From assembly GCA_020059745.1 (NCBI GenBank), contig JAGVBK010000003.1:68492-132491 (forward strand): DNA of 64,000 nt, in the 5' to 3' direction. The notes beneath the pieces were generated by a model, which worked only from the letters and a program-made list of their open reading frames with translations, did no database searches and was not told the DNA's origin. The DNA is from Candidatus Shapirobacteria bacterium (GTDB lineage Bacteria; Patescibacteriota; Microgenomatia; UM-FILTER-40-11). Both the position numbers and the translations under genes were made by a program. Shown here one piece after another: positions 1 to 64,000 of the stretch (the first letter of the stretch is position 1; every line of letters starts with the position of its first letter).

Positions 1-915
1 GCTGTTTTGGCAAGGGGGATGGTTGGGCTTTTAGTAATTTATTTAATCTCTCCCTGGAGGGTTGGCCTTGCTTTTTCCAAAGACTCTTTAAAAAGGCTTC
101 TTCGTTTTGGAGTTCCTTATCAAGCCAATACCATGATGGCAGTTTTAAAAGATGATTTAATGACAATCTTTTTGGGAAGGATTATCGGCCCTGTTGGCTT
201 AGGTTATTTGGGTTGGGCAAAAAAATGGGCAGAGCAGCCCTTAAGGTTTTTTATGGACAATGTTTCAAAAGTGGCGTTTCCTGCTTTTTCCCGGCTTCAG
301 GACGACAAACAAAAACTAACAAATGCCGTAGAAAAATCTTTGTTCTTTTTGGCTTTTCTTACTTTTCCGATTTTAGTCGGATTTTCTGTTTTGGCCTCTG
401 ATTTGGTAAAAATAATTCCCAGGTATTCAAAATGGGAGCCTGCGATTTTAGCGCTTTACCTTTATGCCTTTAACAGTGCTTGGGCAACTATTTCAACACC
501 AATGACAAACCTTTTAAATGCCACCGGAAACATTAAAAAGACTTTTAAGCTGATGGTTATGTGGCTTATTTTAACTTGGGCCTTAATGCCGGTTTTGGGC
601 TTAAGGTTAGGTTACAACGGGGTCGCAATTGCTGCTTCTGTTATTTCTTTATCTTCAGTCGTGGCAGTATTGGTTGCCAGGAAAATTGTCAGTTTTAATC
701 TTGTTAATCCTGTTTTAAAACCGCTTGCCGCTTCTTTGCTGATGGGAACGGTGATTCATTTCTTAAATCCCGGCTTTTCAAGTTTAACAGCCTCAATTGT
801 ATTCAGGCTCTTTGCCGGTGGGGTTTTATACTTTCTTTTTTCCTACCTTTTTATCGGAAAAACTTTATTTGCCGACATTGAAAAAGTTTACCTCGAGTTT
901 AAGAGAAGAAAATGA
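1..915 (+). CDS. Polysaccharide biosynthesis flippase of the Wzx/MOP family, C-terminal part. The gene is truncated at the window start.
   Basis: Open frame runs from nucleotide 1. The product is multi-TM and hydrophobic with the periodicity typical of the Polysacc_synt_C region of Wzx-like transporters. It abuts the next gene with an ATGA overlap. Confidence 0.6.
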   Translation, partial: AVLARGMVGLLVIYLISPWRVGLAFSKDSLKRLLRFGVPYQANTMMAVLKDDLMTIFLGRIIGPVGLGYLGWAKKWAEQPLRFFMDNVSKVAFPAFSRLQDDKQKLTNAVEKSLFFLAFLTFPILVGFSVLASDLVKIIPRYSKWEPAILALYLYAFNSAWATISTPMTNLLNATGNIKKTFKLMVMWLILTWALMPVLGLRLGYNGVAIAASVISLSSVVAVLVARKIVSFNLVNPVLKPLAASLLMGTVIHFLNPGFSSLTASIVFRLFAGGVLYFLFSYLFIGKTLFADIEKVYLEFKRRK

Positions 916-2594
916 CAAAAATTCAAAAGTGGCTTTTAGTTTTTCTTTTGGTGGCAGGAACCTTTTGCCAAAGCCTGACAATGTTTAGAAGCGGGCTTTC
1001 CTATGATTTTGGTATTGGGTTTTGGGGGGCAAACGGCCACGACGGAATTTGGCATCTTTCGCTAATTAATCAGGTTTTTTCAGGTTTTCCTCCAAACCAC
1101 CCAACCTTTTCAGGACATCTTTTAACTAACTACCATTATTTTTATGATTTGATTATCGGCTTTTTTAATAAGCTGACTTTAATTCCGGTAAAAACTCTCT
1201 ATTTTCAAGTTTTTCCAATATTTATATCTTTGTTTATTGGAATTTTATCTTTTTTGGTTGGCTACCGGATAAAAAAAAATTTCTGGACCGGTTTTTGGTT
1301 TGCATTTTTTAATTACTTTGGCGGCTCTTTCGGCTATTTTGTCACACTTGCCAGGGAGGGAAAAATCGGAGGTGAGTCACTCTTTTGGTCAATGCAGTCA
1401 ATTTCAACCCAGATAAACCCGCCTTTTGCTTTTTCTTTAGTTTTACTTCTTTTGGGAATTTATTTATTGCAATGTAAAAAAAGCTTTGTAAAAGCATTTT
1501 TTTTAATTTTAATTTTTGGCATTCTTCTTAATGTTAAAGCTTACGCCGGGGTTCTCGGCTTAACAGGTTTAGCGTTTTACACTTTTTTTTCATTTCTGAA
1601 AAGACAAGAAGAAAAAAAAGAGAATTTTCTTATTTTTGGTTTTGCAACTTTTTTAGCTTTTGGTTTGTTTTTTATGGTGAACAGCAAGGCAAATTCTCTT
1701 TTTGAATTTAAACCTCTTTGGTTTACCCGGTCATTAATTGAATCACAAGACCGGCTTTATCTTCCCCAACTTGCCTTGAACCTTCAATATTTAACCGCAA
1801 AAGGAATGGGGGTGAAGCGTTTTTTAGTTGAAGTTCTTGCCATTTGCTTGTTTGTCATTGGCAATATGGGAACAAGAGTAATCGGTTTTTTATCGCTTCC
1901 CAAAAGGGGTAAGCAAATTACGGGAATGGACGCTTTTTTACTACCGGCTTTGACGGTTGGATTTTTGGTGCCGTTTTTTTTCGTGCAAAAGGGGACCGCC
2001 TGGAACACCATCCAGTTTTTTTATTATTTTCTTTTCTTTATTAACTTATATGCGGCCCAAAGCTTGGCAAAAATTAGTCTTCAGAAAAAAGCAGGAGTTT
2101 TAGCAGTGTGTTCAGTCATTGTTTTAACCCTGCCGACCACGATTTCATCTTTAAAAAACTATACCGGCTGGCCGCCGCCTTCTGCCTTGCCCAACGAGGA
2201 GGCGGAAGCGCTTTCTTTTCTAAGGAAAAAAGAAAAAGGGATTGTTTTAACCATGCCTTTTAATAAGTATAAAAAGGGAAGTTACGACCAAACGCCGCTG
2301 CCTTTGCATGCCTATGAAAGCACGGCCTATGTTTCTGCTTTTTCTGAAAAACAAACCTTTTTAGAGGACGAAATGAATCTTGATATTTCCGGTTATCCCT
2401 GGAAAGAAAGAAAAGCTGATGTTGAAAAATTCTTTACTTCCAATGACCCTGTTTGGGCAAGAAACTTTTTAAAAGAAAACAACATCCGCTATATTTACCT
2501 TCCGGCAGCAATTGATTTGCCCAGCGATTTGGGTTTGGAGATGATTTTTGGGAATGAAGAATCGAGAATTTATGCTGTCAGTGATAAAATCTAA
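912..2594 (+). CDS. Polytopic membrane protein, possibly GT-C-like, with a soluble C-terminal domain of about 150 aa. Function unknown.
   Basis: 560 aa ORF. There are more than 10 predicted TM helices, then a hydrophilic C-terminal domain. The start overlaps the upstream stop. No DE loop motif, so it is not assigned to the ArnT/PMT family. Confidence 0.45.
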   Translation: MTKIQKWLLVFLLVAGTFCQSLTMFRSGLSYDFGIGFWGANGHDGIWHLSLINQVFSGFPPNHPTFSGHLLTNYHYFYDLIIGFFNKLTLIPVKTLYFQVFPIFISLFIGILSFLVGYRIKKNFWTGFWFAFFNYFGGSFGYFVTLAREGKIGGESLFWSMQSISTQINPPFAFSLVLLLLGIYLLQCKKSFVKAFFLILIFGILLNVKAYAGVLGLTGLAFYTFFSFLKRQEEKKENFLIFGFATFLAFGLFFMVNSKANSLFEFKPLWFTRSLIESQDRLYLPQLALNLQYLTAKGMGVKRFLVEVLAICLFVIGNMGTRVIGFLSLPKRGKQITGMDAFLLPALTVGFLVPFFFVQKGTAWNTIQFFYYFLFFINLYAAQSLAKISLQKKAGVLAVCSVIVLTLPTTISSLKNYTGWPPPSALPNEEAEALSFLRKKEKGIVLTMPFNKYKKGSYDQTPLPLHAYESTAYVSAFSEKQTFLEDEMNLDISGYPWKERKADVEKFFTSNDPVWARNFLKENNIRYIYLPAAIDLPSDLGLEMIFGNEESRIYAVSDKI

Positions 2595-2600
2595 ATAGAT

Positions 2601-3485
2601 ATGCCAAAAATATCAGTAGTCGTTAACACCTATAAAGAAGAAAAAAATATTCAAAGGTGTCTTGCGTCGGTTAAAGACTTTGCCGGGGAAATCGTGGTGG
2701 TTGACATGCATTCAGATGACAAAACAGTAGAAATTGCCAAAAAATATAATGCAAGAGTTTTTTATCATGACTATACTCGCTATGTTGAGCCGGCAAGGAA
2801 CTTTGCCATAACAAAAGCAAAAGGCGACTATATTTTTATTATTGATGCCGACGAAGAGCTTTCTTCTACCCTTGCTTCAGAGCTGACTCGAATCGCCAGA
2901 GAAGGGAAAGTTGATTATGTTGAGATCCCTAGGAAAAACATAATTTTTGGAAAATGGATAGAAAACAGCCGCTGGTGGCCTGATTACCTCATTAGATTTT
3001 TTAAAAAAAATAAAGTTAAATATTCAACCGAGATTCATGTTCCTCCTAAAGCTGAAGGAACCGCACTTAAGCTTGAGGCCCGCGGAGAGTTTGCCATTGT
3101 TCACCATAATTTTCAATCTGTTTTTCAGTACATAGAGAGGCTTAACCGTTATACCGATATTCAATCGGAGGAGATTTTTAAAAAAACCGAAGTTTTTGAC
3201 TGGAAAGATTTGGTGTTTAAGCCGGCGAATGAATTTTTTTCCAGATTTTTTGCCGCAGAGGGCTACAAGGATGGGCTTCATGGCTTGGTCTTAGCCTTAC
3301 TCCAGGCTTTTTCTGAATTTATTTTATATCTCAAAGTTTGGGAAAAGAAAGGCTTTAAAGAAGAGAAAATTAACGAGTTTAATAAAGTATCCATTAAAAT
3401 AATTAAGGATTATTTTTATTGGCTGGAAAGAACCACAAAGAACTCGCTTGAAAAACTTCGTTTAAAGATTAAAGCAAAAATTTAA
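2601..3485 (+). CDS. Family 2 glycosyltransferase.
   Basis: The N-terminus reads ISVVVNTYKEE...VVVDMHSDDKT. A DADE (DxD-type) motif is present. It is paralogous to the GT2 genes at 7286 and 35175, which share a C-terminal WWPDY motif. Confidence 0.8.
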   Translation: MPKISVVVNTYKEEKNIQRCLASVKDFAGEIVVVDMHSDDKTVEIAKKYNARVFYHDYTRYVEPARNFAITKAKGDYIFIIDADEELSSTLASELTRIAREGKVDYVEIPRKNIIFGKWIENSRWWPDYLIRFFKKNKVKYSTEIHVPPKAEGTALKLEARGEFAIVHHNFQSVFQYIERLNRYTDIQSEEIFKKTEVFDWKDLVFKPANEFFSRFFAAEGYKDGLHGLVLALLQAFSEFILYLKVWEKKGFKEEKINEFNKVSIKIIKDYFYWLERTTKNSLEKLRLKIKAKI

Positions 3486-4903
3486 TGATTTTATTAATTC
3501 TTTTTGTTGCTGCACTGCTTAGGTGGTACGATTTGCCTAAAATGACAATTTTTTTAGGTGAACAAGGCAGGGATTTGATAATCGCAAATGACATTTTAAG
3601 CGGAAAATTAACTTTATTAGGTCCGCCAACAAGTATTTCCAATGTTCATTTTGGGCCTTTTTATCACTATTTTAATGCCTTTTTTCTTTTTCTTTTTGGC
3701 CGAGACCCCATTGGCCCGGCAATTGGTTTTTCTCTTTTATCCATTGTTTCCGTTTATTTAATTTATTCAACTGCGTCATTGCTGGGGCACAAAAAGGCAG
3801 GCTTGATAGCATCCTCTCTTTTTGCGATTTCTCCTTGGATGGTTGAGTACGGAAGAAGCACCTTTAACTCTTTTTTCATAACCTCTTTTTCTGCTTTTTC
3901 TCTTTGGAGTTTAGTTAAATTCTTAAAGACAGAGAAAAAAAATCAGTACTTTTTTCTTATACTTTCAGGGATTTTTGCCGGCTTGGCGGTTCAGGCAAAT
4001 TTTTTGGCAGCAGGAGTGCCTTTGGGTTTAGTTTTATTACTTTTATATAAAAAAATTTCTTTTAAAAAACAGATTTTTGCCTGGGGAGGACTATTTTTGG
4101 CAATTTTTCCATATTTAGCGTTTGAGTTAAGACATGATTTTTTTAATTTCCGCGCCTTTTTGTCTCTTTCGGGAGAAGGAAAGGCAGTTTCTTTTTCCTT
4201 CCTTGGGTTTTTGGGAAAGATTTTTTTTAATTTTTCAGAGGCAGTATATTTTTCTCTTTTTTATTCTTATCCCCGCCTGCTTACTGTTTTGGCGGCAGCG
4301 GCAATTGCTTTCGGTGTTTTTACCGTCTTTAATAAAAACCGGAAATCCGAGTTTTTGGGCTTAAATCTTTTTTTATTGTTTTCAGGTTTGATAGTGGCTA
4401 GCCTGTATCCTGGCCAAATTCTTGTTCATTATTTGGGAGCGCTTTACCCGTATATTTTTCTTCTGACGGGGATTATTTTTGAAAAGATAATTCTTGGAAG
4501 ACTTAAGTACTTGGGCTTATTTCTTTTGGCAAGTTTAGTAATCCTCAATTTAGGCAAAATAAGTTTCTCTCAGAAAAACATGCCCGAAGGCTGGGACTTG
4601 GAAGGCGTAAGAAAAACTTCCTTTATTATTGTTAATGATGCTGCTGGCGATTTTAACATTGCTAATCTTTTGGACGGCGATACCCGCGCTTACACCTACC
4701 GTTATTTTGTACAATTGGCAGGAAAAACTCCAAAGAGAGTTGAAGAGTATCCTGTCTCGGATACTTTGTATGTTATCGGAAGGGACACGGAGAATATTTT
4801 GAATTATCCGGTTTGGGAGATTAGCTCTTTCTTGCCGGCTGAGATATCAAAAAAATGGGCTATCAAAAACGGGATTAGTCTTTTTAAATTAGAAAAATTA
4901 TGA
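3485..4903 (+). CDS. GT-C-like polytopic membrane protein with weak ArnT/PMT-like features.
   Basis: 472 aa and multi-TM. A SPW...R segment resembles the SPWH..SR box of the paralog array. It lacks the DE loop motif. The start overlaps the upstream stop. Confidence 0.4.
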   Translation: MILLILFVAALLRWYDLPKMTIFLGEQGRDLIIANDILSGKLTLLGPPTSISNVHFGPFYHYFNAFFLFLFGRDPIGPAIGFSLLSIVSVYLIYSTASLLGHKKAGLIASSLFAISPWMVEYGRSTFNSFFITSFSAFSLWSLVKFLKTEKKNQYFFLILSGIFAGLAVQANFLAAGVPLGLVLLLLYKKISFKKQIFAWGGLFLAIFPYLAFELRHDFFNFRAFLSLSGEGKAVSFSFLGFLGKIFFNFSEAVYFSLFYSYPRLLTVLAAAAIAFGVFTVFNKNRKSEFLGLNLFLLFSGLIVASLYPGQILVHYLGALYPYIFLLTGIIFEKIILGRLKYLGLFLLASLVILNLGKISFSQKNMPEGWDLEGVRKTSFIIVNDAAGDFNIANLLDGDTRAYTYRYFVQLAGKTPKRVEEYPVSDTLYVIGRDTENILNYPVWEISSFLPAEISKKWAIKNGISLFKLEKL

Positions 4904-5778
4904 TTTCAATTATTTCACCGGTTTATAACGAGAAGGAAAGCTTAAAAGAACTTTATCAAAGAGTTGCCGAAGTTTTTAAAGATAAAAAGTTTGAATTAAT
5001 TTTTGTGAACGACGGCTCAACCGACGGGTCAGGTGAAGTTATTGAGGAAATTGCCAAGAAGGATACAAAAGTCCGGCTTGTTAGTTTTAAAAGAAACCAG
5101 GGGAAATCGAAAGCTTTAATGGCTGGTTTTGAAGCGGCTAAGGGAGAAGAGATAATTACCATGGACGCTGATCTTCAAGATAGGCCGGAAGAGACTCCCA
5201 AGCTTATTTCCGAGCTTTCACGATATGATTTGGTTTCCGGTTGGAAGAAGAAAAGAAACGATCCTTTTTTAAGTGTTGTTTTTTCCCGGGTTTTTAATTT
5301 TGTGGTTGGTATCACTACCGGGGTTTATCTTCATGACATTAACTGCGGGCTAAAAGCTTACCGCCGGGAAGTAACGGAAAACATAAATCTTTATGGAGAC
5401 CTTTACCGATTCATTCCGGTGTTGGCGTCAAGAGAAGGATTTAAGGTTGGTGAAATTGAGGTCCAGCATGAACAAAGAAAATATGGTTCATCCAAATACG
5501 GTTATTCAAAATTTTTGCGCGGATTTTTTGATTTGTTTACAATTTTGTTTTTAACAAATTTTAAGTTAAGGCCGCTTCATCTTTTTGGCTTAATCGGAGG
5601 AGTTATGATTTTAATGGGTTTAATCGCCTGCTCATATTTAACAATTGTTTGGTTTTCCGGAGAAGCTATCGGAGGCAGGCCGTTGCTCTTTTTGGGCGTT
5701 CTTTTAATAATTTCGGGGTTGCAGTTTTTTTTATCAGGGCTTTTGGCCGAGCTTATTATTTATTACAAAGAAAATTAA
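4900..5778 (+). CDS. Polyprenyl-phosphate sugar synthase of the GT2 GtrB/ArnC/DPM1 family.
   Basis: The N-terminus reads ISIISPVYNEKESL. It contains VNDGSTDGS and DADLQD motifs, plus two C-terminal TM helices characteristic of bactoprenol/dolichol-phosphate glycosyltransferases. Confidence 0.8.
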   Translation: MISIISPVYNEKESLKELYQRVAEVFKDKKFELIFVNDGSTDGSGEVIEEIAKKDTKVRLVSFKRNQGKSKALMAGFEAAKGEEIITMDADLQDRPEETPKLISELSRYDLVSGWKKKRNDPFLSVVFSRVFNFVVGITTGVYLHDINCGLKAYRREVTENINLYGDLYRFIPVLASREGFKVGEIEVQHEQRKYGSSKYGYSKFLRGFFDLFTILFLTNFKLRPLHLFGLIGGVMILMGLIACSYLTIVWFSGEAIGGRPLLFLGVLLIISGLQFFLSGLLAELIIYYKEN

Positions 5779-5781
5779 TTC

Positions 5782-6360
5782 ATGAAGGAGAGCCAAGATA
5801 AAAAGAAGTACACCCATTTTATAAAAAGAAAGTTTGTAGATTTTTTTCTTAATAAAATCAATGAAAAGATTGATGTATTGGACGCGCAAAAGATTGTTGA
5901 TATTGGGTGTGGGGAAGGATACCCTGAAAGTTTTTTTCTGGAAAGAAAGCCAAATTTAAAAATTACCGGAATAGATACTAACGACCAGCATTTAAAAGAA
6001 GCAAAGAAAAAAAACCCGAAAGCAGAATACATAAAAGGAGATATCTATAATTTAAATTTCAATAAAGATTTTTTTGATTTAGCGATTGTTTTAGAAGTGC
6101 TTGAGCATCTTAAGGAGCCCAATGTTGCCGTTGGGCAAGTTAAAAAAATATCCAAAAAGGCGATTTTTTCTGTTCCTTACGAGCCTTGGTTTTCTTTACT
6201 ATCCTTTCTTGGCGGAAGTTATATTAAAAGCTTAGGTAGACATCCTGAACATGTGAATTTTTGGAATATTGAGTCTTTTAAGAAAATGCTTCTTAAAGAT
6301 TATGGTAAAGTTAATATTGAGTTAGCCTTTCCCTGGATAATTGCCGTATGCGAAAAGTAG
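5782..6360 (+). CDS. Class I SAM-dependent methyltransferase.
   Basis: Motif I reads VDIGCGEGY. An acidic loop follows, then VLEVLEHL (the motif II/post-I region). Confidence 0.75.
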   Translation: MKESQDKKKYTHFIKRKFVDFFLNKINEKIDVLDAQKIVDIGCGEGYPESFFLERKPNLKITGIDTNDQHLKEAKKKNPKAEYIKGDIYNLNFNKDFFDLAIVLEVLEHLKEPNVAVGQVKKISKKAIFSVPYEPWFSLLSFLGGSYIKSLGRHPEHVNFWNIESFKKMLLKDYGKVNIELAFPWIIAVCEK

Positions 6361-7289
6361 CCTTAATAATTTTAAACTGGAACGGGTTTGAAATGACCCG
6401 CAATTGCCTCTCCTCAATTGTGAAAGCCGACGTAAAAGATTTTAATCTTGAGATATATGTTGTTGATAATGGTTCAACAGACGGAAGTACTGAGCGCCTA
6501 AGAGAGTTAATAGACAATTCGCTGATTACCGGTAACCGGTCACCGATCACTCTCAGGCTGATCGAAAACAAAGAAAATCTGGGGTTTGCGGAAGGAAACA
6601 ATGTGGGAATAAGAAAGGCTTTAGAAAATAAAGCGGATTATGTTTGTTTGCTTAATAATGATACCAGGGTTGATAAAAACTTTCTTGTTTTTTTAATAAA
6701 AGCGGCAGAAGAAGAAATAAATGCAGGAGTTATCGGGGGGAAAATTTATTTTGAAAAAGGATTCGAGTATTTTAAGGATAAATACAGTGAGAAAGAAAGG
6801 GGCAATGTTATCTGGTACGCCGGAGGGAAAATAGACTGGCTTAATGTTTACGCTTCCCATCGGGGAGTAGACGAAGTTGATAAAGGCCAGTATGAAAAAA
6901 GGGAAGAAACAGAATATGTTAATGGTTGCCTGATGCTGGTAAAAAAGGAAGTTTTTGAAAGAATCGGCCTTTTTAACCCCCAATACTATCTTTATTATGA
7001 AGAAAATGATTTCTGCCAACGAGCCAAAAAAGCAGGCTACAAGCTTTTTTATGAGCCGAAGTCAGTGATTTGGCACCTTAATGCCGGCTCTTCCGGCTCA
7101 GGTTCTGATCTTCACGATTATTTTTTGACCAGAAACAGAATGCTTTTTGGGATAAAACATGCTCCTTTCAAATCGAAAGCTGCTTTGCTAAAGGAGAGTC
7201 TTTGGATTTTAAGAAAAGGCAGAAAATGGCAGAAAAAGGCAATTTTGGACTTTTACAAAGGAAATTTAGGAAAAGGATCTTGGAAATGA
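6348..7289 (+). CDS. Family 2 glycosyltransferase of the rhamnosyltransferase-like subgroup.
   Basis: Contains ALIILNWNG...VVDNGSTDGS...RLIENKENLGFAEGNN, the typical GT2 signature. The DxD region reads LLNNDT. A heptamer-repeat patch lies inside the CDS at 6524-6550. Confidence 0.8.
   Translation: MRKVALIILNWNGFEMTRNCLSSIVKADVKDFNLEIYVVDNGSTDGSTERLRELIDNSLITGNRSPITLRLIENKENLGFAEGNNVGIRKALENKADYVCLLNNDTRVDKNFLVFLIKAAEEEINAGVIGGKIYFEKGFEYFKDKYSEKERGNVIWYAGGKIDWLNVYASHRGVDEVDKGQYEKREETEYVNGCLMLVKKEVFERIGLFNPQYYLYYEENDFCQRAKKAGYKLFYEPKSVIWHLNAGSSGSGSDLHDYFLTRNRMLFGIKHAPFKSKAALLKESLWILRKGRKWQKKAILDFYKGNLGKGSWK
6524..6550. repeat. Degenerate heptanucleotide tandem repeat of the GGTNACC family, inside a GT2 CDS.
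   Basis: GATTACC GGTAACC GGTCACC GATCAC at exact 7-nt phase. It encodes LITGNRSPI. Confidence 0.6.
6541..6578. repeat. 38-nt tract nearly identical (37 of 38) to 20526-20563 in a diverged GT2 paralog.
   Basis: Here it reads caccgatcactctcaggctgatCgaaaacaaagaaaat; the other copy differs at one position (...gatAgaaaac...). Flanking codons are much more diverged. Confidence 0.7.
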
Positions 7290-8062
7290 AAAAAGAATTG
7301 AAACTGTCCGTGATCATTCTTACTAAAAATGAAGAAGACATTATTGGCGACTGTTTGGAGTCGGTTAAATGGGCTCCGGAAGTTGTTGTGGTTGACCATT
7401 ATTCTACCGACCAAACATTAAAAATCGTAAAAGAACACGGAATTAATAAGATTTATGTCGCAGACGAAAAATCCAGTTTTTCGGAAAGAAGGGATCTTGG
7501 TGCTCAAAAAGCGCAAGGAGAGTGGCTTTTATATGTCGATGCCGACGAGAGAGTAACACCGGTTTTAAGAAAAGAAGTTGAGGAGGTTATCAAAGATAGC
7601 AACTTTTCAGCTTATGCAATTCCAAGAAGAAATGTCAGGTTAACTAAAGAACTTCATTTTGGCGGTTGGTGGCCGGATTATGTTCTCAGGCTGATGAGAA
7701 AAGACAAGTTAAAAACCTGGAAAGGAGACTTGCACGAGCAGCCGGAAATTGAAGGAGAAACAGGCTATCTTAAGGAAGCCCTTGTTCATTTTAGCCACCG
7801 GGGCAGCTTGGAACATAAGTTTAAAAACACGATTAATTGGTCAAAGATTGAAGCCCAAAAAATGTTTGATGCCGGGCATCCACCAATGAATGTCAAAAGA
7901 TTTGTTTCTGCCATGTTTAGAGAGTTTTACAAAAGAGCAGTTAAGCTGCAGGCTTTTAGGGACGGAACAGAAGGGATAATTGAAGCTTTTTATCAGGTTT
8001 TCAGCGTCTTTATAAGTTATGCCAGGCTTTGGGAGATGCAAATTGAGTCAAAAAAGAAATGA
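7286..8062 (+). CDS. Family 2 glycosyltransferase.
   Basis: Contains LSVIILTKNEEDII...VVVDHYSTDQT...DADE and a WWPDY motif. I prefer the ATG at 7286, which overlaps the upstream TGA as ATGA, over the lysine-rich upstream extension from 7202. Confidence 0.75.
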   Translation: MKKELKLSVIILTKNEEDIIGDCLESVKWAPEVVVVDHYSTDQTLKIVKEHGINKIYVADEKSSFSERRDLGAQKAQGEWLLYVDADERVTPVLRKEVEEVIKDSNFSAYAIPRRNVRLTKELHFGGWWPDYVLRLMRKDKLKTWKGDLHEQPEIEGETGYLKEALVHFSHRGSLEHKFKNTINWSKIEAQKMFDAGHPPMNVKRFVSAMFREFYKRAVKLQAFRDGTEGIIEAFYQVFSVFISYARLWEMQIESKKK

Positions 8063-9150
8063 AAAAAACAAGCACGACAAAAACACTTGGCATATTTGAT
8101 CCTTATTTGGATACTCTTGGTGGGGGAGAAAGGTACTGCCTTTCCCTTGCCGAAGCAATGCTTAAAAAAGGTTGGAAAGTGGATCTTTTTTGGCAGGATG
8201 AAACTATTAAAGAAAAGCTAATAGAGAGATTTGGTTTGGAAATTAAGCCTCTTGGTTTTGTTAGCTATTCACCGGGAAAATCTCTTTTTGAGAGAAGAAA
8301 ATTTGAAAAAAAATATGATGTTTTGTTCTATGTTTCTGACGGCAGTATTCCTTTCATGTTTGGAAAGAATAATTTTCTTCATTTTCAGGTCCCTTTTACC
8401 AACCTCTCAAAAAAACCTGTTCTAAATTCTATAAAATTAAAAAACATTAGAAAAATTATTTGCAATTCCGACTTTACTAAAGGCATTATTGATTCGGGCC
8501 TTAAAGCCGATTCTCTTGTCGTTTACCCTCCGGTTGACATTACCCCGCTTAAGCCGTTAAAAAAGGAAAACACTATTCTTTCTGTCGGCCGTTTTTCTCA
8601 GCTTTTGCAAGGGAAAAGGCAAGATGTTTTGATTGATGCTTTTAAGGTATTGGTTGATAGACATTCCATAAATAATTGGCAATTGGTTTTGGCAGGGGGA
8701 AGCGAGATAGGAGGAAAGGAATATGTAGAAACGCTTAAAAATTTGGCCAAAGGATATAACATTTTGATTATTGAAAACCCTCCTTTTGCCGAGCTTCTTA
8801 AGCTATACGGAAAAGCTAAAATTTTTTGGACTGCTTCAGGGTTTGAGGTTGATGAAGAAAAAAATCCGGAAAAAGTTGAACACTTTGGCATGACAACCGT
8901 TGAGGCAATGGCAGCCGGGTGCGTGCCTGTAGTTATGGCAAAAGGAGGGCAAAAAGAAATTGTAAAAGAGGGTGAAAACGGTTTTTTGTGGTTAGCAAAA
9001 GAAGAGCTTGTTAAAAAAACTCTTGAGATTGCCGGTAACGGCCAATTAATGAAGAAACTGTCAGAAAATGCTATCCTAAGGAGTGAAGCCTTTTCAAAAG
9101 AAAAATTTTCCGAAAAAATTTATCAAATTTTCGAGAATGAAAGAAAGTAA
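8059..9150 (+). CDS. Family 4 glycosyltransferase with a GT-B fold.
   Basis: The C-terminal half has the EX7E-like region FGMTTVEAMAAGCVPVV that is typical of GT4. Confidence 0.75.
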   Translation: MKKTSTTKTLGIFDPYLDTLGGGERYCLSLAEAMLKKGWKVDLFWQDETIKEKLIERFGLEIKPLGFVSYSPGKSLFERRKFEKKYDVLFYVSDGSIPFMFGKNNFLHFQVPFTNLSKKPVLNSIKLKNIRKIICNSDFTKGIIDSGLKADSLVVYPPVDITPLKPLKKENTILSVGRFSQLLQGKRQDVLIDAFKVLVDRHSINNWQLVLAGGSEIGGKEYVETLKNLAKGYNILIIENPPFAELLKLYGKAKIFWTASGFEVDEEKNPEKVEHFGMTTVEAMAAGCVPVVMAKGGQKEIVKEGENGFLWLAKEELVKKTLEIAGNGQLMKKLSENAILRSEAFSKEKFSEKIYQIFENERK

Positions 9151-10408
9151 AAAAGAGAAAGGTTTTAGCTTTTGGAAAGTTTTGATAATCGGGGTTCTTC
9201 TCAGGTTGGTTTTAATGCCGGTTACGCTTCATCCCGATATTTTGGGCCATTCTTTTAGCGCCTACTTTTTTGCTTATGAAGGAAAGATAAATCTTTATGA
9301 CACTCTGGCTGAGTTGCCGCAAACGCATCCTTTGGTAAAAAATTTTGGGGTCAGCGATATTTTTATTTATCCTCCTTTAACCTACTTCACCTTAGGGCTT
9401 TTTAGAGTAATAGTTAAGCCGTTTTCAGACCCAAACTTTGTTCCATTCCTCATGGAAAACCTGAGCCAGATTCATTACCGAAATGATCTCTTCTTAAACC
9501 TTTTCTTATTTAAATTTCCATATCTCTTTTTTGATGTCGGCCTGGCGTTTTTACTGGCCGGGCTTTTTGATGATCTGAAAAAGAAGAATCTTGCTTTCGC
9601 TCTTTGGATATTTAACCCGGTTACAATCTATGCCACTTTCATGATTGGCCAGCTCGACCTTTTGCCAGCCTTTTTTAGCGTTTTGGGTATTTACCTTTTT
9701 AAAAAAGAGAAATTTTCTTGGGCAGCATTTTCTGTCGGAGTTGCCGCTTCTTTTAAAATGTACCCTCTTTTTTTGCTTTTTCCTTTGGCCTTTTTAAGCA
9801 ACATTAAATTTTCGGAAAAGATAAAAAACCTTGTTTTTGGCGTAGCGCCTTTTATCTTTTTTATTGCTCCTTTTGTAAACTCACCGGCATTTCGGGCTCA
9901 GGTATTTTCTCCCAAAAGCCAGAAAATGCTTTTTATGGGCTGGCCTTTATCAGGGGCGGAAGTAATTTATCCGTTTATTTTAGGGTTAAGCATTCTTTGT
10001 TTTTCCGCTTATTACTCAAAAAAGAAAAGCGATTTGCCTGTTTACTTTGCTTCAGCGCTGCTTTTGACCTTTAGCGTTACCCATTTTCACCCCCAATGGT
10101 TTTTATGGGTTACTCCGTTTTTAATTTGGGAGCTGGTAGAGAATAATTTTAAAAATTGGTTTTTAACTTTTACCATTTTTATCTCCTGGCTGGTTCTAAC
10201 CTTAATGTTTGAGCCCTCGCTTTCTTACGGGCTTTTTAACCCGCTTTGGCCGGATTTAGACAAAGCAGCCGGGCTTTCGGACTTGCTTGGCCGATATACA
10301 AATGTTTTCCAGTTTAAAAGCCTTGTCAGAAGCCTTTTTGCCGGAGCCTCGCTATTTTATGTAGTCAAACTTCTTTGGGGCGGGTTAAAAACCAATGCCG
10401 ACAATTAA
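9137..10408 (+). CDS. Polytopic membrane protein, a putative GT-C-type glycosyltransferase.
   Basis: About 424 aa from the ATG at 9137; the ORF track extends it to 9083 through a lysine-rich leader. There are more than 10 TM helices with short loops. It sits between GT4 and YfhO-like genes. Confidence 0.45.
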   Translation: MKESKKEKGFSFWKVLIIGVLLRLVLMPVTLHPDILGHSFSAYFFAYEGKINLYDTLAELPQTHPLVKNFGVSDIFIYPPLTYFTLGLFRVIVKPFSDPNFVPFLMENLSQIHYRNDLFLNLFLFKFPYLFFDVGLAFLLAGLFDDLKKKNLAFALWIFNPVTIYATFMIGQLDLLPAFFSVLGIYLFKKEKFSWAAFSVGVAASFKMYPLFLLFPLAFLSNIKFSEKIKNLVFGVAPFIFFIAPFVNSPAFRAQVFSPKSQKMLFMGWPLSGAEVIYPFILGLSILCFSAYYSKKKSDLPVYFASALLLTFSVTHFHPQWFLWVTPFLIWELVENNFKNWFLTFTIFISWLVLTLMFEPSLSYGLFNPLWPDLDKAAGLSDLLGRYTNVFQFKSLVRSLFAGASLFYVVKLLWGGLKTNADN

Positions 10409-12794
10409 AAAAAATTTAAAATATTTTGCACTTTTATTTCTTTTTTTAGCATGGTTTGTTTTGTTTCACAAGGTATTTTTAAAAGGCTTGCTGCCAATCC
10501 CGGCAGACATTATTACCGGCGTTTACTTCCCCTGGCTTGACTATAAATGGGGATTTTTGACCGGAGTGCCGGTTAAGAATCCCTTAATTTCCGACATTCC
10601 TTCTTTGCTTTACCCTTGGCGGCAGCTTGTTATTGACCAGTATGCTTCTGGCAGTTGGCCGCTTTGGAATCCATACTACTTTGGCGGCATGCCTCTTCTT
10701 GCCAATTTTCAGTCGGCAGCGTTTTCTTATGTTAATGCCTTTTTTTTGTTTTTGCCCAAAGCCTTTGCCTGGTCTTTTGGGGTAATGCTTTCGCCCCTTA
10801 TAACCATGCTTGCTTTTTATATATTTTTAAGGAACAAGAAACTTGGAGTAATGCCTTCGCTTTTGGGAAGCATTACTTTTTCGCTTTCAGGTTTTCAGAC
10901 AGCCTGGCTTGAATATAATGTCCACGGCCACACAGCCCTTTTTTTGCCTTTGCTTCTTTTATTTATTGATAAAATTCTGGGAGAAAACAAAAGAAGATAC
11001 CTTTTTGGATTGCCATTGCTCGTTGCTTTCCAAATTTTTGCAGGTTATATCCCCGTCGTTATTTATTCTTATCTTATTTGCGGCTTTTATGTTTTGTTTT
11101 TTTATCTTATACCGGAATTAAAAAAATCTTTTGAATATAAAAAATTCCTTCTTTTTTTTGGCTTCTTTCTCTGGGGGATTTTTTTAGCTTCAGTTCAATT
11201 GTTTCCGGGTTTTGAGTTGACTCAGAATTCAATAAGAAAAATTGATCCGACCGTTACCGCCAGTAATGCTTCCTATCTTCCTTTTGTCAATTTAGCGACC
11301 GCCCTGGCTCCGGATTTTTTTGGCAACCCTGCCACCGGGAATTATTTTGGCACGGCTTTTTATGACAACTTCTACTTTTTTATGGGCACCGGCACTTTAA
11401 TATTGCTGTTTTTTTCTTTATTTTTTTTAAAAAAAGAAAAAAACATTTTCTTTTGGTGGGCAGTTTTAGGTTTTTCCTTTATTTTAATTTTTGAAAACCC
11501 GCTGGGAAAAATTTTGGAAAAGATACTTTTTTTGTCAGGGGGAGTTTCGGCGAGGGCTCTTTTTATGACCACTTTCTCCCTGGCTGTTCTTTTTGCTTAC
11601 GGTTTTGAAAAAATGCTAAGCGAAACCAGGGCAAGGAAAAAACTTCTTTTTTCAATCTTTATTTTGCTTGCTTTATTTTTGTTAACTTATTTAATTTCCA
11701 ACCAAATTAAAAACCCGGTTTTTAAGAGTGTCGCTCAAAGAAACCTTGTTATTCCCTTTGCCGCATTTGCCTTCTCCGGTTTTTGCCTGTTTTTATTGAG
11801 TTTTAAAAAGTTAAAGAAATATAAATACTTTTTTGCTTTTGTTTTTTGTTTGATTACCCTGGCGCAGCTCATTTATTCGACCCAAAAGTACCTTCCTTTT
11901 TCAAAAAAAGAGCTTTTGTTCCCAAAGACTCCGGTTTTGGATTTTCTTGTCGGAAAGCAAAAATTGGAAAAATCTCCCTTTAGGGTGGAACTAGGCGAGG
12001 TGATTCCCCAAAATTTTCTTATGCCTTATAAACTTCAAACAATATCAGGCTATGATGCCTTGATGCCAAAAAGAACAGGAGAATTTCTTTCCCTGCTTAA
12101 AACAGGGGAAGTTAAAGAAAATATTTCCAGGGTTTTTCTTATCGACGGCTTTGACTCAAATTTATACCCGATTCTTAACATTAATTATGTTTTGGCAAAA
12201 AAGACTGATGAAAAAGGGTTTTTTTCTCCTTCCGGCAGCCCGCCGGCAGTTTTTGCAAACCCCCGCTTTAAGGCGGTTTTTGAAGATAAAACCGTAGTTG
12301 TTTATGAAGACCAAAAGGCATTACCGCGTGCTTTTTGGGTTTATGACTTTGCAGTTGCAGAAGACGATTTAGGATTGATTAATCTTTTAAAAACTTCCGA
12401 CCTTTCTAAAAAAGTGATTTTAGAAGAAAAACCGGAAATCGAGCCGATTTTAGAAAATATCGTTCCGGGTTCAGTTGTATGGAGTGAGTATTTACCCAAT
12501 AAAGTCTCTTTTGTTGCCGAATCCGAAAAGCCGGGAATAATTTTTTTATCGGATAATTTTTATCCTGGCTGGGTAGCTTTTATTGACGGGCAAAAAGCTA
12601 AAATTTTACGGGCCAATTATACTTTTAGGGCTCTCAGTGTTCCTGAAGGTAAGCACCGCATTGACTTTGAATATAAACCTAAAAGCTTTTACTTGGGGCT
12701 AGGGGTTTCATTGGCCTCTTTTGTGATTTATGGCCTTTTTCTTTTAAGGGAAGTAATAAAATTAAAAAAATCTCAAGTAAAAAATGATTACTAA
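10395..12794 (+). CDS. YfhO-family-like GT-C membrane glycosyltransferase.
   Basis: 799 aa. The N-terminal loop reads PADIITGVYFPWLDYKWG...PVKNPLISD...WNPYYFGGMPLLANFQS. A large soluble C-terminal domain follows. It is a tandem paralog of the 12784 gene. Confidence 0.5.
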   Translation: MPTIKKNLKYFALLFLFLAWFVLFHKVFLKGLLPIPADIITGVYFPWLDYKWGFLTGVPVKNPLISDIPSLLYPWRQLVIDQYASGSWPLWNPYYFGGMPLLANFQSAAFSYVNAFFLFLPKAFAWSFGVMLSPLITMLAFYIFLRNKKLGVMPSLLGSITFSLSGFQTAWLEYNVHGHTALFLPLLLLFIDKILGENKRRYLFGLPLLVAFQIFAGYIPVVIYSYLICGFYVLFFYLIPELKKSFEYKKFLLFFGFFLWGIFLASVQLFPGFELTQNSIRKIDPTVTASNASYLPFVNLATALAPDFFGNPATGNYFGTAFYDNFYFFMGTGTLILLFFSLFFLKKEKNIFFWWAVLGFSFILIFENPLGKILEKILFLSGGVSARALFMTTFSLAVLFAYGFEKMLSETRARKKLLFSIFILLALFLLTYLISNQIKNPVFKSVAQRNLVIPFAAFAFSGFCLFLLSFKKLKKYKYFFAFVFCLITLAQLIYSTQKYLPFSKKELLFPKTPVLDFLVGKQKLEKSPFRVELGEVIPQNFLMPYKLQTISGYDALMPKRTGEFLSLLKTGEVKENISRVFLIDGFDSNLYPILNINYVLAKKTDEKGFFSPSGSPPAVFANPRFKAVFEDKTVVVYEDQKALPRAFWVYDFAVAEDDLGLINLLKTSDLSKKVILEEKPEIEPILENIVPGSVVWSEYLPNKVSFVAESEKPGIIFLSDNFYPGWVAFIDGQKAKILRANYTFRALSVPEGKHRIDFEYKPKSFYLGLGVSLASFVIYGLFLLREVIKLKKSQVKNDY

Positions 12795-15207
12795 TTTGAA
12801 AAACATTTTGTTAAAAACTTGGCCCTTTTTATTAATTATATTTTTGGTAGGAGTCTTTTTTTGGAAATTCTTCCTGAAAGGATTAATCCCTCTTCCGGCA
12901 GATTTGGTTATTGGCGCATATTACCCCTGGCTTGACTACAAATGGGGCTATGAGGTCGGGGTTCCAGTGAAAAATCCTCTTATTGCCGATTCTGTTTCTC
13001 AATTTTATCCTTTTAAGATATATGCCATGGAACAAATTAAGGAAGGATTTCTACCGCTTTGGAACTCCTCGTTGTTCGGAGGTTGTCCCTTGTTTTCAAA
13101 TGTGCTGATTGGAATTCTAAATCCTACAAATTTATTATTTGTTTTTCTACCAAAATTGACTGCTTGGGGGTTACAGACTTCCCTTCAGCCCTTGCTGGCG
13201 GCCTTCTTTACTTATTTATTCTTAAGGTCGTTTAATCTTGGTAAATTCTCAAGCATTGCCGGAGCGATTATCTATGCTTTTTGCGGCTTTAACATTATGT
13301 GGATGGAACTTAATATCCACGGCTTTACTGCCGCTTTTCTTCCTCTCATTTTTTATTCAATAAATAAGTTCTATCATTCTAAAAATATTTTATTTTTAAT
13401 ACTAACCAGCTTGGCAATTTGTTTGCAGATATTTTCCGGTTATCCTCAAATAATTATTTACTCATTTTTAACTTTAATATTCTATGTTTTCTGGGTTTTT
13501 GGGGTCCCCAGGAAGGAAAATTTGCTTGTTTTTTCCTTTGTGGCGCTTGGTATAATTTTGGCAAGTGTCCAGATTGTTCCTACGATAGAGCTTTTTTTAA
13601 ATTCCCAACGGCGGCTTGAGAGTTTACCTTTTGACCAGGTTTATCTGCCTTGGTCGTATATCATCTCTTTTTTCGCCCCGGATTACTACGGGAATCCTGT
13701 CACTGGCAATTTCTGGGGCAAGACCGATTATACGGCTATTTGCGGATATTGCGGGATTGTTTCTGTTGTTTTGGCGGGAACAGCTTTTTCCTGGATAAAA
13801 AAGAAAAAAATTGTTTCCTTTTTTATCGTATTACTTTTTTTTACACTGGCGCTGGCTTTTCCTACTCCATTAATGAAACTTTTCTATAAAGGCAATTTTT
13901 TTGGGCTAGGGGCTTCGGGAGCCTCAAGGATCCTTTTCCTTTCCTGTTTTTCCATTGCCTCTCTTTCTGCTTTTGGTTTCGAAATATTGTTAAACCATAA
14001 GTTTGAAAAAAAATATTTAAGGGCGTTATATTTGCCACTAATAATCTTGGGTGGGTTTGGTGTTGGCACCTTGCTTTCAATAGCAATTGTTAAATATGCT
14101 TCCAGGGAACTAGCTCAAGAAGCACTTATTTATCTGGATAAATTTTGCTATGGAAACTTAAAGGTTGGCATGAGGAATTTAGTGCTGCCCTCGCTGGTAT
14201 TATCCTCAATGATATTGGCACTTGCCGCTTTGAATTTTAAAAATAGAATTACTAAAAAAGCTTCATTAATCTTGATCTTTTTAGTTTTAATATTAGAACT
14301 TTTCCGTTTTGGGTGGAAATTTCTTCCGTTTACTAAGCCTGATTTGGTTTATCCGGAAACTCCGGTTATAACATTTTTAAAAGAAAAACAAGGAATTTTT
14401 AGAGTTGAGGGGGGAGATGCTATTCCGATGAACATGCTGATGCCGTATGGAATCGACACTTTCTCTGCTTATGACCCGATGTATCCCCTAAGAACAGCGG
14501 AGATGATTTCCCTTGTTGACGGAGGATCAATCCTTAGACCAAAAGACCGTTATGCAAAGATAAACAACTATCATTCAAGGCTTCTTGACCTGAGCAATAT
14601 TTGTTATCTGCTGTCAGTAAAAAAAGACGATAGGGACAGAGTAAGTATTGAGGGTAGGCCTGGTTATCAGTTCCGGTTGGATAAGTTTTCGGTAATTTTC
14701 AGCGACAAGTCAGTCGATGTTTTAAAAAATAAAGATTGTTTTCCGAGGGCCTTTTTGGTTAGAGACTATATTATTTCCAGTTCAAAAGAAGAAATTGCCC
14801 AGTTTTTACAGAGCAAAGATTTTGACTTGAAAAAGACCATTATACTTGAAAAAAATCCTGGTGTTATTTCTTTAAAAACAGAGACATCCAAAGAAGATAA
14901 GCTGGTTTGGAGAGTCCAAAAACCGGGTTTTAATGAGATAGAGGTTGACTTGAAGGAGCCTGCCTTTATTTTTCTTTCTGAGAACTATTATCCGGGGTGG
15001 AAAGCCTTTGTTGATGACCAGAAAACTGAAGTTTTTCGAGCTGATTATGCGTTTCAATCAGTATATGTTCCTTCGGGAAAACATTTAGTCAAATTTGTTT
15101 ACAGCCCTGTTTCCTTTAAAATAGGAATTATTTGTTCAGGGCTGGCAGCAACGGTTTTATTTGTTTTATTATTAAGCAAAAGGAAAAAAACTATTACTGG
15201 TTACTAA
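12784..15207 (+). CDS. YfhO-family-like GT-C membrane glycosyltransferase; paralog of the 10395 gene.
   Basis: 807 aa. The N-terminal motifs are near-identical to the upstream gene (PADLVIGAYYPWLDYKWG...PVKNPLIAD). It has the same architecture. Confidence 0.5.
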   Translation: MITNLKNILLKTWPFLLIIFLVGVFFWKFFLKGLIPLPADLVIGAYYPWLDYKWGYEVGVPVKNPLIADSVSQFYPFKIYAMEQIKEGFLPLWNSSLFGGCPLFSNVLIGILNPTNLLFVFLPKLTAWGLQTSLQPLLAAFFTYLFLRSFNLGKFSSIAGAIIYAFCGFNIMWMELNIHGFTAAFLPLIFYSINKFYHSKNILFLILTSLAICLQIFSGYPQIIIYSFLTLIFYVFWVFGVPRKENLLVFSFVALGIILASVQIVPTIELFLNSQRRLESLPFDQVYLPWSYIISFFAPDYYGNPVTGNFWGKTDYTAICGYCGIVSVVLAGTAFSWIKKKKIVSFFIVLLFFTLALAFPTPLMKLFYKGNFFGLGASGASRILFLSCFSIASLSAFGFEILLNHKFEKKYLRALYLPLIILGGFGVGTLLSIAIVKYASRELAQEALIYLDKFCYGNLKVGMRNLVLPSLVLSSMILALAALNFKNRITKKASLILIFLVLILELFRFGWKFLPFTKPDLVYPETPVITFLKEKQGIFRVEGGDAIPMNMLMPYGIDTFSAYDPMYPLRTAEMISLVDGGSILRPKDRYAKINNYHSRLLDLSNICYLLSVKKDDRDRVSIEGRPGYQFRLDKFSVIFSDKSVDVLKNKDCFPRAFLVRDYIISSSKEEIAQFLQSKDFDLKKTIILEKNPGVISLKTETSKEDKLVWRVQKPGFNEIEVDLKEPAFIFLSENYYPGWKAFVDDQKTEVFRADYAFQSVYVPSGKHLVKFVYSPVSFKIGIICSGLAATVLFVLLLSKRKKTITGY

Positions 15208-15215
15208 TTTAAAAG

Positions 15216-15857
15216 ATGATAGAAGAAGCAGCCAGGCTGCATCACAATGTTCCCCCGAACTATTACGAGGAAAGTATCAAAAAAAATATTTTCCAGCGTT
15301 TTTGGCATTTTCAACGGTTTAAGAATATTAGCAAAATAAGCACCCCTGTTAAGGGCGCTATTTTGGATATTGGATGTGCAGACGGAACTTTCTCGGAAAT
15401 TATTTTCAAAAAAACTAAGGCCGAAAAAATTATCGGCATTGATGTTTTAAAAAAGTCGGTTGAGTATGCGGCAAAAAGATTTAAGAACAAAGAAAAAATG
15501 AGTTTTATGGTTGCCGACGCTGAAAACCTGCCTTTTAAAGACAATCAATTTGGAGCAGTTTTTTGTCTTGAAGCACTGGAGCATATTCTTGATCCCAAGA
15601 AAGCTATTTTGGAAATGAAGAGGGTTCTAAGGCCGGGAGGTTATTTAATTATTCTTGTTCCCACCGACAGCCTTCTTTTTTTAGTTTTATGGCAGATAGT
15701 TTTAATGACCTGGGGAAAGCACTGGCGGGAAACTCATGTTAACAGTTTTAAAGAGAGAAGAAGCTTGCAGAATTTTTTGGAAGAAAACGGCTTGAGCGTA
15801 GTTGAAGATAAAAAGTTTCTTTGGGGAATGCTTGAGGCAGTTAAGGCGGTGAAATAA
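15216..15857 (+). CDS. Class I SAM-dependent methyltransferase.
   Basis: Motif I reads ILDIGCADGTF. Motifs II/III are FCLEALEHI...LRPGGYLII. Confidence 0.75.
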   Translation: MIEEAARLHHNVPPNYYEESIKKNIFQRFWHFQRFKNISKISTPVKGAILDIGCADGTFSEIIFKKTKAEKIIGIDVLKKSVEYAAKRFKNKEKMSFMVADAENLPFKDNQFGAVFCLEALEHILDPKKAILEMKRVLRPGGYLIILVPTDSLLFLVLWQIVLMTWGKHWRETHVNSFKERRSLQNFLEENGLSVVEDKKFLWGMLEAVKAVK

Positions 15858-15906
15858 TAAAAATTGCCTCTTTTCAAAACTTAATTTTGGTTTTATACTT
15901 TACTTT

Positions 15907-16635
15907 ATGGAAAAAGAAAAAAAGTCAACCCGAAAACCCGCAGCCAAAAAACCTGTTCGAAAAACCAAGTCATTACCCAAAACCCAGGAAAACATTGTTG
16001 AAGCTGTTTCCGTAGAAACACTTACTGTCAGCGAAACTCCTGTTGTAAAAAATTCCGGTCCGAAAATAAACACCTTTTCTCTTATCTTTGTTCTGATGGT
16101 GGTTATTTTAGGTCTTTTGGGATACTTGTTTAGAGACAGGATTTTTGCAGCTACAGTTAATGGCAAGCCGATTTTCAGATATGAACTTAACGAGAGGATG
16201 GTTAAAACTTTTGGCAAGGAAGTTCTTGAAAATTTGATTGTCGAGAGGTTAGTCGCCGAAGAAGCAGCCAAAAACAGCATTGCCGTTACTTCAGACGAAG
16301 TTGATGAAGAAGTAAAAAAAGTATCAGAAAGCCTAGGGCCAGACACCAAGCTTGAGGACATTTTAAAGTTTCAAGGCATGACCCTTGAGGACTTTAAAGA
16401 GCAAATGAGATTAAAAATCCAGGTGAACAAACTTCTTGCCAATGAAGTGGTTATTTCCGATGAAGAAATTGCGGATTTTGTTGAAAACAACAGCCAGTCC
16501 TTAACCGCCGCAGACGATGAAGGCAAGAAAGAAGAGGCGAGAAACATTCTTAAAGAACAGAAGATTAACCAAGCTTTTGGAACTTGGATTGATGAGCTGA
16601 TGAAAAACAGCAAAATCACCAGGTATCTGAACTAA
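15907..16635 (+). CDS. Membrane-anchored SurA-N-domain-like chaperone protein with no PPIase domain.
   Basis: It has a lysine-rich N-terminus and a single TM helix. A helical domain follows that resembles the N-terminal chaperone domain of SurA/PrsA. Confidence 0.45.
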   Translation: MEKEKKSTRKPAAKKPVRKTKSLPKTQENIVEAVSVETLTVSETPVVKNSGPKINTFSLIFVLMVVILGLLGYLFRDRIFAATVNGKPIFRYELNERMVKTFGKEVLENLIVERLVAEEAAKNSIAVTSDEVDEEVKKVSESLGPDTKLEDILKFQGMTLEDFKEQMRLKIQVNKLLANEVVISDEEIADFVENNSQSLTAADDEGKKEEARNILKEQKINQAFGTWIDELMKNSKITRYLN

Positions 16636-16672
16636 TCTCTCTTTCGTCTTTTCTTTATGCTAAAATTTCCTC

Positions 16673-17527
16673 ATGGATGTATCTATCCTTGTTACTTGCT
16701 GGAACGGGGAAAAACTTCTCTCTCATAACTTTTCAAAAGTAGTTGAGGCGGCGGAAAACAAAGATAATAAGGTTAAAGAGATTTTGGTTGTTGATGACGG
16801 CTCTTCAGACAATTCTGTTTCTTTCCTAAAAAAGAATTTTCCCCAAGTTAAGGTACTGGAGAATAAAAGGAACTATGGTTATGGCTTTTCTTGCAACCGG
16901 GGAATGGAAGAAGCAAAAGCTGATTTGGTGGCAATTTTAAATCTTGATGTGATTCCGGATAAAGATTTTTTAGTTTCCTGTTTGCCGCACTTTGAAGACG
17001 AAAAGGTTTTTTCTGTTTCTTTTAATGAGGGCAGTTTTGGTCCCGGCAGGCTGGCTTGGAACAAAGGGTTTATTGAAATTGTTGAAACAAAACCGGAAAA
17101 AACAACCTCTTTTGCTTCCTGGCCGAGCGGGGGAAGCTCAGTTTTCAGAAAAAAGCTTTGGCGGGAAATAGGGGGAATGGATGAAATTTTTCTTCCTTTT
17201 TATTTTGAAGATATTGATTTGGGAATACGGGCCGAAAAAAAGGGCTATAAGTGCTTATGGGAGCCCAAGGCAAAGGTAAACCACAAACACGAGGCAACAA
17301 TCAATCCGGAAAATTTTGCTCTTCATAAGCACAAAAAAGACATTTCTTTAATAAAAGAAAGAAACTTTCTGCTTTTAAATTGGAAACATTTAGACAGTCC
17401 TTCAGATTTTTTTAATCATTTAGTTTATCTTTTTAAAAGGGCTTTTTTCGCGCCGGGGTATTTTAAAGTCATTTTTTCTGCAATCTTAAGAAAAATATCC
17501 TTCAGTTTTACCCATGAGCAACTTTAA
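16673..17527 (+). CDS. Family 2 glycosyltransferase.
   Basis: Contains SILVTCWNGEKLL...VVDDGSSDNS...YGYGFSCNRG and a DxD-like LNLD. Confidence 0.75.
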   Translation: MDVSILVTCWNGEKLLSHNFSKVVEAAENKDNKVKEILVVDDGSSDNSVSFLKKNFPQVKVLENKRNYGYGFSCNRGMEEAKADLVAILNLDVIPDKDFLVSCLPHFEDEKVFSVSFNEGSFGPGRLAWNKGFIEIVETKPEKTTSFASWPSGGSSVFRKKLWREIGGMDEIFLPFYFEDIDLGIRAEKKGYKCLWEPKAKVNHKHEATINPENFALHKHKKDISLIKERNFLLLNWKHLDSPSDFFNHLVYLFKRAFFAPGYFKVIFSAILRKISFSFTHEQL

Positions 17528-18773
17528 GATTAAGCTTTCTTTGTTTGGTGCTTTTTTGTTGAGAATCGCTTTTTTTCCTTGGGGGCGTCACAGTGACTGC
17601 GACAACTTTTTTTATTGGTCAAAATACCTTTGGGATAAAAAAGATTTTTTGGGGTTTTTAGGGAAGTCGGTTCCTAATGCTATGCCGGCAACCTACCCTC
17701 CGATTTACTATTACCTTATTTACCTTTGGCGCGGTTTTTACGAACTAATCGGCGAAATTTTATGGCGGCTTAATGTCAAGCTGTCATTTTTCCCTTCAAA
17801 CTTCATTTTCATTTATCAAAGCTATCAAGGAGGGGTAGCTTTTAATAAACTGCCTGCAATTTTTGCTGATTTTGGCTGTGCATTTCTGATTTTTAAAACC
17901 GCGGTTTTGGCAGGATGCAAGAGAGAAGCGGCGGCGGTTTCCTCTCTTCTTTTCCTCTTGCTGCCGCCTTTTTGGTATAACAGCGCCCACTGGGGGCAGA
18001 TAGACAGCATTTACGCCTTTTTTATCCTGCTGGCTTTTTATTTAACTTTCAAGAGTAAATTTTTGTTGGCAACTTTTTCATTAGGTTTGTCTGCCCTGGT
18101 AAAACCAACAGGTCTTTTTGTTTTACCGGCTTTTTTAATATATTTTTTAGGAAAAAGAAAAATTATGGATGGAATCTTTGGCGCTGCTTTTTTTGCTATT
18201 TTGGCTTATATTTTATATTTTCCCATCCAGCCTTTAAATACTCTTGCGTGGGCTTTCAGTTTTTATTTTGGCAGCTTTAAAGGCGAAGTAGATTTTCTTG
18301 CCTCAAATGCCTTTAATTTTTGGTCTTTTCTTTTTGGATTTGATCAAAGGCCGGCCGGATCGCTTTTCTTGGGAATCCCTTTATCCTTGTGGGGTTTTGC
18401 CGTTTTTACTTTTTTTGGCGGAGTGATTGCTTTTTATCAGTGGAAAAGAAATAACCGAAAAAGTTTTCTTTTTTCAGCCTTTCTTTTTAGTTTTGCCTCT
18501 TTTCTTTTTTTACCAAGGATGCATGAGCGTTATTTCTATACAGCGGCGGCAGTTTTGGCAATTCTCTCTGGGTTTAACAAAAAAATGCTTTATTTGTTTG
18601 TTGCTCTTTCTTTAATTCACTTTATTAACCTTTACCATTTTTGGTGGTCACCAAGAATTCCTTTGCTAATTTCGCTTTTTTCCAATCTGGCAGTTCTTCG
18701 GGTTCTTATCTTTCTTAAGATGGCAATTTTTGCTAAACTATTGCTAGCCCACGCGAAAAATGAAACTGCTTGA
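17514..18773 (+). CDS. GT-C-fold polytopic membrane protein, DUF2029 or PIG-V/Gpi18 mannosyltransferase-like.
   Basis: 419 aa with about 11 TM helices and a C-terminal MHERYFY motif. It is a paralog of the 22953 gene, which has MHERYLY. Confidence 0.45.
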   Translation: MSNFKIKLSLFGAFLLRIAFFPWGRHSDCDNFFYWSKYLWDKKDFLGFLGKSVPNAMPATYPPIYYYLIYLWRGFYELIGEILWRLNVKLSFFPSNFIFIYQSYQGGVAFNKLPAIFADFGCAFLIFKTAVLAGCKREAAAVSSLLFLLLPPFWYNSAHWGQIDSIYAFFILLAFYLTFKSKFLLATFSLGLSALVKPTGLFVLPAFLIYFLGKRKIMDGIFGAAFFAILAYILYFPIQPLNTLAWAFSFYFGSFKGEVDFLASNAFNFWSFLFGFDQRPAGSLFLGIPLSLWGFAVFTFFGGVIAFYQWKRNNRKSFLFSAFLFSFASFLFLPRMHERYFYTAAAVLAILSGFNKKMLYLFVALSLIHFINLYHFWWSPRIPLLISLFSNLAVLRVLIFLKMAIFAKLLLAHAKNETA

Positions 18774-20274
18774 AATTGCATACAAATATCTTTGGGTTGT
18801 TATCCTTGTTTCTTTCTTTTTTTTGTATTCTTACAAATTAACCGAAGTTCCTCCGGGAATTAACTTTGACGAAGCTTCCATCGGGTATAATGCCGCTTTA
18901 ATTTCAGATGATCTTCATGACGAAAACGGCCGTTTATTGCCGGTTTTTATTCTTACCCTTGACGGAAAAGATTGGAAACAGCCGAGCAATGTTTATTTTG
19001 CCGCTTTAATTTTTAAAATTTTGGGAAAGTCATATTTTAACCTGCGGCTTATCAGCGTTATTTATGCTGTTGTTTCCGGCTTTCTTTTTTATAAGCTTTT
19101 AAGACTTTTTGTTTCCCAGTTTTTAAGTCTAATTGGTTTGGTTTTGTATTTAACCGCTCCTTCGATGATGATTCAAAGCCATCTGGTATTGGAAAATATG
19201 GCCCTGCTTCCTTTTTTTATGGTCTGGCTTTATTTTCTTCTTTCCTATTCGCTTAAGCCAAAACCCTATAAAGCGCTTATTTCGGGGATTTTTTTGGGGA
19301 TTTCTTTTTATTCTTATAAGGGCATGCGGGCAATGGTGCCGGTTTATTTAGTTTTATCAGTTTTTTATTTTCTTTACCTTGATTTTTACCCCCTGCCGGA
19401 TTTAAAAAAAATTAAGGCTCTTTTAATTAAAGCCAAACCTTTGTTTTATTTCTTAATCGGAATTGGTCCTTTTCTTTTGCCTGTAAATTGGTTGAATTCC
19501 CGCTACGCCGGCGCTGTTTATGACCCGCGGGTTTTTATTCCAACTTCTCTTTATGAGTCAGCGCTTATCTATTTTGGCAATTTTGATTTTTCCTTTCTTT
19601 TTGCCAAAGGCGACAGCATGCTGACCCATTCCACCGGCAGGCACGGAATTTTTTTGGGTCCGACCTTTTTTCTTTTTTTTCTTGGGCTTTTTCAGCTGGC
19701 TAAAGAAAAAAAACACCAATACTACTTTGTTTTCCTTACTCTTATCTTAACCCCGGTTCTTTTGATGAGAGTTGGTTCAGTATACCGGGCCAGCCGCTTA
19801 ATGATGTATATTCCTCTGGCGACTTTTATTTTTACTTTGGGAGTAAAAAAAATATTGGAATACAAAACCGCAGTTTTAAAATATGCGCTTTTGTCGGCGG
19901 TGATACTTTCTGTTGGCTTTTTTTATTCTGACTTTTTAAAGCATTATTTTGGGCCTTACCCTAAAAGAATCAGCCAGGACTTTTCTCCAAATTTTAACGA
20001 GGCCTTTAAAAGCTTGGCAGAGCTTTCAAGGGAAACCGGCAAAACTCCTTATGTTGAGTACGACGACTACAACCGCCACTTTACCGACATGCAATTTTTT
20101 AGGGAAGTATTTTTTCCCAAAGAAGACCTTAAAATGTGGCCCAGGGATTTTGATCCTTTTCCTGAAAACGGCTTGGTGCTAACCTCAATCGGCGGAAGCG
20201 GAGAAATAATTAATTACAAAGAAATCCCGGCGCTTGAGTCTGGCCAGCGGACTTTTTTTATTGTCGGCAAATAA
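18760..20274 (+). CDS. ArnT/PMT-family GT-C glycosyltransferase (GT83/GT39-like). This is the divergent member preceding the tandem array.
   Basis: The first extracytoplasmic loop carries the DE motif, NFDEASIGYNA...DENG. There are about 11 TM helices and a soluble C-terminal domain. Confidence 0.7.
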   Translation: MKLLEIAYKYLWVVILVSFFFLYSYKLTEVPPGINFDEASIGYNAALISDDLHDENGRLLPVFILTLDGKDWKQPSNVYFAALIFKILGKSYFNLRLISVIYAVVSGFLFYKLLRLFVSQFLSLIGLVLYLTAPSMMIQSHLVLENMALLPFFMVWLYFLLSYSLKPKPYKALISGIFLGISFYSYKGMRAMVPVYLVLSVFYFLYLDFYPLPDLKKIKALLIKAKPLFYFLIGIGPFLLPVNWLNSRYAGAVYDPRVFIPTSLYESALIYFGNFDFSFLFAKGDSMLTHSTGRHGIFLGPTFFLFFLGLFQLAKEKKHQYYFVFLTLILTPVLLMRVGSVYRASRLMMYIPLATFIFTLGVKKILEYKTAVLKYALLSAVILSVGFFYSDFLKHYFGPYPKRISQDFSPNFNEAFKSLAELSRETGKTPYVEYDDYNRHFTDMQFFREVFFPKEDLKMWPRDFDPFPENGLVLTSIGGSGEIINYKEIPALESGQRTFFIVGK

Positions 20275-21181
20275 CATGAATCTTTCAATTATCATTGTCA
20301 GCTACAACACCAAGGAACTTTTGAGAAAGTGCCTTGAGTCGGTGATCAGGGATCAGTTATCGGGAATCAGTTATCAGGGATCGGTTGTCGGTAAAAACAA
20401 AAAACCGGTAACCGATAACCAATTACCGGTAACCGAAATCATTGTCGTTGACAATGCTTCAAAAGACGGAAGCGTAGAGTACTTAAGGGAGCTAGTAGAT
20501 AATTCACCGACCACCGACCACCGATCACCGATCACTCTCAGGCTGATAGAAAACAAAGAAAATTTTGGTTTTGCCAAAGCGGCAAATCAAGGTATAAGGA
20601 TAGCAAAAGGAGAAAATATTTTGCTTTTAAATTCAGACACAAAGCTTACTGAAAATTCGCTTAAGAGCCTTTTAGAGTTTGCGGAGAAAGTGCAGCCTGC
20701 TGTGATTGGAGCCCAAATGCTAAATCCCGACGGTTCAGTGCAGGGGTCTTGCTTTTTATTGCCAACCGTTAAAAGAGCGATTTTAGAATATTGGTTGGGG
20801 AAAAAAGATTATTTTTCAAAATACTATCCAAAGGGAGATAGGCCGGTTGAGGTTGAGGCGGTTTCCGGAGGAGCGATGCTAGTCTCAAAAGAGATTGTTA
20901 ATGAAGTGGGAATGCTGGACGAGCGGTATTTTATGTATTTTGAAGACCTTGATTTTTGCCGCCGAGCAAGAAAAGCAGGATATAAAATTTATTATCTTCC
21001 TTCCTCAAAGATCATTCACGAGCACGGAGCCAGCGGTAAAAAACTGGCAGAACCGAAAGATCAATGGCGAAGACTTGTTCCTTCAAGCAAGATTTATCAC
21101 GGCAGCTTAAACCATTTTTTAATCACTTTTATTATTTTAAGCGGGCAGAAAATTAGAAAGCTTTTTACAGGCAAAAAATGA
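20234..21181 (+). CDS. Family 2 glycosyltransferase carrying an in-frame heptamer-repeat insertion.
   Basis: Contains LSIIIVSYNTKEL...VVDNASKDGS...RLIENKENFGFAKAAN...LLNSDT. Relative to the 6348 paralog, an insertion of about 30 aa (DQLSGISYQGSVVGKNKKPVTDNQLPVTE) is encoded by a palindromic heptamer array. Confidence 0.8.
   Translation: MSLASGLFLLSANNMNLSIIIVSYNTKELLRKCLESVIRDQLSGISYQGSVVGKNKKPVTDNQLPVTEIIVVDNASKDGSVEYLRELVDNSPTTDHRSPITLRLIENKENFGFAKAANQGIRIAKGENILLLNSDTKLTENSLKSLLEFAEKVQPAVIGAQMLNPDGSVQGSCFLLPTVKRAILEYWLGKKDYFSKYYPKGDRPVEVEAVSGGAMLVSKEIVNEVGMLDERYFMYFEDLDFCRRARKAGYKIYYLPSSKIIHEHGASGKKLAEPKDQWRRLVPSSKIYHGSLNHFLITFIILSGQKIRKLFTGKK
20344..20434. repeat. Array of about 13 degenerate heptamers forming an imperfect palindrome, inside a GT2 CDS.
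   Basis: The units are GATCAGG GATCAGT TATCGGG AATCAGT TATCAGG GATCGGT TGTCGGT AAAAACA AAAAACC GGTAACC GATAACC AATTACC GGTAACC. Left-arm units contain GTTATCGG, and right-arm units contain its complement CCGATAAC. Confidence 0.65.
20505..20535. repeat. Heptamer tandem repeat CACCGA(C/T) with 4.4 units, inside a GT2 CDS.
   Basis: CACCGAC CACCGAC CACCGAT CACCGAT CAC. It is contiguous with the 38-nt tract shared with the 6348 gene. Confidence 0.65.
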
Positions 21182-22956
21182 AAAAAAAGCAAGTTTTTTT
21201 ATTGTTAATTATAATTATTATTGCTTCTGTCCTAAGGTTTTATAAATTAAACCAGTATCCGCCGGCGCTTTTTTCCGATGAGGTTGACTTGGGTTACCAA
21301 GCTTACAGCTTTTTAAAAACAGGAGCCGATTATTTTGGCAATAAATGGCCGGTTTCCTTTCGTTCGTTTGCCGACTTCAGAGCGCCTCTTTATCTTTATT
21401 CTGCAGCCGGAACGATTTCGATTTTTGGTTTAAACGAGTGGGGGGTGAGGCTGCCAGCAGCCATCTACGGGGTGCTTGGGGTAATTGCCTTTTTCTTTTT
21501 GGTTTTACAGATAAGCAAAAACTATAGTTTTTCTTTGCTCGCCTCTTTTATTTTGGCAATTTTGCCTTGGCACATTCATTACTCAAGGGCGGGATTTGAG
21601 GTTTCCGCTTTGTTTTTCTTGCTTTCTCTGGGGCTTTTTTCGTTTTTCAGGTTTTTGGAAAAAAAGAAACTTTTATTTTTGCTTTTTTCGCTTTTTGCTC
21701 TTAGCCTTTGCTTTTATACCTATGCCACTTCAAGGCTTTTTCTGCCTTTGCTTTGTTTTGCTGCCCTTCTAATTTACGGAAAAGAAATTTTTAGTTTTAA
21801 CTTAAAAAAATTATCAGTTTCTTTCTTTGTCTGTTTTATATTTCTTTCCCCTTTTATCAAAGATGCTTTTTGGGGGGAAGGTTTGCACCGTTTTTCTTAT
21901 TTGAATATTTTTTCTGACTCTAACTTGAAGTTTGAAATCGATAGGCAAAGGCTGGTTGACGCAGTTCACAACCGCGAGCAGGTGGTGGGAATGGCTACAC
22001 CTAAATTTGCTTATGTTTTCCACAATAAACCGCTTTCCTGGGCCACAACAATAGTGAGAAGCTTCATTTCCAGTTTTTCTTTTGATTTTCTTTTTCTTAA
22101 AGGCGATCCCAACCTAAGGCACGGAATTGGAAAAATGGGAGGAGTGCTGATTGTATTTTTGCCGTTTTTGCTTTTAGGGCTCTTTAAAGTTTTTGAAACA
22201 CTAAAAGCAGGGAAGGGTTCTTTATTATCAGCTAAAGAAAGCCTTTTCTTTTTATCCTTTCTTTTTTTAGCCCCTCTTCCTTCATCAATTACCTACGACG
22301 GCGGAACTCACGCCACCAGGCTCTTTTTTATGGTTTTGCCTTTGTCATTACTTGTTGCCTTAGGAATTTGGGAGTTTTTTACCTGGATAAAGAAAGCTAA
22401 AATAAGAAACGCACTAATAGTTTTTACTGGATTTCTTCTCTCAATTAATTTAGTTAACTACCTGCACTTTTACTATTATCATTACCCGCTTGAGTCAGAA
22501 CGCTTATGGCATTATGGATTTAAGGAAGGGATTACTAAGCTTAATAAGCTCTCAGAAAGCTATGACAAGGTTATTTTAAGCAGTTCATACGAACCGCCCA
22601 TGATTTTCTTTTTATTTTGGTCAAAGCATGAGCCTTCTTTGTTTAAGGCTAAAGACTACCAGTATTTTAGCAATGATTGGTTTGAAGGAAAGCAAATTGG
22701 AAAATATTATTTTGGCAAGCTAAAAAGCAGTTTTCTTGATCAGTATTTAACTTCCCAGTTAAAAGAGGAAAACTTGGAGAAAATTTTAATTTTGGCTGGG
22801 AGAAACGACTTTGGCAGTGACCTAAATCACAAGATCCCTTCGCTTTTAAGCGCTGTCGACAAGGTTAATCTTCCCTCAAAAGAGCCAATTCTTTTTTTAC
22901 TGAGAACAAAAACTTATGAAGAATTGGAAAAAGAAAGAGTAGAATTAGTTAAATGA
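21178..22956 (+). CDS. ArnT/PMT-family GT-C glycosyltransferase; array paralog 1.
   Basis: Conserved motifs are FSDEVDLGYQAYSFLKTGADYFGNKWP, FGLNEWGVRLPAA and LPWHIHYSR. It has a GT-C TM core plus a C-terminal domain of about 170 aa. Confidence 0.8.
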   Translation: MKKKQVFLLLIIIIIASVLRFYKLNQYPPALFSDEVDLGYQAYSFLKTGADYFGNKWPVSFRSFADFRAPLYLYSAAGTISIFGLNEWGVRLPAAIYGVLGVIAFFFLVLQISKNYSFSLLASFILAILPWHIHYSRAGFEVSALFFLLSLGLFSFFRFLEKKKLLFLLFSLFALSLCFYTYATSRLFLPLLCFAALLIYGKEIFSFNLKKLSVSFFVCFIFLSPFIKDAFWGEGLHRFSYLNIFSDSNLKFEIDRQRLVDAVHNREQVVGMATPKFAYVFHNKPLSWATTIVRSFISSFSFDFLFLKGDPNLRHGIGKMGGVLIVFLPFLLLGLFKVFETLKAGKGSLLSAKESLFFLSFLFLAPLPSSITYDGGTHATRLFFMVLPLSLLVALGIWEFFTWIKKAKIRNALIVFTGFLLSINLVNYLHFYYYHYPLESERLWHYGFKEGITKLNKLSESYDKVILSSSYEPPMIFFLFWSKHEPSLFKAKDYQYFSNDWFEGKQIGKYYFGKLKSSFLDQYLTSQLKEENLEKILILAGRNDFGSDLNHKIPSLLSAVDKVNLPSKEPILFLLRTKTYEELEKERVELVK

Positions 22957-24215
22957 AAAAGATTATATTATTTGCTTTGATTGTCAGGCTGATTTTTATC
23001 TTTGGCCATTATCACCCTGATTTGGGCAATCATCTTGATTGGGGGAACAGGCTTTGGGAATATGGTGCAAAAAATTTCTATGGAAGTAGCGTGTGGACGG
23101 TTTCCTGGCCTAACCAGCCACCGGGAACAATGTACCTTTGGGGATTATTAAGTAAGGTTAATCAGGGAATCTTTAATGTTTTTTGGTATGTAAACTTAAA
23201 TATTCCTGCCTTTCCATCTTTCATTATCCCTTTTTTGGAAAAAAGTTTACATCCGGCTTTAGTAAAATTGCCTTCAGTTCTGGCTGAACTTGGCATTGGC
23301 TGGCTTATTTATCAGTTTCTTTTACACTTTGGTTTGAAAAAAAAGAAAGCCTTGTCTGGAGCTGCTCTTTTTTTATTTAACCCGGTAATAGTTTACAATT
23401 CCGCAGTTTGGGGGCAGACCGATGGGGTGGTAAACTTTTTTGCACTATTTGCATTCTTTTTAACCCTGAAAAAGAAATATTTATGGGGAATTTTGGCTTT
23501 TATGTTTTCAATATATGTAAAACTGTCTTTGATAATCTTTTTACCTCTGTTTTTGTTGCTTCTCTGGAGGGAAAAAGTCCCGGTTGCAAAAATTATTTTG
23601 AATTTTACCTTATCTTTTTTATTTATTGTCTTGATCAGCCTGCCTTTCACTCATGGCAACCCTGTTCTTTGGTTAAAGGGCCTTTATCAGGCCCGGATTA
23701 TTGGAGGCCAGGGGAATATGCTTACTGCCAATGCCTTTAATCTTTGGGCAATTATTTTTGGAATTGATCTTTCCAGACCCGATGTAGGTACTTTTTTAAA
23801 TTTGAGTTATAAAATTTGGGGAATAATCCTTTTTTCGCTTGGCTTTGTGGCTACTATTTTCAAATTTGAAAAAAATAAATTTAATAATCAAAGCTTTTTC
23901 TTTAGTCTCGCCCTGGTTTCCTTTTTTTCTTTTATGTTTTTAACTAACATGCATGAAAGATACCTATATCCTGCTTTTCCTTATCTTGCTCTGCTTACTG
24001 CCTGGGGTTTTTTGCCCTTGGCGATTTACATAACTATCTCGGTTATTCATTTATTAAATCTTTACAATCTTTGGTTTTATCCAGACATTGGTTTTGGGGT
24101 AAGCTTTTTAAATTGGCTGCCAAGTGTTAAAATTCTTTCGTTAATTCTTCTTTTAATGAACTTTTATATTATCTACCGATTTTATTCATTGAATCAGTCA
24201 AAAAAAGGGGAGTAA
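22953..24215 (+). CDS. GT-C-fold polytopic membrane protein (DUF2029/PIG-V-like); paralog of the 17514 gene.
   Basis: 420 aa and multi-TM with a C-terminal MHERYLY motif. It is interleaved within the ArnT-like array. Confidence 0.45.
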   Translation: MKKIILFALIVRLIFIFGHYHPDLGNHLDWGNRLWEYGAKNFYGSSVWTVSWPNQPPGTMYLWGLLSKVNQGIFNVFWYVNLNIPAFPSFIIPFLEKSLHPALVKLPSVLAELGIGWLIYQFLLHFGLKKKKALSGAALFLFNPVIVYNSAVWGQTDGVVNFFALFAFFLTLKKKYLWGILAFMFSIYVKLSLIIFLPLFLLLLWREKVPVAKIILNFTLSFLFIVLISLPFTHGNPVLWLKGLYQARIIGGQGNMLTANAFNLWAIIFGIDLSRPDVGTFLNLSYKIWGIILFSLGFVATIFKFEKNKFNNQSFFFSLALVSFFSFMFLTNMHERYLYPAFPYLALLTAWGFLPLAIYITISVIHLLNLYNLWFYPDIGFGVSFLNWLPSVKILSLILLLMNFYIIYRFYSLNQSKKGE

Positions 24216-25873
24216 TGAAAAGATATTTAAATTCCGTATTTCTTGCCTTAATTATCTTTTTATCTTTTTTCCTAAGAATTTACCGCTTGGATAATTTGGA
24301 GCTTTTTGGAGATGAAATTGATGTCGGCTACCAAGCCTATTCGGTTTTAAAAACAGCCAGAGACTACCGGGGCAATTTTCTTCCTTTTTATATGGAATCT
24401 TTTTCTGAATCAAGGGCCCCTCTTTTTTTGTATAGCGCTGTCCCTTTTATCAAGATTTTCGGTTTAAATGAATGGGGAGTTAGGCTGCCGGCAGTTTTTT
24501 GGGGGGTTTTGGGAATTGTCTTTTTGTATCTTTTGGTAAAGCTTTTATTTAAAGATTCAAAAACTGCTTTAATTTCTTCCTTGTTGCTGTCAGTTTCGTA
24601 CTGGCACCTTCATTATTCAAGAGCAGCTTTTGAGGTGACCTTACTTTTGTTTTTAGTGCTTTCCGGAACTTATTTTTTCCTTAAAGGAGAAAAAAGGAGA
24701 GTTTTTTATTATTTTTCTGCCTTTTGTTTTGCGCTTTCTTTTTATACCTACAATACTGCAAATGTTTTTGTTCCTTTGTGGGGCCTTTCCCTGGTTATCT
24801 TGAGCCTAAAGGAAACAAAAAAACTTAAGCCACTGCTTCTTCCCGGTTTTGTCTTTTTTTTAGCTGTTTTACCTTTAGGTTTTAAAGTGCTTAATGGCCA
24901 GGCATCCGACCGTTTTTCAAAAATAAGCATATTTTCCGACCCTGCATCAATTAACTGGATCATTAAAAAACGAAGCAGTGGCGATAACTCCTTGAAAGAA
25001 AGATTTTTTTATAATAAGTTAACACGATTTAGTTACAAATTTGGGGAAAATTACTTAACTTCTTTTTCTCCCCAGTTCCTTTTTATCTCCGGCGACCCCA
25101 ATCCCAGACACTCCGTTCCTGGTTTTGGAATGTTTCCGTGGGCTTTTTTGCCGCTACTCCTTTTGGGGATATATTTTTCCCTGAAAAAATTTGACCAAAA
25201 AGAGCATAAGTTTTTATGGTTGTGGTTAGCTTTTTCCCCTCTTGCTTCTGCCCTCACCGCCGAGGGAGGCAATCAAGCCACGCGGCTTTTTCTTATGCTG
25301 CCTGCTTTTGTGGTTCTTATGGCCTTAGGGGTAAAACAGGCTCTTAGCCTCAAGTTTGGAAAAGTGTTAGTGCTTGGTTTTGCCATGCTTTTAATTTTTA
25401 ACATCTTTTCCTATTTTCATGAGCTTTTTTCTCATTATTCAAAAGACCAATTTAAGTACTGGCATTATGGCTATAAAGAAATAACCCTTGCTCTTAAAGA
25501 AAGCGATTGCCGTAGGGTTTACATTAACAATAACCATGAGCCCTTTTTGCCCCGCTACCTTTTTTGGATGAAGAAAGATCCGGCCTGGTTTCAGAAAAAG
25601 TTTGAAGGAGACCAGGGAAATCAGGATATTGGCGAAAACTTTTCCGGTTTCAAGTTGGAAGAAAGCTTTTTTGGCAGGGTGAAGGAAGATGATAAGCTTT
25701 TGGCGATAAAACAAATATTAGAAGAAAAAGATACTTGTTTGATCGCTTTTCAGAAAGACGAAATTCCGGGTGATTGGAATCTTAAAGAAAGCAAACACGA
25801 GGGAATAAATGTTTTAAAGCTGGTAAAGAACCCCTTGGGAGAACCCTATATTTACCTTCTTAAGGGCGACTGA
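24215..25873 (+). CDS. ArnT/PMT-family GT-C glycosyltransferase; array paralog 2.
   Basis: Contains FGDEIDVGYQAYSVLKTARDYRGNFLP, FGLNEWGVRLPAV and SYWHLHYSR. The C-terminal domain has WHYGYKE. Confidence 0.8.
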   Translation: MKRYLNSVFLALIIFLSFFLRIYRLDNLELFGDEIDVGYQAYSVLKTARDYRGNFLPFYMESFSESRAPLFLYSAVPFIKIFGLNEWGVRLPAVFWGVLGIVFLYLLVKLLFKDSKTALISSLLLSVSYWHLHYSRAAFEVTLLLFLVLSGTYFFLKGEKRRVFYYFSAFCFALSFYTYNTANVFVPLWGLSLVILSLKETKKLKPLLLPGFVFFLAVLPLGFKVLNGQASDRFSKISIFSDPASINWIIKKRSSGDNSLKERFFYNKLTRFSYKFGENYLTSFSPQFLFISGDPNPRHSVPGFGMFPWAFLPLLLLGIYFSLKKFDQKEHKFLWLWLAFSPLASALTAEGGNQATRLFLMLPAFVVLMALGVKQALSLKFGKVLVLGFAMLLIFNIFSYFHELFSHYSKDQFKYWHYGYKEITLALKESDCRRVYINNNHEPFLPRYLFWMKKDPAWFQKKFEGDQGNQDIGENFSGFKLEESFFGRVKEDDKLLAIKQILEEKDTCLIAFQKDEIPGDWNLKESKHEGINVLKLVKNPLGEPYIYLLKGD

Positions 25874-26511
25874 TGACAAAAAAAGTTACCGCTATTTTTC
25901 TTGCTTTGGTTTTTATCTCTCCTTGGTTTTGGCTGTTTGTCCGGAGCCCGGGAGCCTTAATTCCCCGAAAAGAGGATCTGTATCAAAGAAATACTCATGA
26001 GTTTATTAGTGAAGTTAACTCCTTTCAAAGCGAAAGCAGGAAACAAAACATAGGGTTATGGGGAAAAATTATTGTGAACAAGGCAACATTCTTGTTTAAG
26101 GATGCAATTACCCGTTATAGCGAGTCTTTTGACTTTCATTTTCTTTTTATTGAAGGTGATTTGGATGTTAAAAAAACCACCAGGGCTTCAGGCCCTCTTT
26201 ACCTTTCATTCTTGCCCTTCATTGCTTACGGTTTTGCTCTTTGCTTTAAAAAAAAGGATTATTGGCCGATTTTTTTTGTTTTTATTTCACCGGCTTTGGC
26301 TGCTTTTTTTAATCAACACTATGAAACCCTGTCCAGAATACCCTTTATTCTTAGCTTGACTGCACTTGCCGCCATGGGAATAAATGCCTTTTCAAAGCTT
26401 AAAGGCTACTTTTTTTTGAAATCAGTTTTTATTTTTTTTCTCATTTTTGAATTTTTAAGGTTTGTTCATTATTACTTTATGCACCACCCGTATCTTTTGC
26501 TAAAAAGATGA
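25873..26511 (+). pseudogene. Internal fragment of an ArnT/PMT-family paralog. Both the N-terminal catalytic loop and the C-terminal domain are missing.
   Basis: The 212-aa ORF aligns only to the central TM region of the neighbouring paralogs: FDFHFLFIEGDLD in the fragment versus FSPQFLFISGDPNPRH and FSPKFLFIEGPKDDRQR in full-length copies. It lacks the DE loop, the SPWH box and the W.YGYKE C-terminal domain. Confidence 0.55.
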
Positions 26512-28169
26512 AAACCAGCTTGAAATTTTCATTGCTTTTAATTTTTTTATTAGCTTTGGGAATGCGCTTTTATAAAATAAGCAAAGTTCCAGCCTCGCTA
26601 AATTGGGATGAGGCAGCCTTTGCTTATAATGCTTACTCAATTCTAGAAACAGGAAAAGATGAGTATGGCTACAGTTTTCCTCTTGAATTTAAGTCTGTGG
26701 GAGATTATAAATGTCCTTTGTTTGTTTATCTCTCTGTTCCGGTAATCAAATACCTTGGTCTTAATGAATTTTCCATCAGGTTTCTTTCCTCTTTTTTTGG
26801 TGCTTTAACTGTTGTAGTTTTCTTTATGCTGGTTAAGGAGCTTTTTAATGATGACCGTTTATCGGTTTTGTCTGGAATTATCCTTTCAATTTCTCCTTGG
26901 CACCTGCAGTTTACCCGGGCTCAGGGGGATGTTGCCATAAGCTCTTTTTTGGTTATTTTAGGTATTTGGCAGTTTTTGGCTTGGGTTAAGGGTGGCAAAA
27001 AAGCTTCAATTTTTGTTTCCATTGCCAGTTTTGCTTTAAGCTTCTATGCATATTTTTCCGAGAGATTTTTTGTTCCGGTTTTAGCCTTGCTGTTTGTATT
27101 TATTTTTAGAAAAGAAATTTTAGAAAAAAGAAAGACTCTTGTGCCAGCTTCTTTTTTGGGTCTTGTTTTGCTTTTTCCTTTGATTTCAACCATGGTTTCG
27201 TCAGGCCAAAAAAGTAAGATTCTAATGACAACCATTTTTGGCTACCGCAGACCCGCAGAATATCTTAGTAGGATGCTTTACGAAGACCATTTCCCGATTC
27301 TTTTTAAAGTTTTTCACCACCCTTTGGTTGAATATCCCTGGATGACGGTTGACCGTTATTTAAATCATTTTTCTCCAAAATTCCTTTTTATTGAGGGGCC
27401 GAAGGATGACCGGCAGAGAATTGAAGGCATGGGTATGCTTTACTGGTCAGACGCAGTTTTGCTTGTCTTGGCATTGGCCTCAATTGCGGGGGGAATAAAA
27501 AAAAGAAAAGAGCTTTTCTTTGTTATGGGTTGGCTTTCAATTTCGCCTTTGCCCTCAATTATTACCAGGGACCCGGTTCACGCCAGAAGAGCTTTTAATA
27601 TGGTTTATCCTCTTTGCATTATTCTCGCTATAGGGATGGTTAAGTTTATTGACCTTGTTAGACAAAAAAAAGGTCTTATAAAAATCTTTCTTTCTTCTTT
27701 CTTTTTTCTTCTTTTTGCCTGGTCTTTTTCTTTCTACCTTTTAAGCTACTATGTTTTTACTCCACCCAGGACAGCTGCCGGTCCCGGAGGGTGGAATTAC
27801 GGCTATAAAGAGTTAGTGGAATATGTTTCTCCTTTAAAAGAAAACTATAACAAAGTAGTGATAGATACCAGCTACCAAGGCCCTTATTTGTTTTTTTTAT
27901 TTTATGAAAAATATCCTCCTTTGAAATATCAACCTCAAGCCCAATTGGTTAAGAAAAATGAGTTTTCACTAGGGGAGGGAAAAGGCTATGACAGCTACGA
28001 GTTCAGAGACATTTACTGGCCCAAAGACCGAGGGCTGAAAAACACTTTGTTTGCCGGCTCTCCCGAGCGGTTGCCTTTGCAGGATATTGACCCCAAAGAA
28101 GCAAGAATTATAAAGAAAATTTATTTTCCCGACGGCAGGGAAGCATTTTATGTGGTTGAGACTTTTTAG
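26508..28169 (+). CDS. ArnT/PMT-family GT-C glycosyltransferase; array paralog 3.
   Basis: Contains NWDEAAFAYNAYSILETGKDEYGYSFP, LGLNEFSIRFLSS and SPWHLQFTR. The C-terminal domain has WNYGYKE. Confidence 0.8.
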   Translation: MKTSLKFSLLLIFLLALGMRFYKISKVPASLNWDEAAFAYNAYSILETGKDEYGYSFPLEFKSVGDYKCPLFVYLSVPVIKYLGLNEFSIRFLSSFFGALTVVVFFMLVKELFNDDRLSVLSGIILSISPWHLQFTRAQGDVAISSFLVILGIWQFLAWVKGGKKASIFVSIASFALSFYAYFSERFFVPVLALLFVFIFRKEILEKRKTLVPASFLGLVLLFPLISTMVSSGQKSKILMTTIFGYRRPAEYLSRMLYEDHFPILFKVFHHPLVEYPWMTVDRYLNHFSPKFLFIEGPKDDRQRIEGMGMLYWSDAVLLVLALASIAGGIKKRKELFFVMGWLSISPLPSIITRDPVHARRAFNMVYPLCIILAIGMVKFIDLVRQKKGLIKIFLSSFFFLLFAWSFSFYLLSYYVFTPPRTAAGPGGWNYGYKELVEYVSPLKENYNKVVIDTSYQGPYLFFLFYEKYPPLKYQPQAQLVKKNEFSLGEGKGYDSYEFRDIYWPKDRGLKNTLFAGSPERLPLQDIDPKEARIIKKIYFPDGREAFYVVETF

Positions 28170-28192
28170 TTTTATAATGGTATAAGAAAAAA

Positions 28193-29854
28193 GTGAAGAA
28201 AATTATTTTAAGCTTAATTTTTATTTTAGCTCTTGGTTTAAGGGTTTACAGGGTTTCCGACTTTCCTGCTGGTCCTAATCTGGACGAGATTTCCCAGGGA
28301 TATACTGCCTATTCAATCCTAAAAACCGGCAGAGACGAATGGGGGGAATTTTTGCCCTTTTCACCCCGGGCTTTTGGAGATTACAGGGCCCCACTTTACA
28401 CTTACCTTATAATTCCCTCAATTGCCGTTTTTAACTTAAACGAGTTTGCCCTTCGCTTTCCGGCTGCGGTTTTGGGCAGCTTGGCAGTTTTAGTGCTTTA
28501 TTTTCTGGTAAAAGAGCTTTTTGGAGATGAAAAAATTTCACTTGCCGCTTCTTTATTATTGGCAATAAGCCCTTGGCATTTACCCCTTTCCAGGGGAGCT
28601 TTTGAGGCTTCTCTTCATGTTTTCCTTTTTCCTTTAGGAATGTTTCTTTTTTTAAAAGGCCTAAAAAAACATTTTTGGCTTTTCCCCTCGGCCGTTATTT
28701 TTGGCCTAAACCTATTTAGCTATTATGCGCCAAGGCTATTTACGCCTTTAGCGGTTTTGTTACTGGTTTATTTTTTTAGGAAAGAATTTTTTAAGAAAAA
28801 AGCAAACTTGGGTTTTATCTTTGTTTTTGGAACACTGTCTTTATTTGCCTTCTTTGCACTTTTAGTTGGCGGAACCAGGGTCTCTGACACCAGTCTTTTA
28901 AGCCCGACCGACAAATGGCAGTGGGTGGCAAACAGACAGTACGAGGCAGCTTGGAATGGTCTTTCTCCACTGGTAGAAAAAGCTTTTAATAATAAGGTTT
29001 CTTTTCTTTCAACTGTTTTTTATAAACAATATTTAGATTATTTTTCTCTAAGCTTTCTTTTTAGCCGCGGGCCGGCTGAAGCTACTTACGGCATGATTCC
29101 CGGACGCGGGGTTCTTTATCTTTTTGAACTGCCTTTGGTTTTTTATGGCATTTACCTTCTTATCAAAAGTAAGGAAAAAAAACAGGGTGTTTTGGTTTTA
29201 GCTTTGCTTTTAATTTCTCCTCTTTCAGCTGCTTTGGCAAAAGGAGAAAGAGCGGCAAATAGGGCTGTTACCATGCTGCCTCTTTGGCAGATAGTCTCAG
29301 CCGCAGGGGCCTTAGGGGTTTTGCAGTACTTTCAAAAATATGTTTCAAAAAAACTTTTGATATTTTTATTTGTTGCTTTTTCTTTTGTCTCTCTTGCCTT
29401 TTTCCTTGAAGACTATTTTTATCACGCTCCGGTGGTAAATGCTCCCAGTATGTCTTATGGCTGGAAGGAGGCGAGCGGCTATCTTTTAAAAGAAAGCAAA
29501 AACTATGACAAAATAATTGTCAGCAGAAAACTTTCGGAACCCCAGATTGCGGTTGCCTATTTTTTGAAAATGGAGCCTAAGACAGTGCAGCAATATTCAC
29601 CGGAATGGCTGGAATATGAGCAAAAAGGCCTTCTTTTTGTGGATCAATTGCAAAAATACAATCTTGACAAGTTTGAATTTAGAGATTTTCATTTTCCGGA
29701 AGACCAGAAATTGCCAAACACCCTTTTTGTTGGTAAACTTGAAGACTTTGCCGGGGTAAAAGGTGAAATTAAAAAGAAGGTTTATTATCCGGGGCCTGAC
29801 CAAAGGATTGCTTTAATAATTATGAGTTTTGAAAATGAAGAAGGCAGTAATTAA
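28193..29854 (+). CDS. ArnT/PMT-family GT-C glycosyltransferase; array paralog 4.
   Basis: Starts with GTG in the ORF track. Contains NLDEISQGYTAYSILKTGRDEWGEFLP, FNLNEFALRFPAA and SPWHLPLSR. The C-terminal domain has MSYGWKE. Confidence 0.8.
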   Translation: MKKIILSLIFILALGLRVYRVSDFPAGPNLDEISQGYTAYSILKTGRDEWGEFLPFSPRAFGDYRAPLYTYLIIPSIAVFNLNEFALRFPAAVLGSLAVLVLYFLVKELFGDEKISLAASLLLAISPWHLPLSRGAFEASLHVFLFPLGMFLFLKGLKKHFWLFPSAVIFGLNLFSYYAPRLFTPLAVLLLVYFFRKEFFKKKANLGFIFVFGTLSLFAFFALLVGGTRVSDTSLLSPTDKWQWVANRQYEAAWNGLSPLVEKAFNNKVSFLSTVFYKQYLDYFSLSFLFSRGPAEATYGMIPGRGVLYLFELPLVFYGIYLLIKSKEKKQGVLVLALLLISPLSAALAKGERAANRAVTMLPLWQIVSAAGALGVLQYFQKYVSKKLLIFLFVAFSFVSLAFFLEDYFYHAPVVNAPSMSYGWKEASGYLLKESKNYDKIIVSRKLSEPQIAVAYFLKMEPKTVQQYSPEWLEYEQKGLLFVDQLQKYNLDKFEFRDFHFPEDQKLPNTLFVGKLEDFAGVKGEIKKKVYYPGPDQRIALIIMSFENEEGSN

Positions 29855-31475
29855 ACAAATAGGGTTAGTTTTATTGGTAGCTTTTTCTCTTTTTCTCAGG
29901 CTCTATAAAATATCAAGCTTGCCGCCTTCTCTTAATTGGGACGAGGTTTCTCACGGATTTAATGCTTTTTCAGTTTTAGAAACCGGAAAAGATGAATGGG
30001 GCCAAAGTTTTCCCTTAATTTTTCGAGCCTATGGCGACTATAAGCTTCCTTTATATATATATTTAACCTCTCTTTCAATAAAATTCTTCGGCTTAAACAT
30101 TTTTTCGGTTCGGCTTGTTTCCGCTTTGGCGGGAACAGGATTGGTGCTGGTTTCATATCTGATTGCTTTAAAGATTACAAAAAGCAAAAGCCTTTCCTTT
30201 TTTGCCGCTTTTTTAACAGCCGTTTCTCCTTGGAGTCTTTTTGTTTCAAGGGCCGGTCTTGAGGCAAACCTTGCCGCTTTTTTGTTTGCTTTGGGGGTTT
30301 ACTTTTTAATCAATTTTTTAGATAAAAGTGATTACAAAAAACTTTCTTATACCGCGTTTTTCTGGGGGCTTTCAGTTTATGCTTATAATTCTGCCAGGGT
30401 TTTAGTGCCTTTATTTGTGCTTTTTTGCCTGCTTCTTTTTATAAAGACCAAAGTAAGTTTTAGACATATTAAGTTGGGATTGATTGTTTTGTCTATTTTT
30501 TCCCTGCCGGTATTCGGTCAAATTTTTAATAAAACCGGGCAGGCCAGATTTAATCTTGTGGCCATTAACGACGAGGGCGCGGTGGCAAAAATTATTGAAC
30601 AAAGGCAAAACTCTAAGCTTGGTCCTTTTGTGACAAGGCTAATCTATAACCGGCCGGTAAATTTTTTACATACTGCTTTTAAAAATTACATTAGCAATCT
30701 TTCTCCTAGGTATCTCTTTTTAAGAGGGGGGAGCCATTACCAGTTTTCCATGCCCGACCATGAGCTTCTTTATCTGGTAATTTCTCCCTTTCTTCTCTTT
30801 GGCTTAGGCAGGTGTCTTTTCTCTAAAGAGGCAAAAGTTAAGCTGCTTTTTTTCTGGTTTTTAGCTGCTTTTATTCCCTCGGCAATAACCAAAGACGCAC
30901 CTCATGTTTTAAGAAGTATTTTGATTTTGCCGGCGCCAATGATAATAAGCGCATATGGGGTGGGAGGGATAACAGAAAGAATAAAAGGGAGGTCTTTGTT
31001 TAAAGGCCAGCTTCTTCTTTGGGTTTTAATTTTTGCTGTTTTAGTAAGTTTTGTCCACTGGTGGCAGGACTATTTTAATATTTATCCTAAAGCTTATTCT
31101 TGGGCTTGGCAATATGGTTACAAAGAGGCGGTTTTGTTTATGAAAGAAAACTACCAAAACTATGACAAAATTTTTGTAACCAAAAGGCATGGAGAGCCTC
31201 ACGAGTTTGTATTGTTTTATTTTGGCTGGAACCCACAGGATTATCAGAATGATCCTTTAAAAAAGTGGGATTACCATGCCGGTTGGTATTGGGTTGACGG
31301 TTTTGATAAATTTGTTTTTCTTAACGACTGGGAAGTTTCCGTTAAGGCAGCTTGCCCCAAAGCAGAAAAATGCCTGCTTGTTACCAGCCCCGGGAATCAT
31401 TCAAACGGTTGGTCAAAACAAAGTGAAGTAAAATTTTTGGACGGAAAAACAGCTTTTGAAATATTAGAAAAATGA
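29829..31475 (+). CDS. ArnT/PMT-family GT-C glycosyltransferase; array paralog 5.
   Basis: Contains NWDEVSHGFNAFSVLETGKDEWGQSFP and SPWSLFVSR. The C-terminal domain has WQYGYKE. It overlaps the upstream gene by 26 nt. Confidence 0.8.
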   Translation: MKMKKAVIKQIGLVLLVAFSLFLRLYKISSLPPSLNWDEVSHGFNAFSVLETGKDEWGQSFPLIFRAYGDYKLPLYIYLTSLSIKFFGLNIFSVRLVSALAGTGLVLVSYLIALKITKSKSLSFFAAFLTAVSPWSLFVSRAGLEANLAAFLFALGVYFLINFLDKSDYKKLSYTAFFWGLSVYAYNSARVLVPLFVLFCLLLFIKTKVSFRHIKLGLIVLSIFSLPVFGQIFNKTGQARFNLVAINDEGAVAKIIEQRQNSKLGPFVTRLIYNRPVNFLHTAFKNYISNLSPRYLFLRGGSHYQFSMPDHELLYLVISPFLLFGLGRCLFSKEAKVKLLFFWFLAAFIPSAITKDAPHVLRSILILPAPMIISAYGVGGITERIKGRSLFKGQLLLWVLIFAVLVSFVHWWQDYFNIYPKAYSWAWQYGYKEAVLFMKENYQNYDKIFVTKRHGEPHEFVLFYFGWNPQDYQNDPLKKWDYHAGWYWVDGFDKFVFLNDWEVSVKAACPKAEKCLLVTSPGNHSNGWSKQSEVKFLDGKTAFEILEK

Positions 31476-33124
31476 AGTTGATAAAAAAATATTTATTTGT
31501 GGCAGTATTTTTGCTTGCCTTGTTTCTGAGGCTTTATAAACTGGGGGAGTTCCCAGTAGGTTTTTTGTGGGATGAGGCTGCTTTGGGTTATAATGCCTAC
31601 TCAATCTTAAAAACCGGCCGCGACGAATATGGGAAAGCCCTGCCCTTAATTTTTAAATCTTTTGGTGATCATAAGCCTGGTTTTTATATTTATTTGACAG
31701 TTCCCTCAGTGGCGGTTTTTGGTCTTAATGAGTTTGCCGTCAGGTTTCCTTCGGCGATTTTTGGCAGTTTGTCTGTTTTGTTTATTTACCTTCTTTTAAA
31801 AGAAAGAAACTTAAGAGTTGCTCTTTTTGCCTCGGCTGCCCTGGCTGTTTCGCCTTGGCATTTTTCTTTTTCCCGCGGCGCTTGGGAACTTAATGTGATG
31901 ACTTTTGAAATTCTCGGAGGCCTATATTTTTTAACCAAGTATTTAACTTTAAAAAAGGTTTTTCATTTGTACCTTTCTGCGCTTTTTTGGGTTATTACGC
32001 TTTTTACCTATCAGTCAGCCAAAGCCTTGGTTCCGGCGCTTTTATTTGGTTTTGTTTTCTTTTTTCGCAGAGAGCTTAAAGGAATTTCCCTTAAGCCAAA
32101 ATTCGTGTTTGCTGCTCTTTTTTTAGCTTCTTTTTTATTTTTTAACTTTCTCACGGCTACCGGTGGACGCTCAGGCAGAATTAAAGTGATGAGCGTTTTT
32201 TCTTACCCCCGTTCGCAGGAGGAAACCCAGGCGATTTTAGAACAAGATGAGGGAGACCGGGTAAGTTGGAAACTCTTTCATAATTCTTTGGTGTTTTTTA
32301 GCCGCGGTGTCTTGGGGCGATACTTAAACCACTTTTCAGGGAATTTCCTATTTTTTTCAGGGGATTGGTCTAATCCCAGAAATGGGGTTGTTTACCACGG
32401 CGTTTTATATCTTCCTGACCTGATTTTTGTAATTGCAGGGCTAGGGATACTTTTCAGCCGTAAAAGAGCACCTTCAGAAAACTTAATGCTTTACTGGTTG
32501 CTCCTGGCACCGCTTCCTTCTGCCGTAACCCGGGATATTATTTCCTCAGTCAGGTCTTTTACCATGGTTATTCCTTTTGTTTTCCTTATTGCCACGGGAA
32601 TGGACGGAATTCTCAATTTGCTTTCTAAAAAAAGATTTAAGATTGCAGGAGCAGTTACTTTTCTTTTAATTTACACTGTATTTTTTGTTCGTTTTCTGGA
32701 TCTTTATTTTATTCACGATCCAGAAATTAATGCCCAAGACCGCCTTTACGGGTACAAAGAAATGGTGGAATACATAAACCCGAGGGTACATACAAAAAAC
32801 AAAGTGGTGGTTACTTCAAAATACGGCCAACCCTACATTTTTTATCTTTTTTACACGAAATACGACCCGTCTTTATATCAAAAACAAGCCAGCCTTAAGG
32901 AAAGCGAAGTGGGTGATGTCGGCGAGGTTGAGAGAATTGACAACATTGAGTTTCGTAAAGTTTATTGGCCGGACGACCGGGGAAAAGAAAATTCGCTTTT
33001 TGTTGACGACGAATTTGGTTTGCCTATGCATGACCTTTTAGGGGAGGAAGAAAAGCATGTTATTCTTAAAGAAATAAAATACCCAAACCAAAAAGTAGCT
33101 TTTAGAATAGTGGAAACAAAATAA
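31472..33124 (+). CDS. ArnT/PMT-family GT-C glycosyltransferase; array paralog 6.
   Basis: Contains LWDEAALGYNAYSILKTGRDEYGKALP, FGLNEFAVRFPSA and SPWHFSFSR. The C-terminal domain has LYGYKE. Confidence 0.8.
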   Translation: MKLIKKYLFVAVFLLALFLRLYKLGEFPVGFLWDEAALGYNAYSILKTGRDEYGKALPLIFKSFGDHKPGFYIYLTVPSVAVFGLNEFAVRFPSAIFGSLSVLFIYLLLKERNLRVALFASAALAVSPWHFSFSRGAWELNVMTFEILGGLYFLTKYLTLKKVFHLYLSALFWVITLFTYQSAKALVPALLFGFVFFFRRELKGISLKPKFVFAALFLASFLFFNFLTATGGRSGRIKVMSVFSYPRSQEETQAILEQDEGDRVSWKLFHNSLVFFSRGVLGRYLNHFSGNFLFFSGDWSNPRNGVVYHGVLYLPDLIFVIAGLGILFSRKRAPSENLMLYWLLLAPLPSAVTRDIISSVRSFTMVIPFVFLIATGMDGILNLLSKKRFKIAGAVTFLLIYTVFFVRFLDLYFIHDPEINAQDRLYGYKEMVEYINPRVHTKNKVVVTSKYGQPYIFYLFYTKYDPSLYQKQASLKESEVGDVGEVERIDNIEFRKVYWPDDRGKENSLFVDDEFGLPMHDLLGEEEKHVILKEIKYPNQKVAFRIVETK

Positions 33125-34758
33125 TGATAAAAACAAAATCAGGAAAGATTATTCTTGTTTTGATATTTTTTTTAACTCTATTTTTAAGAACTTTCAAACT
33201 CAATGAGTTTCCGACTGGTCTTAATGCAGACGAGGCTGCTATTGGTTACAATGCCTACAGTTTAATTCAAACAGGCAAAGATGAGTTTGGCCATGCCTGG
33301 CCTGTTAATTTTCAGTCTTTTAATGACTTTAAGCCTGGTTTGTATTTTTATTTGGTTTTGCCGTTTGTAAAAGCTTTAGGACTTAATGAGTGGGCGGTTA
33401 GGCTTCCCTCAGCTTTGATGGGAACTTTAACAGTTGTTGTTTTGTATTTCTTGCTGAAAGAATTTTTTTCCAAAGAAGCAGCCTTGGTTTCAGCGCTGCT
33501 TTTATCTTTGAGCCCCTGGCATCTTCATTTTTCCCGGGGCGGTTGGGAAACAAACGCCGCTACTTTTTTCATTGTTTTGGGAATTTGGCTTTTTGTCAAA
33601 GCTTTTAAAAAGCCCGGTTTCTTTGTTCTTAGTGTTCTTTGTTTTGGACTTTCAATGCTTGCCTACCACAGTGCCAGAGTAGTGGCGCCGCTTTTGGGAT
33701 TGGGCCTGGTTTTTATGAATTTTTCCCAGGTTTTTGCAAAGAAAAACTTTAAATGGCTTTTGGCGAGTTTCTTTGTCGGCATTGTTTTTTTAATCCTTTT
33801 GGCCTCTTCTTTTCTAGGCGAAGCAGGAGCTTCGAGGTTTTCAGGAGTCGGCATTTTTGCCGACCAAGGGCCGCTCTGGCGGGTGAATGAGCTTAGAGGA
33901 CAGCACCCTGATCCTTTTTCCACTTTTTCAAAGTTAGCACACAACAAGTTTGTGGAATATTCTTTTCGCTTTGTTGACAATTGGCTGCGCCACTTTAGCG
34001 GTAATTTTCTATTTATTTCCGGTGACGAAATCCAAAGAAACAGAGTTCCGGAAATGGGCCAGTTTCTTTTAATTGAACTGCCGTTTTTAGTTTTTGGCTT
34101 TTACTTTTTATTAAGAAACAAACCAAAATTTTGGCTGTTTTTTCTTGGGTGGGTTGCCGTTGCTCCCATTGCTTCGGCTTTAACATTTCAGTCTCCCCAT
34201 GCCATAAGAGCCTTGAATATGGTAATACCATTGATTGTTTTAGCCGGGTACGGAATAACTCAATCATTTTTATGGTTGAAAAGTAAAACAAAACTGTATG
34301 GGGCATTAAGTATTATGTATTTGGTATTTTTTGTCTGGAATTTTAGTTTTTATTTACATCAGTACTATGTCCATTATCATAAAACCTATCCGGCAGCCTG
34401 GGAGGATGGCTTTAGAGAACTGGCTGGATATGTTTCTGGTAGAAAGGATGACTTTGAAAGAATTTATATCACCAACAAATATGACCAGCCTTATATTTTG
34501 ATGGCCTTTTATTTAAAATACCCGCCGGAAAAATTCCAAGAGCAAGCAGTGCTGACACCAAGGGACCAATTTGGCTTTTCTACCGTTGACCGCTTTGATA
34601 AGTTTTACTTTGGCCCAATCGATTATGAAAGCCTAAGCGGGCAAGAAAACATTATGATTATCGGTTCTTCCGGAGAGATACCCGATTCTGCTACAATAGC
34701 CAAGAGAATTTACTTTAGAGACGGAAAGACAGAGGCGTTTAGGATAGTTGAATATTGA
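33124..34758 (+). CDS. ArnT/PMT-family GT-C glycosyltransferase; array paralog 7.
   Basis: Contains NADEAAIGYNAYSLIQTGKDEFGHAWP, LGLNEWAVRLPSA and SPWHLHFSR. The C-terminal domain has WEDGFRE. Confidence 0.8.
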   Translation: MIKTKSGKIILVLIFFLTLFLRTFKLNEFPTGLNADEAAIGYNAYSLIQTGKDEFGHAWPVNFQSFNDFKPGLYFYLVLPFVKALGLNEWAVRLPSALMGTLTVVVLYFLLKEFFSKEAALVSALLLSLSPWHLHFSRGGWETNAATFFIVLGIWLFVKAFKKPGFFVLSVLCFGLSMLAYHSARVVAPLLGLGLVFMNFSQVFAKKNFKWLLASFFVGIVFLILLASSFLGEAGASRFSGVGIFADQGPLWRVNELRGQHPDPFSTFSKLAHNKFVEYSFRFVDNWLRHFSGNFLFISGDEIQRNRVPEMGQFLLIELPFLVFGFYFLLRNKPKFWLFFLGWVAVAPIASALTFQSPHAIRALNMVIPLIVLAGYGITQSFLWLKSKTKLYGALSIMYLVFFVWNFSFYLHQYYVHYHKTYPAAWEDGFRELAGYVSGRKDDFERIYITNKYDQPYILMAFYLKYPPEKFQEQAVLTPRDQFGFSTVDRFDKFYFGPIDYESLSGQENIMIIGSSGEIPDSATIAKRIYFRDGKTEAFRIVEY

Positions 34759-35190
34759 ACCATGAACAATGAATGCTGAACCATGAATATTGAAACATGA
34801 ACAAGATTTTGAATTTTTACGACCTAGATGCATGGAAAGAGGGACGCAAATTAGTATTAATGAATTATAAATTAACGGAAAATTTTCCAGAAAAAGAAAA
34901 ATTTTGTCTGGTTTCACAAATGAACAGAGTGGCAATTTCAATAACTTCTAATATTGCAGAGGGATTTACGAGAATGGGGGTTAAAGATAAAACTAATTTT
35001 TATTATATGGCGAAAGCTTCTTTAACTGAATTACAAAATCAGTTTATCTTGGCTAAGGAGTTATCTTATGTCACTCCGAATGAATTTAATGAAACATGGC
35101 TGCAGACAGTTATAGTTCACAAATTAATAACAGGGATAATCAAAGGTGTTAATAATTTACATGGTTCATAGTTCATGATTCATAATTCAA
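34748..35190. mobile_element. Putative small cassette: the IVS-protein gene bounded by inverted heptanucleotide repeat arrays.
   Basis: The left arm at 34748-34804 has 8 units of NTGAANN at exact 7-nt spacing, spanning the upstream stop and the IVS start. The right arm at 35158-35190 has 4-5 units of the reverse complement TTCANNN, spanning the IVS stop and the downstream start. Confidence 0.3.
34797..35171 (+). CDS. Four-helix-bundle protein of the 23S rRNA intervening-sequence (IVS) protein family.
   Basis: 124 aa, all helical. The hallmark SNIAEGF motif is present, in the typical KF.IA.GS..E-like context. It is flanked by inverted heptamer arrays. Confidence 0.7.
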   Translation: MNKILNFYDLDAWKEGRKLVLMNYKLTENFPEKEKFCLVSQMNRVAISITSNIAEGFTRMGVKDKTNFYYMAKASLTELQNQFILAKELSYVTPNEFNETWLQTVIVHKLITGIIKGVNNLHGS

Positions 35191-36008
35191 AGCCCGAGCT
35201 TTCTGTTGCCTTGGCTACCTATAATGAGGAGCGTATTTTGACAGAATGCCTCTCAAGCATTAAGTCTATAGCTGACGAAATTGTGGTTGTTGACGGTTCT
35301 TCTCAGGATAAAACAGTAGAAATTGCCCGGTCTTTTGGGGCGAAAGTAATAGTTGAAGACAATAAGCCTATTTTTCATATTAACAAACAAATTGCGATTG
35401 ACGAATGCCGCGGAGACTGGATTTTGCAGCTTGATGCTGATGAAATTGTTACTCCTGAACTGGCCAGAGAGATAGAAAAAATTGTTAAGGCTTCTGATAA
35501 TCGATCACTGATGGCCGATAACCAACCCGTTGCTTTTTACATTAAAAGAAAAAAAATGTTTTTGGGAAGATTTATAAAAAAGGGCGGCCAATATCCTGAT
35601 CCGGTGATCAGGCTTTTTAAAAAAGGAAAGGCTTTTTTGCCTTGTAAAAGCGTTCATGAGCAGATGCAGGTAAACGGAGAAACCGGTTGGCTTAAAGAGC
35701 CAATGCTTCATTTGCCAACGCCAAGCTTTAGTGTCTATATTACCAAAGATAACCGCTACTCAACTTTAACTGCAAACGAATTCTATGATAAAAATTTGGC
35801 ACTAAATGCTCAAAGCTTTTTGACTTATGTTTTTGTAAAACCTTTTTTAACTTTCTTTTCTCTTTTTATTAGGCACCGCGGCTTTGAGGATGGCTTTCCC
35901 GGTTTTGTTTTTGCGCTTTTTTCGGGTCTTCACTATGTTTCTGCTTATGTAAAGTATTGGGAAATGAAGAATACAAAAAATAAAGATATTGAAAAAGACT
36001 GGAAATGA
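35175..36008 (+). CDS. Family 2 glycosyltransferase.
   Basis: Contains LSVALATYNEERIL...VVVDGSSQDKT...DADE. It is paralogous to the 2601 and 7286 genes. Confidence 0.8.
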   Translation: MIHNSKPELSVALATYNEERILTECLSSIKSIADEIVVVDGSSQDKTVEIARSFGAKVIVEDNKPIFHINKQIAIDECRGDWILQLDADEIVTPELAREIEKIVKASDNRSLMADNQPVAFYIKRKKMFLGRFIKKGGQYPDPVIRLFKKGKAFLPCKSVHEQMQVNGETGWLKEPMLHLPTPSFSVYITKDNRYSTLTANEFYDKNLALNAQSFLTYVFVKPFLTFFSLFIRHRGFEDGFPGFVFALFSGLHYVSAYVKYWEMKNTKNKDIEKDWK

Positions 36009-37030
36009 TAAGAGTAGGAATTGACCTAACCCCCCTTAATAACCAAAGTAAATATCGGGGCATTGGAAAATATACCCAAAGGCTGATTGCTTCCCTAAGG
36101 AGTGTTAAGGATATTGAGCTTACTTCTTTACCGAACGAAGCCGACATTGTTCATTACCCCTTTTTTGATTTCTTTTTTTTAACACTTCCTTTTGTTAAGC
36201 CTAAAAAAACAGTAGTTACCATTCACGACTGCATTCCCCTTGCTTTTCCCGACCAATACCCGCCAGGAATTAAAGGCAGGGCAAAATTTCTTATTCAAAA
36301 ACAATCTTTAAAAGGAGTAGAGGCGGTTATAACTGATTCTGAAAGCTCAAAAAAAGACATTGTTAAATACCTTGACTACCCAGCTGAAAAAATTTGGGTT
36401 GTTTATCTTGCGGCTGATCCTTGTTTTGGAATAGTGGAAGACAAAAAAGAAAAAGACAAAATTAAAGAAAAATATATGCTTCCGGATAAATTTGTCTTAT
36501 ATGTGGGAGATGTTAACTACAATAAAAACTTAAGCAACCTGATAAAAGCCTACAGCCAGGTAAAAGATAAAGCTGATTTGGTGTTTGTCGGCAAATCTTT
36601 TGAAAATAAAACTTTAAAAGAGGTTAAGGAAATACTTTTTTTAATAAAAGAGCTTAATTTAGAAAAGAAAGTTCATTTTCCGGGGTATATTCCTGACTCT
36701 GATTTAAAAGTTGTTTATAATTTGGCTTCAGTGTATTGCCTTATTTCTTTATATGAAGGATTTGGCCTGGGAGTGCTTGAAGCCATGAGCTGCGGCTGTC
36801 CGGTTGTCGCTAGTAAGCTCTCCAGTCTTCCTGAAGCTGCGGGAGACGCTGCCTTGCTTGTTGACCCTTATTCCAAAGATGAGATAGGTAAAGCAATAGG
36901 AAAATTATTGGGCAGTAAAAAAGAAAGAGAAGAGTATGCTAAAAAAGGCGTAAAAAGAGCTGGTCTTTTTTCCTGGGAAAAAGTTGCCGAGGAAACAGCG
37001 GAGGTTTACAAAAAAGTAGTAAAAAAATGA
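36005..37030 (+). CDS. Family 4 glycosyltransferase with a GT-B fold.
   Basis: The C-terminal region reads FGLGVLEAMSCGCPVVASK. The start overlaps the upstream stop. Confidence 0.75.
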   Translation: MIRVGIDLTPLNNQSKYRGIGKYTQRLIASLRSVKDIELTSLPNEADIVHYPFFDFFFLTLPFVKPKKTVVTIHDCIPLAFPDQYPPGIKGRAKFLIQKQSLKGVEAVITDSESSKKDIVKYLDYPAEKIWVVYLAADPCFGIVEDKKEKDKIKEKYMLPDKFVLYVGDVNYNKNLSNLIKAYSQVKDKADLVFVGKSFENKTLKEVKEILFLIKELNLEKKVHFPGYIPDSDLKVVYNLASVYCLISLYEGFGLGVLEAMSCGCPVVASKLSSLPEAAGDAALLVDPYSKDEIGKAIGKLLGSKKEREEYAKKGVKRAGLFSWEKVAEETAEVYKKVVKK

Positions 37031-38172
37031 AGAAGTTTCTGAAAACTAACGGAGAGATATTAAAGTTTGTCTTAGTGGTTTTTTTAGTTTGGCAATGCGC
37101 TTTGGTCTCTTTGTCTTTTGTTGCCGACTGCCTGCCAAAAAGACATAATTTTCTCTATAATGACGGCCAAAGAAGGGTAAACCCAAGGTTTTTTTGGAAA
37201 ACTGCCAATTTTGACGGCATCCACTACCTTCACATTGCCAGAAATGGCTATGGAATGTATGAGCAGGCCTTTTTTCCTTTGTATCCAAACATTATAAAAA
37301 AGGCTGCTCCCCTTTTTGCCGGGAAAGATTTGGTTGCAAGTTTGGCTATCTCTAACCTTTCTTTTATTTTCTTTTTGTTTCTTTTTTACAAGCTTATAAG
37401 GCTCGATTTTAAGGATGATACTGCCCAAAAGGCAATTATCTTTCTTGTTCTTTTTCCTGCTTCTTTTTTCTTTGGCATGGTTTATACGGAAAGCTTTTTT
37501 TTGCTTTTGGCAATCGGGAGCTTTTATTCGGCCAGAAAAGGTAAGTGGCTGCTTGCGGGCCTGCTTGGGGCTTTGGCAGCCAATACAAGGCTTTTTGGCA
37601 TTTTCCTATTTCCGTCTCTTTTTTATGAATTTTTATATCAAAAAAGAGAAGAAAGGAAAAAACTTAGCTACCTGAATTTTCTGGCGATATCTTTAGTTCC
37701 CTTAGGGCTTTTGTCGTACATGAACTTTTTAAAACAAAAATATAATGATCCCTTAATGTTTTTTCACCTTCAACCTCATTTTGGGGCAGAAAGAAGCGGG
37801 GGAAAACTTATTCTTATTTACCAGGTTTTCTACCGTTATTTGAAAATGATTTTAACTACTTATTCTGACCCGCTTTACTTTGCCGTTTGGATAGAGCTTT
37901 TATCGGCGGTTGGTTTTCTGGCTTTGGGCTATTTTGCCTTTAAAAGAAAAATAAGAGCATCTTACCTTGTTTTTGCCTTGCTTGCTTATTTGGTGCCGAC
38001 CTTAACCGGCACTTTTTCCTCTTTACCCAGATATGCTCTAGTTCTGTTTCCCTGTTTTATTCTCTTAGGGACAATTAAAAATAAAATATTGGAAAGGTTT
38101 TTAATGGCAATTTTTGTTGTTTGTTTTATTATGGCATTACTCTTTTTCTACAGAGGTTACTGGGTAGCATAA
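37027..38172 (+). CDS. Polytopic membrane protein, GT-C-like (PIG-V/Gpi18- or DUF2029-like). Function unknown.
   Basis: 381 aa with about 9-10 TM helices and a conserved HYLHIARNGYGMYEQAFFPLYP loop. Confidence 0.4.
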   Translation: MKKFLKTNGEILKFVLVVFLVWQCALVSLSFVADCLPKRHNFLYNDGQRRVNPRFFWKTANFDGIHYLHIARNGYGMYEQAFFPLYPNIIKKAAPLFAGKDLVASLAISNLSFIFFLFLFYKLIRLDFKDDTAQKAIIFLVLFPASFFFGMVYTESFFLLLAIGSFYSARKGKWLLAGLLGALAANTRLFGIFLFPSLFYEFLYQKREERKKLSYLNFLAISLVPLGLLSYMNFLKQKYNDPLMFFHLQPHFGAERSGGKLILIYQVFYRYLKMILTTYSDPLYFAVWIELLSAVGFLALGYFAFKRKIRASYLVFALLAYLVPTLTGTFSSLPRYALVLFPCFILLGTIKNKILERFLMAIFVVCFIMALLFFYRGYWVA

Positions 38173-39441
38173 ATGAGAGCAAAACTTCACCGGCTTTTTT
38201 TAGACAACCTTCTTCTAAAGGGTAGTTTTGTGATTTTAATTGGTTCAACCCTGGCTAATTTTGGGGCTTATCTTTATCATCTTCTTATGGGCCGGTTACT
38301 TGGCCCTGTAGATTACAGCGTTCTTGAAAGCTTAATTTCTGTTCTCTACTATCTCGGCATTCCCATGACAGTTTTTGGGGTGGTAGTGGTAAAGTATATT
38401 TCCGGCGAAAAGGATTCTGAAAAGATTGCCAGGTTTTTTACTAAAATTTTAAACAAAGTAGCGTTGTGGGGGTTTTATGGCTTAATTATTTTTCTCTTAC
38501 TTTTTCCCCTTTTTAGAAATCTTTTAAAAATAGATTCTTTTTTGCTTTTTTTAGGTTTAGGAATTACTGCTTATTTGGGGGTGTTCAATAGTCTTTTTTC
38601 ATATTCTCTTCAGGGAGTGATGAAGTTTAAAGACTTAAGTATCTATAGCGTTTTTTCTTCTTGGCTTAAGCTCTTTTTTTCGTTAGTTTTCCTTTATTTT
38701 GGTTTTAAAGTTTATGGAGCTTTAATAGGTTTGCTCTTGTCTTCGTTTTTAGCATGTCTTTTTGGTTTAAATTTGGCAAAAAAATATATTAATCTTTTTA
38801 AGTCAAACAACATAAGCATTAAGGATTCTTTTGGTAATATTAGATCTTATTCTCTGGCTGTTTTTTTTACAAATTTTTCTCTTATTTCTCTTTTTACGGC
38901 TGATATTATTTTGGCTCGTTATTTTTTGCCTTCTGTTGAGGCTGGATACTATGCTTCGCTATCAATTTTAGGAAAAGTTATTTTTTACGCCTCTAGTCCT
39001 ATTGTTTCGGTGATGTTTCCTCTGGTCTCAAGTAAACATTCGGCCGGTGAAAACTACCAGAAATTATTTTGGATGAGCTTTTCTTTAATACTGCTTACGT
39101 CTTTAATTATTTCTATAATATATTTTTCTTTTCCTGAGCTTATGATTAACTTTCTTTTTGGCAAAGCTTATCTTGAGGGCGCTTCAAGCTTGGGACTTTT
39201 CGCAGTTTTTTTGACTCTCTACTCACTCTGTTCTCTTTTTCTTAACTTTTACCTCTCAATTTCCCGGACAAAAGCAATTTTTTTAGCAGGATTTTTTGCG
39301 GTTGTTCAGGTGATTTTAATTTTTTTCAACCACGGAAGCATTGGAGAAATTGTCAGGATAAATATTTTCACTCTTTCTTTATTACTGCTTGGACTTTTGC
39401 TTTTTTATATTAAAAGCTTTAAATTTAAACAATGCAGTTAA
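38173..39441 (+). CDS. Wzx-like oligosaccharide flippase of the MOP superfamily.
   Basis: 422 aa with about 12 TM helices. The N-terminus (LKGSFVILIGSTLANFGAYLYHLLMGRLLGP.DYS) is typical of polysaccharide biosynthesis / Wzx proteins. Confidence 0.7.
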   Translation: MRAKLHRLFLDNLLLKGSFVILIGSTLANFGAYLYHLLMGRLLGPVDYSVLESLISVLYYLGIPMTVFGVVVVKYISGEKDSEKIARFFTKILNKVALWGFYGLIIFLLLFPLFRNLLKIDSFLLFLGLGITAYLGVFNSLFSYSLQGVMKFKDLSIYSVFSSWLKLFFSLVFLYFGFKVYGALIGLLLSSFLACLFGLNLAKKYINLFKSNNISIKDSFGNIRSYSLAVFFTNFSLISLFTADIILARYFLPSVEAGYYASLSILGKVIFYASSPIVSVMFPLVSSKHSAGENYQKLFWMSFSLILLTSLIISIIYFSFPELMINFLFGKAYLEGASSLGLFAVFLTLYSLCSLFLNFYLSISRTKAIFLAGFFAVVQVILIFFNHGSIGEIVRINIFTLSLLLLGLLLFYIKSFKFKQCS

Positions 39442-40223
39442 ATCTTCTCTCGGTCATTGTTCCTGCTTACAAACAGGAAAAAACTATAATTAAAGACCTT
39501 AAAAACATAGAGTCGGTATTAACTCAGCTCAACTGTGATTATGAGATTATTTGCGTGGCTGACGGCAAGATAGATAAAACCTTTGAAAAAGCAAAAAAGA
39601 TTGCTTCTCAAAAAATTAAGGTTGTCGGTTACAGGGAAAATCGCGGTAAGGGCTATGCGGTAAGATATGGCATGGCCAGAGCCAAAGGCGAGGTGGTGGC
39701 CTTTATTGACGCCGGCATGGACATAAACCCAAGGGGGTTGCCGATGCTTTTGGAGCATATGAAGTGGTATGATTCGGATGTTATTGTCGGCTCAATCAGA
39801 CATTCGGCCTCAAAAGTTATAGGCTATCCCCTTAAAAGAAGAATTTTTAGTGTCGGTTACCACTTTTTAACCAGGTTTCTTTTTGGTTTAAGAATAACTG
39901 ACAGCCAAAGAGGGATAAAGATATTTAAAAGAGAGGTTCTTGAAAAGGTATTGCCTAGAATGATAGTTAAAAAATTCTCCTTTGATATTGAAATGTTAGC
40001 CGTGGCTTATCATCTTGGCTTTAAAAAAATTCATGACGGTCCGGTGGAAATGGATGCAAGAAAGTTTAAGTATTCAAGCATAAGATATACAACAGTAAGC
40101 TCGATGTTTATTGATACTCTTGCCATTTTTTATCGATTACATCTTTTAAGATACTATTCCAGTAAAAATAAAAGAAAGTGGGTGTATGACCCTGACTTGG
40201 ACATGAATATAAATATAGGATGA
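39432..40223 (+). CDS. Family 2 glycosyltransferase, polyprenyl-phosphate glucosyl/mannosyl-transferase-like (DPM1/ALG5-like).
   Basis: The N-terminus reads LSVIVPAYKQEKTI. A DxD-like region reads FIDAGMD. The overall length and spacing fit the GtrB/DPM1 group. Confidence 0.65.
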   Translation: MQLNLLSVIVPAYKQEKTIIKDLKNIESVLTQLNCDYEIICVADGKIDKTFEKAKKIASQKIKVVGYRENRGKGYAVRYGMARAKGEVVAFIDAGMDINPRGLPMLLEHMKWYDSDVIVGSIRHSASKVIGYPLKRRIFSVGYHFLTRFLFGLRITDSQRGIKIFKREVLEKVLPRMIVKKFSFDIEMLAVAYHLGFKKIHDGPVEMDARKFKYSSIRYTTVSSMFIDTLAIFYRLHLLRYYSSKNKRKWVYDPDLDMNINIG

Positions 40224-41248
40224 AAAAGCCAAAAGCCTCTGTTATCATTCCCGTTAGAACCATTACCCCTTATGTTAGAGAGACCGTTGATCATCTTTTA
40301 AGACAGACAGAAAAAAACTTTGAAATTATTGTTGTTACGGACAAAAAAGAGGAACTAAAAGGGGTAATGGTAATTGCCAGCGGCCAGCCGACACCTTCTT
40401 TTAAAAGAAATCTAGGAGCAAAGAAGGCAAAAGGAGAAATTCTTGCTTTTTTAGATGATGATTCTTACCCCTGCAAAGATTGGCTGAAAAACGCTCTTAG
40501 AATTTTTAATGATCGCTCACTGAGCGATCACCGGCCACTGACGGCTGTCTGCGGACCCACCTTAACCCCTCCTCATGATAATATTTTTCAGAAAGCTTCA
40601 GGTTGTGTTTGGTCTTCTTTTTTAGGCAGCGGAGGAGCAGGGGTTTACCGAAACAGGGTTAAAGAAAGGCGGGAAGTTGACGATTTTCCTTCAGTTAACC
40701 TTTTAGTCAAGAAAAAAGATTTTGAAAAAGTATCTGGTTTTGACATTAACCATTGGCCGGGAGAGGATACTAAGCTTTGCCTAGACTTAACTTCTTTAGG
40801 GAAAAAAATTATTTATGACCCTGGGGTTTTAGTTTATCACCACCGCCGAGCAGTTATTGTTCCCCATTTAAAGCAAATAAGCCGGTATGCTTTAAGAAGA
40901 GGACATTTTGCCAAAATTTTTCCCAAGACTTCCTTAAGGATCGGATATTTACTGCCTTCTTTTTTGGCTTATGGCCTTTTGTTTGGCTTGGGTGCTATTT
41001 TACTTTTTCCTTTTTTAGCTTTTTTTTATCTTTCCTTTCTTGCAATTTATTTTATCGCACTTTTCCTTACCGGCCTTGAGGTGCAGATTAGGGAAAAGGA
41101 TTTAAGAATAACTATTTTGACCATAATTTCAATTTTTTTGACCCATTTAGTTTATGGTTTTCTTTTTCCAATCGGATTTTTGCAAAAGGAACTTAAAACA
41201 GTGGCGCATCAAGTTGACGAAAAAAGAAAAGTTTATATAGGTGGTTAG
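40220..41248 (+). CDS. Family 2 glycosyltransferase with C-terminal TM helices.
   Basis: Contains ASVIIPVRTITPYV...IIVVTD...FLDDDS (DxD) and 3-4 C-terminal TM helices. Its stop overlaps the stop of the convergent minus-strand gene. Confidence 0.7.
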   Translation: MKKPKASVIIPVRTITPYVRETVDHLLRQTEKNFEIIVVTDKKEELKGVMVIASGQPTPSFKRNLGAKKAKGEILAFLDDDSYPCKDWLKNALRIFNDRSLSDHRPLTAVCGPTLTPPHDNIFQKASGCVWSSFLGSGGAGVYRNRVKERREVDDFPSVNLLVKKKDFEKVSGFDINHWPGEDTKLCLDLTSLGKKIIYDPGVLVYHHRRAVIVPHLKQISRYALRRGHFAKIFPKTSLRIGYLLPSFLAYGLLFGLGAILLFPFLAFFYLSFLAIYFIALFLTGLEVQIREKDLRITILTIISIFLTHLVYGFLFPIGFLQKELKTVAHQVDEKRKVYIGG

Positions 41249-43104
41249 TTTTGGGAAGAGATTTTGTTTAAAACTTCATTAATCCTCTGGTTTTCAGGGT
41301 CCATGCTTTTTGCCTTAAGAAGCGCCTCTTTTGCCTCGGAAGTTTTGCCCATGTTAAGGAAAACAATTCCCTTGGCAAAATAAAGGCCCGGGTTTTCCGG
41401 ACTTATAGAAAGGGCTTTGTCGAGAAAGGAAATAGCAGAATCAAAGTCTTTGTTTTCTGCATAAATGACAGCTAAGTTTTGATATGACTGCCAGAGGTTG
41501 GGATTTGCCTTTATCGCCTGTTCGTAATTTTGCCTTGCCAGGTCAAGTTTGCCCATTTGCAAATAGGTGTTGGCCAAGTTATGGTAGGCGTCGCCATAAT
41601 TGGGAAGAAGCTTTATGGCAGCTTGAAACTCTTCAACAGCTTTTTCAAATTCCCCTCTTCTTGCATAGAGGTCTCCAAGATTATTGTGGTTTTGTGGGCT
41701 TGAAGGCGAAGTTTTTCCGGCGGCGATCCAAAGAGTATCCTGATTTTTCCAATCCATATTTCTGTAAACAGTTCTTATGGAAAGAGCAGTTATTAGCAAA
41801 GAAAAAATTAGCCAAGAATAGAATTTATCTTTAAGTAACTCTCCAAGTTTAACGATTAAAACCGAAACAATGACAAAAATGCCAAGCGTACCAAAATAGG
41901 CGTATCTTTCGGCAATAATCCAGGAGATTTTTATTGGCGTAAGCATGGGCATGAGGCCGATAAAAAAGAAGGCAAGCCAAAAGGAGTAAGTTCTGAGCTT
42001 TTTGTTAAAGTAAGTGTAAGCAATGGCACCAAAATAAGCCAAAGTAGTAATTAGCATCATAATATAGCTTGACACAGAAAAAGCCAGCTCAGAGTGGTAG
42101 AGGGTAAGTTTTTGCGGCCAGAAAATAAGATAAAAATAATTGGCCATGGCGGTAGGAATCTGGGTTAGAGGATTGTATCGCCCTCCGTCCTGATAGTGAA
42201 CCGTTTTATGGATATGTTGAATGTTTTTCAAAGTTCCGCCGAAAACAATAAGTGAAATACAGATAAGGCTGATTAGGAAAAACGGAATCAGGATTTTCCA
42301 GTTTTTACGCAAATTCCCTTGCGTCAGTTCATAAAAAAACAAAATTCCCGGAAAAGAAACCGCTTTCTCTTCAGTAAAAAGGGCCAAAAGGAAAAAAACG
42401 ATGGAGAATAAATAATATTTAACCGGTTTTTTTTCTTTTTTGGAAAGCAAATAAGAGAGAAAAGAAAAAAGCAGGAAAAAAGTGTATTGCGAGTGGATGG
42501 CTCCCGATATCCAGGTTACCGCTTCACTTAAAAGCGGATGAACAGCAAAAAGCCCGGCAGACATAAAAGCTAAAGGAAAGGAGGAAAAAAGCAAAGAAAT
42601 GATTGTAAAAATCAAAAGAACCGAGCCTAGGTGAGTAATAATTCCAATCATTCTGAATACAGCCGGATTAAGGCCGCCGATTTTATAAGCTAGCGTTAAA
42701 GTAAGAGGTCTTAGAAAAGTAAAAACATTACGGTTGCCTACGAAAGCTTTGGAGAAACTCGATATTCTCTTGCTCTCTTTGATGGTGGCAATATCGTCGG
42801 ATAAAAACTCGTTATTTAGGGAATTAAAATAAACTCCGATAACCAGGAGCGAAAGAGCCAGCAAAGCCCACCAGTTTTTTTTAAAGAATTGTTTAAAGCA
42901 AAAAGCATTTTTTTCTTTTGTCTCGTCTTCCTTTTTTCTATGATTTTCACTTAGATATTTGCTAACCTTTTCTTCAGACCAGACTTCACTAAGATGATTA
43001 ATTATTTCGTTTTCATCAACTTTAAGTTTACCGGCAAGTTCGGAAAGCGAAAATTTTCTTAAATTCTTTTTTACAAATTTTTTTTGTGATTTGCTTAACG
43101 GCAT
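41245..43104 (-). CDS. TMTC-like protein: a GT-C-type TM domain followed by C-terminal TPR repeats.
   Basis: 619 aa. It has a cytoplasmic N-terminus, about 10 TM helices, then 5 or more canonical TPR units (NLGDLYARRGEFEKAVEEFQAAIKLLPNYGDAYHNLANTYLQMGKLD...). The architecture resembles the TMTC O-mannosyltransferase family with its PMT_2/DUF1736-like core. It is the only minus-strand gene in the window. Confidence 0.6.
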   Translation of the reverse strand: MPLSKSQKKFVKKNLRKFSLSELAGKLKVDENEIINHLSEVWSEEKVSKYLSENHRKKEDETKEKNAFCFKQFFKKNWWALLALSLLVIGVYFNSLNNEFLSDDIATIKESKRISSFSKAFVGNRNVFTFLRPLTLTLAYKIGGLNPAVFRMIGIITHLGSVLLIFTIISLLFSSFPLAFMSAGLFAVHPLLSEAVTWISGAIHSQYTFFLLFSFLSYLLSKKEKKPVKYYLFSIVFFLLALFTEEKAVSFPGILFFYELTQGNLRKNWKILIPFFLISLICISLIVFGGTLKNIQHIHKTVHYQDGGRYNPLTQIPTAMANYFYLIFWPQKLTLYHSELAFSVSSYIMMLITTLAYFGAIAYTYFNKKLRTYSFWLAFFFIGLMPMLTPIKISWIIAERYAYFGTLGIFVIVSVLIVKLGELLKDKFYSWLIFSLLITALSIRTVYRNMDWKNQDTLWIAAGKTSPSSPQNHNNLGDLYARRGEFEKAVEEFQAAIKLLPNYGDAYHNLANTYLQMGKLDLARQNYEQAIKANPNLWQSYQNLAVIYAENKDFDSAISFLDKALSISPENPGLYFAKGIVFLNMGKTSEAKEALLKAKSMDPENQRINEVLNKISSQN

Positions 43105-43157
43105 AGCTATTTTTTTAGTTTAGCAAAAGGGCAGAGGTCTGACAATAAAGAAAAAAT

Positions 43158-43200
43158 TTGAGGCAAACTTATGCTACAATTATGCTACTCAAACTATATA
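43158..43200 (+). promoter_or_regulatory. Putative sigma70-like promoter for the epimerase gene, in the divergent intergenic region.
   Basis: TTGAGG at 43158-43163, a 17-nt spacer, then TATGCT at 43181-43186. Alternative -10-like hexamers lie nearby. This is the only intergenic gap over 100 nt between divergent genes. Confidence 0.3.
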
Positions 43201-43208
43201 GAAAAAAG

Positions 43209-44237
43209 ATGAAAGTTTTAGTAACAGGAGGCGCAGGTTTTATCGGCTCACATGTGGTTGACATGCTTGTTAATAAAGGCCACGAGGTATTTAGTATTGA
43301 TGATATGTCAGGTGGGTTTTGGAGGAATATTAATCCTTCGTGCAAATTTGAAAAGATTAACTTAGTTGACAAAGAAAAAACTTCCGAATTTGTAAAAAAA
43401 ATACAGCCGGAAATAATTTTCCATTTGGCAGCCGACGCAACCGAGGGAAGAAGCCAATTTACTCCTATAAACTGCACGGAAAGAAACTATAACGCTTTTT
43501 TACACACTCTTGTCCCCGCTATAAAAACAAAGCGGCTTAAAAGATTTGTTGCTATCTCTTCTATGAGTATTTACGGTGCCCAAAAGCCTCCTTTTTCGGA
43601 AGAAATGAGACCCTGCCCTGAAGACATATACGGGGTTTCAAAAACAGCGATGGAAGAAACATTAAAAATTCTTGCCGATGTTTATGGCTTTGAATATTGC
43701 ATTATGAGGCCTCACAATGTTTACGGAATAAGGCAAAATATTGCCGATCCATATAGGAATGTGATCGGAATATTTATAAACCAACTTCTTGGCGGCAGAA
43801 AGTATTATATTTATGGTGACGGCAAGCAAAAAAGGGCTTTCAGCCACATAAATGATGTTGCTCCTTACATTGTCATGGCTGGTTTTTCAAAAAACTGCAA
43901 AAACGAGGTGTTTAATGTCGGCCCGAGTGAGGAATATTCGATAAACCATGTTTCTGGGCTTATTCTTAAAAGCTTTTTTGGAAGTTTAGATAAGGTCCCG
44001 GAGAACCAAAAGCCGGAACACATACCCGACAGACCGAAAGAAGTAAAAAACGCTTACTGCACTAATAGCAAAATAGTAAAAATAATGGGCTATAAAACAA
44101 GCATCGGCCTCGAGGACGGAATTGGAGAAATGATTGATTGGGCAAAAAATCTTGGTTATCAGAAGCCTCGTTATCTCCACGAGCTTGAGATTGAAAATCA
44201 GCTGACCCCTAAAACCTGGAAAGAAAAATTACTTTAA
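43209..44237 (+). CDS. NAD-dependent sugar epimerase/dehydratase of the extended SDR family.
   Basis: The Rossmann motif MKVLVTGGAGFIGSH is present, followed by a YxxxK catalytic region. I prefer the ATG at 43209 over the TTG-initiated ORF-track start at 43158. Confidence 0.8.
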   Translation: MKVLVTGGAGFIGSHVVDMLVNKGHEVFSIDDMSGGFWRNINPSCKFEKINLVDKEKTSEFVKKIQPEIIFHLAADATEGRSQFTPINCTERNYNAFLHTLVPAIKTKRLKRFVAISSMSIYGAQKPPFSEEMRPCPEDIYGVSKTAMEETLKILADVYGFEYCIMRPHNVYGIRQNIADPYRNVIGIFINQLLGGRKYYIYGDGKQKRAFSHINDVAPYIVMAGFSKNCKNEVFNVGPSEEYSINHVSGLILKSFFGSLDKVPENQKPEHIPDRPKEVKNAYCTNSKIVKIMGYKTSIGLEDGIGEMIDWAKNLGYQKPRYLHELEIENQLTPKTWKEKLL

Positions 44238-44238
44238 C

Positions 44239-45237
44239 ATGAACTTTGTTGAGTATTACAAAGCAGCAAGAAAAGCAACGGCCAAGTTTATCTTTTGGGA
44301 ACTTTATTGGACGGTTAGATTTCTTTCTTTAAAAAAATTTTTAAATTTAATCTTAATTTTTTATCAGGATCATTTAAGACGGTCTTTTGAAGTAAGGGGA
44401 TTTCCGGTTAAATTGACTATTGATCCTACGGCTAACTGTAATCTTCACTGTCCGCTTTGTCCTACCGGCCAGGGCAATAAAGGGAGGAAAAAGGGGCTGA
44501 TGAAATTAACCGACTTTAAAAAAATTATTGACGAAACAGGGGATTTTCTTTTAGAAGTGGATCTTTTTAACTGGGGAGAGCCGCTTTTAAATAAAGAAGT
44601 GTTTAAAATGATAAGCTACACGCACAAAAAGAAAATAAAAGCCAGAATAAGTTCGAACTTAAACTTTTTTCCTTCTGGTTTTGAGAAAGAACTGGTTAAA
44701 AGCAAGCTTCATCATTTGGTAGTTTCACTTGACGGAATTTCCCAAGAAACATATTCTCAATACCGAGTAGGCGGATCATTGCCTAAAGTTTTAGATTCAG
44801 TTAAAAAAATTGCTCTTGAAAAAAAACGGCAAAGCTCCCCCTTTCCTTTCATAACCTGGCAGTTTATTGTCATGAAACATAACGAGCATGAAGTAAAGGA
44901 AGCTAAGAAATTGGTAAAGGAGTGGGGTTTTGACAGAATAGTTTTTCAGAGAAACCGGGGAGATATGGGTAAAGAGCTTTTTAAAAAGGCAAAAAAGCAG
45001 TTAAAAACCTGCCATTTTCTCTGGAATCAGTCTGTTATTAACTGGAACGGTTCTGTTTCTCCATGCTGTCTTTACTATGATGAGAAATATGATTTTGGCA
45101 ATGCTTTTAATGATGGTTTTGCCGAAGTTTGGAATAACCAAAGATACAAAGAAGCAAGAAGGCTAGTAACTGAAAAGAAATGCAATGATAAAAACTTGAT
45201 TTGTTGGAACTGTATTAAAAATGGTTTTCCTGATTGA
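44239..45237 (+). CDS. Radical SAM protein with a SPASM/twitch C-terminal domain.
   Basis: A CNLHCPLCP motif (CxxxCxxC) follows DPTANCN. The C-terminus has a cysteine cluster, PCCLYYDE...CWNC. Confidence 0.75.
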   Translation: MNFVEYYKAARKATAKFIFWELYWTVRFLSLKKFLNLILIFYQDHLRRSFEVRGFPVKLTIDPTANCNLHCPLCPTGQGNKGRKKGLMKLTDFKKIIDETGDFLLEVDLFNWGEPLLNKEVFKMISYTHKKKIKARISSNLNFFPSGFEKELVKSKLHHLVVSLDGISQETYSQYRVGGSLPKVLDSVKKIALEKKRQSSPFPFITWQFIVMKHNEHEVKEAKKLVKEWGFDRIVFQRNRGDMGKELFKKAKKQLKTCHFLWNQSVINWNGSVSPCCLYYDEKYDFGNAFNDGFAEVWNNQRYKEARRLVTEKKCNDKNLICWNCIKNGFPD

Positions 45238-45266
45238 TTAATGTTTATTAACAATGAATAAATAAT

Positions 45267-46298
45267 ATGAACAAAAAAAATCCGTTGGTTAGCGTACTCA
45301 TTGTTAATTACAATGGCGGAGCGGTTCTTGATTCCTGTCTTGCTTCACTTAAAAAGACCGATTATCCGAATTTTGAGACCATTGTTGTTGACAATGGTTC
45401 GACAGATGAAAGCATTAAAATGATAAAAAAGAAATACAAATGGGTTATTCTTTCGGAAGCAAAGAAAAATCTCGGTTTTGCTGCAGGTAATAATTTTGCT
45501 TATAAATCTTCCGGCGGTGAATATATAGCTTTGCTTAATGGGGATACTGAAGTTGAACCCGGCTGGTTAAGAAAGTTAGTTGAATTCGCCCAAAAACATA
45601 AGGACGGGGCAGCTTTTGCCGCTAAAGTGCTTTTTTTCGATGATAAAAAAACGCTCAATTCGGCTGGCGGGCTTTGTGATTGGTATGGTTTTTCTCCACT
45701 AAGAGGAACTTTTGAAAAAGACGAAGGCCAATATGACAGTCCTGACATGGTTTTTTATGCCCATGGAGCCGCAATGATGATTCGCCGTGAGACAATAGAA
45801 AAGATTGGTTTTTTTGATGAAGACTATTTTATTTACCATGAAGAGCTGGATTTTTGCTGGCGAGCATGGATTTTCGGTTACAAGGTTTATTATGTTCCCG
45901 GATCTGTTGTCTATCACAAGTTAAAGCAAAGAAATTTTTATGCCCCGGAAAAAAGAGCGCAAAGGCAGTTCTTGGTGAAAAAAAACAGGATTAGCACTCT
46001 TATTAAAAACCATAAAAGCCTTTCTCTTCTTACAGCCTCCCTTTTAGTAAATTTTATTGTTTCTCTTGGTGAAACCGTTTTTTATTTATCTAAAGGTGAC
46101 CTGCAAACAATTAAAGGTACTTTTATGGCATACTTTTGGAATGTTAAGCATTTTAGAAAAGACTGGAAAAAAAGAAAGAGAGTACAGAAACTGTATATGG
46201 CAGATGAGGTCTACATCTTGAAGAGAATGAAAAGATTTCCGGTGGCAATTGACATTTTTAAAGGTATAATTTCTGGGAAACTATCTCTCCCTTTATAA
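45267..46298 (+). CDS. Family 2 glycosyltransferase of the rhamnosyltransferase-like subgroup.
   Basis: Contains VSVLIVNYNGGAVL...VVDNGSTDES...NLGFAAGNN...LLNGDT. Confidence 0.8.
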   Translation: MNKKNPLVSVLIVNYNGGAVLDSCLASLKKTDYPNFETIVVDNGSTDESIKMIKKKYKWVILSEAKKNLGFAAGNNFAYKSSGGEYIALLNGDTEVEPGWLRKLVEFAQKHKDGAAFAAKVLFFDDKKTLNSAGGLCDWYGFSPLRGTFEKDEGQYDSPDMVFYAHGAAMMIRRETIEKIGFFDEDYFIYHEELDFCWRAWIFGYKVYYVPGSVVYHKLKQRNFYAPEKRAQRQFLVKKNRISTLIKNHKSLSLLTASLLVNFIVSLGETVFYLSKGDLQTIKGTFMAYFWNVKHFRKDWKKRKRVQKLYMADEVYILKRMKRFPVAIDIFKGIISGKLSLPL

Positions 46299-46302
46299 AA
46301 TT

Positions 46303-47811
46303 ATGAAAATATTGCTAGCTAATCCTAGTTGCAGAATTAAAATCGGACAGGACAAAGAGAGGTATTTTGTGCGGGCAGGGAGCAGGTGGCCTTTTTCTAC
46401 CGTTAAAAAGCGGAAACAGCCGCCTGAGTATATTCCTTTTCCTTTTTATCTTGCATATACTGCTGCTCTCTTAGAAAAAGAAGGACATGAAGTTATTGTT
46501 GATGACGGTGTGGCCACTAATCAGACAGAAAAAGAATTTTTAGACAATGTTTTAAAATCAAGTCTCAAGGTAATTCTTTTTGAGACCTCAACGCCGACCA
46601 TAAATTATGACTTAAGGCTGGTAAAAAGAATAAAAAAATTACTCCCCGATACTGTGGTTTGTCTTGCTGGTACTCATGCAACCACTTTTTTTAAAGAAAT
46701 TTTAATAGAAAGCAAGGGGGTTGATTTTGTTTTTCTTGGTGAATATGAGATAAATTTTTCTAAACTGGTTAATGCTTTGGATAAAAAGTGGAACCTCGAA
46801 AAAATCAAAGGCATTGCTTTTAAGAAAGATGGCAAAATATTTTTCTCGGAGCCGGAATTGGTTGAACCCCTTGATCAGCTTCCTTTTCCATCCCGCCATC
46901 TTTTTCCGAATAACAAAAACCCTGACCCAACCATTTATTGGGATGGGTTTTGCCAGAATAAACCTGCCATTCAAATGCATGCCTCAAGGGGGTGCCCTTT
47001 TCGGTGCAATTTCTGCCTTTGGAATCAAGTAATGTATCGGAACGGAAAGTACCGTTTTTTTTCAGCAAAAAGAGTAGCTGATGAAATGGAAGAAGTGATT
47101 AAAAAGTATAAGGCAAGGGAAATATATTTTGACGATGACACTTTTACGGCTAATAAAAAACAGGTGATTGAGGTGTGTAGGGAAATAAAAAAAAGGAAGT
47201 TAAAAGTAAGCTGGTCGGTAATGGGAGATGCTATGGTAACTGATAGGGAAATGATAGAGGCAATGGCAGATGCTGGTTGCATCGGTATGAAATTCGGAGT
47301 TGAAAGCGGAAACCTGAAGATCTTAAGACACATTGAAAAACCTGTTAATTTTGAAAAATTAAGAGAGTTCACGAACTGGTGCGCAAAAAGGAGGATAAAA
47401 ACCCATGCCACTTTTACTTTTGGCCTTTCCGGAGAAACAGGGGAGACAATGAGAGAAACAATGGAACTTGCCAAAAGCCTTGATGTGGATTCTGTCCAAT
47501 TTAGCATTACCACTCCATTTCCCGGAACAAGATACTATGAAGAAGTAAAAAGGAAAAAAATGCTTAAGGCTAAAAAATGGGCTGATTTTGATGGCTCTTC
47601 GGCCTCGATAGTAAAATTTGGAAAATTATCAAGTAAGGAAGTCGTTGAATTTTACAAAAGTGCTTCAAGGAGATGGCTTATTCATAAACTTACCAAGCCA
47701 AGATGGGTACAGAGACAATTTAAAAATCTGAATAGACTAAGGAAAGGGCAGGGGAGCGGTGTAATTTTTGAGAAAACCTTTAGGGTAATTGGGCTTCTGA
47801 AAGGACAATAA
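46303..47811 (+). CDS. Cobalamin-binding (class B) radical SAM enzyme.
   Basis: It has an N-terminal B12-binding-like domain, then ASRGCPFRCNFC (CxxxCxxC) and an elongated rSAM core. It is paralogous to the 55661 and 62058 genes. Confidence 0.75.
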   Translation: MKILLANPSCRIKIGQDKERYFVRAGSRWPFSTVKKRKQPPEYIPFPFYLAYTAALLEKEGHEVIVDDGVATNQTEKEFLDNVLKSSLKVILFETSTPTINYDLRLVKRIKKLLPDTVVCLAGTHATTFFKEILIESKGVDFVFLGEYEINFSKLVNALDKKWNLEKIKGIAFKKDGKIFFSEPELVEPLDQLPFPSRHLFPNNKNPDPTIYWDGFCQNKPAIQMHASRGCPFRCNFCLWNQVMYRNGKYRFFSAKRVADEMEEVIKKYKAREIYFDDDTFTANKKQVIEVCREIKKRKLKVSWSVMGDAMVTDREMIEAMADAGCIGMKFGVESGNLKILRHIEKPVNFEKLREFTNWCAKRRIKTHATFTFGLSGETGETMRETMELAKSLDVDSVQFSITTPFPGTRYYEEVKRKKMLKAKKWADFDGSSASIVKFGKLSSKEVVEFYKSASRRWLIHKLTKPRWVQRQFKNLNRLRKGQGSGVIFEKTFRVIGLLKGQ

Positions 47812-49004
47812 TGTTAAAGAAAAAGGAAAATAACTCTTTAAAAGCCGCGGTTTTGCTGGGCCAGTTAACGGTTCTTGGGGGGGTGGGAATAGCTGCCGTG
47901 AACGAAGTGAGAGAGCTTAGAAAGCTTGGCGTTGATGCCGAGCTGGTTATCCTTTTTAGAAAAAAGGAGTTTAATTCAATTAAGGACTATAATGCCGGCG
48001 ATGTTCCCATTGTTTTTCTTTCAGATTTTTTGCCTCGTTTTATGAGGTTAAATTTTAAGTTCCCCTTTTTCTCATTTTTTAGCTTTTTCCATATCGGCGC
48101 AATTTTTTGGGCGCCTTCTCTTATAAAAAAGCGTAACTATGAAGTAATTTTAGTTCATGAAACATACAACTGCTTTTCTGCCATTGCGGCCGCAAGGGCG
48201 AGCAAGGCTAAACTAATTAGTTACCTTTGGGACCCGGTTTCATATATTGTCCCCAGAATTTATGGTAAGAAGCTGCCAAAATTTTTCCTTCCGTTTTTAA
48301 AGGCGTTTACGATGTTTGTCGATAAACAAATTTACAAAAGAAGCGATGTTGTTCTGATCGGTTCAAATTTGCACAAAAATACATTTGAAACTTTTAGCCA
48401 AAAAAAGCCGTTAATAATTCTTCCGGCAGGGACGGAAATCCTGAAAAATCCGCCAAAAGTCAGAGACAGGGTTATTGTTTCTTTAACAAAATGGGATAGG
48501 GGAAAAAACCCGGAATTCATTTTACAAGTTGCTAAAAAGTTAGTTGGCGATTTTGTTTGGCTGATTGCCGGCAACTGGTCAGATCAGGATCAAAAAGAAG
48601 TATTTTTAAAAAAAATCAAAGAGATGAAGTTGGAGAAAAAAGTAAAGATAATCGGGAAAGTTACGGAGGAAGAAAAAAGAAAGCTATTTTCTCAGGCAAG
48701 GGTACTGGTTCACCCGATTGTGGAGGCTTTTGGCATGTTTGCTCTGGAGGCTGCCGGTTGCGGCTGCCCTTTTGTTATTCCCAAAAACTCCGGGGTTACC
48801 GAACTTTTTAAGGAGGAGAAACATGGCTATTTCCCTGGCGAGGGTAATACCGCTTCATTTGTTGAAAGAATTGAAGATCTTCTTAAAGATGAAAAAAAGA
48901 CTGGAGAAATGGGAAGAAAAGCTTGGGAACAAGCAAAGAAATATTCTTGGAAAGAGCATGCTTTAAAGCTTAAAAAAATATTTGAAAAAGCGATCCTGAA
49001 ATGA
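47811..49004 (+). CDS. Family 4 glycosyltransferase with a GT-B fold.
   Basis: The C-terminal region reads EAFGMFALEAAGCGCPFVIP. Confidence 0.7.
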   Translation: MLKKKENNSLKAAVLLGQLTVLGGVGIAAVNEVRELRKLGVDAELVILFRKKEFNSIKDYNAGDVPIVFLSDFLPRFMRLNFKFPFFSFFSFFHIGAIFWAPSLIKKRNYEVILVHETYNCFSAIAAARASKAKLISYLWDPVSYIVPRIYGKKLPKFFLPFLKAFTMFVDKQIYKRSDVVLIGSNLHKNTFETFSQKKPLIILPAGTEILKNPPKVRDRVIVSLTKWDRGKNPEFILQVAKKLVGDFVWLIAGNWSDQDQKEVFLKKIKEMKLEKKVKIIGKVTEEEKRKLFSQARVLVHPIVEAFGMFALEAAGCGCPFVIPKNSGVTELFKEEKHGYFPGEGNTASFVERIEDLLKDEKKTGEMGRKAWEQAKKYSWKEHALKLKKIFEKAILK

Positions 49005-49666
49005 GGGTAAAAAATAAAGAACAAACTTCTCAAATTGGTTATGACTCTTGGCATAAAACTCTCGGGTTTGGAGAAGAGAGGGAATATTATGAAATGCTGG
49101 GAGCTCTTCTAAAAGGAAGCAAATCAGTTGATATTGGCTGCGGGTCTGGTTTTATTGAGATTTATTCTCCAAATACTGTTGGTGTTGATTTTTCAAAAGA
49201 AGCATTAAAAATTGCAAAAAAGAACGGAGCAAAGCATTTGGTGCAAGCTTCGGCAGACAACCTTCCTTTTAAAGAAAATGAATTTGAAATTTCTTTAAGC
49301 AATGGAGTGCTTGAGCACTGCATTAATCAGGAGAAGGTAGTAGAGGAAATGGTCAGGGTTTCCAAAATTCAAATTATTATTGCCCATGCCAGGCTTCCTT
49401 ACGGTTTGGAACTTATAAGAAAACCTTTTATCGGACTTTTTGGATTAAAAGACCAGCCGGTTGAAAAACCGTTAACATTAAATCAAATTGAAAGAATGCT
49501 TCTTAAAAACAGCAGCCGTGTTTTGGTCAAGGGGATATGGAATTATGTTGACTTAAGGTGGGTTTGGAAAAAGATCCCTTATGGCATTGTGAAAATTCCT
49601 TCACATCATTTTATTATTGCCATTAAAACAAAACAATTAAATAGGAGGCTGCTTGGCAAAGAATAA
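49001..49666 (+). CDS. Class I SAM-dependent methyltransferase.
   Basis: Motif I reads VDIGCGSGF. There is an acidic DNLPF loop and then NGVLEH. Confidence 0.7.
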   Translation: MRVKNKEQTSQIGYDSWHKTLGFGEEREYYEMLGALLKGSKSVDIGCGSGFIEIYSPNTVGVDFSKEALKIAKKNGAKHLVQASADNLPFKENEFEISLSNGVLEHCINQEKVVEEMVRVSKIQIIIAHARLPYGLELIRKPFIGLFGLKDQPVEKPLTLNQIERMLLKNSSRVLVKGIWNYVDLRWVWKKIPYGIVKIPSHHFIIAIKTKQLNRRLLGKE

Positions 49667-50369
49667 AAACTTCAAGGAAAAACAAGCGGAGTACTTCGAC
49701 AAGCAATCTCAAAAAGCTAGAGATTTTGAAGAGACCAAGGCTTCAAGGTTTGAGTTTGACACGGTACTTTCTTTTATGGATTTGCCTCATGGCAGCGAAA
49801 TATTGGAACTTGGTTGTGGAGCAGGGAGATATTCTTTAAAGTTTTTACAAGCGGGCTATGATGTTTTGGGAGTTGATATTTCAACATCATCGCTAAGAAA
49901 ACTTCAGGATTTATATAACATCCAAAAAAAACCTGAGTGGGGGAGACTTAGAGTAAGCCAAAAGTTGCCAGAAGAAGGAAATTTTGACGCTTTAGTTTGT
50001 GTGAATATTCTTCACCATACGGAGGAGCCAAGGGAGATGTTGATAAAAGCAAAAAGATTGTTAAATAACAAGGGAAAGATTTTTATTTTTGAGCCCAACC
50101 CGTTTTGCCTTCCTTGGTATCTTTTGTTTTTATTTAAGGGGATTTTATCAATTGAAAAAAATATTGCCAAAACCGGAGTTTTAAATTTAAAAAGAATGCT
50201 CAAAGAGACTGGGTTTGTGAACATTCAGTCAAGGCCGTATGGTTTCATTCCTACCCGTTTAATTTGCTGGTCAGGGTGGCTTCTTAGGTTTAGTTCTGTT
50301 ACTTTGGCAAAAATTCCTCCGATTTGTTTTTTTTCTTTTCATAATATGGTTAAAGCGGAAATAAGCTAA
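49653..50369 (+). CDS. Class I SAM-dependent methyltransferase.
   Basis: Motif I reads ILELGCGAGRYS, and the DVLGVDIS and CVNILHH motifs follow. Confidence 0.75.
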   Translation: MAKNKNFKEKQAEYFDKQSQKARDFEETKASRFEFDTVLSFMDLPHGSEILELGCGAGRYSLKFLQAGYDVLGVDISTSSLRKLQDLYNIQKKPEWGRLRVSQKLPEEGNFDALVCVNILHHTEEPREMLIKAKRLLNNKGKIFIFEPNPFCLPWYLLFLFKGILSIEKNIAKTGVLNLKRMLKETGFVNIQSRPYGFIPTRLICWSGWLLRFSSVTLAKIPPICFFSFHNMVKAEIS

Positions 50370-51494
50370 ATGTTTAAGAAAGCATTATTTATTCTTAAAA
50401 ATAATCCTTCATATTTTTTCCCTTTAATAGCCGGTTTATTGAGAAGAATTGTTTTGGTGAAAACATTTAGCCGTTTCCTTTACCCCGAGCTTATTACAAT
50501 CACGGTTACCAACCGCTGTAATTTTAATTGCCCGGGTTGCTCTTCGAACTCACCCTTATATACTCGTAAAAATGGCAAAGTTAAAGAAGTCAGCCTCAAA
50601 GATATTAAAAAAGTTATTGATGAAGTGGCCGTTTTTAAACCTTTTATATATTTAAACGGTGGCGAGCCGACTTTAAGAGATGACTTAGTTGAGATAATAA
50701 AATATGTTAAAAGCAAAAAATTAGTTTGCTCTTTTACTACAAACGGAAGCCTATTAACTCCGGATTTGTTAGAGAAATTAGTAAAAGCCAAACTTGATTT
50801 TCTGTCGGTTTCAATTGACGGGCCAAAAGAGTTCCACGACAAAATTCGTGGCTTTAAAGGTGCTTTTGATAGAGCGGTTTCCGGTTTGGAAAGCTTGAGA
50901 CTGCTAAAAAATAAATACAAAGTTTCTTATCCACATGTAAGACTGGCCTCAATTATTTATCCTGAGAATATTAATAATTCAAAATATATTATTAATTTGG
51001 CCAATAATCTTAAGGTGAATGAGTTGGGTTTTGGTTTTCTTATGTATTATCCAGAAAAAATAATTGGGATGCAGAAAAAGTTTGTTGAAAAAAACAAAAC
51101 AGGCGGAGAAGAACCGATTGGTTTAAAGATTGACAACAATTACAGATTTAACTTTGACGAAAAGAAATACCTAAATTTTTTGGCTTATCTAAAGAAGAGC
51201 AAAATTCCATACTTCTTTGCATATCAAGGCAATCAATATAAAGAGTATTTTGACCCCGGCGTCTTTCCGAGTAATAAATCAGTTTGTTTGACACCTTGGA
51301 ACAATTTACTTATTCATCCTAACGGAGATTTAGGTGTTTGTCAGGGATTTAGGTTTGGCAGTATTTATAAAAGCAGCATTCTTAAGCAATGGAATAGTGA
51401 GGAAATGGTCAGGTTTAGGAAAAAAAGAGCCCAGGGGCCTTTTCCTGTCTGTTTCAGGTGTAATGAGGGCCAAAAAATTAAATTCGATAAATGA
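50370..51494 (+). CDS. Radical SAM protein with a SPASM/twitch C-terminal domain.
   Basis: Contains TNRCNFNCPGC (CxxxCxxC). The C-terminal cysteines are CLTPW...CQGF...CFRC. Confidence 0.75.
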   Translation: MFKKALFILKNNPSYFFPLIAGLLRRIVLVKTFSRFLYPELITITVTNRCNFNCPGCSSNSPLYTRKNGKVKEVSLKDIKKVIDEVAVFKPFIYLNGGEPTLRDDLVEIIKYVKSKKLVCSFTTNGSLLTPDLLEKLVKAKLDFLSVSIDGPKEFHDKIRGFKGAFDRAVSGLESLRLLKNKYKVSYPHVRLASIIYPENINNSKYIINLANNLKVNELGFGFLMYYPEKIIGMQKKFVEKNKTGGEEPIGLKIDNNYRFNFDEKKYLNFLAYLKKSKIPYFFAYQGNQYKEYFDPGVFPSNKSVCLTPWNNLLIHPNGDLGVCQGFRFGSIYKSSILKQWNSEEMVRFRKKRAQGPFPVCFRCNEGQKIKFDK

Positions 51495-52678
51495 AAGCAG
51501 TAATTTTTGACATTAACCGCTTAAGTTTTGAAGGAGGGGCGGAAAAGTACTTTACGGAAGTCGGGAAAGAGTTATCTAAAAAAGACTATGATGTTTTTTT
51601 TATTGGAGACTGCCGTCCTATTCTGAAGTTCTACATTTTATTAGGGTCTTTACTTTTGGTTAACCCCGTTTGGAAACTGCCTCGCTTGTTTGCAGAGTTG
51701 AAGAAATCTTCGGCACTGCCTGCTGGAGCTGATAGGTATTTTACTCACATCGGCTTAAGTCTTTTATCTTTGGTTTCGTTTTCAAGAAATAGGAAAAAAA
51801 TCAAAGGTATTTTAAAAGAATCCGATTTAGTTTTAATTAAAAATGAATTTATTGAGCTTTTATTTTATTTTTTGCTGGGTGTAAGAACAAATTCTTATGT
51901 TTTAGTTTTTAGTTCCATACAATATCAATCTCCTCAAAGCTTAAGGGCTTTTTTGCATAATCTTTCTTATTCAAGTTTTATTTATAAATACTTGCTAAAA
52001 AAAATCGGGAAGGCAGTCACCTCAAACTCATTTGATAGAGATTTATTGGTAAAAAACTTTGGACTAAAAAAAGAGAAAATTCACTTAATTCCGTACGGAC
52101 TGGATAAAAAATACTTTGCCGATAAGAGTGAATTAAAAACAAAAGAAGGATTTAGAGTTCTTTTTGTGGGAAGAATGGAGGAACAAAAAGGACTTTTATA
52201 TTTAAAACAAATTATTGAAACTATAAATAGTAAAAAAACAAAGGACATTTCATTTTGCCTGGTTGGCAGTGGGCCTTTAGAAAAAATCCCAACATATTTA
52301 GCCAGCAGGTATTCTAATGTTGAATACAAAGGCCAGCTTTCCCCCGAACAAGTTCGCAGATTATATTTACAGTTTGATTTAGTTTTAATTACTTCAAAGT
52401 GGGAAACATTTAGTTATGTGTGTCTTGAAGCTCAGGCTTGCGGAGTACCGGTTGTTTCTTTTGATATTCCAGGCCCAAGAGATATTGTTTCGTTAACCAA
52501 AGGCGGAGCAATTGTTCCAGTCGGAGAAATTGATAAGTTTACGCAGAAAATACTACATTATTATTCTCTAAAAAACAAAAATAAAGACAAGTATCTCAGC
52601 TTAAAAGAAAGTATTTCAAAAGCAGCCGATAGCTTTTCTCTAGGCAAGACTGTCGATAGGCTGTCCCGGCTTTCTTAG
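51491..52678 (+). CDS. Family 4 glycosyltransferase with a GT-B fold.
   Basis: The C-terminal region reads FSYVCLEAQACGVPVVSFDIPG. Confidence 0.7.
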   Translation: MKAVIFDINRLSFEGGAEKYFTEVGKELSKKDYDVFFIGDCRPILKFYILLGSLLLVNPVWKLPRLFAELKKSSALPAGADRYFTHIGLSLLSLVSFSRNRKKIKGILKESDLVLIKNEFIELLFYFLLGVRTNSYVLVFSSIQYQSPQSLRAFLHNLSYSSFIYKYLLKKIGKAVTSNSFDRDLLVKNFGLKKEKIHLIPYGLDKKYFADKSELKTKEGFRVLFVGRMEEQKGLLYLKQIIETINSKKTKDISFCLVGSGPLEKIPTYLASRYSNVEYKGQLSPEQVRRLYLQFDLVLITSKWETFSYVCLEAQACGVPVVSFDIPGPRDIVSLTKGGAIVPVGEIDKFTQKILHYYSLKNKNKDKYLSLKESISKAADSFSLGKTVDRLSRLS

Positions 52679-52693
52679 TGCTACAATTGATTA

Positions 52694-55360
52694 ATGTTGG
52701 CCCTGTTTAAGAAAAATTGGCCCTTGGCAGTGATATTATTGCTGGGGCTAGTTCCCTTTTTTTGGTTCCGGCCGGGAAAAATTATTGCGGGCGGGGATAA
52801 CTATTTATCCATTAACCCGTCAGCGGGTTATTTTGAAAGTTTTTTTAGCTGGAACAGTAAAACCGATGCGGGAACGCCTTCTTTTCAAAAACCGCTAATC
52901 TTTCCATATTTTACTTTCTATTATTTTGGCCAGAAGATAGGGATCTCTCTTGAATTTTTGCAAAGAGTTTGGTTGGTTTTTCATTTTACTGCCAGGGGTA
53001 TTTTTGCATATTTCTTTATCCGGGAAATTTACCGCGGTAAAGAAAAGGGCGGAATTGTTGCCGGTCTTATCGGCGCAGTTTTTTACATGTTTAACTGTCT
53101 GATAATGCTTGACATAATGACCCTGGCGAGAACTCTTACCTTTACCTACCTTCCGGTAATGCTTTATCTTTTCATGAAAGGCTTAGAAAAAAGAAAACTT
53201 TCCTTAAGATATTGCTTTCTTATTGCCCTGGTTTCAATCCTTTATTCACCGGCAAATGCAAATTTTCCTGTTGTGTTTCCGATCTATCTTATTTTGGCTC
53301 TTTATCTTGTTTATTATGTAATTTTTAGCCGAAGAGTCAAGCATTCTTTGTTTTTTGCCTTAATTACCGCAGTTTTTGTTTTGGTTGCTAATCTTTGGTG
53401 GGTAACTGATTTTTATTTTTCCCAAATTCAGGCCAGCAAGCAATTTATTGCCGCGGTTAAGGAATACGACTTTATAGAAAGGACACCTATTTCTGAATCT
53501 TTTAGGACAATGGGTTTCTGGGCCTTTAGAACTCTTTTAGGGGACAAGCCTCTTATTCCCTTTGCATTGCCTTATTACAAGCTGCCTTTGGTCTTATTAA
53601 CATTCATGATTCCGTTTTTGAGTTTTTCTTCCCTTCTTTTTAGGTCAGAGAACAAGAAAAAATATTTTTTTGCCTTGCTTGCTTTGACGGGAATATTTTT
53701 AGCAAAAGGAGCTAATCCGCCTTTTGGCTTTATTTATAACTTTTTATATGACAAAGTTCCGCTCTTTAGTAGTTTCAGGGAACCTTTTGCTAAATTTACT
53801 TTAATTCATGTTTTTTCTTTTTCCGTTCTTTTAGGTTTTTTTACCGAAGACTTATATAACTACATTGCCCAAAAAGAAAAAAGATATTTGAAATATGCAA
53901 AAGTTTTTCCTGCAGTTGTTATTCTAACAATCTTAATCATTTGTTATCCTCTTTTTTTAGGTAAAAGCATTCAGGATGAAACATGGTATGGTGATTCAAG
54001 ATATTCCCTTTTTGTGAAGGTTCCCCAATATTGGAAAGATCTAAGCATCTGGCTTCAGCGACACAATAAAGATGCCAGGATATTAGTCTTTCCAAAAAAC
54101 TTTTATGGAATGACTTACAATTGGGAATCCGGGGCTTCCTTTGCCGGCCCGGCGGCAATTCCTTTGTTACCTAATCCGATTATCATGCACCCCCCGCGGG
54201 TGCCTACAAGCGAACAAAACAGAATGGCGATGTTAATTTACCGGTCTCTTTATTTAGGCGAGAAAGCCGATATTTTCCCTTATCTTGATTTGTTTAATGT
54301 TGGTTATGTTTTACAGCAGAATGACGCTGCTTTTAATAATGAAACCGGAGTTTTTGACCCTTTTATAATGAATAAATTGTTATCTGATCAAGAGTATCTA
54401 AAACAGGAAGCGGGGTTTGGTCATCTTGAATTCATCAATCAAGACAAAAAAAGCGGCCAAAGAGAAGTGGAAGCGCTTGGCATATTTTCAGTTCGGGGAA
54501 ATAACAAGAGAAGGTATATTTATTCTCCCCAGGAAGTGATTTTTGTTTCAGGCAGGCTGGAAGACTACTGGGATATTTTTTCTTTTTCAGAATACAGCAC
54601 TGGAAGCGCTTACATCTTTTCAGGGGACCAGTACGAAAGCATCAACCCCGCCCAATTTTCTGCTTCCCAGATTTTCATAAGCTTAAAAAACAAGCTTGAT
54701 AGCAAAAACAACGAAAATTATGTTTATAAATTCAGCGTTCCCGTTTCCTCTTTTTTTAGGCTGCTTATTAATAACTTGTTGGTTGGAAAGAGTGAAGAAA
54801 GCGGCAGCAAAGATTATTACTTTAAAATTAACGGTATTGATTTGAACAAATCTAGTAATAAGGGTACATGGGGAAGGAGTGAACCTTTATTGCTTGCCGA
54901 AGGGCAACACACCTTTGAGACCAATTTGCCTGTTGAAGAAATTAAGGACGAGTATATTACTAATCCCTTTTGGATAATCGAAGAAAAAAAGCAAACTGAG
55001 CTTCTAAGTTCTGAGATTATCCCCCAAAAAATTAACCCGGCTAAGTATAAAGTTGAGATAAGCAGGAATAAAGGCGATTCTATTTTAATTCTCAATGAAT
55101 CATTTCACCCGCAATGGAAAGTCTATTACAAAAACCAGGAGCAGAAACCAATTCATTTTTTAGCTAACGGTTATGCTAATGGTTGGATTTTGCCAGAGGA
55201 GTTGTTTAAGGGAAATGAAAAAATCGATTTAGAAATCAGGTACTATCCCCAGGAGGTTGCTCAAAAAGCGGCAGTAGTTTCAGTCTTTTTTGTTTTTACT
55301 GCTGTTTCCTACCTGTCTATTGATTTGTTAGCTGGTTTAGTAAAAAAGAGGGAGCAATAA
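52694..55360 (+). CDS. Large polytopic membrane protein with extensive extracytoplasmic domains, possibly a GT-C/YfhO/AftD-like glycosyltransferase. Function unknown.
   Basis: 888 aa. An N-terminal GGDNYLSINP loop is followed by about 12 TM helices in the first ~420 aa. A large hydrophilic domain follows, and there is a final C-terminal TM helix. Confidence 0.45.
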   Translation: MLALFKKNWPLAVILLLGLVPFFWFRPGKIIAGGDNYLSINPSAGYFESFFSWNSKTDAGTPSFQKPLIFPYFTFYYFGQKIGISLEFLQRVWLVFHFTARGIFAYFFIREIYRGKEKGGIVAGLIGAVFYMFNCLIMLDIMTLARTLTFTYLPVMLYLFMKGLEKRKLSLRYCFLIALVSILYSPANANFPVVFPIYLILALYLVYYVIFSRRVKHSLFFALITAVFVLVANLWWVTDFYFSQIQASKQFIAAVKEYDFIERTPISESFRTMGFWAFRTLLGDKPLIPFALPYYKLPLVLLTFMIPFLSFSSLLFRSENKKKYFFALLALTGIFLAKGANPPFGFIYNFLYDKVPLFSSFREPFAKFTLIHVFSFSVLLGFFTEDLYNYIAQKEKRYLKYAKVFPAVVILTILIICYPLFLGKSIQDETWYGDSRYSLFVKVPQYWKDLSIWLQRHNKDARILVFPKNFYGMTYNWESGASFAGPAAIPLLPNPIIMHPPRVPTSEQNRMAMLIYRSLYLGEKADIFPYLDLFNVGYVLQQNDAAFNNETGVFDPFIMNKLLSDQEYLKQEAGFGHLEFINQDKKSGQREVEALGIFSVRGNNKRRYIYSPQEVIFVSGRLEDYWDIFSFSEYSTGSAYIFSGDQYESINPAQFSASQIFISLKNKLDSKNNENYVYKFSVPVSSFFRLLINNLLVGKSEESGSKDYYFKINGIDLNKSSNKGTWGRSEPLLLAEGQHTFETNLPVEEIKDEYITNPFWIIEEKKQTELLSSEIIPQKINPAKYKVEISRNKGDSILILNESFHPQWKVYYKNQEQKPIHFLANGYANGWILPEELFKGNEKIDLEIRYYPQEVAQKAAVVSVFFVFTAVSYLSIDLLAGLVKKREQ

Positions 55361-55364
55361 GAAA

Positions 55365-55664
55365 ATGTCATTTTTTATAGCTTTAATTTCACTTATTCTG
55401 GTTAACATTTTTTTACTAAAAATAGAAAGCGAATTAATTTATGTTTTTATACCAGTAATTGTGATTTTTACAGAAAAGCACTTTAAAGTCGATGCAAAAA
55501 TAACTATAGTTTCGGGACTCTTTTTTTTATCTTTATGTGCGGTTTTCATGCTTATAAATGAAACCGTGGCATCTAAGCTCGCTGTCTGGGCGTTTTTGCT
55601 TTTGCTTTCCGGAACATTTAAAATGATATTTCAGCAAGAAGAAACTAAAAAATTAAAAAAATGA
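55365..55664 (+). CDS. Small membrane protein with 3 TM helices.
   Basis: 99-aa ORF packed between overlapping neighbours. It is hydrophobic with a lysine-rich tail. Confidence 0.45.
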   Translation: MSFFIALISLILVNIFLLKIESELIYVFIPVIVIFTEKHFKVDAKITIVSGLFFLSLCAVFMLINETVASKLAVWAFLLLLSGTFKMIFQQEETKKLKK

Positions 55665-57145
55665 AGATAGTTATTGGTTATCCGCCGCTTAAGTCAGAGA
55701 AAGGTATTCCTCAGATTTCTCAAAATCGCCAATTCCAATGGACAGCAGGCGGTCCGCTTTCTTATTTTATTTACCCGGTTATCCCCGCTTATGCAGCCAG
55801 TTTATTAAAAGAAAGAGGTTATGAAGTTTACTGGCTTGATGGTTTGGCCGAGAAAATGACTTACGAGCAGTGGGAAAAGAAACTGCTGGAAATTAAACCT
55901 GATATTTTAGCCATTGAAACAAAAACTCCGGTTATCAAATACCACTGGCAAATCATTAAACAACTTAAAAAACTGGTCACTGATCACTGGTCACTGGTTA
56001 CTGTCTTGATGGGCGATCATGTTACTGCCTTGCCAGAAGAATCATTTTCAAAATGTCCTGTCGACTATATTTTAACCGGCGGTGATTATGATTTTGGCCT
56101 TCTTTCCATTGCTAATCATTTAAGCAAAGGCGAGAAGTTAGATTCTGGCATATATTACCGCACCAAAAACGATGATTCGAAGTTCATGGTTCATGGTTCA
56201 AAGTTCAAGTTAAATCATAGTCTTGACGAGTTGCCCCTAATTGATCGGGATTTAACAAAGTGGCACCTCTATGCTTACAGAAATTCGAATTTTTACCGCG
56301 CTCCCGGAGCCTACACAATGTTTGGTCGGGATTGCTGGTGGGGAAAATGTTCATTTTGTTCCTGGACAACTCTTTTTCCCGGAGAAAAATTCAGAGTAAT
56401 GAGCGTTAAACAGGCGATTGCTGAAGTGAAGAATTTGGTTGAAAACTATCATGTTAAGGAAATAATGGACGATTCGGGCACTTTTCCGACCGGCGATTGG
56501 TTAAGGGAATTTTGTGAAGAAATTATTAAAAGAGGATACCAGAAAAAAATTAATATTAACTGCAATATGCGGTTTAACTGCGGGCTTTCACAAAAAGATT
56601 ATAACTTGATGGGGAAAGCGGGTTTCAGGTTTATTCTTTATGGTCTTGAATCGGCGAACCAGGAAACACTTGACAAGCTTAATAAAAATCTCAAGGTTGA
56701 GCAAATAGAGCCGGCCCTTAGCGCGGCAAAAAAGGCTGGGCTCAAGCCCCATGTAACCGTAATGGTCGGCTACCCGTGGGAAGGAGAAAAAGAAATTCAA
56801 AAAACAGTCTCTTTTGTCAAAAATCTTTTTGAAAAAGAGTTGGTTGATACAATGCAGGCCACAGTAGTAATTCCTTACCCCGGAACTCCTCTTTTTGAGG
56901 AATGTAAAAAGAAAAAACTTCTTAAAACTTTGGACTGGAATAGGTATGACATGAGAGAGCCCATTATGAAGGCTGGGGTTTCCGATGAAAAGCTAATGTG
57001 TGCCGTCAGGGAGCTATATAGCAGTTCCGTTTGGAATAAGACCTTTGTATTTAATACACTTAAGAAATTAGGAAACTATGATGGTTTTAAGTATGTTTCT
57101 TTTCAGGGATTTAAGTATTTAGGAAAACTTTTAGAATTCAAGTGA
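55661..57145 (+). CDS. Cobalamin-binding (class B) radical SAM enzyme.
   Basis: It has an N-terminal B12-binding-like domain, then FGRDCWWGKCSFC (CxxxCxxC). It carries two heptamer-repeat patches, at 55974-56001 and 56183-56210, inside the CDS. Confidence 0.75.
   Translation: MKIVIGYPPLKSEKGIPQISQNRQFQWTAGGPLSYFIYPVIPAYAASLLKERGYEVYWLDGLAEKMTYEQWEKKLLEIKPDILAIETKTPVIKYHWQIIKQLKKLVTDHWSLVTVLMGDHVTALPEESFSKCPVDYILTGGDYDFGLLSIANHLSKGEKLDSGIYYRTKNDDSKFMVHGSKFKLNHSLDELPLIDRDLTKWHLYAYRNSNFYRAPGAYTMFGRDCWWGKCSFCSWTTLFPGEKFRVMSVKQAIAEVKNLVENYHVKEIMDDSGTFPTGDWLREFCEEIIKRGYQKKININCNMRFNCGLSQKDYNLMGKAGFRFILYGLESANQETLDKLNKNLKVEQIEPALSAAKKAGLKPHVTVMVGYPWEGEKEIQKTVSFVKNLFEKELVDTMQATVVIPYPGTPLFEECKKKKLLKTLDWNRYDMREPIMKAGVSDEKLMCAVRELYSSSVWNKTFVFNTLKKLGNYDGFKYVSFQGFKYLGKLLEFK
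55974..56001. repeat. Heptamer tandem repeat TG(G/A)T(C/T)AC with 4 units, inside a cobalamin radical-SAM CDS.
   Basis: TGGTCAC TGATCAC TGGTCAC TGGTTAC. It encodes VTDHWSLVT, which is absent from the paralog at 46303. Confidence 0.6.
56183..56210. repeat. Heptamer tandem repeat GTTCA(T/A)(G/A) with 4 units, inside a cobalamin radical-SAM CDS.
   Basis: GTTCATG GTTCATG GTTCAAA GTTCAAG. It belongs to the same family as the arrays flanking the IVS gene. Confidence 0.6.
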
Positions 57146-57154
57146 TCTCATTTT

Positions 57155-57628
57155 ATGAAATTTTTAAATTTAATCAATAAAAACTTGTTTTTCCATGAGC
57201 TTACCCATTTCATCTTGAGTTTGTTGTCTGGATTATTTGTATGGCTAATATTCAGAGACTGGAGACTTTTGCCAGTTGCCATTTTATTTGGATTTTTTAT
57301 TGATGTGGATCACCTATTTGATTATTTGAATTGGTCAAGGGGAAGTCTTAAACTCTCCGAGTTTTTTACCCCCCGGCTTTATGTCAGGGGATCAAAAAAG
57401 GTTTTCGTTCCCCTTCATGGTTGGGAATTTTTACCGTTTGTCTGGATTTTTGGGAGAATAATTGGTTTAAAAATCGGAATTTCCGGATTTCAATGGGCTG
57501 CTTCTTTGGCCTATTTTACCCACATGTCTTGGGATCAAATTACAGTCAACCCCAACACACTTGGATATTTCTTTATCTATCGCTTGATAAATAATTTTAA
57601 AATGAAAAGCTTTAATGGAAAAAAATAG
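57155..57628 (+). CDS. Small integral membrane protein, possibly a YdjM/DUF457-like membrane-bound metal-dependent hydrolase.
   Basis: 157 aa with 3-4 TM helices. There are conserved His/Asp positions (HELTHF...DVDHLFD). Confidence 0.35.
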   Translation: MKFLNLINKNLFFHELTHFILSLLSGLFVWLIFRDWRLLPVAILFGFFIDVDHLFDYLNWSRGSLKLSEFFTPRLYVRGSKKVFVPLHGWEFLPFVWIFGRIIGLKIGISGFQWAASLAYFTHMSWDQITVNPNTLGYFFIYRLINNFKMKSFNGKK

Positions 57629-58640
57629 CCTACCAACAATTTCGGTGTTGATTCCAACTTTAAATGCCGGCAGGGTACTCGAGGAATGTCTTAAATCGAT
57701 TTCAATTCAGGATTATCCCAAAGACAAAATTGAGATAATTATTGCTGACGGCGGATCTGTCGATAATACTCTAAAGATTGCAAAGAAATATGGTGCAAAA
57801 ATCTTCGAAAACCCCCTCAAGACTGGAGAAACGGGAAAGGCTGTGGCATTAAAAAACGCAAAAAACGAACTTGTTGCCCTAATTGACTCTGATAATATCT
57901 TACCAAACAAAGACTGGCTTAAAAGGATGGTTGAGCCTTTTGACGACAGAGAAATTAATGGTAGTGAGCCTTGGGCTTTTACTTACAGAAAGTTTGATGG
58001 TTTTATCGACCGGTACTGTGCCTTGATGGGCATGAACGATCCCTTTTGCTATTTTATCGGCAACTACGACCATTTAAATCTGATTACTAATAAGTGGACA
58101 AAATTAAACTTAGAAGAAGAAGACAAGGGCAGTTGGCTTAAGCTAAGCTTGAAGTTTCCGAATGTTCCTACAATTGGCGCTAATGGAGCATTATTTAGAA
58201 GGAAATTTCTTATAGAAGGAGGAGTAACTAAGGATTACTTATTTGATATTGATGTGATTCCCAAACTTTCCAGGAGAAGGGCGATTAAATATGCGAAAGT
58301 TAAAATTAGTATAGTTCATGTTTCCTGCGGAAGCAGCTCAGTAAGATTTACTTTAAAACAATTGAGGAGAATTACCGATTATTTATATTATCAAAAACGC
58401 AATCTTAGGATTTATCCTTGGCAGAAACAAGACAAGACAGGCCTGATTAATTTTTTACTAAGTTGTATTTTTGTATTTCCCTTATTATATCAATCACTAA
58501 GAGGGTATATGAAAAAACCAGACCCAGCTTGGCTTTTTCATCCGCTTGCTTGCTGGATAACGCTTTTTGTCTATACGACAAAGGTGCTGTCTGGGTTTGT
58601 AACAACAAACATCCAAAGTAGGGAAAAATGGAAACAATGA
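57615..58640 (+). CDS. Family 2 glycosyltransferase.
   Basis: Contains ISVLIPTLNAGRVLEECL...IIADGGSVDNT...DSDN (DxD). It is a tandem paralog of the 58751 gene. Confidence 0.7.
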   Translation: MEKNSLPTISVLIPTLNAGRVLEECLKSISIQDYPKDKIEIIIADGGSVDNTLKIAKKYGAKIFENPLKTGETGKAVALKNAKNELVALIDSDNILPNKDWLKRMVEPFDDREINGSEPWAFTYRKFDGFIDRYCALMGMNDPFCYFIGNYDHLNLITNKWTKLNLEEEDKGSWLKLSLKFPNVPTIGANGALFRRKFLIEGGVTKDYLFDIDVIPKLSRRRAIKYAKVKISIVHVSCGSSSVRFTLKQLRRITDYLYYQKRNLRIYPWQKQDKTGLINFLLSCIFVFPLLYQSLRGYMKKPDPAWLFHPLACWITLFVYTTKVLSGFVTTNIQSREKWKQ

Positions 58641-58750
58641 TTTACTCTGATAAAAATTCGTAGATTTTTTTTGAGAGTAAATTGTGCTAATATTTATGCT
58701 AGTTTTCTTACCAGAAAAGAGATAGTAACAATTATTAATTAAATATTTAA

Positions 58751-59797
58751 ATGCCTAAAAAATCTTCAAACAAAAAACAGACTCTTCCCTCTGTTTCTTT
58801 TGTTATTGCCACATATAATAGCGGTTGGTGTGTTGAAGACGCTTTGAAATCCATTAAGAAGCAGGACTATTCTAAAAATAAAGTTGAAATAATTTTTGCC
58901 GACGGCGGGTCAAAAGATAATACTTTAGAGCTGGCTAAAAAATACGGTGTTAAGGTTCTAAAAAACGAATTCAAACTAGGCGAACCGGGTTTTGCTTTGG
59001 GATGTGAAGAAGCAAATGGCGATCTTGTTGTTTTTTTGGGCCACGACAATCAGCTTGTTCAGGATAACTGGATTCAGTTAATGATCAAGCCTTTTATGGA
59101 AGCTGATGTTACCGTTGCTTTCCCGCATATTGAAAACAGGCCCCAGGATAGTTGGTTGACAAAATATGTAAACCGCTTTACTGACCCATTTAATCATTTT
59201 GTTTATGGCTACGCCAATAATCCTTTAACCTTTGATAAGGTTTATAGAGTAATTAAGAGAACTAAACACTGGATAATCTTTGATTTTGATCTTCAAGACC
59301 ATCCTATTTTAGCTTTTGATCAGGGCTTGATGCTGAAGAAAGAAGGTTTCCATCGTGATAAAGAAACGTGGTACTGTGATATTCTGCCGATTTTGGACTT
59401 GATAAAAGAAGGAAAGAAATTTGCCTATGTACCGTTGGCAAGCAACTACCATGTTACCTTAAATAAAGGTGTAAGGCAATTTATAAAGAAGCATCAATGG
59501 GCAATTGATTATAATTTAAGTCCTAAAAAAACATTCGGTATTTTTAAACAACCGTTTGGTCTTAAAGCAAGAAAGCAGTATATTTCTCTGAAGAGAAAGA
59601 TGCGAATGTTGGCTTATCCTTTTTATGGGATTAGTTTTTTTATTCCGATACTTAGAGCCGGTTACATGTTTTTAAAAGACAGGGAGAGAGAGTGGTTTTA
59701 TCATCCCTTTATTACATTTATTTCTGCTTATATTATATGGAAAGAAGCGGTCAGAGTGCTTGTTTTTAAGAGAGATCCATTAACAGAAAGATATTAA
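58751..59797 (+). CDS. Family 2 glycosyltransferase; paralog of the 57615 gene.
   Basis: Contains VSFVIATYNSGWCVEDAL...IIFADGGSKDNT. It has the same domain order and its own 110-nt AT-rich upstream spacer. Confidence 0.7.
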   Translation: MPKKSSNKKQTLPSVSFVIATYNSGWCVEDALKSIKKQDYSKNKVEIIFADGGSKDNTLELAKKYGVKVLKNEFKLGEPGFALGCEEANGDLVVFLGHDNQLVQDNWIQLMIKPFMEADVTVAFPHIENRPQDSWLTKYVNRFTDPFNHFVYGYANNPLTFDKVYRVIKRTKHWIIFDFDLQDHPILAFDQGLMLKKEGFHRDKETWYCDILPILDLIKEGKKFAYVPLASNYHVTLNKGVRQFIKKHQWAIDYNLSPKKTFGIFKQPFGLKARKQYISLKRKMRMLAYPFYGISFFIPILRAGYMFLKDREREWFYHPFITFISAYIIWKEAVRVLVFKRDPLTERY

Positions 59798-59815
59798 TTA
59801 CTAAAAAGGAGTTAT

Positions 59816-60229
59816 ATGAACTACAAGCTTATTTCAAAAGATAAATTTATCGACCAAAGAGGAAGTTTGGCAGAATTTTTAACCAGAAGCGAATTGGAAG
59901 AAGGTTTTCCCTTTGGTCACATATACTTTGTCACTTTTGAGAAAAAAGGGGTTATTAGGGGCAATCACTATCATGCTAAGAAGGACGAATATTTTGGTTT
60001 GGCTATGGGTAAAGTTGAAATTACAATCGAGGATATTAAAACCAAAGAAAGAAAATCTTTCATTCTTGATTCCGAGGAGGATAAGTTCACAAGACTTCAG
60101 ATTGGACCTAACACCGCCCACGCAGTTGAAAGCTTATCTGATAAAGCAGTTCTGATTGACTATTTTCCTGAGCCGTACAATAAAGAGGATCCGGACTCAA
60201 TTAGCTATGAAGTAGTAAAAAAAGAATGA
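59816..60229 (+). CDS. WxcM-domain / FdtA-like cupin, a putative dTDP-4-keto-6-deoxyhexose 3,4-ketoisomerase.
   Basis: 137 aa. Contains [10 protein letters not shown] and a HYH-containing cupin core ([22 protein letters not shown]). Good SD sequence (AAAGGAG) upstream. Confidence 0.65.
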
Positions 60230-61335
60230 ATGTGAGTTTTATTGATTTTAAAAGAGAATATCTAGAAATAAAAGAGGAGATAGATAACGCTGTAAATAAG
60301 GTTTTAGAGAGCGGTTGGTTTGTTTTGGGTAAAGAAGTTGAAGCTTTCGAAAAGGAATTTGCATCTTATTGCGGAGTTAACTATTGTTATGGCGTGAATT
60401 CCGGTACAGATGCTCTCTATTTATCTCTACGGGCTTTAGGTTTAAACCCAAAGGATGAAGTTATAATTCCGGTAAATACCTTTATTGCTTCAGCTTTAGC
60501 AGTCAGCCAGCTTGGAGCGATTCCTGTTTTTGTAGATGTGGACGAAAAAACTGGGAACATTGATCCGGCTAAAATTGAAAAAAAGATAGGTTATGCGACC
60601 AAGGCGATTATGGCTGTTCATCTTTATGGTCAAATTGCCGACATGAAAGAAATTCTTACGCTGGCAAAGAGACATCAGCTTTTAGTGATTGAAGATGCTT
60701 GCCAAGCTCACGGGGCAACTTATGAAGGTAAAAAAGCTGGTGGTTTTGGTGATATTGCGGCTTTTTCCTTTTATCCAACAAAAAATTTGGGTGCTTATGG
60801 TGATGCCGGTGCAGTTGTTACGAAAAATGATCAGTTGGCCGAGAAAATTAAACTTTTGAGAAATTATGGACAAAAAGAAAAGTATTATCATGAAATAAAA
60901 GGGGTTAACAGCCGAATGGACGAACTTCAAGCGGCAATTTTGAGGGTGAAGCTTCGATATCTTGATGCGTGGGTAAAAAAAAGAAGGGAAATCGTAGCTC
61001 GGTATAATCGGCAGCTAGCTGATTTACCTCTCACCTTACCAAAAGAAAAAGAAAACCGCTTCCACTCTTATTATCTTTATGTTATAAGAACCGCTGAAAG
61101 AGATGCCTTAATGGGATATATGAAAGAAAAAGGAATTGGAGCCTTGATTCATTATCCAGCCCCCCTTCACCTGCAAAGGGCTTATCGAGAATTGAAATAT
61201 AAGGATGGAGATTTTCCTCTCGCAGAAAAATTTTGCAAAGAGATTATTTCTTTACCTTTGTATCCACAAATCAAAGAAGAAGAAGTAGACTATGTTTGTC
61301 AGAGCATAAGGAGTTTTTTTAATGAAAAAATTTAA
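60226..61335 (+). CDS. PLP-dependent sugar aminotransferase of the DegT/DnrJ/EryC1/StrS family.
   Basis: Contains [24 protein letters not shown] and [19 protein letters not shown], the last of which holds the lysine-containing active-site region. Confidence 0.85.
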
Positions 61336-61996
61336 TTCGGGTATTGGGGAAAGACTTACCGGTAGGCATAAATATAGTTTTAAATTTTGTGGAAACGTAA
61401 AAGGTAAAACAATTCTTGATGTCGGGAGTTCTTATGGTTGGTTTGAAAAATTTGCCGTCGAAGCGGAGTGTAAATCTGTTTTAGGAATCGAACCAGAGGA
61501 AAATTTATTTTACGCAGCCCAGAAAGAAGTACCCAAAGCTATTTTTAAAAAAGGATCTGCTTTAAAAATTCCAGCAAAGGATAACTTTTTTGATTTGGTT
61601 GTTATGTTTGATGTTATCGAGCACATTCCCCGTAAAACTGAATCAAAAGCACTAAAAGAAATTAAAAGGGTTTTAAGGCCTGGTGGAACATTTGCTATGT
61701 CCACTTCACTGAACTTTTGGTTTACTAACATCATGGACCCCATATGGTATTTTGGACACCGCCATTACAACGAAAAGCAATTAAGAAATTTACTGGGTAA
61801 AGAAGGTTTTAAAGTGAAAAAGGTTGAGTATCGGGGTGGTTGGGGTGAAATGGCTAGCGCAATTTTACTTTATCCTTTTAAATGGATTTTTCATTGTGAA
61901 GTTCCTTTTAAAAAATATCTGGAACAAAAAAGAGATGAAGAATATTTGGTTAATAAAAAAGGATTCATGACAATTTATCTGAAGGCAACAAAATGA
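61322..61996 (+). CDS. Class I SAM-dependent methyltransferase.
   Basis: Contains [24 protein letters not shown] and LRPGGTF. Confidence 0.7.
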
Positions 61997-62057
61997 ATTT
62001 ATCTATTAATTTGTTTTGTTAGTTTCTGTTATTAGATTAGTACTGAAAGGAAGCAAA

Positions 62058-63572
62058 ATGAAAGTATTATTGTTAAACCCGTATCGAACGACAACTTTCA
62101 ATCGGAGAACTTATCCCTTGGAACCAATTGGTTTGCTCTATTTAGCTACATATATTCGCGAAAAGCTTTCAAAAAAATATCCATCGATAAAAGTTAGTAT
62201 TGTTGATACTTATTTTAATGGTCCTCCAGCTTGCACTAAAACCAAGCTAGGTTATAGAGCGGGGTTGAGCGACGAAGAAATTGAGGAAATTCTAAAAAAA
62301 GAGAAACCCGACATGATTGGGATAAGCAACAATTATACCTCATACACACCCGACAGTCTGTCGTTGGCTGAGTTGGCAAAGAAAACATGCCCTAAGGCGG
62401 TAATAGTACTTGGAGGTGCTCATGCCACAGTGGATCACGAATTTTTAATTACTAAGGATTGTGTTGATGTTGTTGTGAGAGGAGAGGGGGAGGAGACCTT
62501 CAGAGAAATGATTTACAACATTTATAAGAAAAAAGGATTGAGGAACGTATTGGGAATTACTTATAAAGAAGGTAAAAGAATTATTTCTAATTCAGACAGA
62601 CCTTTAATTGAAGATTTAGATGAGTTGCCTATTCCTGACAGGTCCTTTATTAATTATCCGGAATATCTCAAAAAGACTTCCGAAATATACTTTGTGCCTG
62701 AAAAGAAGCCTGTAGGAACAATTTTTTCTTCCAGAGGCTGTATGTACCATTGCGTTTTTTGTAGTACCCATAAAGTATGGTCGGATAAATGGCGGTATCG
62801 GTCTGCCAAGAATGTCATAAAAGAGATTAACTATCTTAGGAAGAAGTATGGGGTCCGAGAGTTTGCCTTTGAGGATGATCAGTTTTTGGGAAGTAATGAA
62901 AGGGTTGTTGAAATATGCAAAATGATTATCAAACAAAAGATGGATATCTCTCTTATTGTACCTCCAGGACTATCCCCATCATTGTTAAAGAAAGAAACCT
63001 TGAAATATTTAAAGCAGGCGGGTCTTTATAGGGTATCTTTTTCGGTTGACGCCGGGAGTCCGAAATCAGTTGCATATGTCAAAAAACCGGTTAATTTAGA
63101 CAAAGTTAGAGACATTGTTGCTTATGCTAACCGTTTGGGATTATGGACTTATGGGTTTTTTGTAATCGGGTATCCCTATGAGACTATTAAAGATCTTGAA
63201 GAGGTTAGGGATTACGCTTATGGATTGAAAATGGATTTTATTAGATTTTATATTGCTCAACCCCACATGGGATCTGACCTTTATGAAATATATTTAAAGG
63301 AGGGAAAGATTGATAAACGGGCAAAAGAACAACACACTATGTTCGATTCTCTATTCGGAACAGATCATGTTTCCGCCAAAAAACTGTTTAGATTAAGAGA
63401 AGAATATGAGAACAGTTATCTCTTATATCATATAAAGAACCATTTACCTTCACTAAAGTATTTTTTTTGGGAGTTTATTCCTAAAATTTCCAGTCCCAAA
63501 AAGATTTTTTATCTATTTAGAGTAATGGTTTCTTACACTAAACAGATATCCATAACCCCATCTAAAAAGTAA
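62058..63572 (+). CDS. Cobalamin-binding (class B) radical SAM enzyme.
   Basis: It has an N-terminal B12-binding-like domain, then SSRGCMYHCVFC (CxxxCxxC). I prefer the ATG at 62058, which has an AAGGAAG SD sequence, over the ORF-track start at 62016. Confidence 0.75.
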   Translation: MKVLLLNPYRTTTFNRRTYPLEPIGLLYLATYIREKLSKKYPSIKVSIVDTYFNGPPACTKTKLGYRAGLSDEEIEEILKKEKPDMIGISNNYTSYTPDSLSLAELAKKTCPKAVIVLGGAHATVDHEFLITKDCVDVVVRGEGEETFREMIYNIYKKKGLRNVLGITYKEGKRIISNSDRPLIEDLDELPIPDRSFINYPEYLKKTSEIYFVPEKKPVGTIFSSRGCMYHCVFCSTHKVWSDKWRYRSAKNVIKEINYLRKKYGVREFAFEDDQFLGSNERVVEICKMIIKQKMDISLIVPPGLSPSLLKKETLKYLKQAGLYRVSFSVDAGSPKSVAYVKKPVNLDKVRDIVAYANRLGLWTYGFFVIGYPYETIKDLEEVRDYAYGLKMDFIRFYIAQPHMGSDLYEIYLKEGKIDKRAKEQHTMFDSLFGTDHVSAKKLFRLREEYENSYLLYHIKNHLPSLKYFFWEFIPKISSPKKIFYLFRVMVSYTKQISITPSKK

Positions 63573-63592
63573 TAAAACAATCTGAATCCTGT

Positions 63593-64000
63593 ATGAAAAT
63601 TGCATTTTTTACTGCACCCCTTCTGAATCATGGTGGGGGAGTTGAGAAACATTTTATGACTATGGCCAATGAGATGGCAAAGAGAGGACATCAAGTTTCG
63701 ATTCTCAACTTGAGTGGGGGTTTTTATAAAAAGCTAAGTATTTTTTTGACCCTTTATTATCATTCAAATCAAGTTAACGATTTAAGGTTGAAGGATTCAG
63801 AGGTAAAAGAGGGTCTGAAAAATATTAGATGGATAGTGGGAGACCTGAAAAAAATCCAAAAAAACTTAAAAGAATTCGATGTTGTTTATTCTAAAAATGA
63901 AATTATTGATCTTTTACCTTTAAAGTTGATGAGAAAGAAGTACCTACCTCCTGTTCTGGTTGGTATTCATACACCAATATATTATCCTGTTAGTAATTCC
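63593..64000 (+). CDS. Family 4 glycosyltransferase, N-terminal part. The gene continues beyond the window.
   Basis: The ATG at 63593 opens a frame that stays open to the window end. MKIAFFTAPLLNHGGGVEKH matches the GT4 N-terminal glycine-rich motif. Confidence 0.55.
   Translation, partial: MKIAFFTAPLLNHGGGVEKHFMTMANEMAKRGHQVSILNLSGGFYKKLSIFLTLYYHSNQVNDLRLKDSEVKEGLKNIRWIVGDLKKIQKNLKEFDVVYSKNEIIDLLPLKLMRKKYLPPVLVGIHTPIYYPVSNS

Follow-up and report, generated by a model that had tools for sequence, protein, structure and literature searches.

Five radical-SAM enzymes next to glycosyltransferases raise a simple question: what do they act on? We addressed it in a 64,000-nucleotide stretch of DNA (the window) from a tiny, uncultured Candidatus Microgenomates (CPR) bacterium, where an initial annotation had proposed radical chemistry on a glycan or glycoprotein by an unusual tailoring route.

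Gene content and packing of the locus

Positions 43158-63572 hold 20 genes, tightly packed on one strand. Five are intact radical-SAM genes and three encode class I methyltransferases; SDR, FdtA-like isomerase, DegT aminotransferase, GT2, GT4 and GT-C genes are also present. Every gene in the initial annotation proved to be an intact ORF at its coordinates with domains upheld by Pfam; a fifth class I methyltransferase (5782-6360), besides those starting at 49001, 49653, 61322 and 15216, had been overlooked. The genes described are as follows, the three cobalamin-type proteins being labeled B12a to B12c and the two twitch-type proteins TW1 and TW2.

41245..43104, minus strand: multi-pass membrane protein, about six TM helices, C-terminal TPR repeats (TPR Pfam, residues 470-614)
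43158..44237, plus: NAD-dependent SDR of the sugar epimerase/dehydratase kind, opening the variable insert (PF01370, 162.8 bits)
44239..45237, plus: TW1, radical SAM with twitch-type (single auxiliary 4Fe-4S) C-terminal domain (Pfam Radical_SAM and SPASM)
45267..46298, plus: GT2 (PF00535, 98.5 bits)
46303..47811, plus: B12a, radical SAM of class B architecture (B12-binding 49.6 bits, Radical_SAM 81.1 bits)
47811..49004, plus: GT4 (PF00534, 96.3 bits), start overlapping the B12a stop (spacing -1)
49001..49666, plus: class I SAM methyltransferase (PF08241, 60.6 bits)
49653..50369, plus: class I SAM methyltransferase (PF08242, 61.2 bits)
50370..51494, plus: TW2, second twitch-type radical SAM (Pfam Radical_SAM and SPASM)
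51491..52678, plus: GT4 of the TW2-GT4-GT-C trio (PF00534, 101 bits; synteny)
52694..55360, plus: large AftD-like GT-C membrane glycosyltransferase (PF11847, 70.6 bits; 8 TM segments)
55365..55664, plus: 99-aa three-TM membrane protein (ORF listing, TM scan)
55661..57145, plus: B12b, core radical SAM (Radical_SAM; B12-binding PF02310 under its gathering score, 23.6 versus 32.1 bits)
57155..57628, plus: 157-aa membrane protein, conserved B12b companion
57615..58640, plus: GT2 kept downstream of B12b (PF00535)
58751..59797, plus: GT2 (PF00535, 76.5 bits)
59816..60229, plus: FdtA-like cupin, NDP-4-keto-6-deoxyhexose 3,4-ketoisomerase type (PF05523, 39.9 bits; gathering score 23)
60226..61335, plus: DegT/DnrJ/EryC1 PLP-dependent sugar aminotransferase (PF01041, 454.8 bits)
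61322..61996, plus: class I SAM methyltransferase (PF08241, 65.1 bits)
62058..63572 (start 62016 or 62058), plus: B12c, class B radical SAM (PF02310, 73.9 bits; PF04055, 74.3 bits)

Intergenic distances within 43158-63572 run from -14 to +29 bp except for two gaps of 61 and 110 bp, and stop and start codons of radical-SAM genes overlap those of glycosyltransferase and methyltransferase genes, an operon-like packing. Promoter-like or terminator-like sites show no surplus. All five radical-SAM genes of the window fall among these 20 genes, with none in the other ~36 scanned; by our own arithmetic on 20 versus 56 genes, C(20,5)/C(56,5) = 0.004. The remaining window encodes glycosylation machinery, namely flippases, GT2 and GT4 enzymes, two YfhO proteins and a tandem series of some eight PMT_2 GT-C paralogues.

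An apparent 300-bp gap at 55361-55660 corresponds to the 99-aa membrane ORF, which is 39% identical (E 6e-20) to an ORF in the equivalent position of a related locus (L081:14952-15272). We considered this ORF as a precursor-like peptide and rejected it, as it encodes a conserved three-TM membrane protein. With intergenic space of at most 110 bp and conserved hydrophobic membrane proteins as the sole small ORFs, the locus has no room for a precursor peptide, in keeping with the earlier statement that no such ORF lies nearby. Further, no protease, transporter or leader-peptide gene was found in the locus or in the related loci compared.

A conserved backbone with a variable insert

Eight related loci (L076/77, L078, L079, L080, L081, L083, L084 and L003) share a conserved backbone, usually consisting of a flippase, two GT2 genes and the opposite-strand TPR-bearing membrane protein leading into the B12b family, after which come the 157-aa membrane protein and a GT2. 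One relative, L083, also has the amino-sugar module: here a GT2 comes after B12b and the 157-aa protein, FdtA and DegT lie downstream of B12b as they do at 59816/60226, and a hexapeptide acyltransferase takes the spot held by methyltransferase 61322. Orthologues of the 157-aa protein, which has no Pfam or NCBIfam match, were found beside or near B12b in L084 (42%), L080 (38%), L083 (30%) and L081 (26%), while GT2 57615 has a 51% identical orthologue in L003. The TPR gene, the sole minus-strand gene among those described, keeps its position and orientation in L076, L077, L078, L079 and L080. Its N-terminal 460 residues have no Pfam match and the L079 orthologue matches PMT_2 weakly; it may be a TPR-bearing transferase of the GT-C type.

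The 12.5 kb between the TPR gene and B12b (43158-55660) form a variable insert, in the order SDR-TW1-GT2-B12a-GT4-MT-MT-TW2-GT4-GT-C followed by the small membrane ORF, and this interval varies among relatives. AbiEii abortive-infection genes are inserted in the equivalent neighbourhood of L078, L081 and L084. The trio of TW2, GT4 and large GT-C is kept in L081 and L082, spanning Microgenomates to Moranbacteria; this trio, B12b with the 157-aa protein and GT2, and B12a adjoining GT4 all recur across phylum-level distances. The backbone loci carry one to five radical-SAM genes within +/-10 kb of B12b. Their translational coupling and the similar glycan context in relatives thus bear out the claim that the radical-SAM genes are a functional part of the glycosylation locus.

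Five radical-SAM families

Each of the five radical-SAM proteins comes from a separate family and, in a TM scan, all lack membrane segments. All five score below every curated NCBIfam cut-off and are therefore not anSME, PqqE, AlbA, HpnJ or AprD4; this includes TW1 and TW2, which are neither anSME nor known RiPP maturases by these cut-offs. Chemical assignments for all five rest on analogy at 13-30% identity.

The label "SPASM" for TW1 and TW2 had to be revised. TW1 has CX3CX2C at 67-74 and invariant C258, C276, C322 and C325, and TW2 has CX3CX2C at 50-57 and invariant C306, C324, C361 and C364; CX2CX5CX3C is absent from both, and each family keeps the four cysteines of its auxiliary site without exception. 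With only four invariant C-terminal cysteines, the two proteins are of the twitch type with one auxiliary cluster, like BtrN, and the argument that a SPASM domain implies a peptide-like substrate falls away. When TW1 is compared with the PDB, BtrN, a sugar/aminocyclitol dehydrogenase of solved structure, comes first in sequence as well as in fold. Two further sugar enzymes, BlsE and DesII, likewise rank near the top, although in Foldseek these three are barely apart from the peptide enzymes SuiB and anSME. In the AF2 model (pLDDT 93.3) the N-terminal extension of TW1 forms two helices, and its Pfam domains are Radical_SAM, SPASM and none further. The closest TW1 homologues, from 73 species-level genomes, sit mostly amid SDR, GT2, GT4, methyltransferase, GT-C and B12-type radical-SAM genes, with an SDR adjoining or neighbouring them in many loci. 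However, remoter relatives in the Cloacimonadota adjoin a Lon protease rather than glycan genes, so the TW1 family as a whole is not glycan-specific. The TW2 family is small and restricted to Patescibacteria (~31 close homologues, all CPR), and among PDB sequences it matches the tetraether synthase GDGT-MAS best (7tol, E 5e-14).

Three cobalamin-binding enzymes had been proposed; our reading of their motifs, which leans on PMC9204698 and PMC12931638, agrees for B12c, in part for B12a and not for B12b. When B12c is aligned with TokK, CysS and OxsB, its LGGAHAT and RGEGEE fall on their Gly-Gly and Gly-Glu cobalamin motifs, and its best NCBIfam match is Sden_1168 (185 bits versus a cut-off of 575). 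Judged by sequence, B12c is the best candidate among the five for a cobalamin-dependent (C-)methylase. B12a matches the two motifs partially (LAGTHAT, LG-EYE), has AprD4 as its best PDB sequence match, and has orthologues in L081 and L082 at 55-60% identity. For HpnJ, the best curated relative of both B12a and B12b, the proposed reaction is a ring contraction in a glucosamine glycoside, on the sugar and not the lipid (PMC9204698). We rejected B12a as an HpnJ orthologue: the two are related, but B12a scores 266 bits and the HpnJ cut-off is 577.6.

In B12b the cobalamin motifs are absent on alignment and the cluster site is CX4CX2C instead of CX3CX2C, with C225, C230 and C233 invariant; B12b is strongly conserved, the best 120 homologues being 57-84% identical. 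The same CX4CX2C site occurs in the nucleoside and sugar enzymes OxsB and GenD1. The best Foldseek match of the B12b model is AprD4 (TM 0.69/0.74), a cobalamin-free (PMC12931638) sugar 1,2-diol dehydratase that acts together with a partner reductase (PMC5461906). The model thus suggests an AprD4-like fold, and cobalamin use by B12b is doubtful.

Proposed tailoring of sugar precursors

Radical-SAM chemistry requires SAM plus a reductant. Given this requirement and the solubility of the five enzymes, their likely substrates are cytoplasmic sugar precursors; of the proposed "glycan or glycoprotein" substrate, the glycan context therefore stands, whereas a finished glycoprotein is less likely. We consider it probable (roughly 65%) that, within a very large locus for envelope or protein glycosylation, 43158-63572 is the part devoted to sugar tailoring and glycosyl transfer, and that, by analogy, the sugar building blocks of a variable envelope glycan would undergo radical tailoring in the cytoplasm.

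The substrates of the five enzymes would be sugars awaiting export, either nucleotide-activated or linked to polyprenyl, and each enzyme would supply or alter a sugar that the adjoining transferase installs. TW1 and TW2, with their single BtrN-like auxiliary cluster, would abstract a C-H hydrogen from the sugar, leading to a ketone, an epimerization or a dehydration, and the adjacent SDR could complete the TW1 reaction; this SDR scores below cut-off for both GalE (126.6 bits) and RmlB (113 bits). B12a might rearrange or methylate a glycoside, as its relationship to HpnJ suggests, and B12b, like AprD4, OxsB or GenD1, might rearrange, dehydrate or methylate a sugar, either without cobalamin or in an atypical manner. 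B12c would be a cobalamin-dependent methylase acting on a 3-amino-3,6-dideoxyhexose from FdtA/DegT and the methyltransferase. Methyltransferase 61322 has no TylM1/DesVI-type match in the PDB, and the window offers the FdtA/DegT module neither an RmlA-type nucleotidyltransferase nor a clear 4,6-dehydratase as a source of substrate. CPR bacteria would need to import cobalamin for B12c, which we counted against this explanation. GT2 40220 and GT2 45267 as makers of polyprenyl-phosphate sugars found no support, as neither GtrB nor DPMS turned up among their PDB matches. If the proposal is true, the resulting glycan would vary between strains and abound in methylated, deoxy or otherwise carbon-modified sugars.

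Alternative substrates

In analogy to the hopanoid, ladderane and tetraether radical-SAM enzymes, the targets could instead be the lipid part, i.e., the polyprenyl-phosphate carrier, a glycolipid anchor or membrane lipids, undergoing methylation, cross-linking or cyclization. GT-C enzymes, of which the locus is full, take lipid-linked donors. The best curated matches of B12a and B12b include HpnJ, HpnR and "lipid biosynthesis B12-binding/radical SAM protein", and for TW2 the GDGT-MAS match is joined by Tes and HpnH in NCBIfam. However, all of these matches are far under their family cut-offs and span mainly the common radical-SAM core, and HpnJ itself is proposed to work on a sugar (PMC9204698). 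The absence of membrane segments from the enzymes, and conserved partners that are SDR, DegT, FdtA, methyltransferases and soluble glycosyltransferases rather than isoprenoid or fatty-acid genes, also make a lipid target unlikely.

The enzymes might otherwise mature a peptide or protein, either a RiPP with a distant precursor or a glycosylation target, that the glycosyltransferases then decorate. The Pfam SPASM calls, many weak NCBIfam matches to RiPP maturases (WgkB, mycofactocin MftC, PqqE, ApyD), the presence of SuiB and anSME near the head of the structural matches for TW1, and a TPR-bearing backbone protein that could bind a protein substrate would all fit. But the RiPP-maturase scores are 3- to 10-fold under cut-off, and anSME and most RiPP SPASM enzymes have two auxiliary cluster sites, whereas TW1 and TW2 have one. 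Together with the lack of a further Pfam domain in TW1, the tight gene spacing and the absence of maturation genes described above, this renders a peptide substrate very improbable. Finally, it is extremely unlikely that the radical-SAM genes are housekeeping or selfish passengers of a recombination-prone glycan island, clustered without shared function: the variable interval before B12b and the nearby AbiEii insertions would suit such a history, but the codon overlaps, the three recurring gene groups and the clustering (p ~0.004) do not.

Comparison with known systems

The notion of an "unusual tailoring route" holds in that the five radical-SAM families are uncharacterised, but a glycan locus with multiple radical-SAM genes is the rule among the related CPR loci sampled and is itself of an already known sort. 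Two cultured bacteria provide independent precedents for a similar gene logic. The annotated rfb block on plasmid pBHWA1 of Brachyspira hyodysenteriae has seven radical-SAM genes and is denser than the locus described here (PMC4267127), and Eleftheria terrae has the order deacetylase-GT-B12a homologue-B12 protein-SDR-GT4-GT4, in which the homologue is 41% identical to B12a.

Radical SAM genes of the window lie in one array of a glycosylation locus

The window has a G+C content of about 0.37 and all of its genes except one lie on the plus strand. Glycosylation machinery was found by Pfam to fill it from end to end, and every gene listed in the initial annotation proved to be an intact open reading frame whose domain call is backed by Pfam.

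Features of the window referred to in the text
5782-6360, plus: the fifth class I methyltransferase (MT) of the window, absent from the initial annotation
10395-15207, plus: two neighbouring YfhO-family GT-C glycosyltransferases of 800 aa each
18760-34758, plus: about eight tandem PMT_2-type GT-C paralogues of ~550 aa each (25-37% mutual identity), with small GT2, ALG3-like and unassigned ORFs in between
34797-35171, plus: PF05635 "23S rRNA intervening-sequence protein" (four-helix bundle), adjoining a GT2-GT4-PIG-V-like segment
41245-43104, minus: TPR protein
44239-45237, plus: TW1, radical SAM (rSAM) protein called SPASM by Pfam
46303-47811, plus: B12a, class B-like rSAM protein
50370-51494, plus: TW2, rSAM protein called SPASM by Pfam
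55365-55664, plus: 99-aa membrane protein
55661-57145, plus: B12b, class B-like rSAM protein
57155-57628, plus: orf157, 157-aa membrane protein
62058-63572 (alternative start 62016), plus: B12c, class B-like rSAM protein

Two Wzx-type flippases, about 12 GT2 and five GT4 glycosyltransferases, and GT-C proteins of GT87-, ALG3- and PIG-V-like types are also encoded. The expansion of PMT_2 proteins to about eight copies is striking for a small genome of the Patescibacteria (CPR), and a PF05635 gene is likewise located within the glycosylation locus of a relative (L084:5513-5857).

The 20 genes of the array at 43158-63572 include every rSAM gene of the window, five in all, and the other ~36 genes include none (p ~0.004 by our own arithmetic). 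The first half of the array reads SDR, TW1, GT2, B12a, GT4, MT, MT, TW2, GT4 and an AftD-like GT-C, and the second half the 99-aa ORF, B12b, orf157, GT2, GT2, an FdtA-like gene, DegT, MT and B12c. The spacers, in order, are 1, 29, 4, -1, -4, -14, 0, -4, 15, 4, -4, 9, -14, 110, 18, -4, -14 and 61 bp, and because they are so short or overlapping we take the array to be translationally coupled. A scan for promoter-like and terminator-like sites returned background levels only and was uninformative. An apparent gap at 55361-55660 is occupied by the 99-aa ORF with three transmembrane segments, which has a counterpart at the same place in the relative L081 (39% identity, E = 6e-20). This ORF is under the usual 100-aa cut-off and overlaps the start of B12b by 4 nt; its position between the GT-C gene and B12b is kept in L081 (14952-15272).

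PF04055 was detected in all five rSAM proteins at 39.6-89.2 bits (gathering score 29.5). CX3CX2C is present in the products of 44239, 46303, 50370 and 62058 and the accepted variant CX4CX2C in that of 55661, which places all five in the rSAM superfamily. B12a, B12b and B12c share only 23-32% mutual identity and TW1 and TW2 are only distantly related, so that the five represent five families and not recent duplicates. A transmembrane scan classed all five as soluble, and none reached an NCBIfam cut-off. Proteins identical (100%) to TW1 and TW2 are on record (locus tag C4578_02685). The best recorded match to the B12b product is 84% identical and the B12c product from the ATG at 62058 is not on record; public annotation may have used other start codons or overlooked the B12b and B12c genes.

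Best NCBIfam match of each rSAM protein
TW1: tungsten-cofactor maturase, 110 bits (cut-off 380)
TW2: tungsten-cofactor maturase, 116 bits (cut-off 380)
B12a: HpnJ, 266 bits (cut-off 578)
B12b: HpnJ, 148 bits (cut-off 578)
B12c: Sden_1168, 185 bits (cut-off 575)

TW1 and TW2 have a twitch-type cysteine pattern

Members of the SPASM subfamily (anSME, PqqE, AlbA, MftC) hold two auxiliary 4Fe-4S clusters and have the seven-cysteine motif CX9-15GX4C...CX2CX5CX3C...C. The twitch subfamily (BtrN, MoaA type) has a shortened SPASM fold with one auxiliary cluster, marked by CX9-15GX4C and a distal cysteine pair. The cysteines of TW1 (C258-X12-G-X4-C276...C322-X2-C325) and TW2 (C306-X12-G-X4-C324...C361-X2-C364) follow the twitch form, CX12GX4C plus CX2C, and the CX2CX5CX3C block of the SPASM subfamily is absent from both. 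Among the cysteines, exactly these four and the CX3CX2C triad never vary across 46 homologues of TW1 (43-76% identity), and the corresponding set never varies across 24 homologues of TW2 (35-79% identity). TW1 homologues number more than 1,000; the TW2 family is small and CPR-only, with ~31 close homologues. The earlier premise of peptide-type SPASM enzymes is thus corrected by cysteine patterns kept across homologues, from which TW1 and TW2 are predicted to have the twitch arrangement with one auxiliary cluster each. The top PDB sequence match of TW1 was the BtrN twitch domain (E = 6e-9). Its structural model (pLDDT 93.3) also retrieved BtrN first in Foldseek (E = 1.4e-11), a marginal lead with BlsE, SuiB, anSME and DesII close behind.

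A SPASM call would point to maturation of a sulfatase or of a ribosomal peptide (RiPP), and grouping with anSME or known RiPP maturases is what the initial annotation had named as evidence against a glycan substrate. NCBIfam gave no such grouping. Although anSME is one of several equal-ranking fold matches of TW1, we rejected it on the single auxiliary site and on a window that holds no sulfatase gene; it was not among the 25 best NCBIfam matches listed for TW1 or TW2, none of which reaches its cut-off. The RiPP maturases listed (PqqE, AlbA, MftC, WgkB, SCIFF and others) scored at best 29-92 bits against cut-offs of 265-850, 3- to 10-fold under threshold, and TW1 and TW2 contain no Pfam domains besides Radical_SAM, SPASM and Fer4_12. 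The array has no free intergenic stretch above 110 bp for a precursor peptide and its small ORFs are conserved transmembrane proteins. A full SPASM protein or RiPP maturase was therefore rejected on the conserved cysteine patterns, the sub-threshold family scores and the want of precursor space, while a precursor may be encoded elsewhere. The nearest characterised relatives of the five proteins are mostly sugar-acting (BtrN, BlsE, DesII, AprD4, HpnJ, OxsB, GenD1). Together with the conserved glycan-locus context, this makes radical chemistry on a carbohydrate, the core of the original proposal, the best-supported reading.

Cobalamin motifs separate the three class B-like proteins

According to a structural review, two motifs contact the cobalamin tail, Gly-Gly on beta4 and Gly-Glu at alpha5 (PMC9204698). 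All three class B-like proteins had been taken to bind cobalamin, an assumption that was not borne out, as this motif test splits them. B12c contains LGGAHAT and RGEGEE, which align with the two motifs of TokK, CysS and OxsB, and scores 73.9 bits with PF02310. The B12a family shows a partial motif match, (A/G)(G/F) on beta4 and (G/A/S)-EYE, and B12a scores 49.6 bits, so that both proteins lie above the gathering score of 32.1. B12b is under it at 23.6 bits, and its family has the motifs xGDH and GGDYDF, without Glu, and lacks the Gly-Gly/Gly-Glu pair. By motif, cobalamin binding is thus predicted for B12c, in part for B12a and not for B12b; the loss of cobalamin-contacting residues, named beforehand as counter-evidence, applies to B12b and partly to B12a.

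The B12b family is large, with roughly 6,500 B12b-type homologues, and unusually conserved, the best 120 clusters listed being 57-84% identical and mostly from Patescibacteria. Its cluster site is CX4CX2C (C225, C230, C233) inside RDCWWGKCxFCSW, invariant in 23 homologues. We do not regard CX4CX2C as a new cluster motif, since it is already documented in OxsB and GenD1. In a structural model (pLDDT 79.9) the N-terminal domain is Rossmann-like, and the best match was AprD4 (TM 0.69/0.74), followed by MgmA/QCMT, TsrM and OxsB. AprD4 has a Rossmann-like domain as well, yet binds no cobalamin (PMC12931638). Against the curated AprD4 family (NF033070, cut-off 500), B12a, B12b and B12c remained below threshold at 90.9, 37.2 and 63 bits, respectively, and the modelled resemblance of B12b to AprD4 is at fold level only.

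The membrane protein orf157 directly follows B12b in L083 and L084 and lies no more than 2 kb downstream of it in L080 and L081. Its counterparts are L084:11643-12113 (42% identity), L080:12881-13339 (38%), L083:11458-11931 (30%) and L081:18224-18676 (26%). Neither Pfam nor NCBIfam assigned it to a family; the conserved motifs are His/Asp-rich (…DVDHLFDY…HGWE…H…W/FDQ). orf157 could be a partner or substrate-handling subunit of B12b. AbiEii-type toxin genes were observed just downstream of B12b/orf157 in relatives (L078:15758-16498, L081:17440-18210, L084:12720-13460) and are absent from the window, a hint that this junction is a recombination or insertion hotspot.

Radical SAM genes recur in the glycosylation loci of relatives

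Synteny was compared across nine loci, which are not a systematic sample. In L076/L077, L078, L079 and L080 we found the order flippase, GT2, GT2, a transmembrane and TPR protein on the minus strand, and B12b. The window has the same backbone at 38173...43104 and resumes it at 55661; because the backbone is interrupted there relative to the relatives, the 12.5 kb at 43158-55660 are an insertion or variable cassette. (The N-terminal 460 aa of the TPR protein were considered as a PMT_2 domain and rejected, with no Pfam match and a weak one only in the L079 orthologue.) A GT2 gene is directly upstream of B12b in L084 and L003, and a 1022-aa protein lies between GT2 and B12b in L083. L083 reads B12b, orf157, GT2, FdtA, an unassigned ORF, a hexapeptide acyltransferase, DegT and GT4, with rSAM/SPASM and B12-rSAM genes later on; this parallels 55661-63572 of the window, but with the acyltransferase where the window has a methyltransferase. 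L081 and L082, the latter a Moranbacteria genome, keep the trio of TW2, GT4 and a large GT-C. L081 has four B12-rSAM genes and TW2 within 17 kb, and a recorded TW1 homologue is probably on the same contig. Within ±10 kb of the query gene we counted one rSAM gene in L076, three in L078, two each in L079, L080, L082 and L084, five in L081 and four in L083.

In 73 species-level genomes, the closest TW1 homologues, which belong to DPANN archaea, Nitrospinota, Methylomirabilota, Scalindua and others, were mostly found among SDR, GT2, GT4, MT, GT-C and B12-rSAM genes. A 126-gene Pfam census of the flanks of TW1 homologues was noisy owing to crude ORF picking, and a phmmer-based map of ±6 kb was more useful. 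A distant Cloacimonadota clade of TW1-like proteins (L025-L059) adjoins Lon protease instead (10 of the 126 neighbours); the glycan link therefore holds for the near TW1 clade and not for the whole family, and the distant clade, though of the same twitch family, probably serves another function. In four further loci (L009, L012, L013, L014), from Bathyarchaeota MAGs and one Actinomycetota MAG, two twitch rSAM genes stand side by side, of which one resembles TW1 and the other has TW2 as its best match. No recognisable glycan genes lie within 6 kb of them. One locus labelled Nitrospinota UBA9963 (L003, DNJG01000164.1) has a G+C content of 0.365 and a CPR-like gene set. It comprises a GT2 (46% to 40220), B12b (53%), a second GT2 (51% to 57615), a TW1-like gene (49%) and a 1471-aa AftD-like GT-C; the explanation is either that the module moved laterally or that the contig was misbinned.

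These comparisons show that the rSAM genes form an integral and conserved part of the glycosylation locus. What had been called an unusual tailoring route is a real, coherent and uncharacterised sugar-tailoring cassette, though a recurring theme and no singular oddity.

Comparable loci in cultured bacteria

Two precedents were found in cultured bacteria. On the Brachyspira hyodysenteriae plasmid pBHWA1, ~13 kb of an rfb/LOS locus hold seven rSAM genes, interleaved with rfbF, rfbC, SDR, glycosyltransferase, rhamnan-synthesis and GDP-mannose dehydratase genes. Their products are 27-28% identical to TW1 over ~81% of its length, and six of the seven have the twitch-like combination of CX3CX2C, CX9-15GX4C and a C-terminal CxxC. 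The block correlates with virulence and is functionally uncharacterised (PMC4267127). It differs from the array in having no class B-type rSAM genes, in its rhamnose/CDP-hexose sugar genes, and in being plasmid-borne in a member of the Spirochaetota. In Eleftheria terrae, a full-length B12a homologue (41% identity) follows a PIG-L deacetylase, an oxidoreductase and a WecB/TagA glycosyltransferase and precedes a second B12 protein, SDR, GT4 and GT4. As both species are cultivable, function could be tested there.

Proposed chemistry and significance

Fdt/Qdt-type pathways to NDP-3-amino-3,6-dideoxyhexoses combine a 3,4-ketoisomerase (FdtA), a PLP aminotransferase (FdtB/DegT) and an N-modifying enzyme; their input comes from a nucleotidyltransferase and a 4,6-dehydratase. 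In the array, the FdtA-like gene (PF05523, 39.9 bits) overlaps the neighbouring DegT gene (454.8 bits), and a methyltransferase gene comes next. The window has no RmlA-type nucleotidyltransferase, and SDR 43158 is not assignable as the 4,6-dehydratase (113 bits, cut-off 365). For MT 61322, a TylM1/DesVI-type role in sugar N,N-dimethylation was rejected, because LahSB was its best PDB match and none of that type appeared; N-methylation by it is a guess. PDB sequence searches likewise gave no support for GT2 40220 and 45267 as GtrB/DPMS-like polyprenyl-phosphate sugar synthases.

Since rSAM chemistry requires SAM and a low-potential reductant, we infer that the rSAM enzymes of the array are cytoplasmic. 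They would act on NDP-sugars or on polyprenyl-linked intermediates that have yet to be flipped, and the many GT-C enzymes would complete assembly outside the membrane. Each individual step can be proposed with low confidence only. TW1 together with the adjoining SDR might abstract hydrogen from a C-H bond and oxidise the substrate, in the manner of BtrN, and then reduce it, for a net epimerisation or deoxygenation, to which AprD4/AprD3 offer a parallel (PMC5461906). B12b might catalyse a cobalamin-independent or atypical dehydration or rearrangement, B12a an HpnJ-like rearrangement or a methylation, and B12c a cobalamin-dependent methylation of the 3-amino-3,6-dideoxyhexose that FdtA, DegT and MT produce. 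The repeated occurrence of an rSAM gene next to a glycosyltransferase, with or without a methyltransferase, suggests that one modified sugar of the chain comes from each such unit.

A more far-reaching proposal is possible but doubtful. The B12b family may provide a core enzyme for envelope glycosylation across the Patescibacteria, AprD4-like, cobalamin-independent, with a CX4CX2C site and orf157 as its partner. Its reaction would be new to the making of surface glycans, for instance the radical removal of an oxygen from a sugar bound to a nucleotide or lipid, or a rearrangement of the ring of such a sugar. C-methyl, keto/epimer or carbocyclic sugars would be the contribution of the other four families, of which two are twitch and two class B. 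If this were true, CPR bacteria would assemble their envelope glycans by chemistry for which antibiotics and hopanoids are so far the only known examples.

Sugar tailoring by rSAM enzymes has been worked out almost wholly in antibiotic pathways (BtrN, DesII, AprD4, GenK/GenD1, BlsE) and hopanoids (HpnJ), and to our knowledge their roles in cell-surface glycan loci are essentially untested. None of the papers searched links CPR, radical SAM and glycosylation. These enzymes recur in the surface-glycan loci of CPR bacteria, DPANN archaea and the pig pathogen B. hyodysenteriae. CPR bacteria have tiny genomes and a host-attached life, and here a single glycosylation locus takes more than 64 kb, with five different radical enzymes. 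This suggests that surface-glycan diversity matters greatly to this bacterium, be it for attachment, phage evasion or host recognition. The analysis provides three handles: the core family of 55661, which is highly conserved and whose motif is defined; partner genes that are also conserved; and cultivable carriers of homologues.

Comparison with characterised radical SAM systems

BtrN, the 2-deoxy-scyllo-inosamine dehydrogenase of butirosin biosynthesis (PDB 4M7T), shares with TW1 and TW2 a CX3CX2C core, a short C-terminal four-cysteine domain and a place within a carbohydrate pathway. However, identity is ~17%, an N-terminal helical extension is present in TW1 and TW2, which exceed BtrN by 80-130 residues, and BtrN is encoded in an aminoglycoside cluster whereas they are in an envelope-glycan locus.

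AprD4, the 1,2-diol dehydratase of the apramycin pathway (PDB 6FD2), acts on a sugar and is the best solved relative of B12a, B12b and B12c by sequence. All share an N-terminal Rossmann-like domain and an rSAM barrel, and the cobalamin-free state of AprD4 fits the absence of the Gly-Gly/Gly-Glu motifs in B12b. NAD(P)-dependent SDR genes lie near the array rSAM genes, much as AprD4 has the reductase AprD3 (PMC5461906). The differences are the CX4CX2C site of B12b, the cobalamin motifs kept in B12c, which a cobalamin-free AprD4 would not need, and the absence of aminoglycoside genes here.

HpnJ, a class B-type rSAM enzyme that takes part in forming the cyclitol ether of hopanoids, is the best curated match for B12a, over its full length, and for B12b. 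Its proposed reaction is the rearrangement of a glucosamine glycoside that a GT2 has attached (PMC9204698). Sets of deacetylase, glycosyltransferase and rSAM genes adjoin B12a/B12b homologues in Eleftheria terrae and L080. The scores of B12a, B12b and B12c (266.4, 147.7 and 169.9 bits) are nevertheless under half of the equivalog cut-off (TIGR03471, 577.6), and no hopanoid genes (hpnH/I/K, squalene-hopene cyclase) were found in the window or in L076-L084.

Finally, amino sugars or nucleosides are the substrates of a group of class B rSAM enzymes: GenK, GenD1 and Fms7, which C-methylate sugars in a cobalamin-dependent way, and OxsB, which contracts a ring. The CX4CX2C of OxsB and GenD1 is the B12b pattern, and B12c, which resembles OxsB, CysS and TokK in its cobalamin motifs, comes directly after the amino-sugar module of FdtA, DegT and MT. 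The sequence similarity is only remote (E = 1e-5 to 1e-7), with no curated family membership, and these enzymes act toward antibiotics, whereas the target of the array would be a cell-envelope glycan.

Follow-up and report, generated by a model that had tools for sequence, protein, structure and literature searches.

Heptanucleotide repeat arrays in the loops of a predicted cobalamin-dependent radical-SAM enzyme from a Microgenomates bacterium

How do two different seven-nucleotide repeats come to lie in frame within a single enzyme gene, and could they act as a frameshift switch? The question is raised by a radical-SAM coding sequence with a B12-binding domain (55661..57145, + strand; 494 amino acids; defined by open reading frame, Pfam, AF2 and Foldseek), hereafter Q, which carries two arrays, A and B. 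Q lies in a window of 64,000 nucleotides, by which we mean the whole stretch of DNA that was analysed. An initial annotation had described both arrays, regarded them as lineage-specific insertions arising by repeat seeding or a shared mechanism, and suggested that the gene would be a frameshift-prone switch if copy number were unstable. To our knowledge, heptameric repeats are the commonest long bacterial microsatellites (known since 2007), are hardly studied and are viewed as mainly intergenic. Here, the observation is confirmed and its interpretation is partly supported.

Two in-frame heptamer arrays and their host gene

Array A (55972..56006, + strand) comprises 4.6–5 units of ACTGGTC/ACTGATC and reads ACTGGTC ACTGATC ACTGGTC ACTGGTT ACTGTC; Tandem Repeats Finder (TRF) returned 55972–56003, with a period of 7, 4.6 copies and 88% matches. 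Array B (56176..56212, + strand) comprises 4.7–5 units of TTCAnnn with a GTTCATG core of 2.7 units, and reads TTCGAAG TTCATGG TTCATGG TTCAAAG TTCAAGT TA; TRF returned 56176–56208, with a period of 7, 4.7 copies and 80% matches, the perfect core lying at 56182–56200. Both were also read directly from the sequence. The longest perfect run is 15 nt (2.1 units) in array A and 19 nt (2.7 units) in array B.

The window contained four period-7 arrays with at least 18/21 self-matches, compared to none in 20 Markov-1 shuffles, and nine with at least 16/21, compared to a shuffle mean of 0.6. Among periods of 3–13 only 7 was enriched; period 14 (2 × 7) was enriched too. Arrays A and B are heptanucleotide simple-sequence repeats, with head-to-tail units beyond chance. 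TRF, the shuffles and the open reading frame agree that the arrays first annotated, at 55974–56001 and 56183–56210 in another register, are real and in frame.

Array A encodes LVTDHWSLVTV (residues 104–115), which runs from the end of a helix through a loop to the start of a strand (AF2: helix 92–105, loop 106–112, strand 113–118). Array B encodes SKFMVHGSKFK (residues 172–184) in a beta-hairpin (strand 165–167, loop, strand 175–177; pLDDT ∼63) that joins the B12 domain to the radical-SAM core. Both sites map to loop or hairpin in the model. The earlier placing of array B in an inter-domain linker needs correction, the segment between the two domains being a hairpin.

The Q protein matched Pfam Radical_SAM at 64 bits and B12-binding at 23.6 bits, the latter under its cut-off of 32.1. 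Its AF2 model (pLDDT 80.8) was matched by Foldseek to AprD4, OxsB, TsrM and MgmA with TM scores of 0.58–0.69; a sequence search of solved structures gave weak matches to the radical-SAM core and told less than the fold search. The cysteine motif CX4CX2C (C225, C230 and C233) is invariant among orthologs. No NCBIfam equivalog reached its cut-off, the best being HpnJ at 148 against the 578 required. More than 6000 homologs were found, the best orthologs being from Microgenomates/Shapirobacteria. We assign Q as a predicted cobalamin-dependent radical-SAM enzyme, with a radical-SAM core, a three-cysteine motif and an N-terminal Rossmann-like B12-binding domain. The gene lies among GT2, PMT_2/STT3-like and GT-C genes in a glycosylation cluster of 64 kb, and the enzyme is predicted to modify the sugar coat (surface glycan) of an uncultured ultrasmall Microgenomates (Patescibacteria) bacterium. 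An Rfam scan of the whole window gave no RNA family.

Heptamer hot spots in the enzyme loops across orthologs

We aligned 154 full-length orthologs and scored arrays in a non-redundant set of 139. Self-similarity at lag 7 in the 154 was confined to Q residues 100–114 (site A), ∼155 (site C) and 170–179 (site B); elsewhere along the gene, lags 4–12 were near zero. Among the 139, arrays were borne at site A by 31 orthologs, at site C by 6 and at site B by 21, the distinct units (clusters) at these sites numbering no fewer than 16, 6 and 13, respectively. The 139 held 69 arrays in all, compared to 0.2 expected from codon shuffles, and control lags of 5, 6, 8 and 9 yielded 0–3. In 80 genome loci (1.2 Mb) there were 53 period-7 arrays and no more than 13 at any other period; 23 of the 53 fell in the ortholog gene, which makes up 10% of the DNA, a density ∼7-fold that of the flanks. 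The peptides encoded at these sites are wholly different between orthologs while the period is constant. The loops are clade-wide heptamer hot spots, in which position and 7-nt period are conserved and unit sequence depends on lineage. Dozens of related species have 7-base repeats of other sequence in these very loops, which are therefore long-lived hot spots rather than one-off insertions.

The proposal of lineage-specific insertions was thus not borne out. Paralogs and distant orthologs already have the loops, the net change in length being about +3 to +4 residues, many orthologs bear arrays at the same loops, and 5-unit counterparts of the Q arrays occur in relatives at 71–74% nucleotide identity. 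The paralog at 46303, from which the site A stretch had been reported absent, lacks only three residues there (KKLLPD---TVV) rather than the whole stretch, and is ∼3 residues shorter than Q at site B. As to whether orthologs encode the same peptides without 7-nt periodicity, the answer was divided: close orthologs have similar peptides and retain the periodicity, and distant orthologs and paralogs have the loops without it (e.g. LKEELPETKIVLMGD and GIWYRENGEIKNTGKF).

Between relatives at 85–92% amino acid identity, all internal indels fall at Q residues 104–109, 155 and 167–174. Several of these indels measure exactly 21 nt (three units, seven residues), among them the gain of an AAATTCA array, which has five perfect units and a net effect of +21 nt, and that of a TCAAGCG array (net +21 nt). 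Tracts of 4–5 perfect units are found in many orthologs (L029, L045, L137 and L163), and 10 near-perfect units in one, L084 (L-numbers denote the genome loci or orthologs compared with Q). In L163, L137 and L113, a perfect array replaces the loop with no change in net length. Ortholog loops at the array sites also take GC-rich hairpin-like inserts.

The arrays of Q itself have changed little in number. Site B has five TTCAnnn units in Q, L162, L163 and L164 (71–74% nucleotide identity), and site A has five units in Q and L162. The only further assembly of the organism to span site B (L169) starts 18 nt past array A, and its array B is identical. The unit number of five in Q is therefore that of L162–L164 and, for array B, of L169; other relatives differ by 21-nt steps. 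A JGI contig (Ga0104761_1000133) is 100% identical to window positions 30639–45171, the stretch compared ending 10 kb short of Q, and a search for exact matches to Q and five other window proteins encoded beyond 45 kb gave none. The reading frame is intact in 152 of the 154 full-length orthologs. The exceptions are L148, where a 17-nt deletion precisely at site B shifts the frame and the flanks are 100% identical to L088/L001, and L154, with a frameshifting 1-nt deletion in an A-run at site A; slippage was dropped as the cause of the latter, a single-nucleotide homopolymer loss on a 1.5-kb contig being a probable assembly error. Judged by their sequence, the tracts of Q are old and decaying, being imperfect and equal in unit number to those of relatives.

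Unit families and the IVS-protein cassette

A search of the window for ACYGRTCACYGRTC (family 1) with up to two mismatches gave 18 matches compared to 0.74 expected, at site A, in three patches of a GT2 gene (20344–20539, both strands) and at 6527–6548. For GTTCATGGTTCATG (family 2) with up to three mismatches there were 17 matches compared to 3.6 expected, at site B and, inverted, on both flanks of an IVS-protein gene. Within 64 kb there are therefore five loci of family 1 and three of family 2, and the earlier statement that arrays A and B share families with the GT2 patches and the IVS flanks is upheld. Patch 1 of the GT2 gene (20344..20392, − strand) has reversed family-1 units, includes TCAGTTA and encodes RDQLSGISYQGS; its unit GATCAGT corresponds to ACTGATC read on the opposite strand. 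Patch 2 (20403..20437, + strand) has AACCGGT/AACCGAT units, and patch 3 (20505..20539, + strand) has CACCGAC/CACCGAT units and encodes SPTTDHRSPITL, all three patches having been located by TRF and pattern search. An additional family-1 array, ACCGGTA ACCGGTC ACCGATC (6522..6551, + strand; period scan and pattern search), lies within the open reading frame 6348–7289. Every strong array in the window is in coding sequence or at a gene junction.

The IVS-protein gene (34797..35171, + strand) encodes an Avd-like four-helix-bundle ‘23S rRNA IVS protein’ (Pfam PF05635, 105 bits; TIGR02436) that is 100% identical to P0121 of a Microgenomates MAG. TRF and pattern search placed a terminal array at each end. 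The left array (34749..34804, − strand) is (TGAAnnn)×7, the reverse complement of family 2, within which the PMT_2 gene stops and the IVS gene starts. The right array (35157..35190, + strand) is oriented like array B, and reads CATGG TTCATAG TTCATGA TTCATAA TTCAAAG; the IVS gene ends and the following GT2 gene begins within it. Together they form an inverted repeat (34755–34791/35154–35190) of 37 nt at 76%, or 26 nt at 85%. In L164 the PMT_2–GT2 junction is empty, lacking gene and arrays alike. The cassette therefore has inverted ends and an empty site in an ortholog locus, unlike sites A and B, where neither inverted partners nor target-site duplications nor remnants of a cassette were found.

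Short tandem arrays adjoin at least one end of seven of the eight IVS-like genes in the window and compared loci. Inverted arrays lie on both flanks in the window, L081, L039, L011, L044 and possibly L066, and a right-end array only is present in L137 and in L017, where the contig cuts the left end. Some of these flanks have a period of 8 nt or another period. The radical-SAM array unit is the IVS-flank unit of its own genome in the window (site B) and in L081 (sites A and B, in opposite orientations); the site C unit of L017 is 1–2 mismatches from its IVS flanks, and L137 is the exception. Pairs of arrays with identical units make up 5.9% of pairs within genomes compared to 1.0% between genomes. 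Because unlinked arrays of one genome share units, an added non-local process (ectopic conversion or common seeding) is indicated. Such sharing of units between loci is plausible, and to this extent the suggestion of repeat seeding or a shared mechanism found support.

An RNA stem or an invertible segment formed by arrays A and B was rejected, the two arrays of the window not being complementary. Sites A and B of L081 are reverse complements of each other, and a GT2 gene in L084 has inverted arrays 250 nt apart.

Origin of the arrays and comparison with known systems

We think it probable that the arrays of Q are old in-frame heptanucleotide microsatellites. The enzyme has just three surface loops that tolerate indels, and two of them would have retained the arrays through 7-nt slippage combined with filtering for the reading frame. 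Slippage during replication, or misalignment, in a 7-nt register would make, homogenise, lengthen and shorten the tracts, while selection on the enzyme, which is highly conserved elsewhere, would let through only net changes divisible by three, and these in the loops alone; a tract could also overwrite the ancestral loop with net length nearly unchanged. Slippage by 7 nt under a divisible-by-three filter means that the tract is read in all three frames and encodes a 7-residue-periodic peptide. Heptameric simple-sequence repeats are over-represented in many bacteria and polymerase slippage has been proposed for them (Mrazek 2007, as cited in PMC4679880 and PMC4692102). Local slippage alone does not explain the sharing of units among unrelated loci of one genome, seen for two families in the window, or the replacement of a loop by a perfect array at constant length in L163, L137 and L113. 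Furthermore, as a +7 step shifts the frame, a de novo gain of 21 nt needs either three events via non-functional intermediates or one multi-unit event. That arrays are ∼7-fold denser in this gene than in its flanks may be due to selection for mutability instead of tolerance alone.

That the locus is instead a NeuO-type contingency locus, in which slippage by ±1 unit turns a surface-glycan-modifying enzyme OFF and ON and so varies epibiont surface chemistry, seems unlikely. A 7-nt unit does shift the frame, neither tract extends beyond the first 37% of the coding sequence (codons 104–115 and 172–184 of 494), and GT2 genes of the same glycosylation cluster also bear arrays; the array density of the gene, the long perfect tracts of some orthologs and the deletion precisely at site B in L148 point the same way, and there is a precedent in neuO, whose AAGACTC tract is ON only at repeat numbers divisible by 3 (PMC13001214). 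Yet the perfect tracts in the window (2.1 and 2.7 units) fall below the cut-off of at least five units that PhasomeIt applies to long repeat units (PMC6321876), unit number is constant across relatives at 71–74% nucleotide identity, array B is unchanged in L169, and the two out-of-frame orthologs depart from the frame by 1 and 17 nt, neither a multiple of 7, whereas 66% of genomes are OFF for neuO (PMC13001214). With at most 2.7 perfect units and five units kept in relatives, an efficient frameshift switch is not supported, nor is the switch first suggested for this genome. The arrays of Q today are probably, in the main, ordinary loop-coding sequence with a modestly raised risk of indels, rather than an efficient ON/OFF switch.

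A doubtful alternative, to which we give slightly more weight, is that the arrays are cis-elements of the Avd-like IVS cassettes. Each array in an enzyme loop would then be a solo copy or a conversion product of the terminal arrays, disseminated by a sequence-specific activity linked to the element. The inverted family-2 arrays that bracket the IVS gene, the empty junction in L164, the arrays adjoining most IVS-like genes, the unit matches in the window, L081 and L017, and the commoner sharing of units within genomes all favour it. The matches come from a small sample of three genomes, however, some cassette flanks are not heptameric, and the loop sites lack the inverted partners, target-site duplications and remnants of a cassette; dozens of lineages have arrays at these loops with many different units, and those of Q were inherited from an ancestor that Q shares with L162–L164. 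A broader conjecture, which we regard as a long shot, is a genome-specific ‘heptamer array system’ of Patescibacteria, in which Avd-like cassettes are bounded by inverted arrays and the unit spreads into permissive loops of surface-glycan enzymes; the further proposal that spread occurs via element-linked activity or ectopic conversion, the position-conserved hypermutable tracts then diversifying or switching the epibiont surface, is equally speculative. By far the least probable origin is protein-level selection for heptad-like peptides, or a compositional accident of A/T-rich loop codons. The loops are indeed rich in Lys, Asn and Ile in a genome of 37% GC, and two heptamers suffice to encode certain conserved motifs (EIRNT by GAAATAC GAAATAC), but ortholog peptides differ completely while the period persists, and shuffles gave almost no arrays where 69 were observed and neighbouring lags were empty. 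As 7-nt periodicity reads the same DNA in three frames, selection on the peptide cannot produce it, and the lag and shuffle controls rule out both heptad selection and compositional chance.

For the preferred reading of old microsatellites under slippage and filtering, what is new is an ortholog family in which in-frame arrays hold their position and 7-nt period in three loops of the enzyme as the units turn over. With changes coming in 21-nt steps, it offers a natural system for the birth, homogenisation and filtering of non-triplet microsatellites in genes. It also raises the questions of whether ultrasmall episymbiotic bacteria vary their glycan coat via heptamer tracts, and whether unit families spread between loci together with four-helix-bundle cassettes. 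In the literature searched, we found no paper tying Patescibacteria to simple-sequence repeats or phase variation; the ‘heptamer array system’, if true, would be a new repeat-spreading mechanism and the first contingency-locus system in this radiation. For annotation, 7-residue-periodic loop peptides of this kind are repeat-encoded and should not be taken for functional motifs.

Rickettsia palindromic elements are palindromes of ∼100–150 bp, copied as units, that form in-frame selfish insertions in protein genes. As with these elements, repetitive DNA is here borne in frame by surface loops of conserved proteins; unlike them, the Q tracts are tandem 7-mers of ∼35 nt without terminal repeats. 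An in-frame mobile-element insertion (MITE/RPE-like) at sites A and B was rejected, there being no inverted ends or duplication and orthologs carrying arrays at the same loops.

In neuO, the capsule O-acetyltransferase gene of E. coli K1 phage CUS-3, a heptanucleotide tract in the 5′ coding sequence gives a 7-residue repeat from all frames (PMC13001214). Q likewise has heptanucleotide tracts within the 5′ part of the coding sequence of a predicted surface-polysaccharide-modifying enzyme, and the AAACTCA unit of some Q orthologs (KLKTQNS) is nearly identical to the AAGACTC of neuO (RLKTQDS). The neuO tract has 3–53 perfect units, is N-terminal and is demonstrably phase-variable, two thirds of genomes being OFF (PMC13001214); Q has about five imperfect units in folded-domain loops, with no ±7 variants observed and orthologs nearly all in frame.

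Among heptameric long repeats (Mrazek 2007; GGGAATC in Xanthomonas/Nostoc), as outlined in the sources cited here, period 7 is dominant, unit families are genome-specific, each being found at many loci, and 4–5 units are typical. The Xanthomonas repeats, in the account of PMC4692102, are mostly flanked by the same genes in both of the species examined and vary widely in length and sequence, so that positions are conserved and units variable, as here. Repeats of this type are summarised as mostly intergenic and under-represented in coding regions, whereas the arrays of Q are in frame in enzyme loops, at hot spots conserved over a Patescibacteria ortholog family.

In the cyanobacterial and Beggiatoaceae families (Calothrix STRR; TAACTGA), one heptamer forms short direct arrays at many loci, and reversed TAACTGA inside open reading frames encodes LSVISYQ-type peptides (PMC4679880). 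The window arrays differ in being mostly coding instead of mainly intergenic or 5′ of start codons, in belonging to another phylum and in showing no association with translation starts. Identity with the TAACTGA or STRR units was rejected, the resemblance being at the level of 1–2 mismatches, as in the TCACTGA and TTACTGT units of array A. Like the STRR/TAACTGA type, one unit occurs at several unlinked loci of the window genome, and the GT2 patch with TCAGTTA encodes LSGISYQ.

Heptamer arrays in the loops of a B12/radical-SAM gene

The open reading frame at 55661–57145 (494 aa), here called Q, contains two heptamer arrays. Array A (55972–56006) was read directly as ACTGGTC ACTGATC ACTGGTC ACTGGTT ACTGTC, preceded by AAAAA, then TTG; array B (56176–56212) was read as TTCGAAG TTCATGG TTCATGG TTCAAAG TTCAAGT TA, preceded by GA. 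Tandem Repeats Finder gave a period of 7 for both, with 4.6 copies at 88% for A and 4.7 copies at 80% for B, and the in-frame peptides are LVTDHWSLVTV and SKFMVHGSKFK, respectively. When lags of 3–14 in the 64-kb window were compared with 20 shuffles, enrichment was confined to period 7 and to 14, which is twice 7. With at least 18 of 21 matches there were four period-7 arrays in the window and none in the 20 shuffles; with at least 16 of 21 there were nine, against a shuffle mean of 0.6. The repeat finder, the reading frame and the shuffles thus bear out the initial annotation of two in-frame heptamer arrays in one cobalamin radical-SAM gene.

In a protein alignment of Q and its best 120 homologs, the array positions (sites A and B) are hypervariable indel places in an otherwise very conserved protein. 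Many orthologs have 7-aa-periodic peptides there (e.g. SPVTSHQSPITV, KFQISNFKFQIV, KLAVGNWQLAVV and EIRNTKYEIRNTGKF), expanded in one case to SPATSHQPPITSHQPPATNHQSPITV. Ortholog DNA was retrieved for 160 loci, and 154 full-length genes were aligned. Lag-7 self-similarity was confined to Q residues 100–114 (site A), 155 (site C) and 170–179 (site B), with lags 4–12 otherwise essentially empty along the entire gene. Among 139 non-redundant orthologs, arrays were present at site A in 31 (16 distinct unit clusters), at site C in 6 (6 clusters) and at site B in 21 (13 clusters). Control lags of 5, 6, 8 and 9 gave 0–3 arrays at these sites, and the total was 69 arrays observed against 0.2 expected from codon shuffles. 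Across 80 genome loci, period 7 accounted for 53 arrays and every other period for at most 13; the ortholog gene makes up 10% of this DNA, yet holds 23 of the 53. Position and period are conserved, and the unit is variable, across about 140 orthologs.

Non-periodic versions of these loops occur in distant orthologs (at most 55% identity, high-GC genomes included) and in paralogs, e.g. LKEELPETKIVLMGD and GIWYRENGEIKNTGKF. Array length is often equal to that of the ancestral loop; therefore the arrays overwrite loops and are not simply inserted into them. The net gain in Q is about 3 aa at site A and 4 aa at site B. The earlier view of fresh insertions gives way to one of inherited occupants of clade-wide repeat hot spots. 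The same loops (Q residues ∼104 and ∼170) also take GC-rich, hairpin-like inserts of 27–130 nt in AT-rich genomes (L034, L097, L116, L118, L085, L086 and L056, at sites A/B), with peptides such as TPRRTSLRGRQ, SCLAGRQA, PARHASPAGQG... and TSEVCRRRNTTSEV. These in-frame repetitive inserts are of another type, and they recall REP/RPE-type elements.

The window is a single long plus-strand glycosylation cluster with GT2, GT4, PMT_2/STT3-like and GT-C (AftD-like) genes, a polysaccharide flippase and three B12/radical-SAM paralogs of 23–28% mutual identity. In the Q protein, the radical-SAM core is accompanied by a weak match to the B12-binding domain; none of the NCBIfam equivalogs reached its cut-off, the top one being HpnJ (148 bits against 578). 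The organism belongs to the Microgenomates (Patescibacteria): the nearest orthologs of Q are in Shapirobacteria and Microgenomates MAGs, and a JGI contig is identical to the window over 30639–45171. The AlphaFold model (pLDDT 80.8) is similar to AprD4, MgmA, OxsB and TsrM. Site A comprises the end of helix 92–105, loop 106–112 and the start of strand 113–118; in Rossmann-like domains, the helix-to-strand connection lies on the face opposite the cofactor. Site B is a β-hairpin (strands 165–167 and 175–177, pLDDT about 63) in the connection from the B12 domain to the radical-SAM core. The cluster motif of Q is CX4CX2C (CWWGKCSFC, 56333–56359, residues 225–233), invariant across 34 orthologs; the other two window paralogs have the canonical CX3CX2C.

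Stability in the window genome and turnover among relatives

Four closest relatives with DNA were compared: L161 (81% nucleotide identity) and L162–L164 (71–74%). Q, L162, L163 and L164 share an orthologous array B of five TTCAnnn units apiece, in which the TTCA core is retained and drift has altered the final three bases. Array A has an ortholog in L162, and there are five units in both Q and L162 (ACTGGTC versus ACTAATC/ACCAATC). At this site L163 has a perfect AAATTTC ×4.7 tract of equal length, and L161 and L164 have an ATTAAAA form 9 nt shorter. The longest perfect runs in Q are 15 nt (2.1 units) and 19 nt (2.7 units), below the cut-off of at least five that phase-variation surveys apply to long units (PMC6321876). 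L169, the sole other assembly of the organism to reach the gene, is identical over 56024–57474, array B included; its contig starts 18 nt past array A. Since unit number is kept in relatives, perfect runs are short and array B is identical in L169, the tracts here are old, degenerate and stable. These data do not support an efficient frameshift switch in Q, and a high-frequency switch in this genome is not credible.

Turnover is seen elsewhere in the clade. In relatives at 85–92% protein identity, all internal indels fall at Q residues 104–109, 155 or 167–174, and several are exact 21-nt differences built of heptamers. At a place where the L034 sequence is unique, L033 carries five perfect AAATTCA units (net +21 nt); a TCAAGCG array (net +21 nt) is present in L105 and missing from L104, and L084 has about 10 units of CACCAGY. 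The 21-nt differences and the L084 expansion therefore indicate that tracts arise, become homogeneous and change length over short times. The net changes observed in intact genes are all multiples of three units. Two loci are out of frame precisely at array sites. In L148 (4505–4510), whose flanks are 100% identical to L088/L001, 17 nt are missing at site B between GGGAA microhomologies. The loss frameshifts the gene and represents a null allele occurring in nature or else an artefact of assembly. The L154 contig is short, and its deletion of 1 nt bordering site A is probably an error.

The glycan cluster may be mosaic among strains of the organism. From about 57990 onwards L169 shows dense mismatches to the window, to which it can be aligned as far as 58075; for L167, identity is 99.6% over 41464–45729. 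In a database look-up, the radical-SAM protein and five other window proteins downstream of 45 kb were absent and upstream ones were present.

Unit families and the IVS cassette

Family 1 (ACYGRTC) occurs at site A, at 6527–6548 and in three patches (20344–20539) in the first third of the GT2 gene 20234–21181; one patch is reversed, its GATCAGT being the reverse complement of ACTGATC in Q. Family 2 (GTTCATG) is represented by site B and, inverted, by the arrays on both sides of the '23S rRNA IVS protein' gene. Pattern matches exceeded expectation (18 against 0.74 for family 1; 17 against 3.6 for family 2), and the annotated grouping of array A with the GT2 patches and array B with the IVS-gene flanks was correct. 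Over all loci, 5.9% of array pairs within one genome had identical units, compared with 1.0% between genomes, which is more sharing than local slippage accounts for by itself. In L081 the arrays at site A (3710–3748) and site B (3909–3941) are mutually reverse complementary (AATATCC/AGATATT); the same units lie inverted, 250 nt apart and both in frame, in a GT2 gene of L084 (6289–6608). Such inverted pairs may form RNA stems or invertible segments.

The IVS cassette (34749–35190), between PMT_2 and GT2 genes, consists of the gene 34797–35171 and two inverted family-2 arrays (37-nt arms, 76% complementarity). Its product is an Avd-like four-helix bundle (PF05635, TIGR02436), 100% identical to a protein that NCBI assigns to 'Candidatus Microgenomates bacterium'. 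The arrays provide the PMT_2 stop, the IVS start and stop and the GT2 start. Because L164 (1880–1925) has the same PMT_2–GT2 junction without gene or arrays, the cassette, arrays included, has been inserted or deleted as one unit; it resembles a small cassette that is mobile or can be processed by RNase III.

Short tandem arrays adjoin at least one end of seven of the eight IVS-like genes detected in the window and the ortholog loci. Both flanks carry inverted arrays in the window, L081, L039, L011, L044 and possibly L066, and only the right end does in L017 (left end cut by the contig) and L137. The window, L081, L017, L137 and L066 have flank arrays of 7-nt period; those of L039, L011 and L044 have an 8-nt or irregular one. 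IVS-like genes adjoin or lie near a radical-SAM ortholog at L081:8358–8850, L039:2100–2600, L011:11440–11920, L044:6720–7170, L017:294–335 and L137:7523–7705. Flanking units include GATATTA/AATATCN, the 8-nt ACAGCTGG, GGGTTTAG, TAAAGTT, ACTTTAT and an 18-unit GAATAAT array. The radical-SAM unit matches the cassette unit in three genomes: at site B in the window, at sites A and B (in opposite orientations) in L081, and at site C in L017 (1–2 mismatches). L137 is an exception. This link is a lead rather than a demonstration.

Possible mechanism and relation to known repeats

The initial interpretation is supported in part, for real arrays in two genome-wide unit families, and not for fresh insertions or a high-frequency switch. 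We suggest that slippage or misalignment in a 7-nt register would let tracts arise and turn over, and that purifying selection on the conserved enzyme would pass net 3n changes alone, in three permissive loops alone. In the accounts of Mrazek 2007 in PMC4679880 and PMC4692102, the 7-nt step is already known as dominant in long bacterial SSRs and polymerase-active-site explanations are offered for it. Units may also have spread between loci by ectopic conversion or cassette-linked activity; the excess of within-genome sharing and the matching cassette units bear on this, as does the exception in L137. Alternatively, the tracts may be contingency loci, kept for their mutability. The closest functional analogue is neuO, a capsule-modifying enzyme gene with a coding heptanucleotide tract, which is ON solely at repeat numbers that are multiples of three (PMC13001214). 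The tracts of Q fall below the length cut-off for such a locus, and no 7-nt ON/OFF variants were seen.

The closest class is the over-represented heptameric long SSRs, such as GGGAATC of Xanthomonas/Nostoc (PMC4692102) and the TAACTGA/STRR families (PMC4679880), although these are mainly intergenic, unlike the in-frame arrays here. In the searchable library, we found no literature linking Patescibacteria with SSRs, heptamers or phase variation. The noteworthy features are arrays conserved in position and period but variable in unit, and their possible link to four-helix-bundle cassettes.

Two sequence likenesses were also seen. Site A of L006, L112, L113 and L045 has a perfect AAACTCA ×4.7 tract encoding KLKTQNS. 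This closely resembles RLKTQDS, encoded by the neuO unit AAGACTC, and the likeness is probably convergence on stop-free, hydrophilic heptamers. Patch 1 of the window GT2 gene, which is 14-nt periodic, holds TCAGTTA, which on the opposite strand reads TAACTGA, a repeat unit known from Beggiatoaceae and cyanobacteria. The patch encodes LSGISYQ, and LSVISYQ has been described from TAACTGA repeats (PMC4679880).
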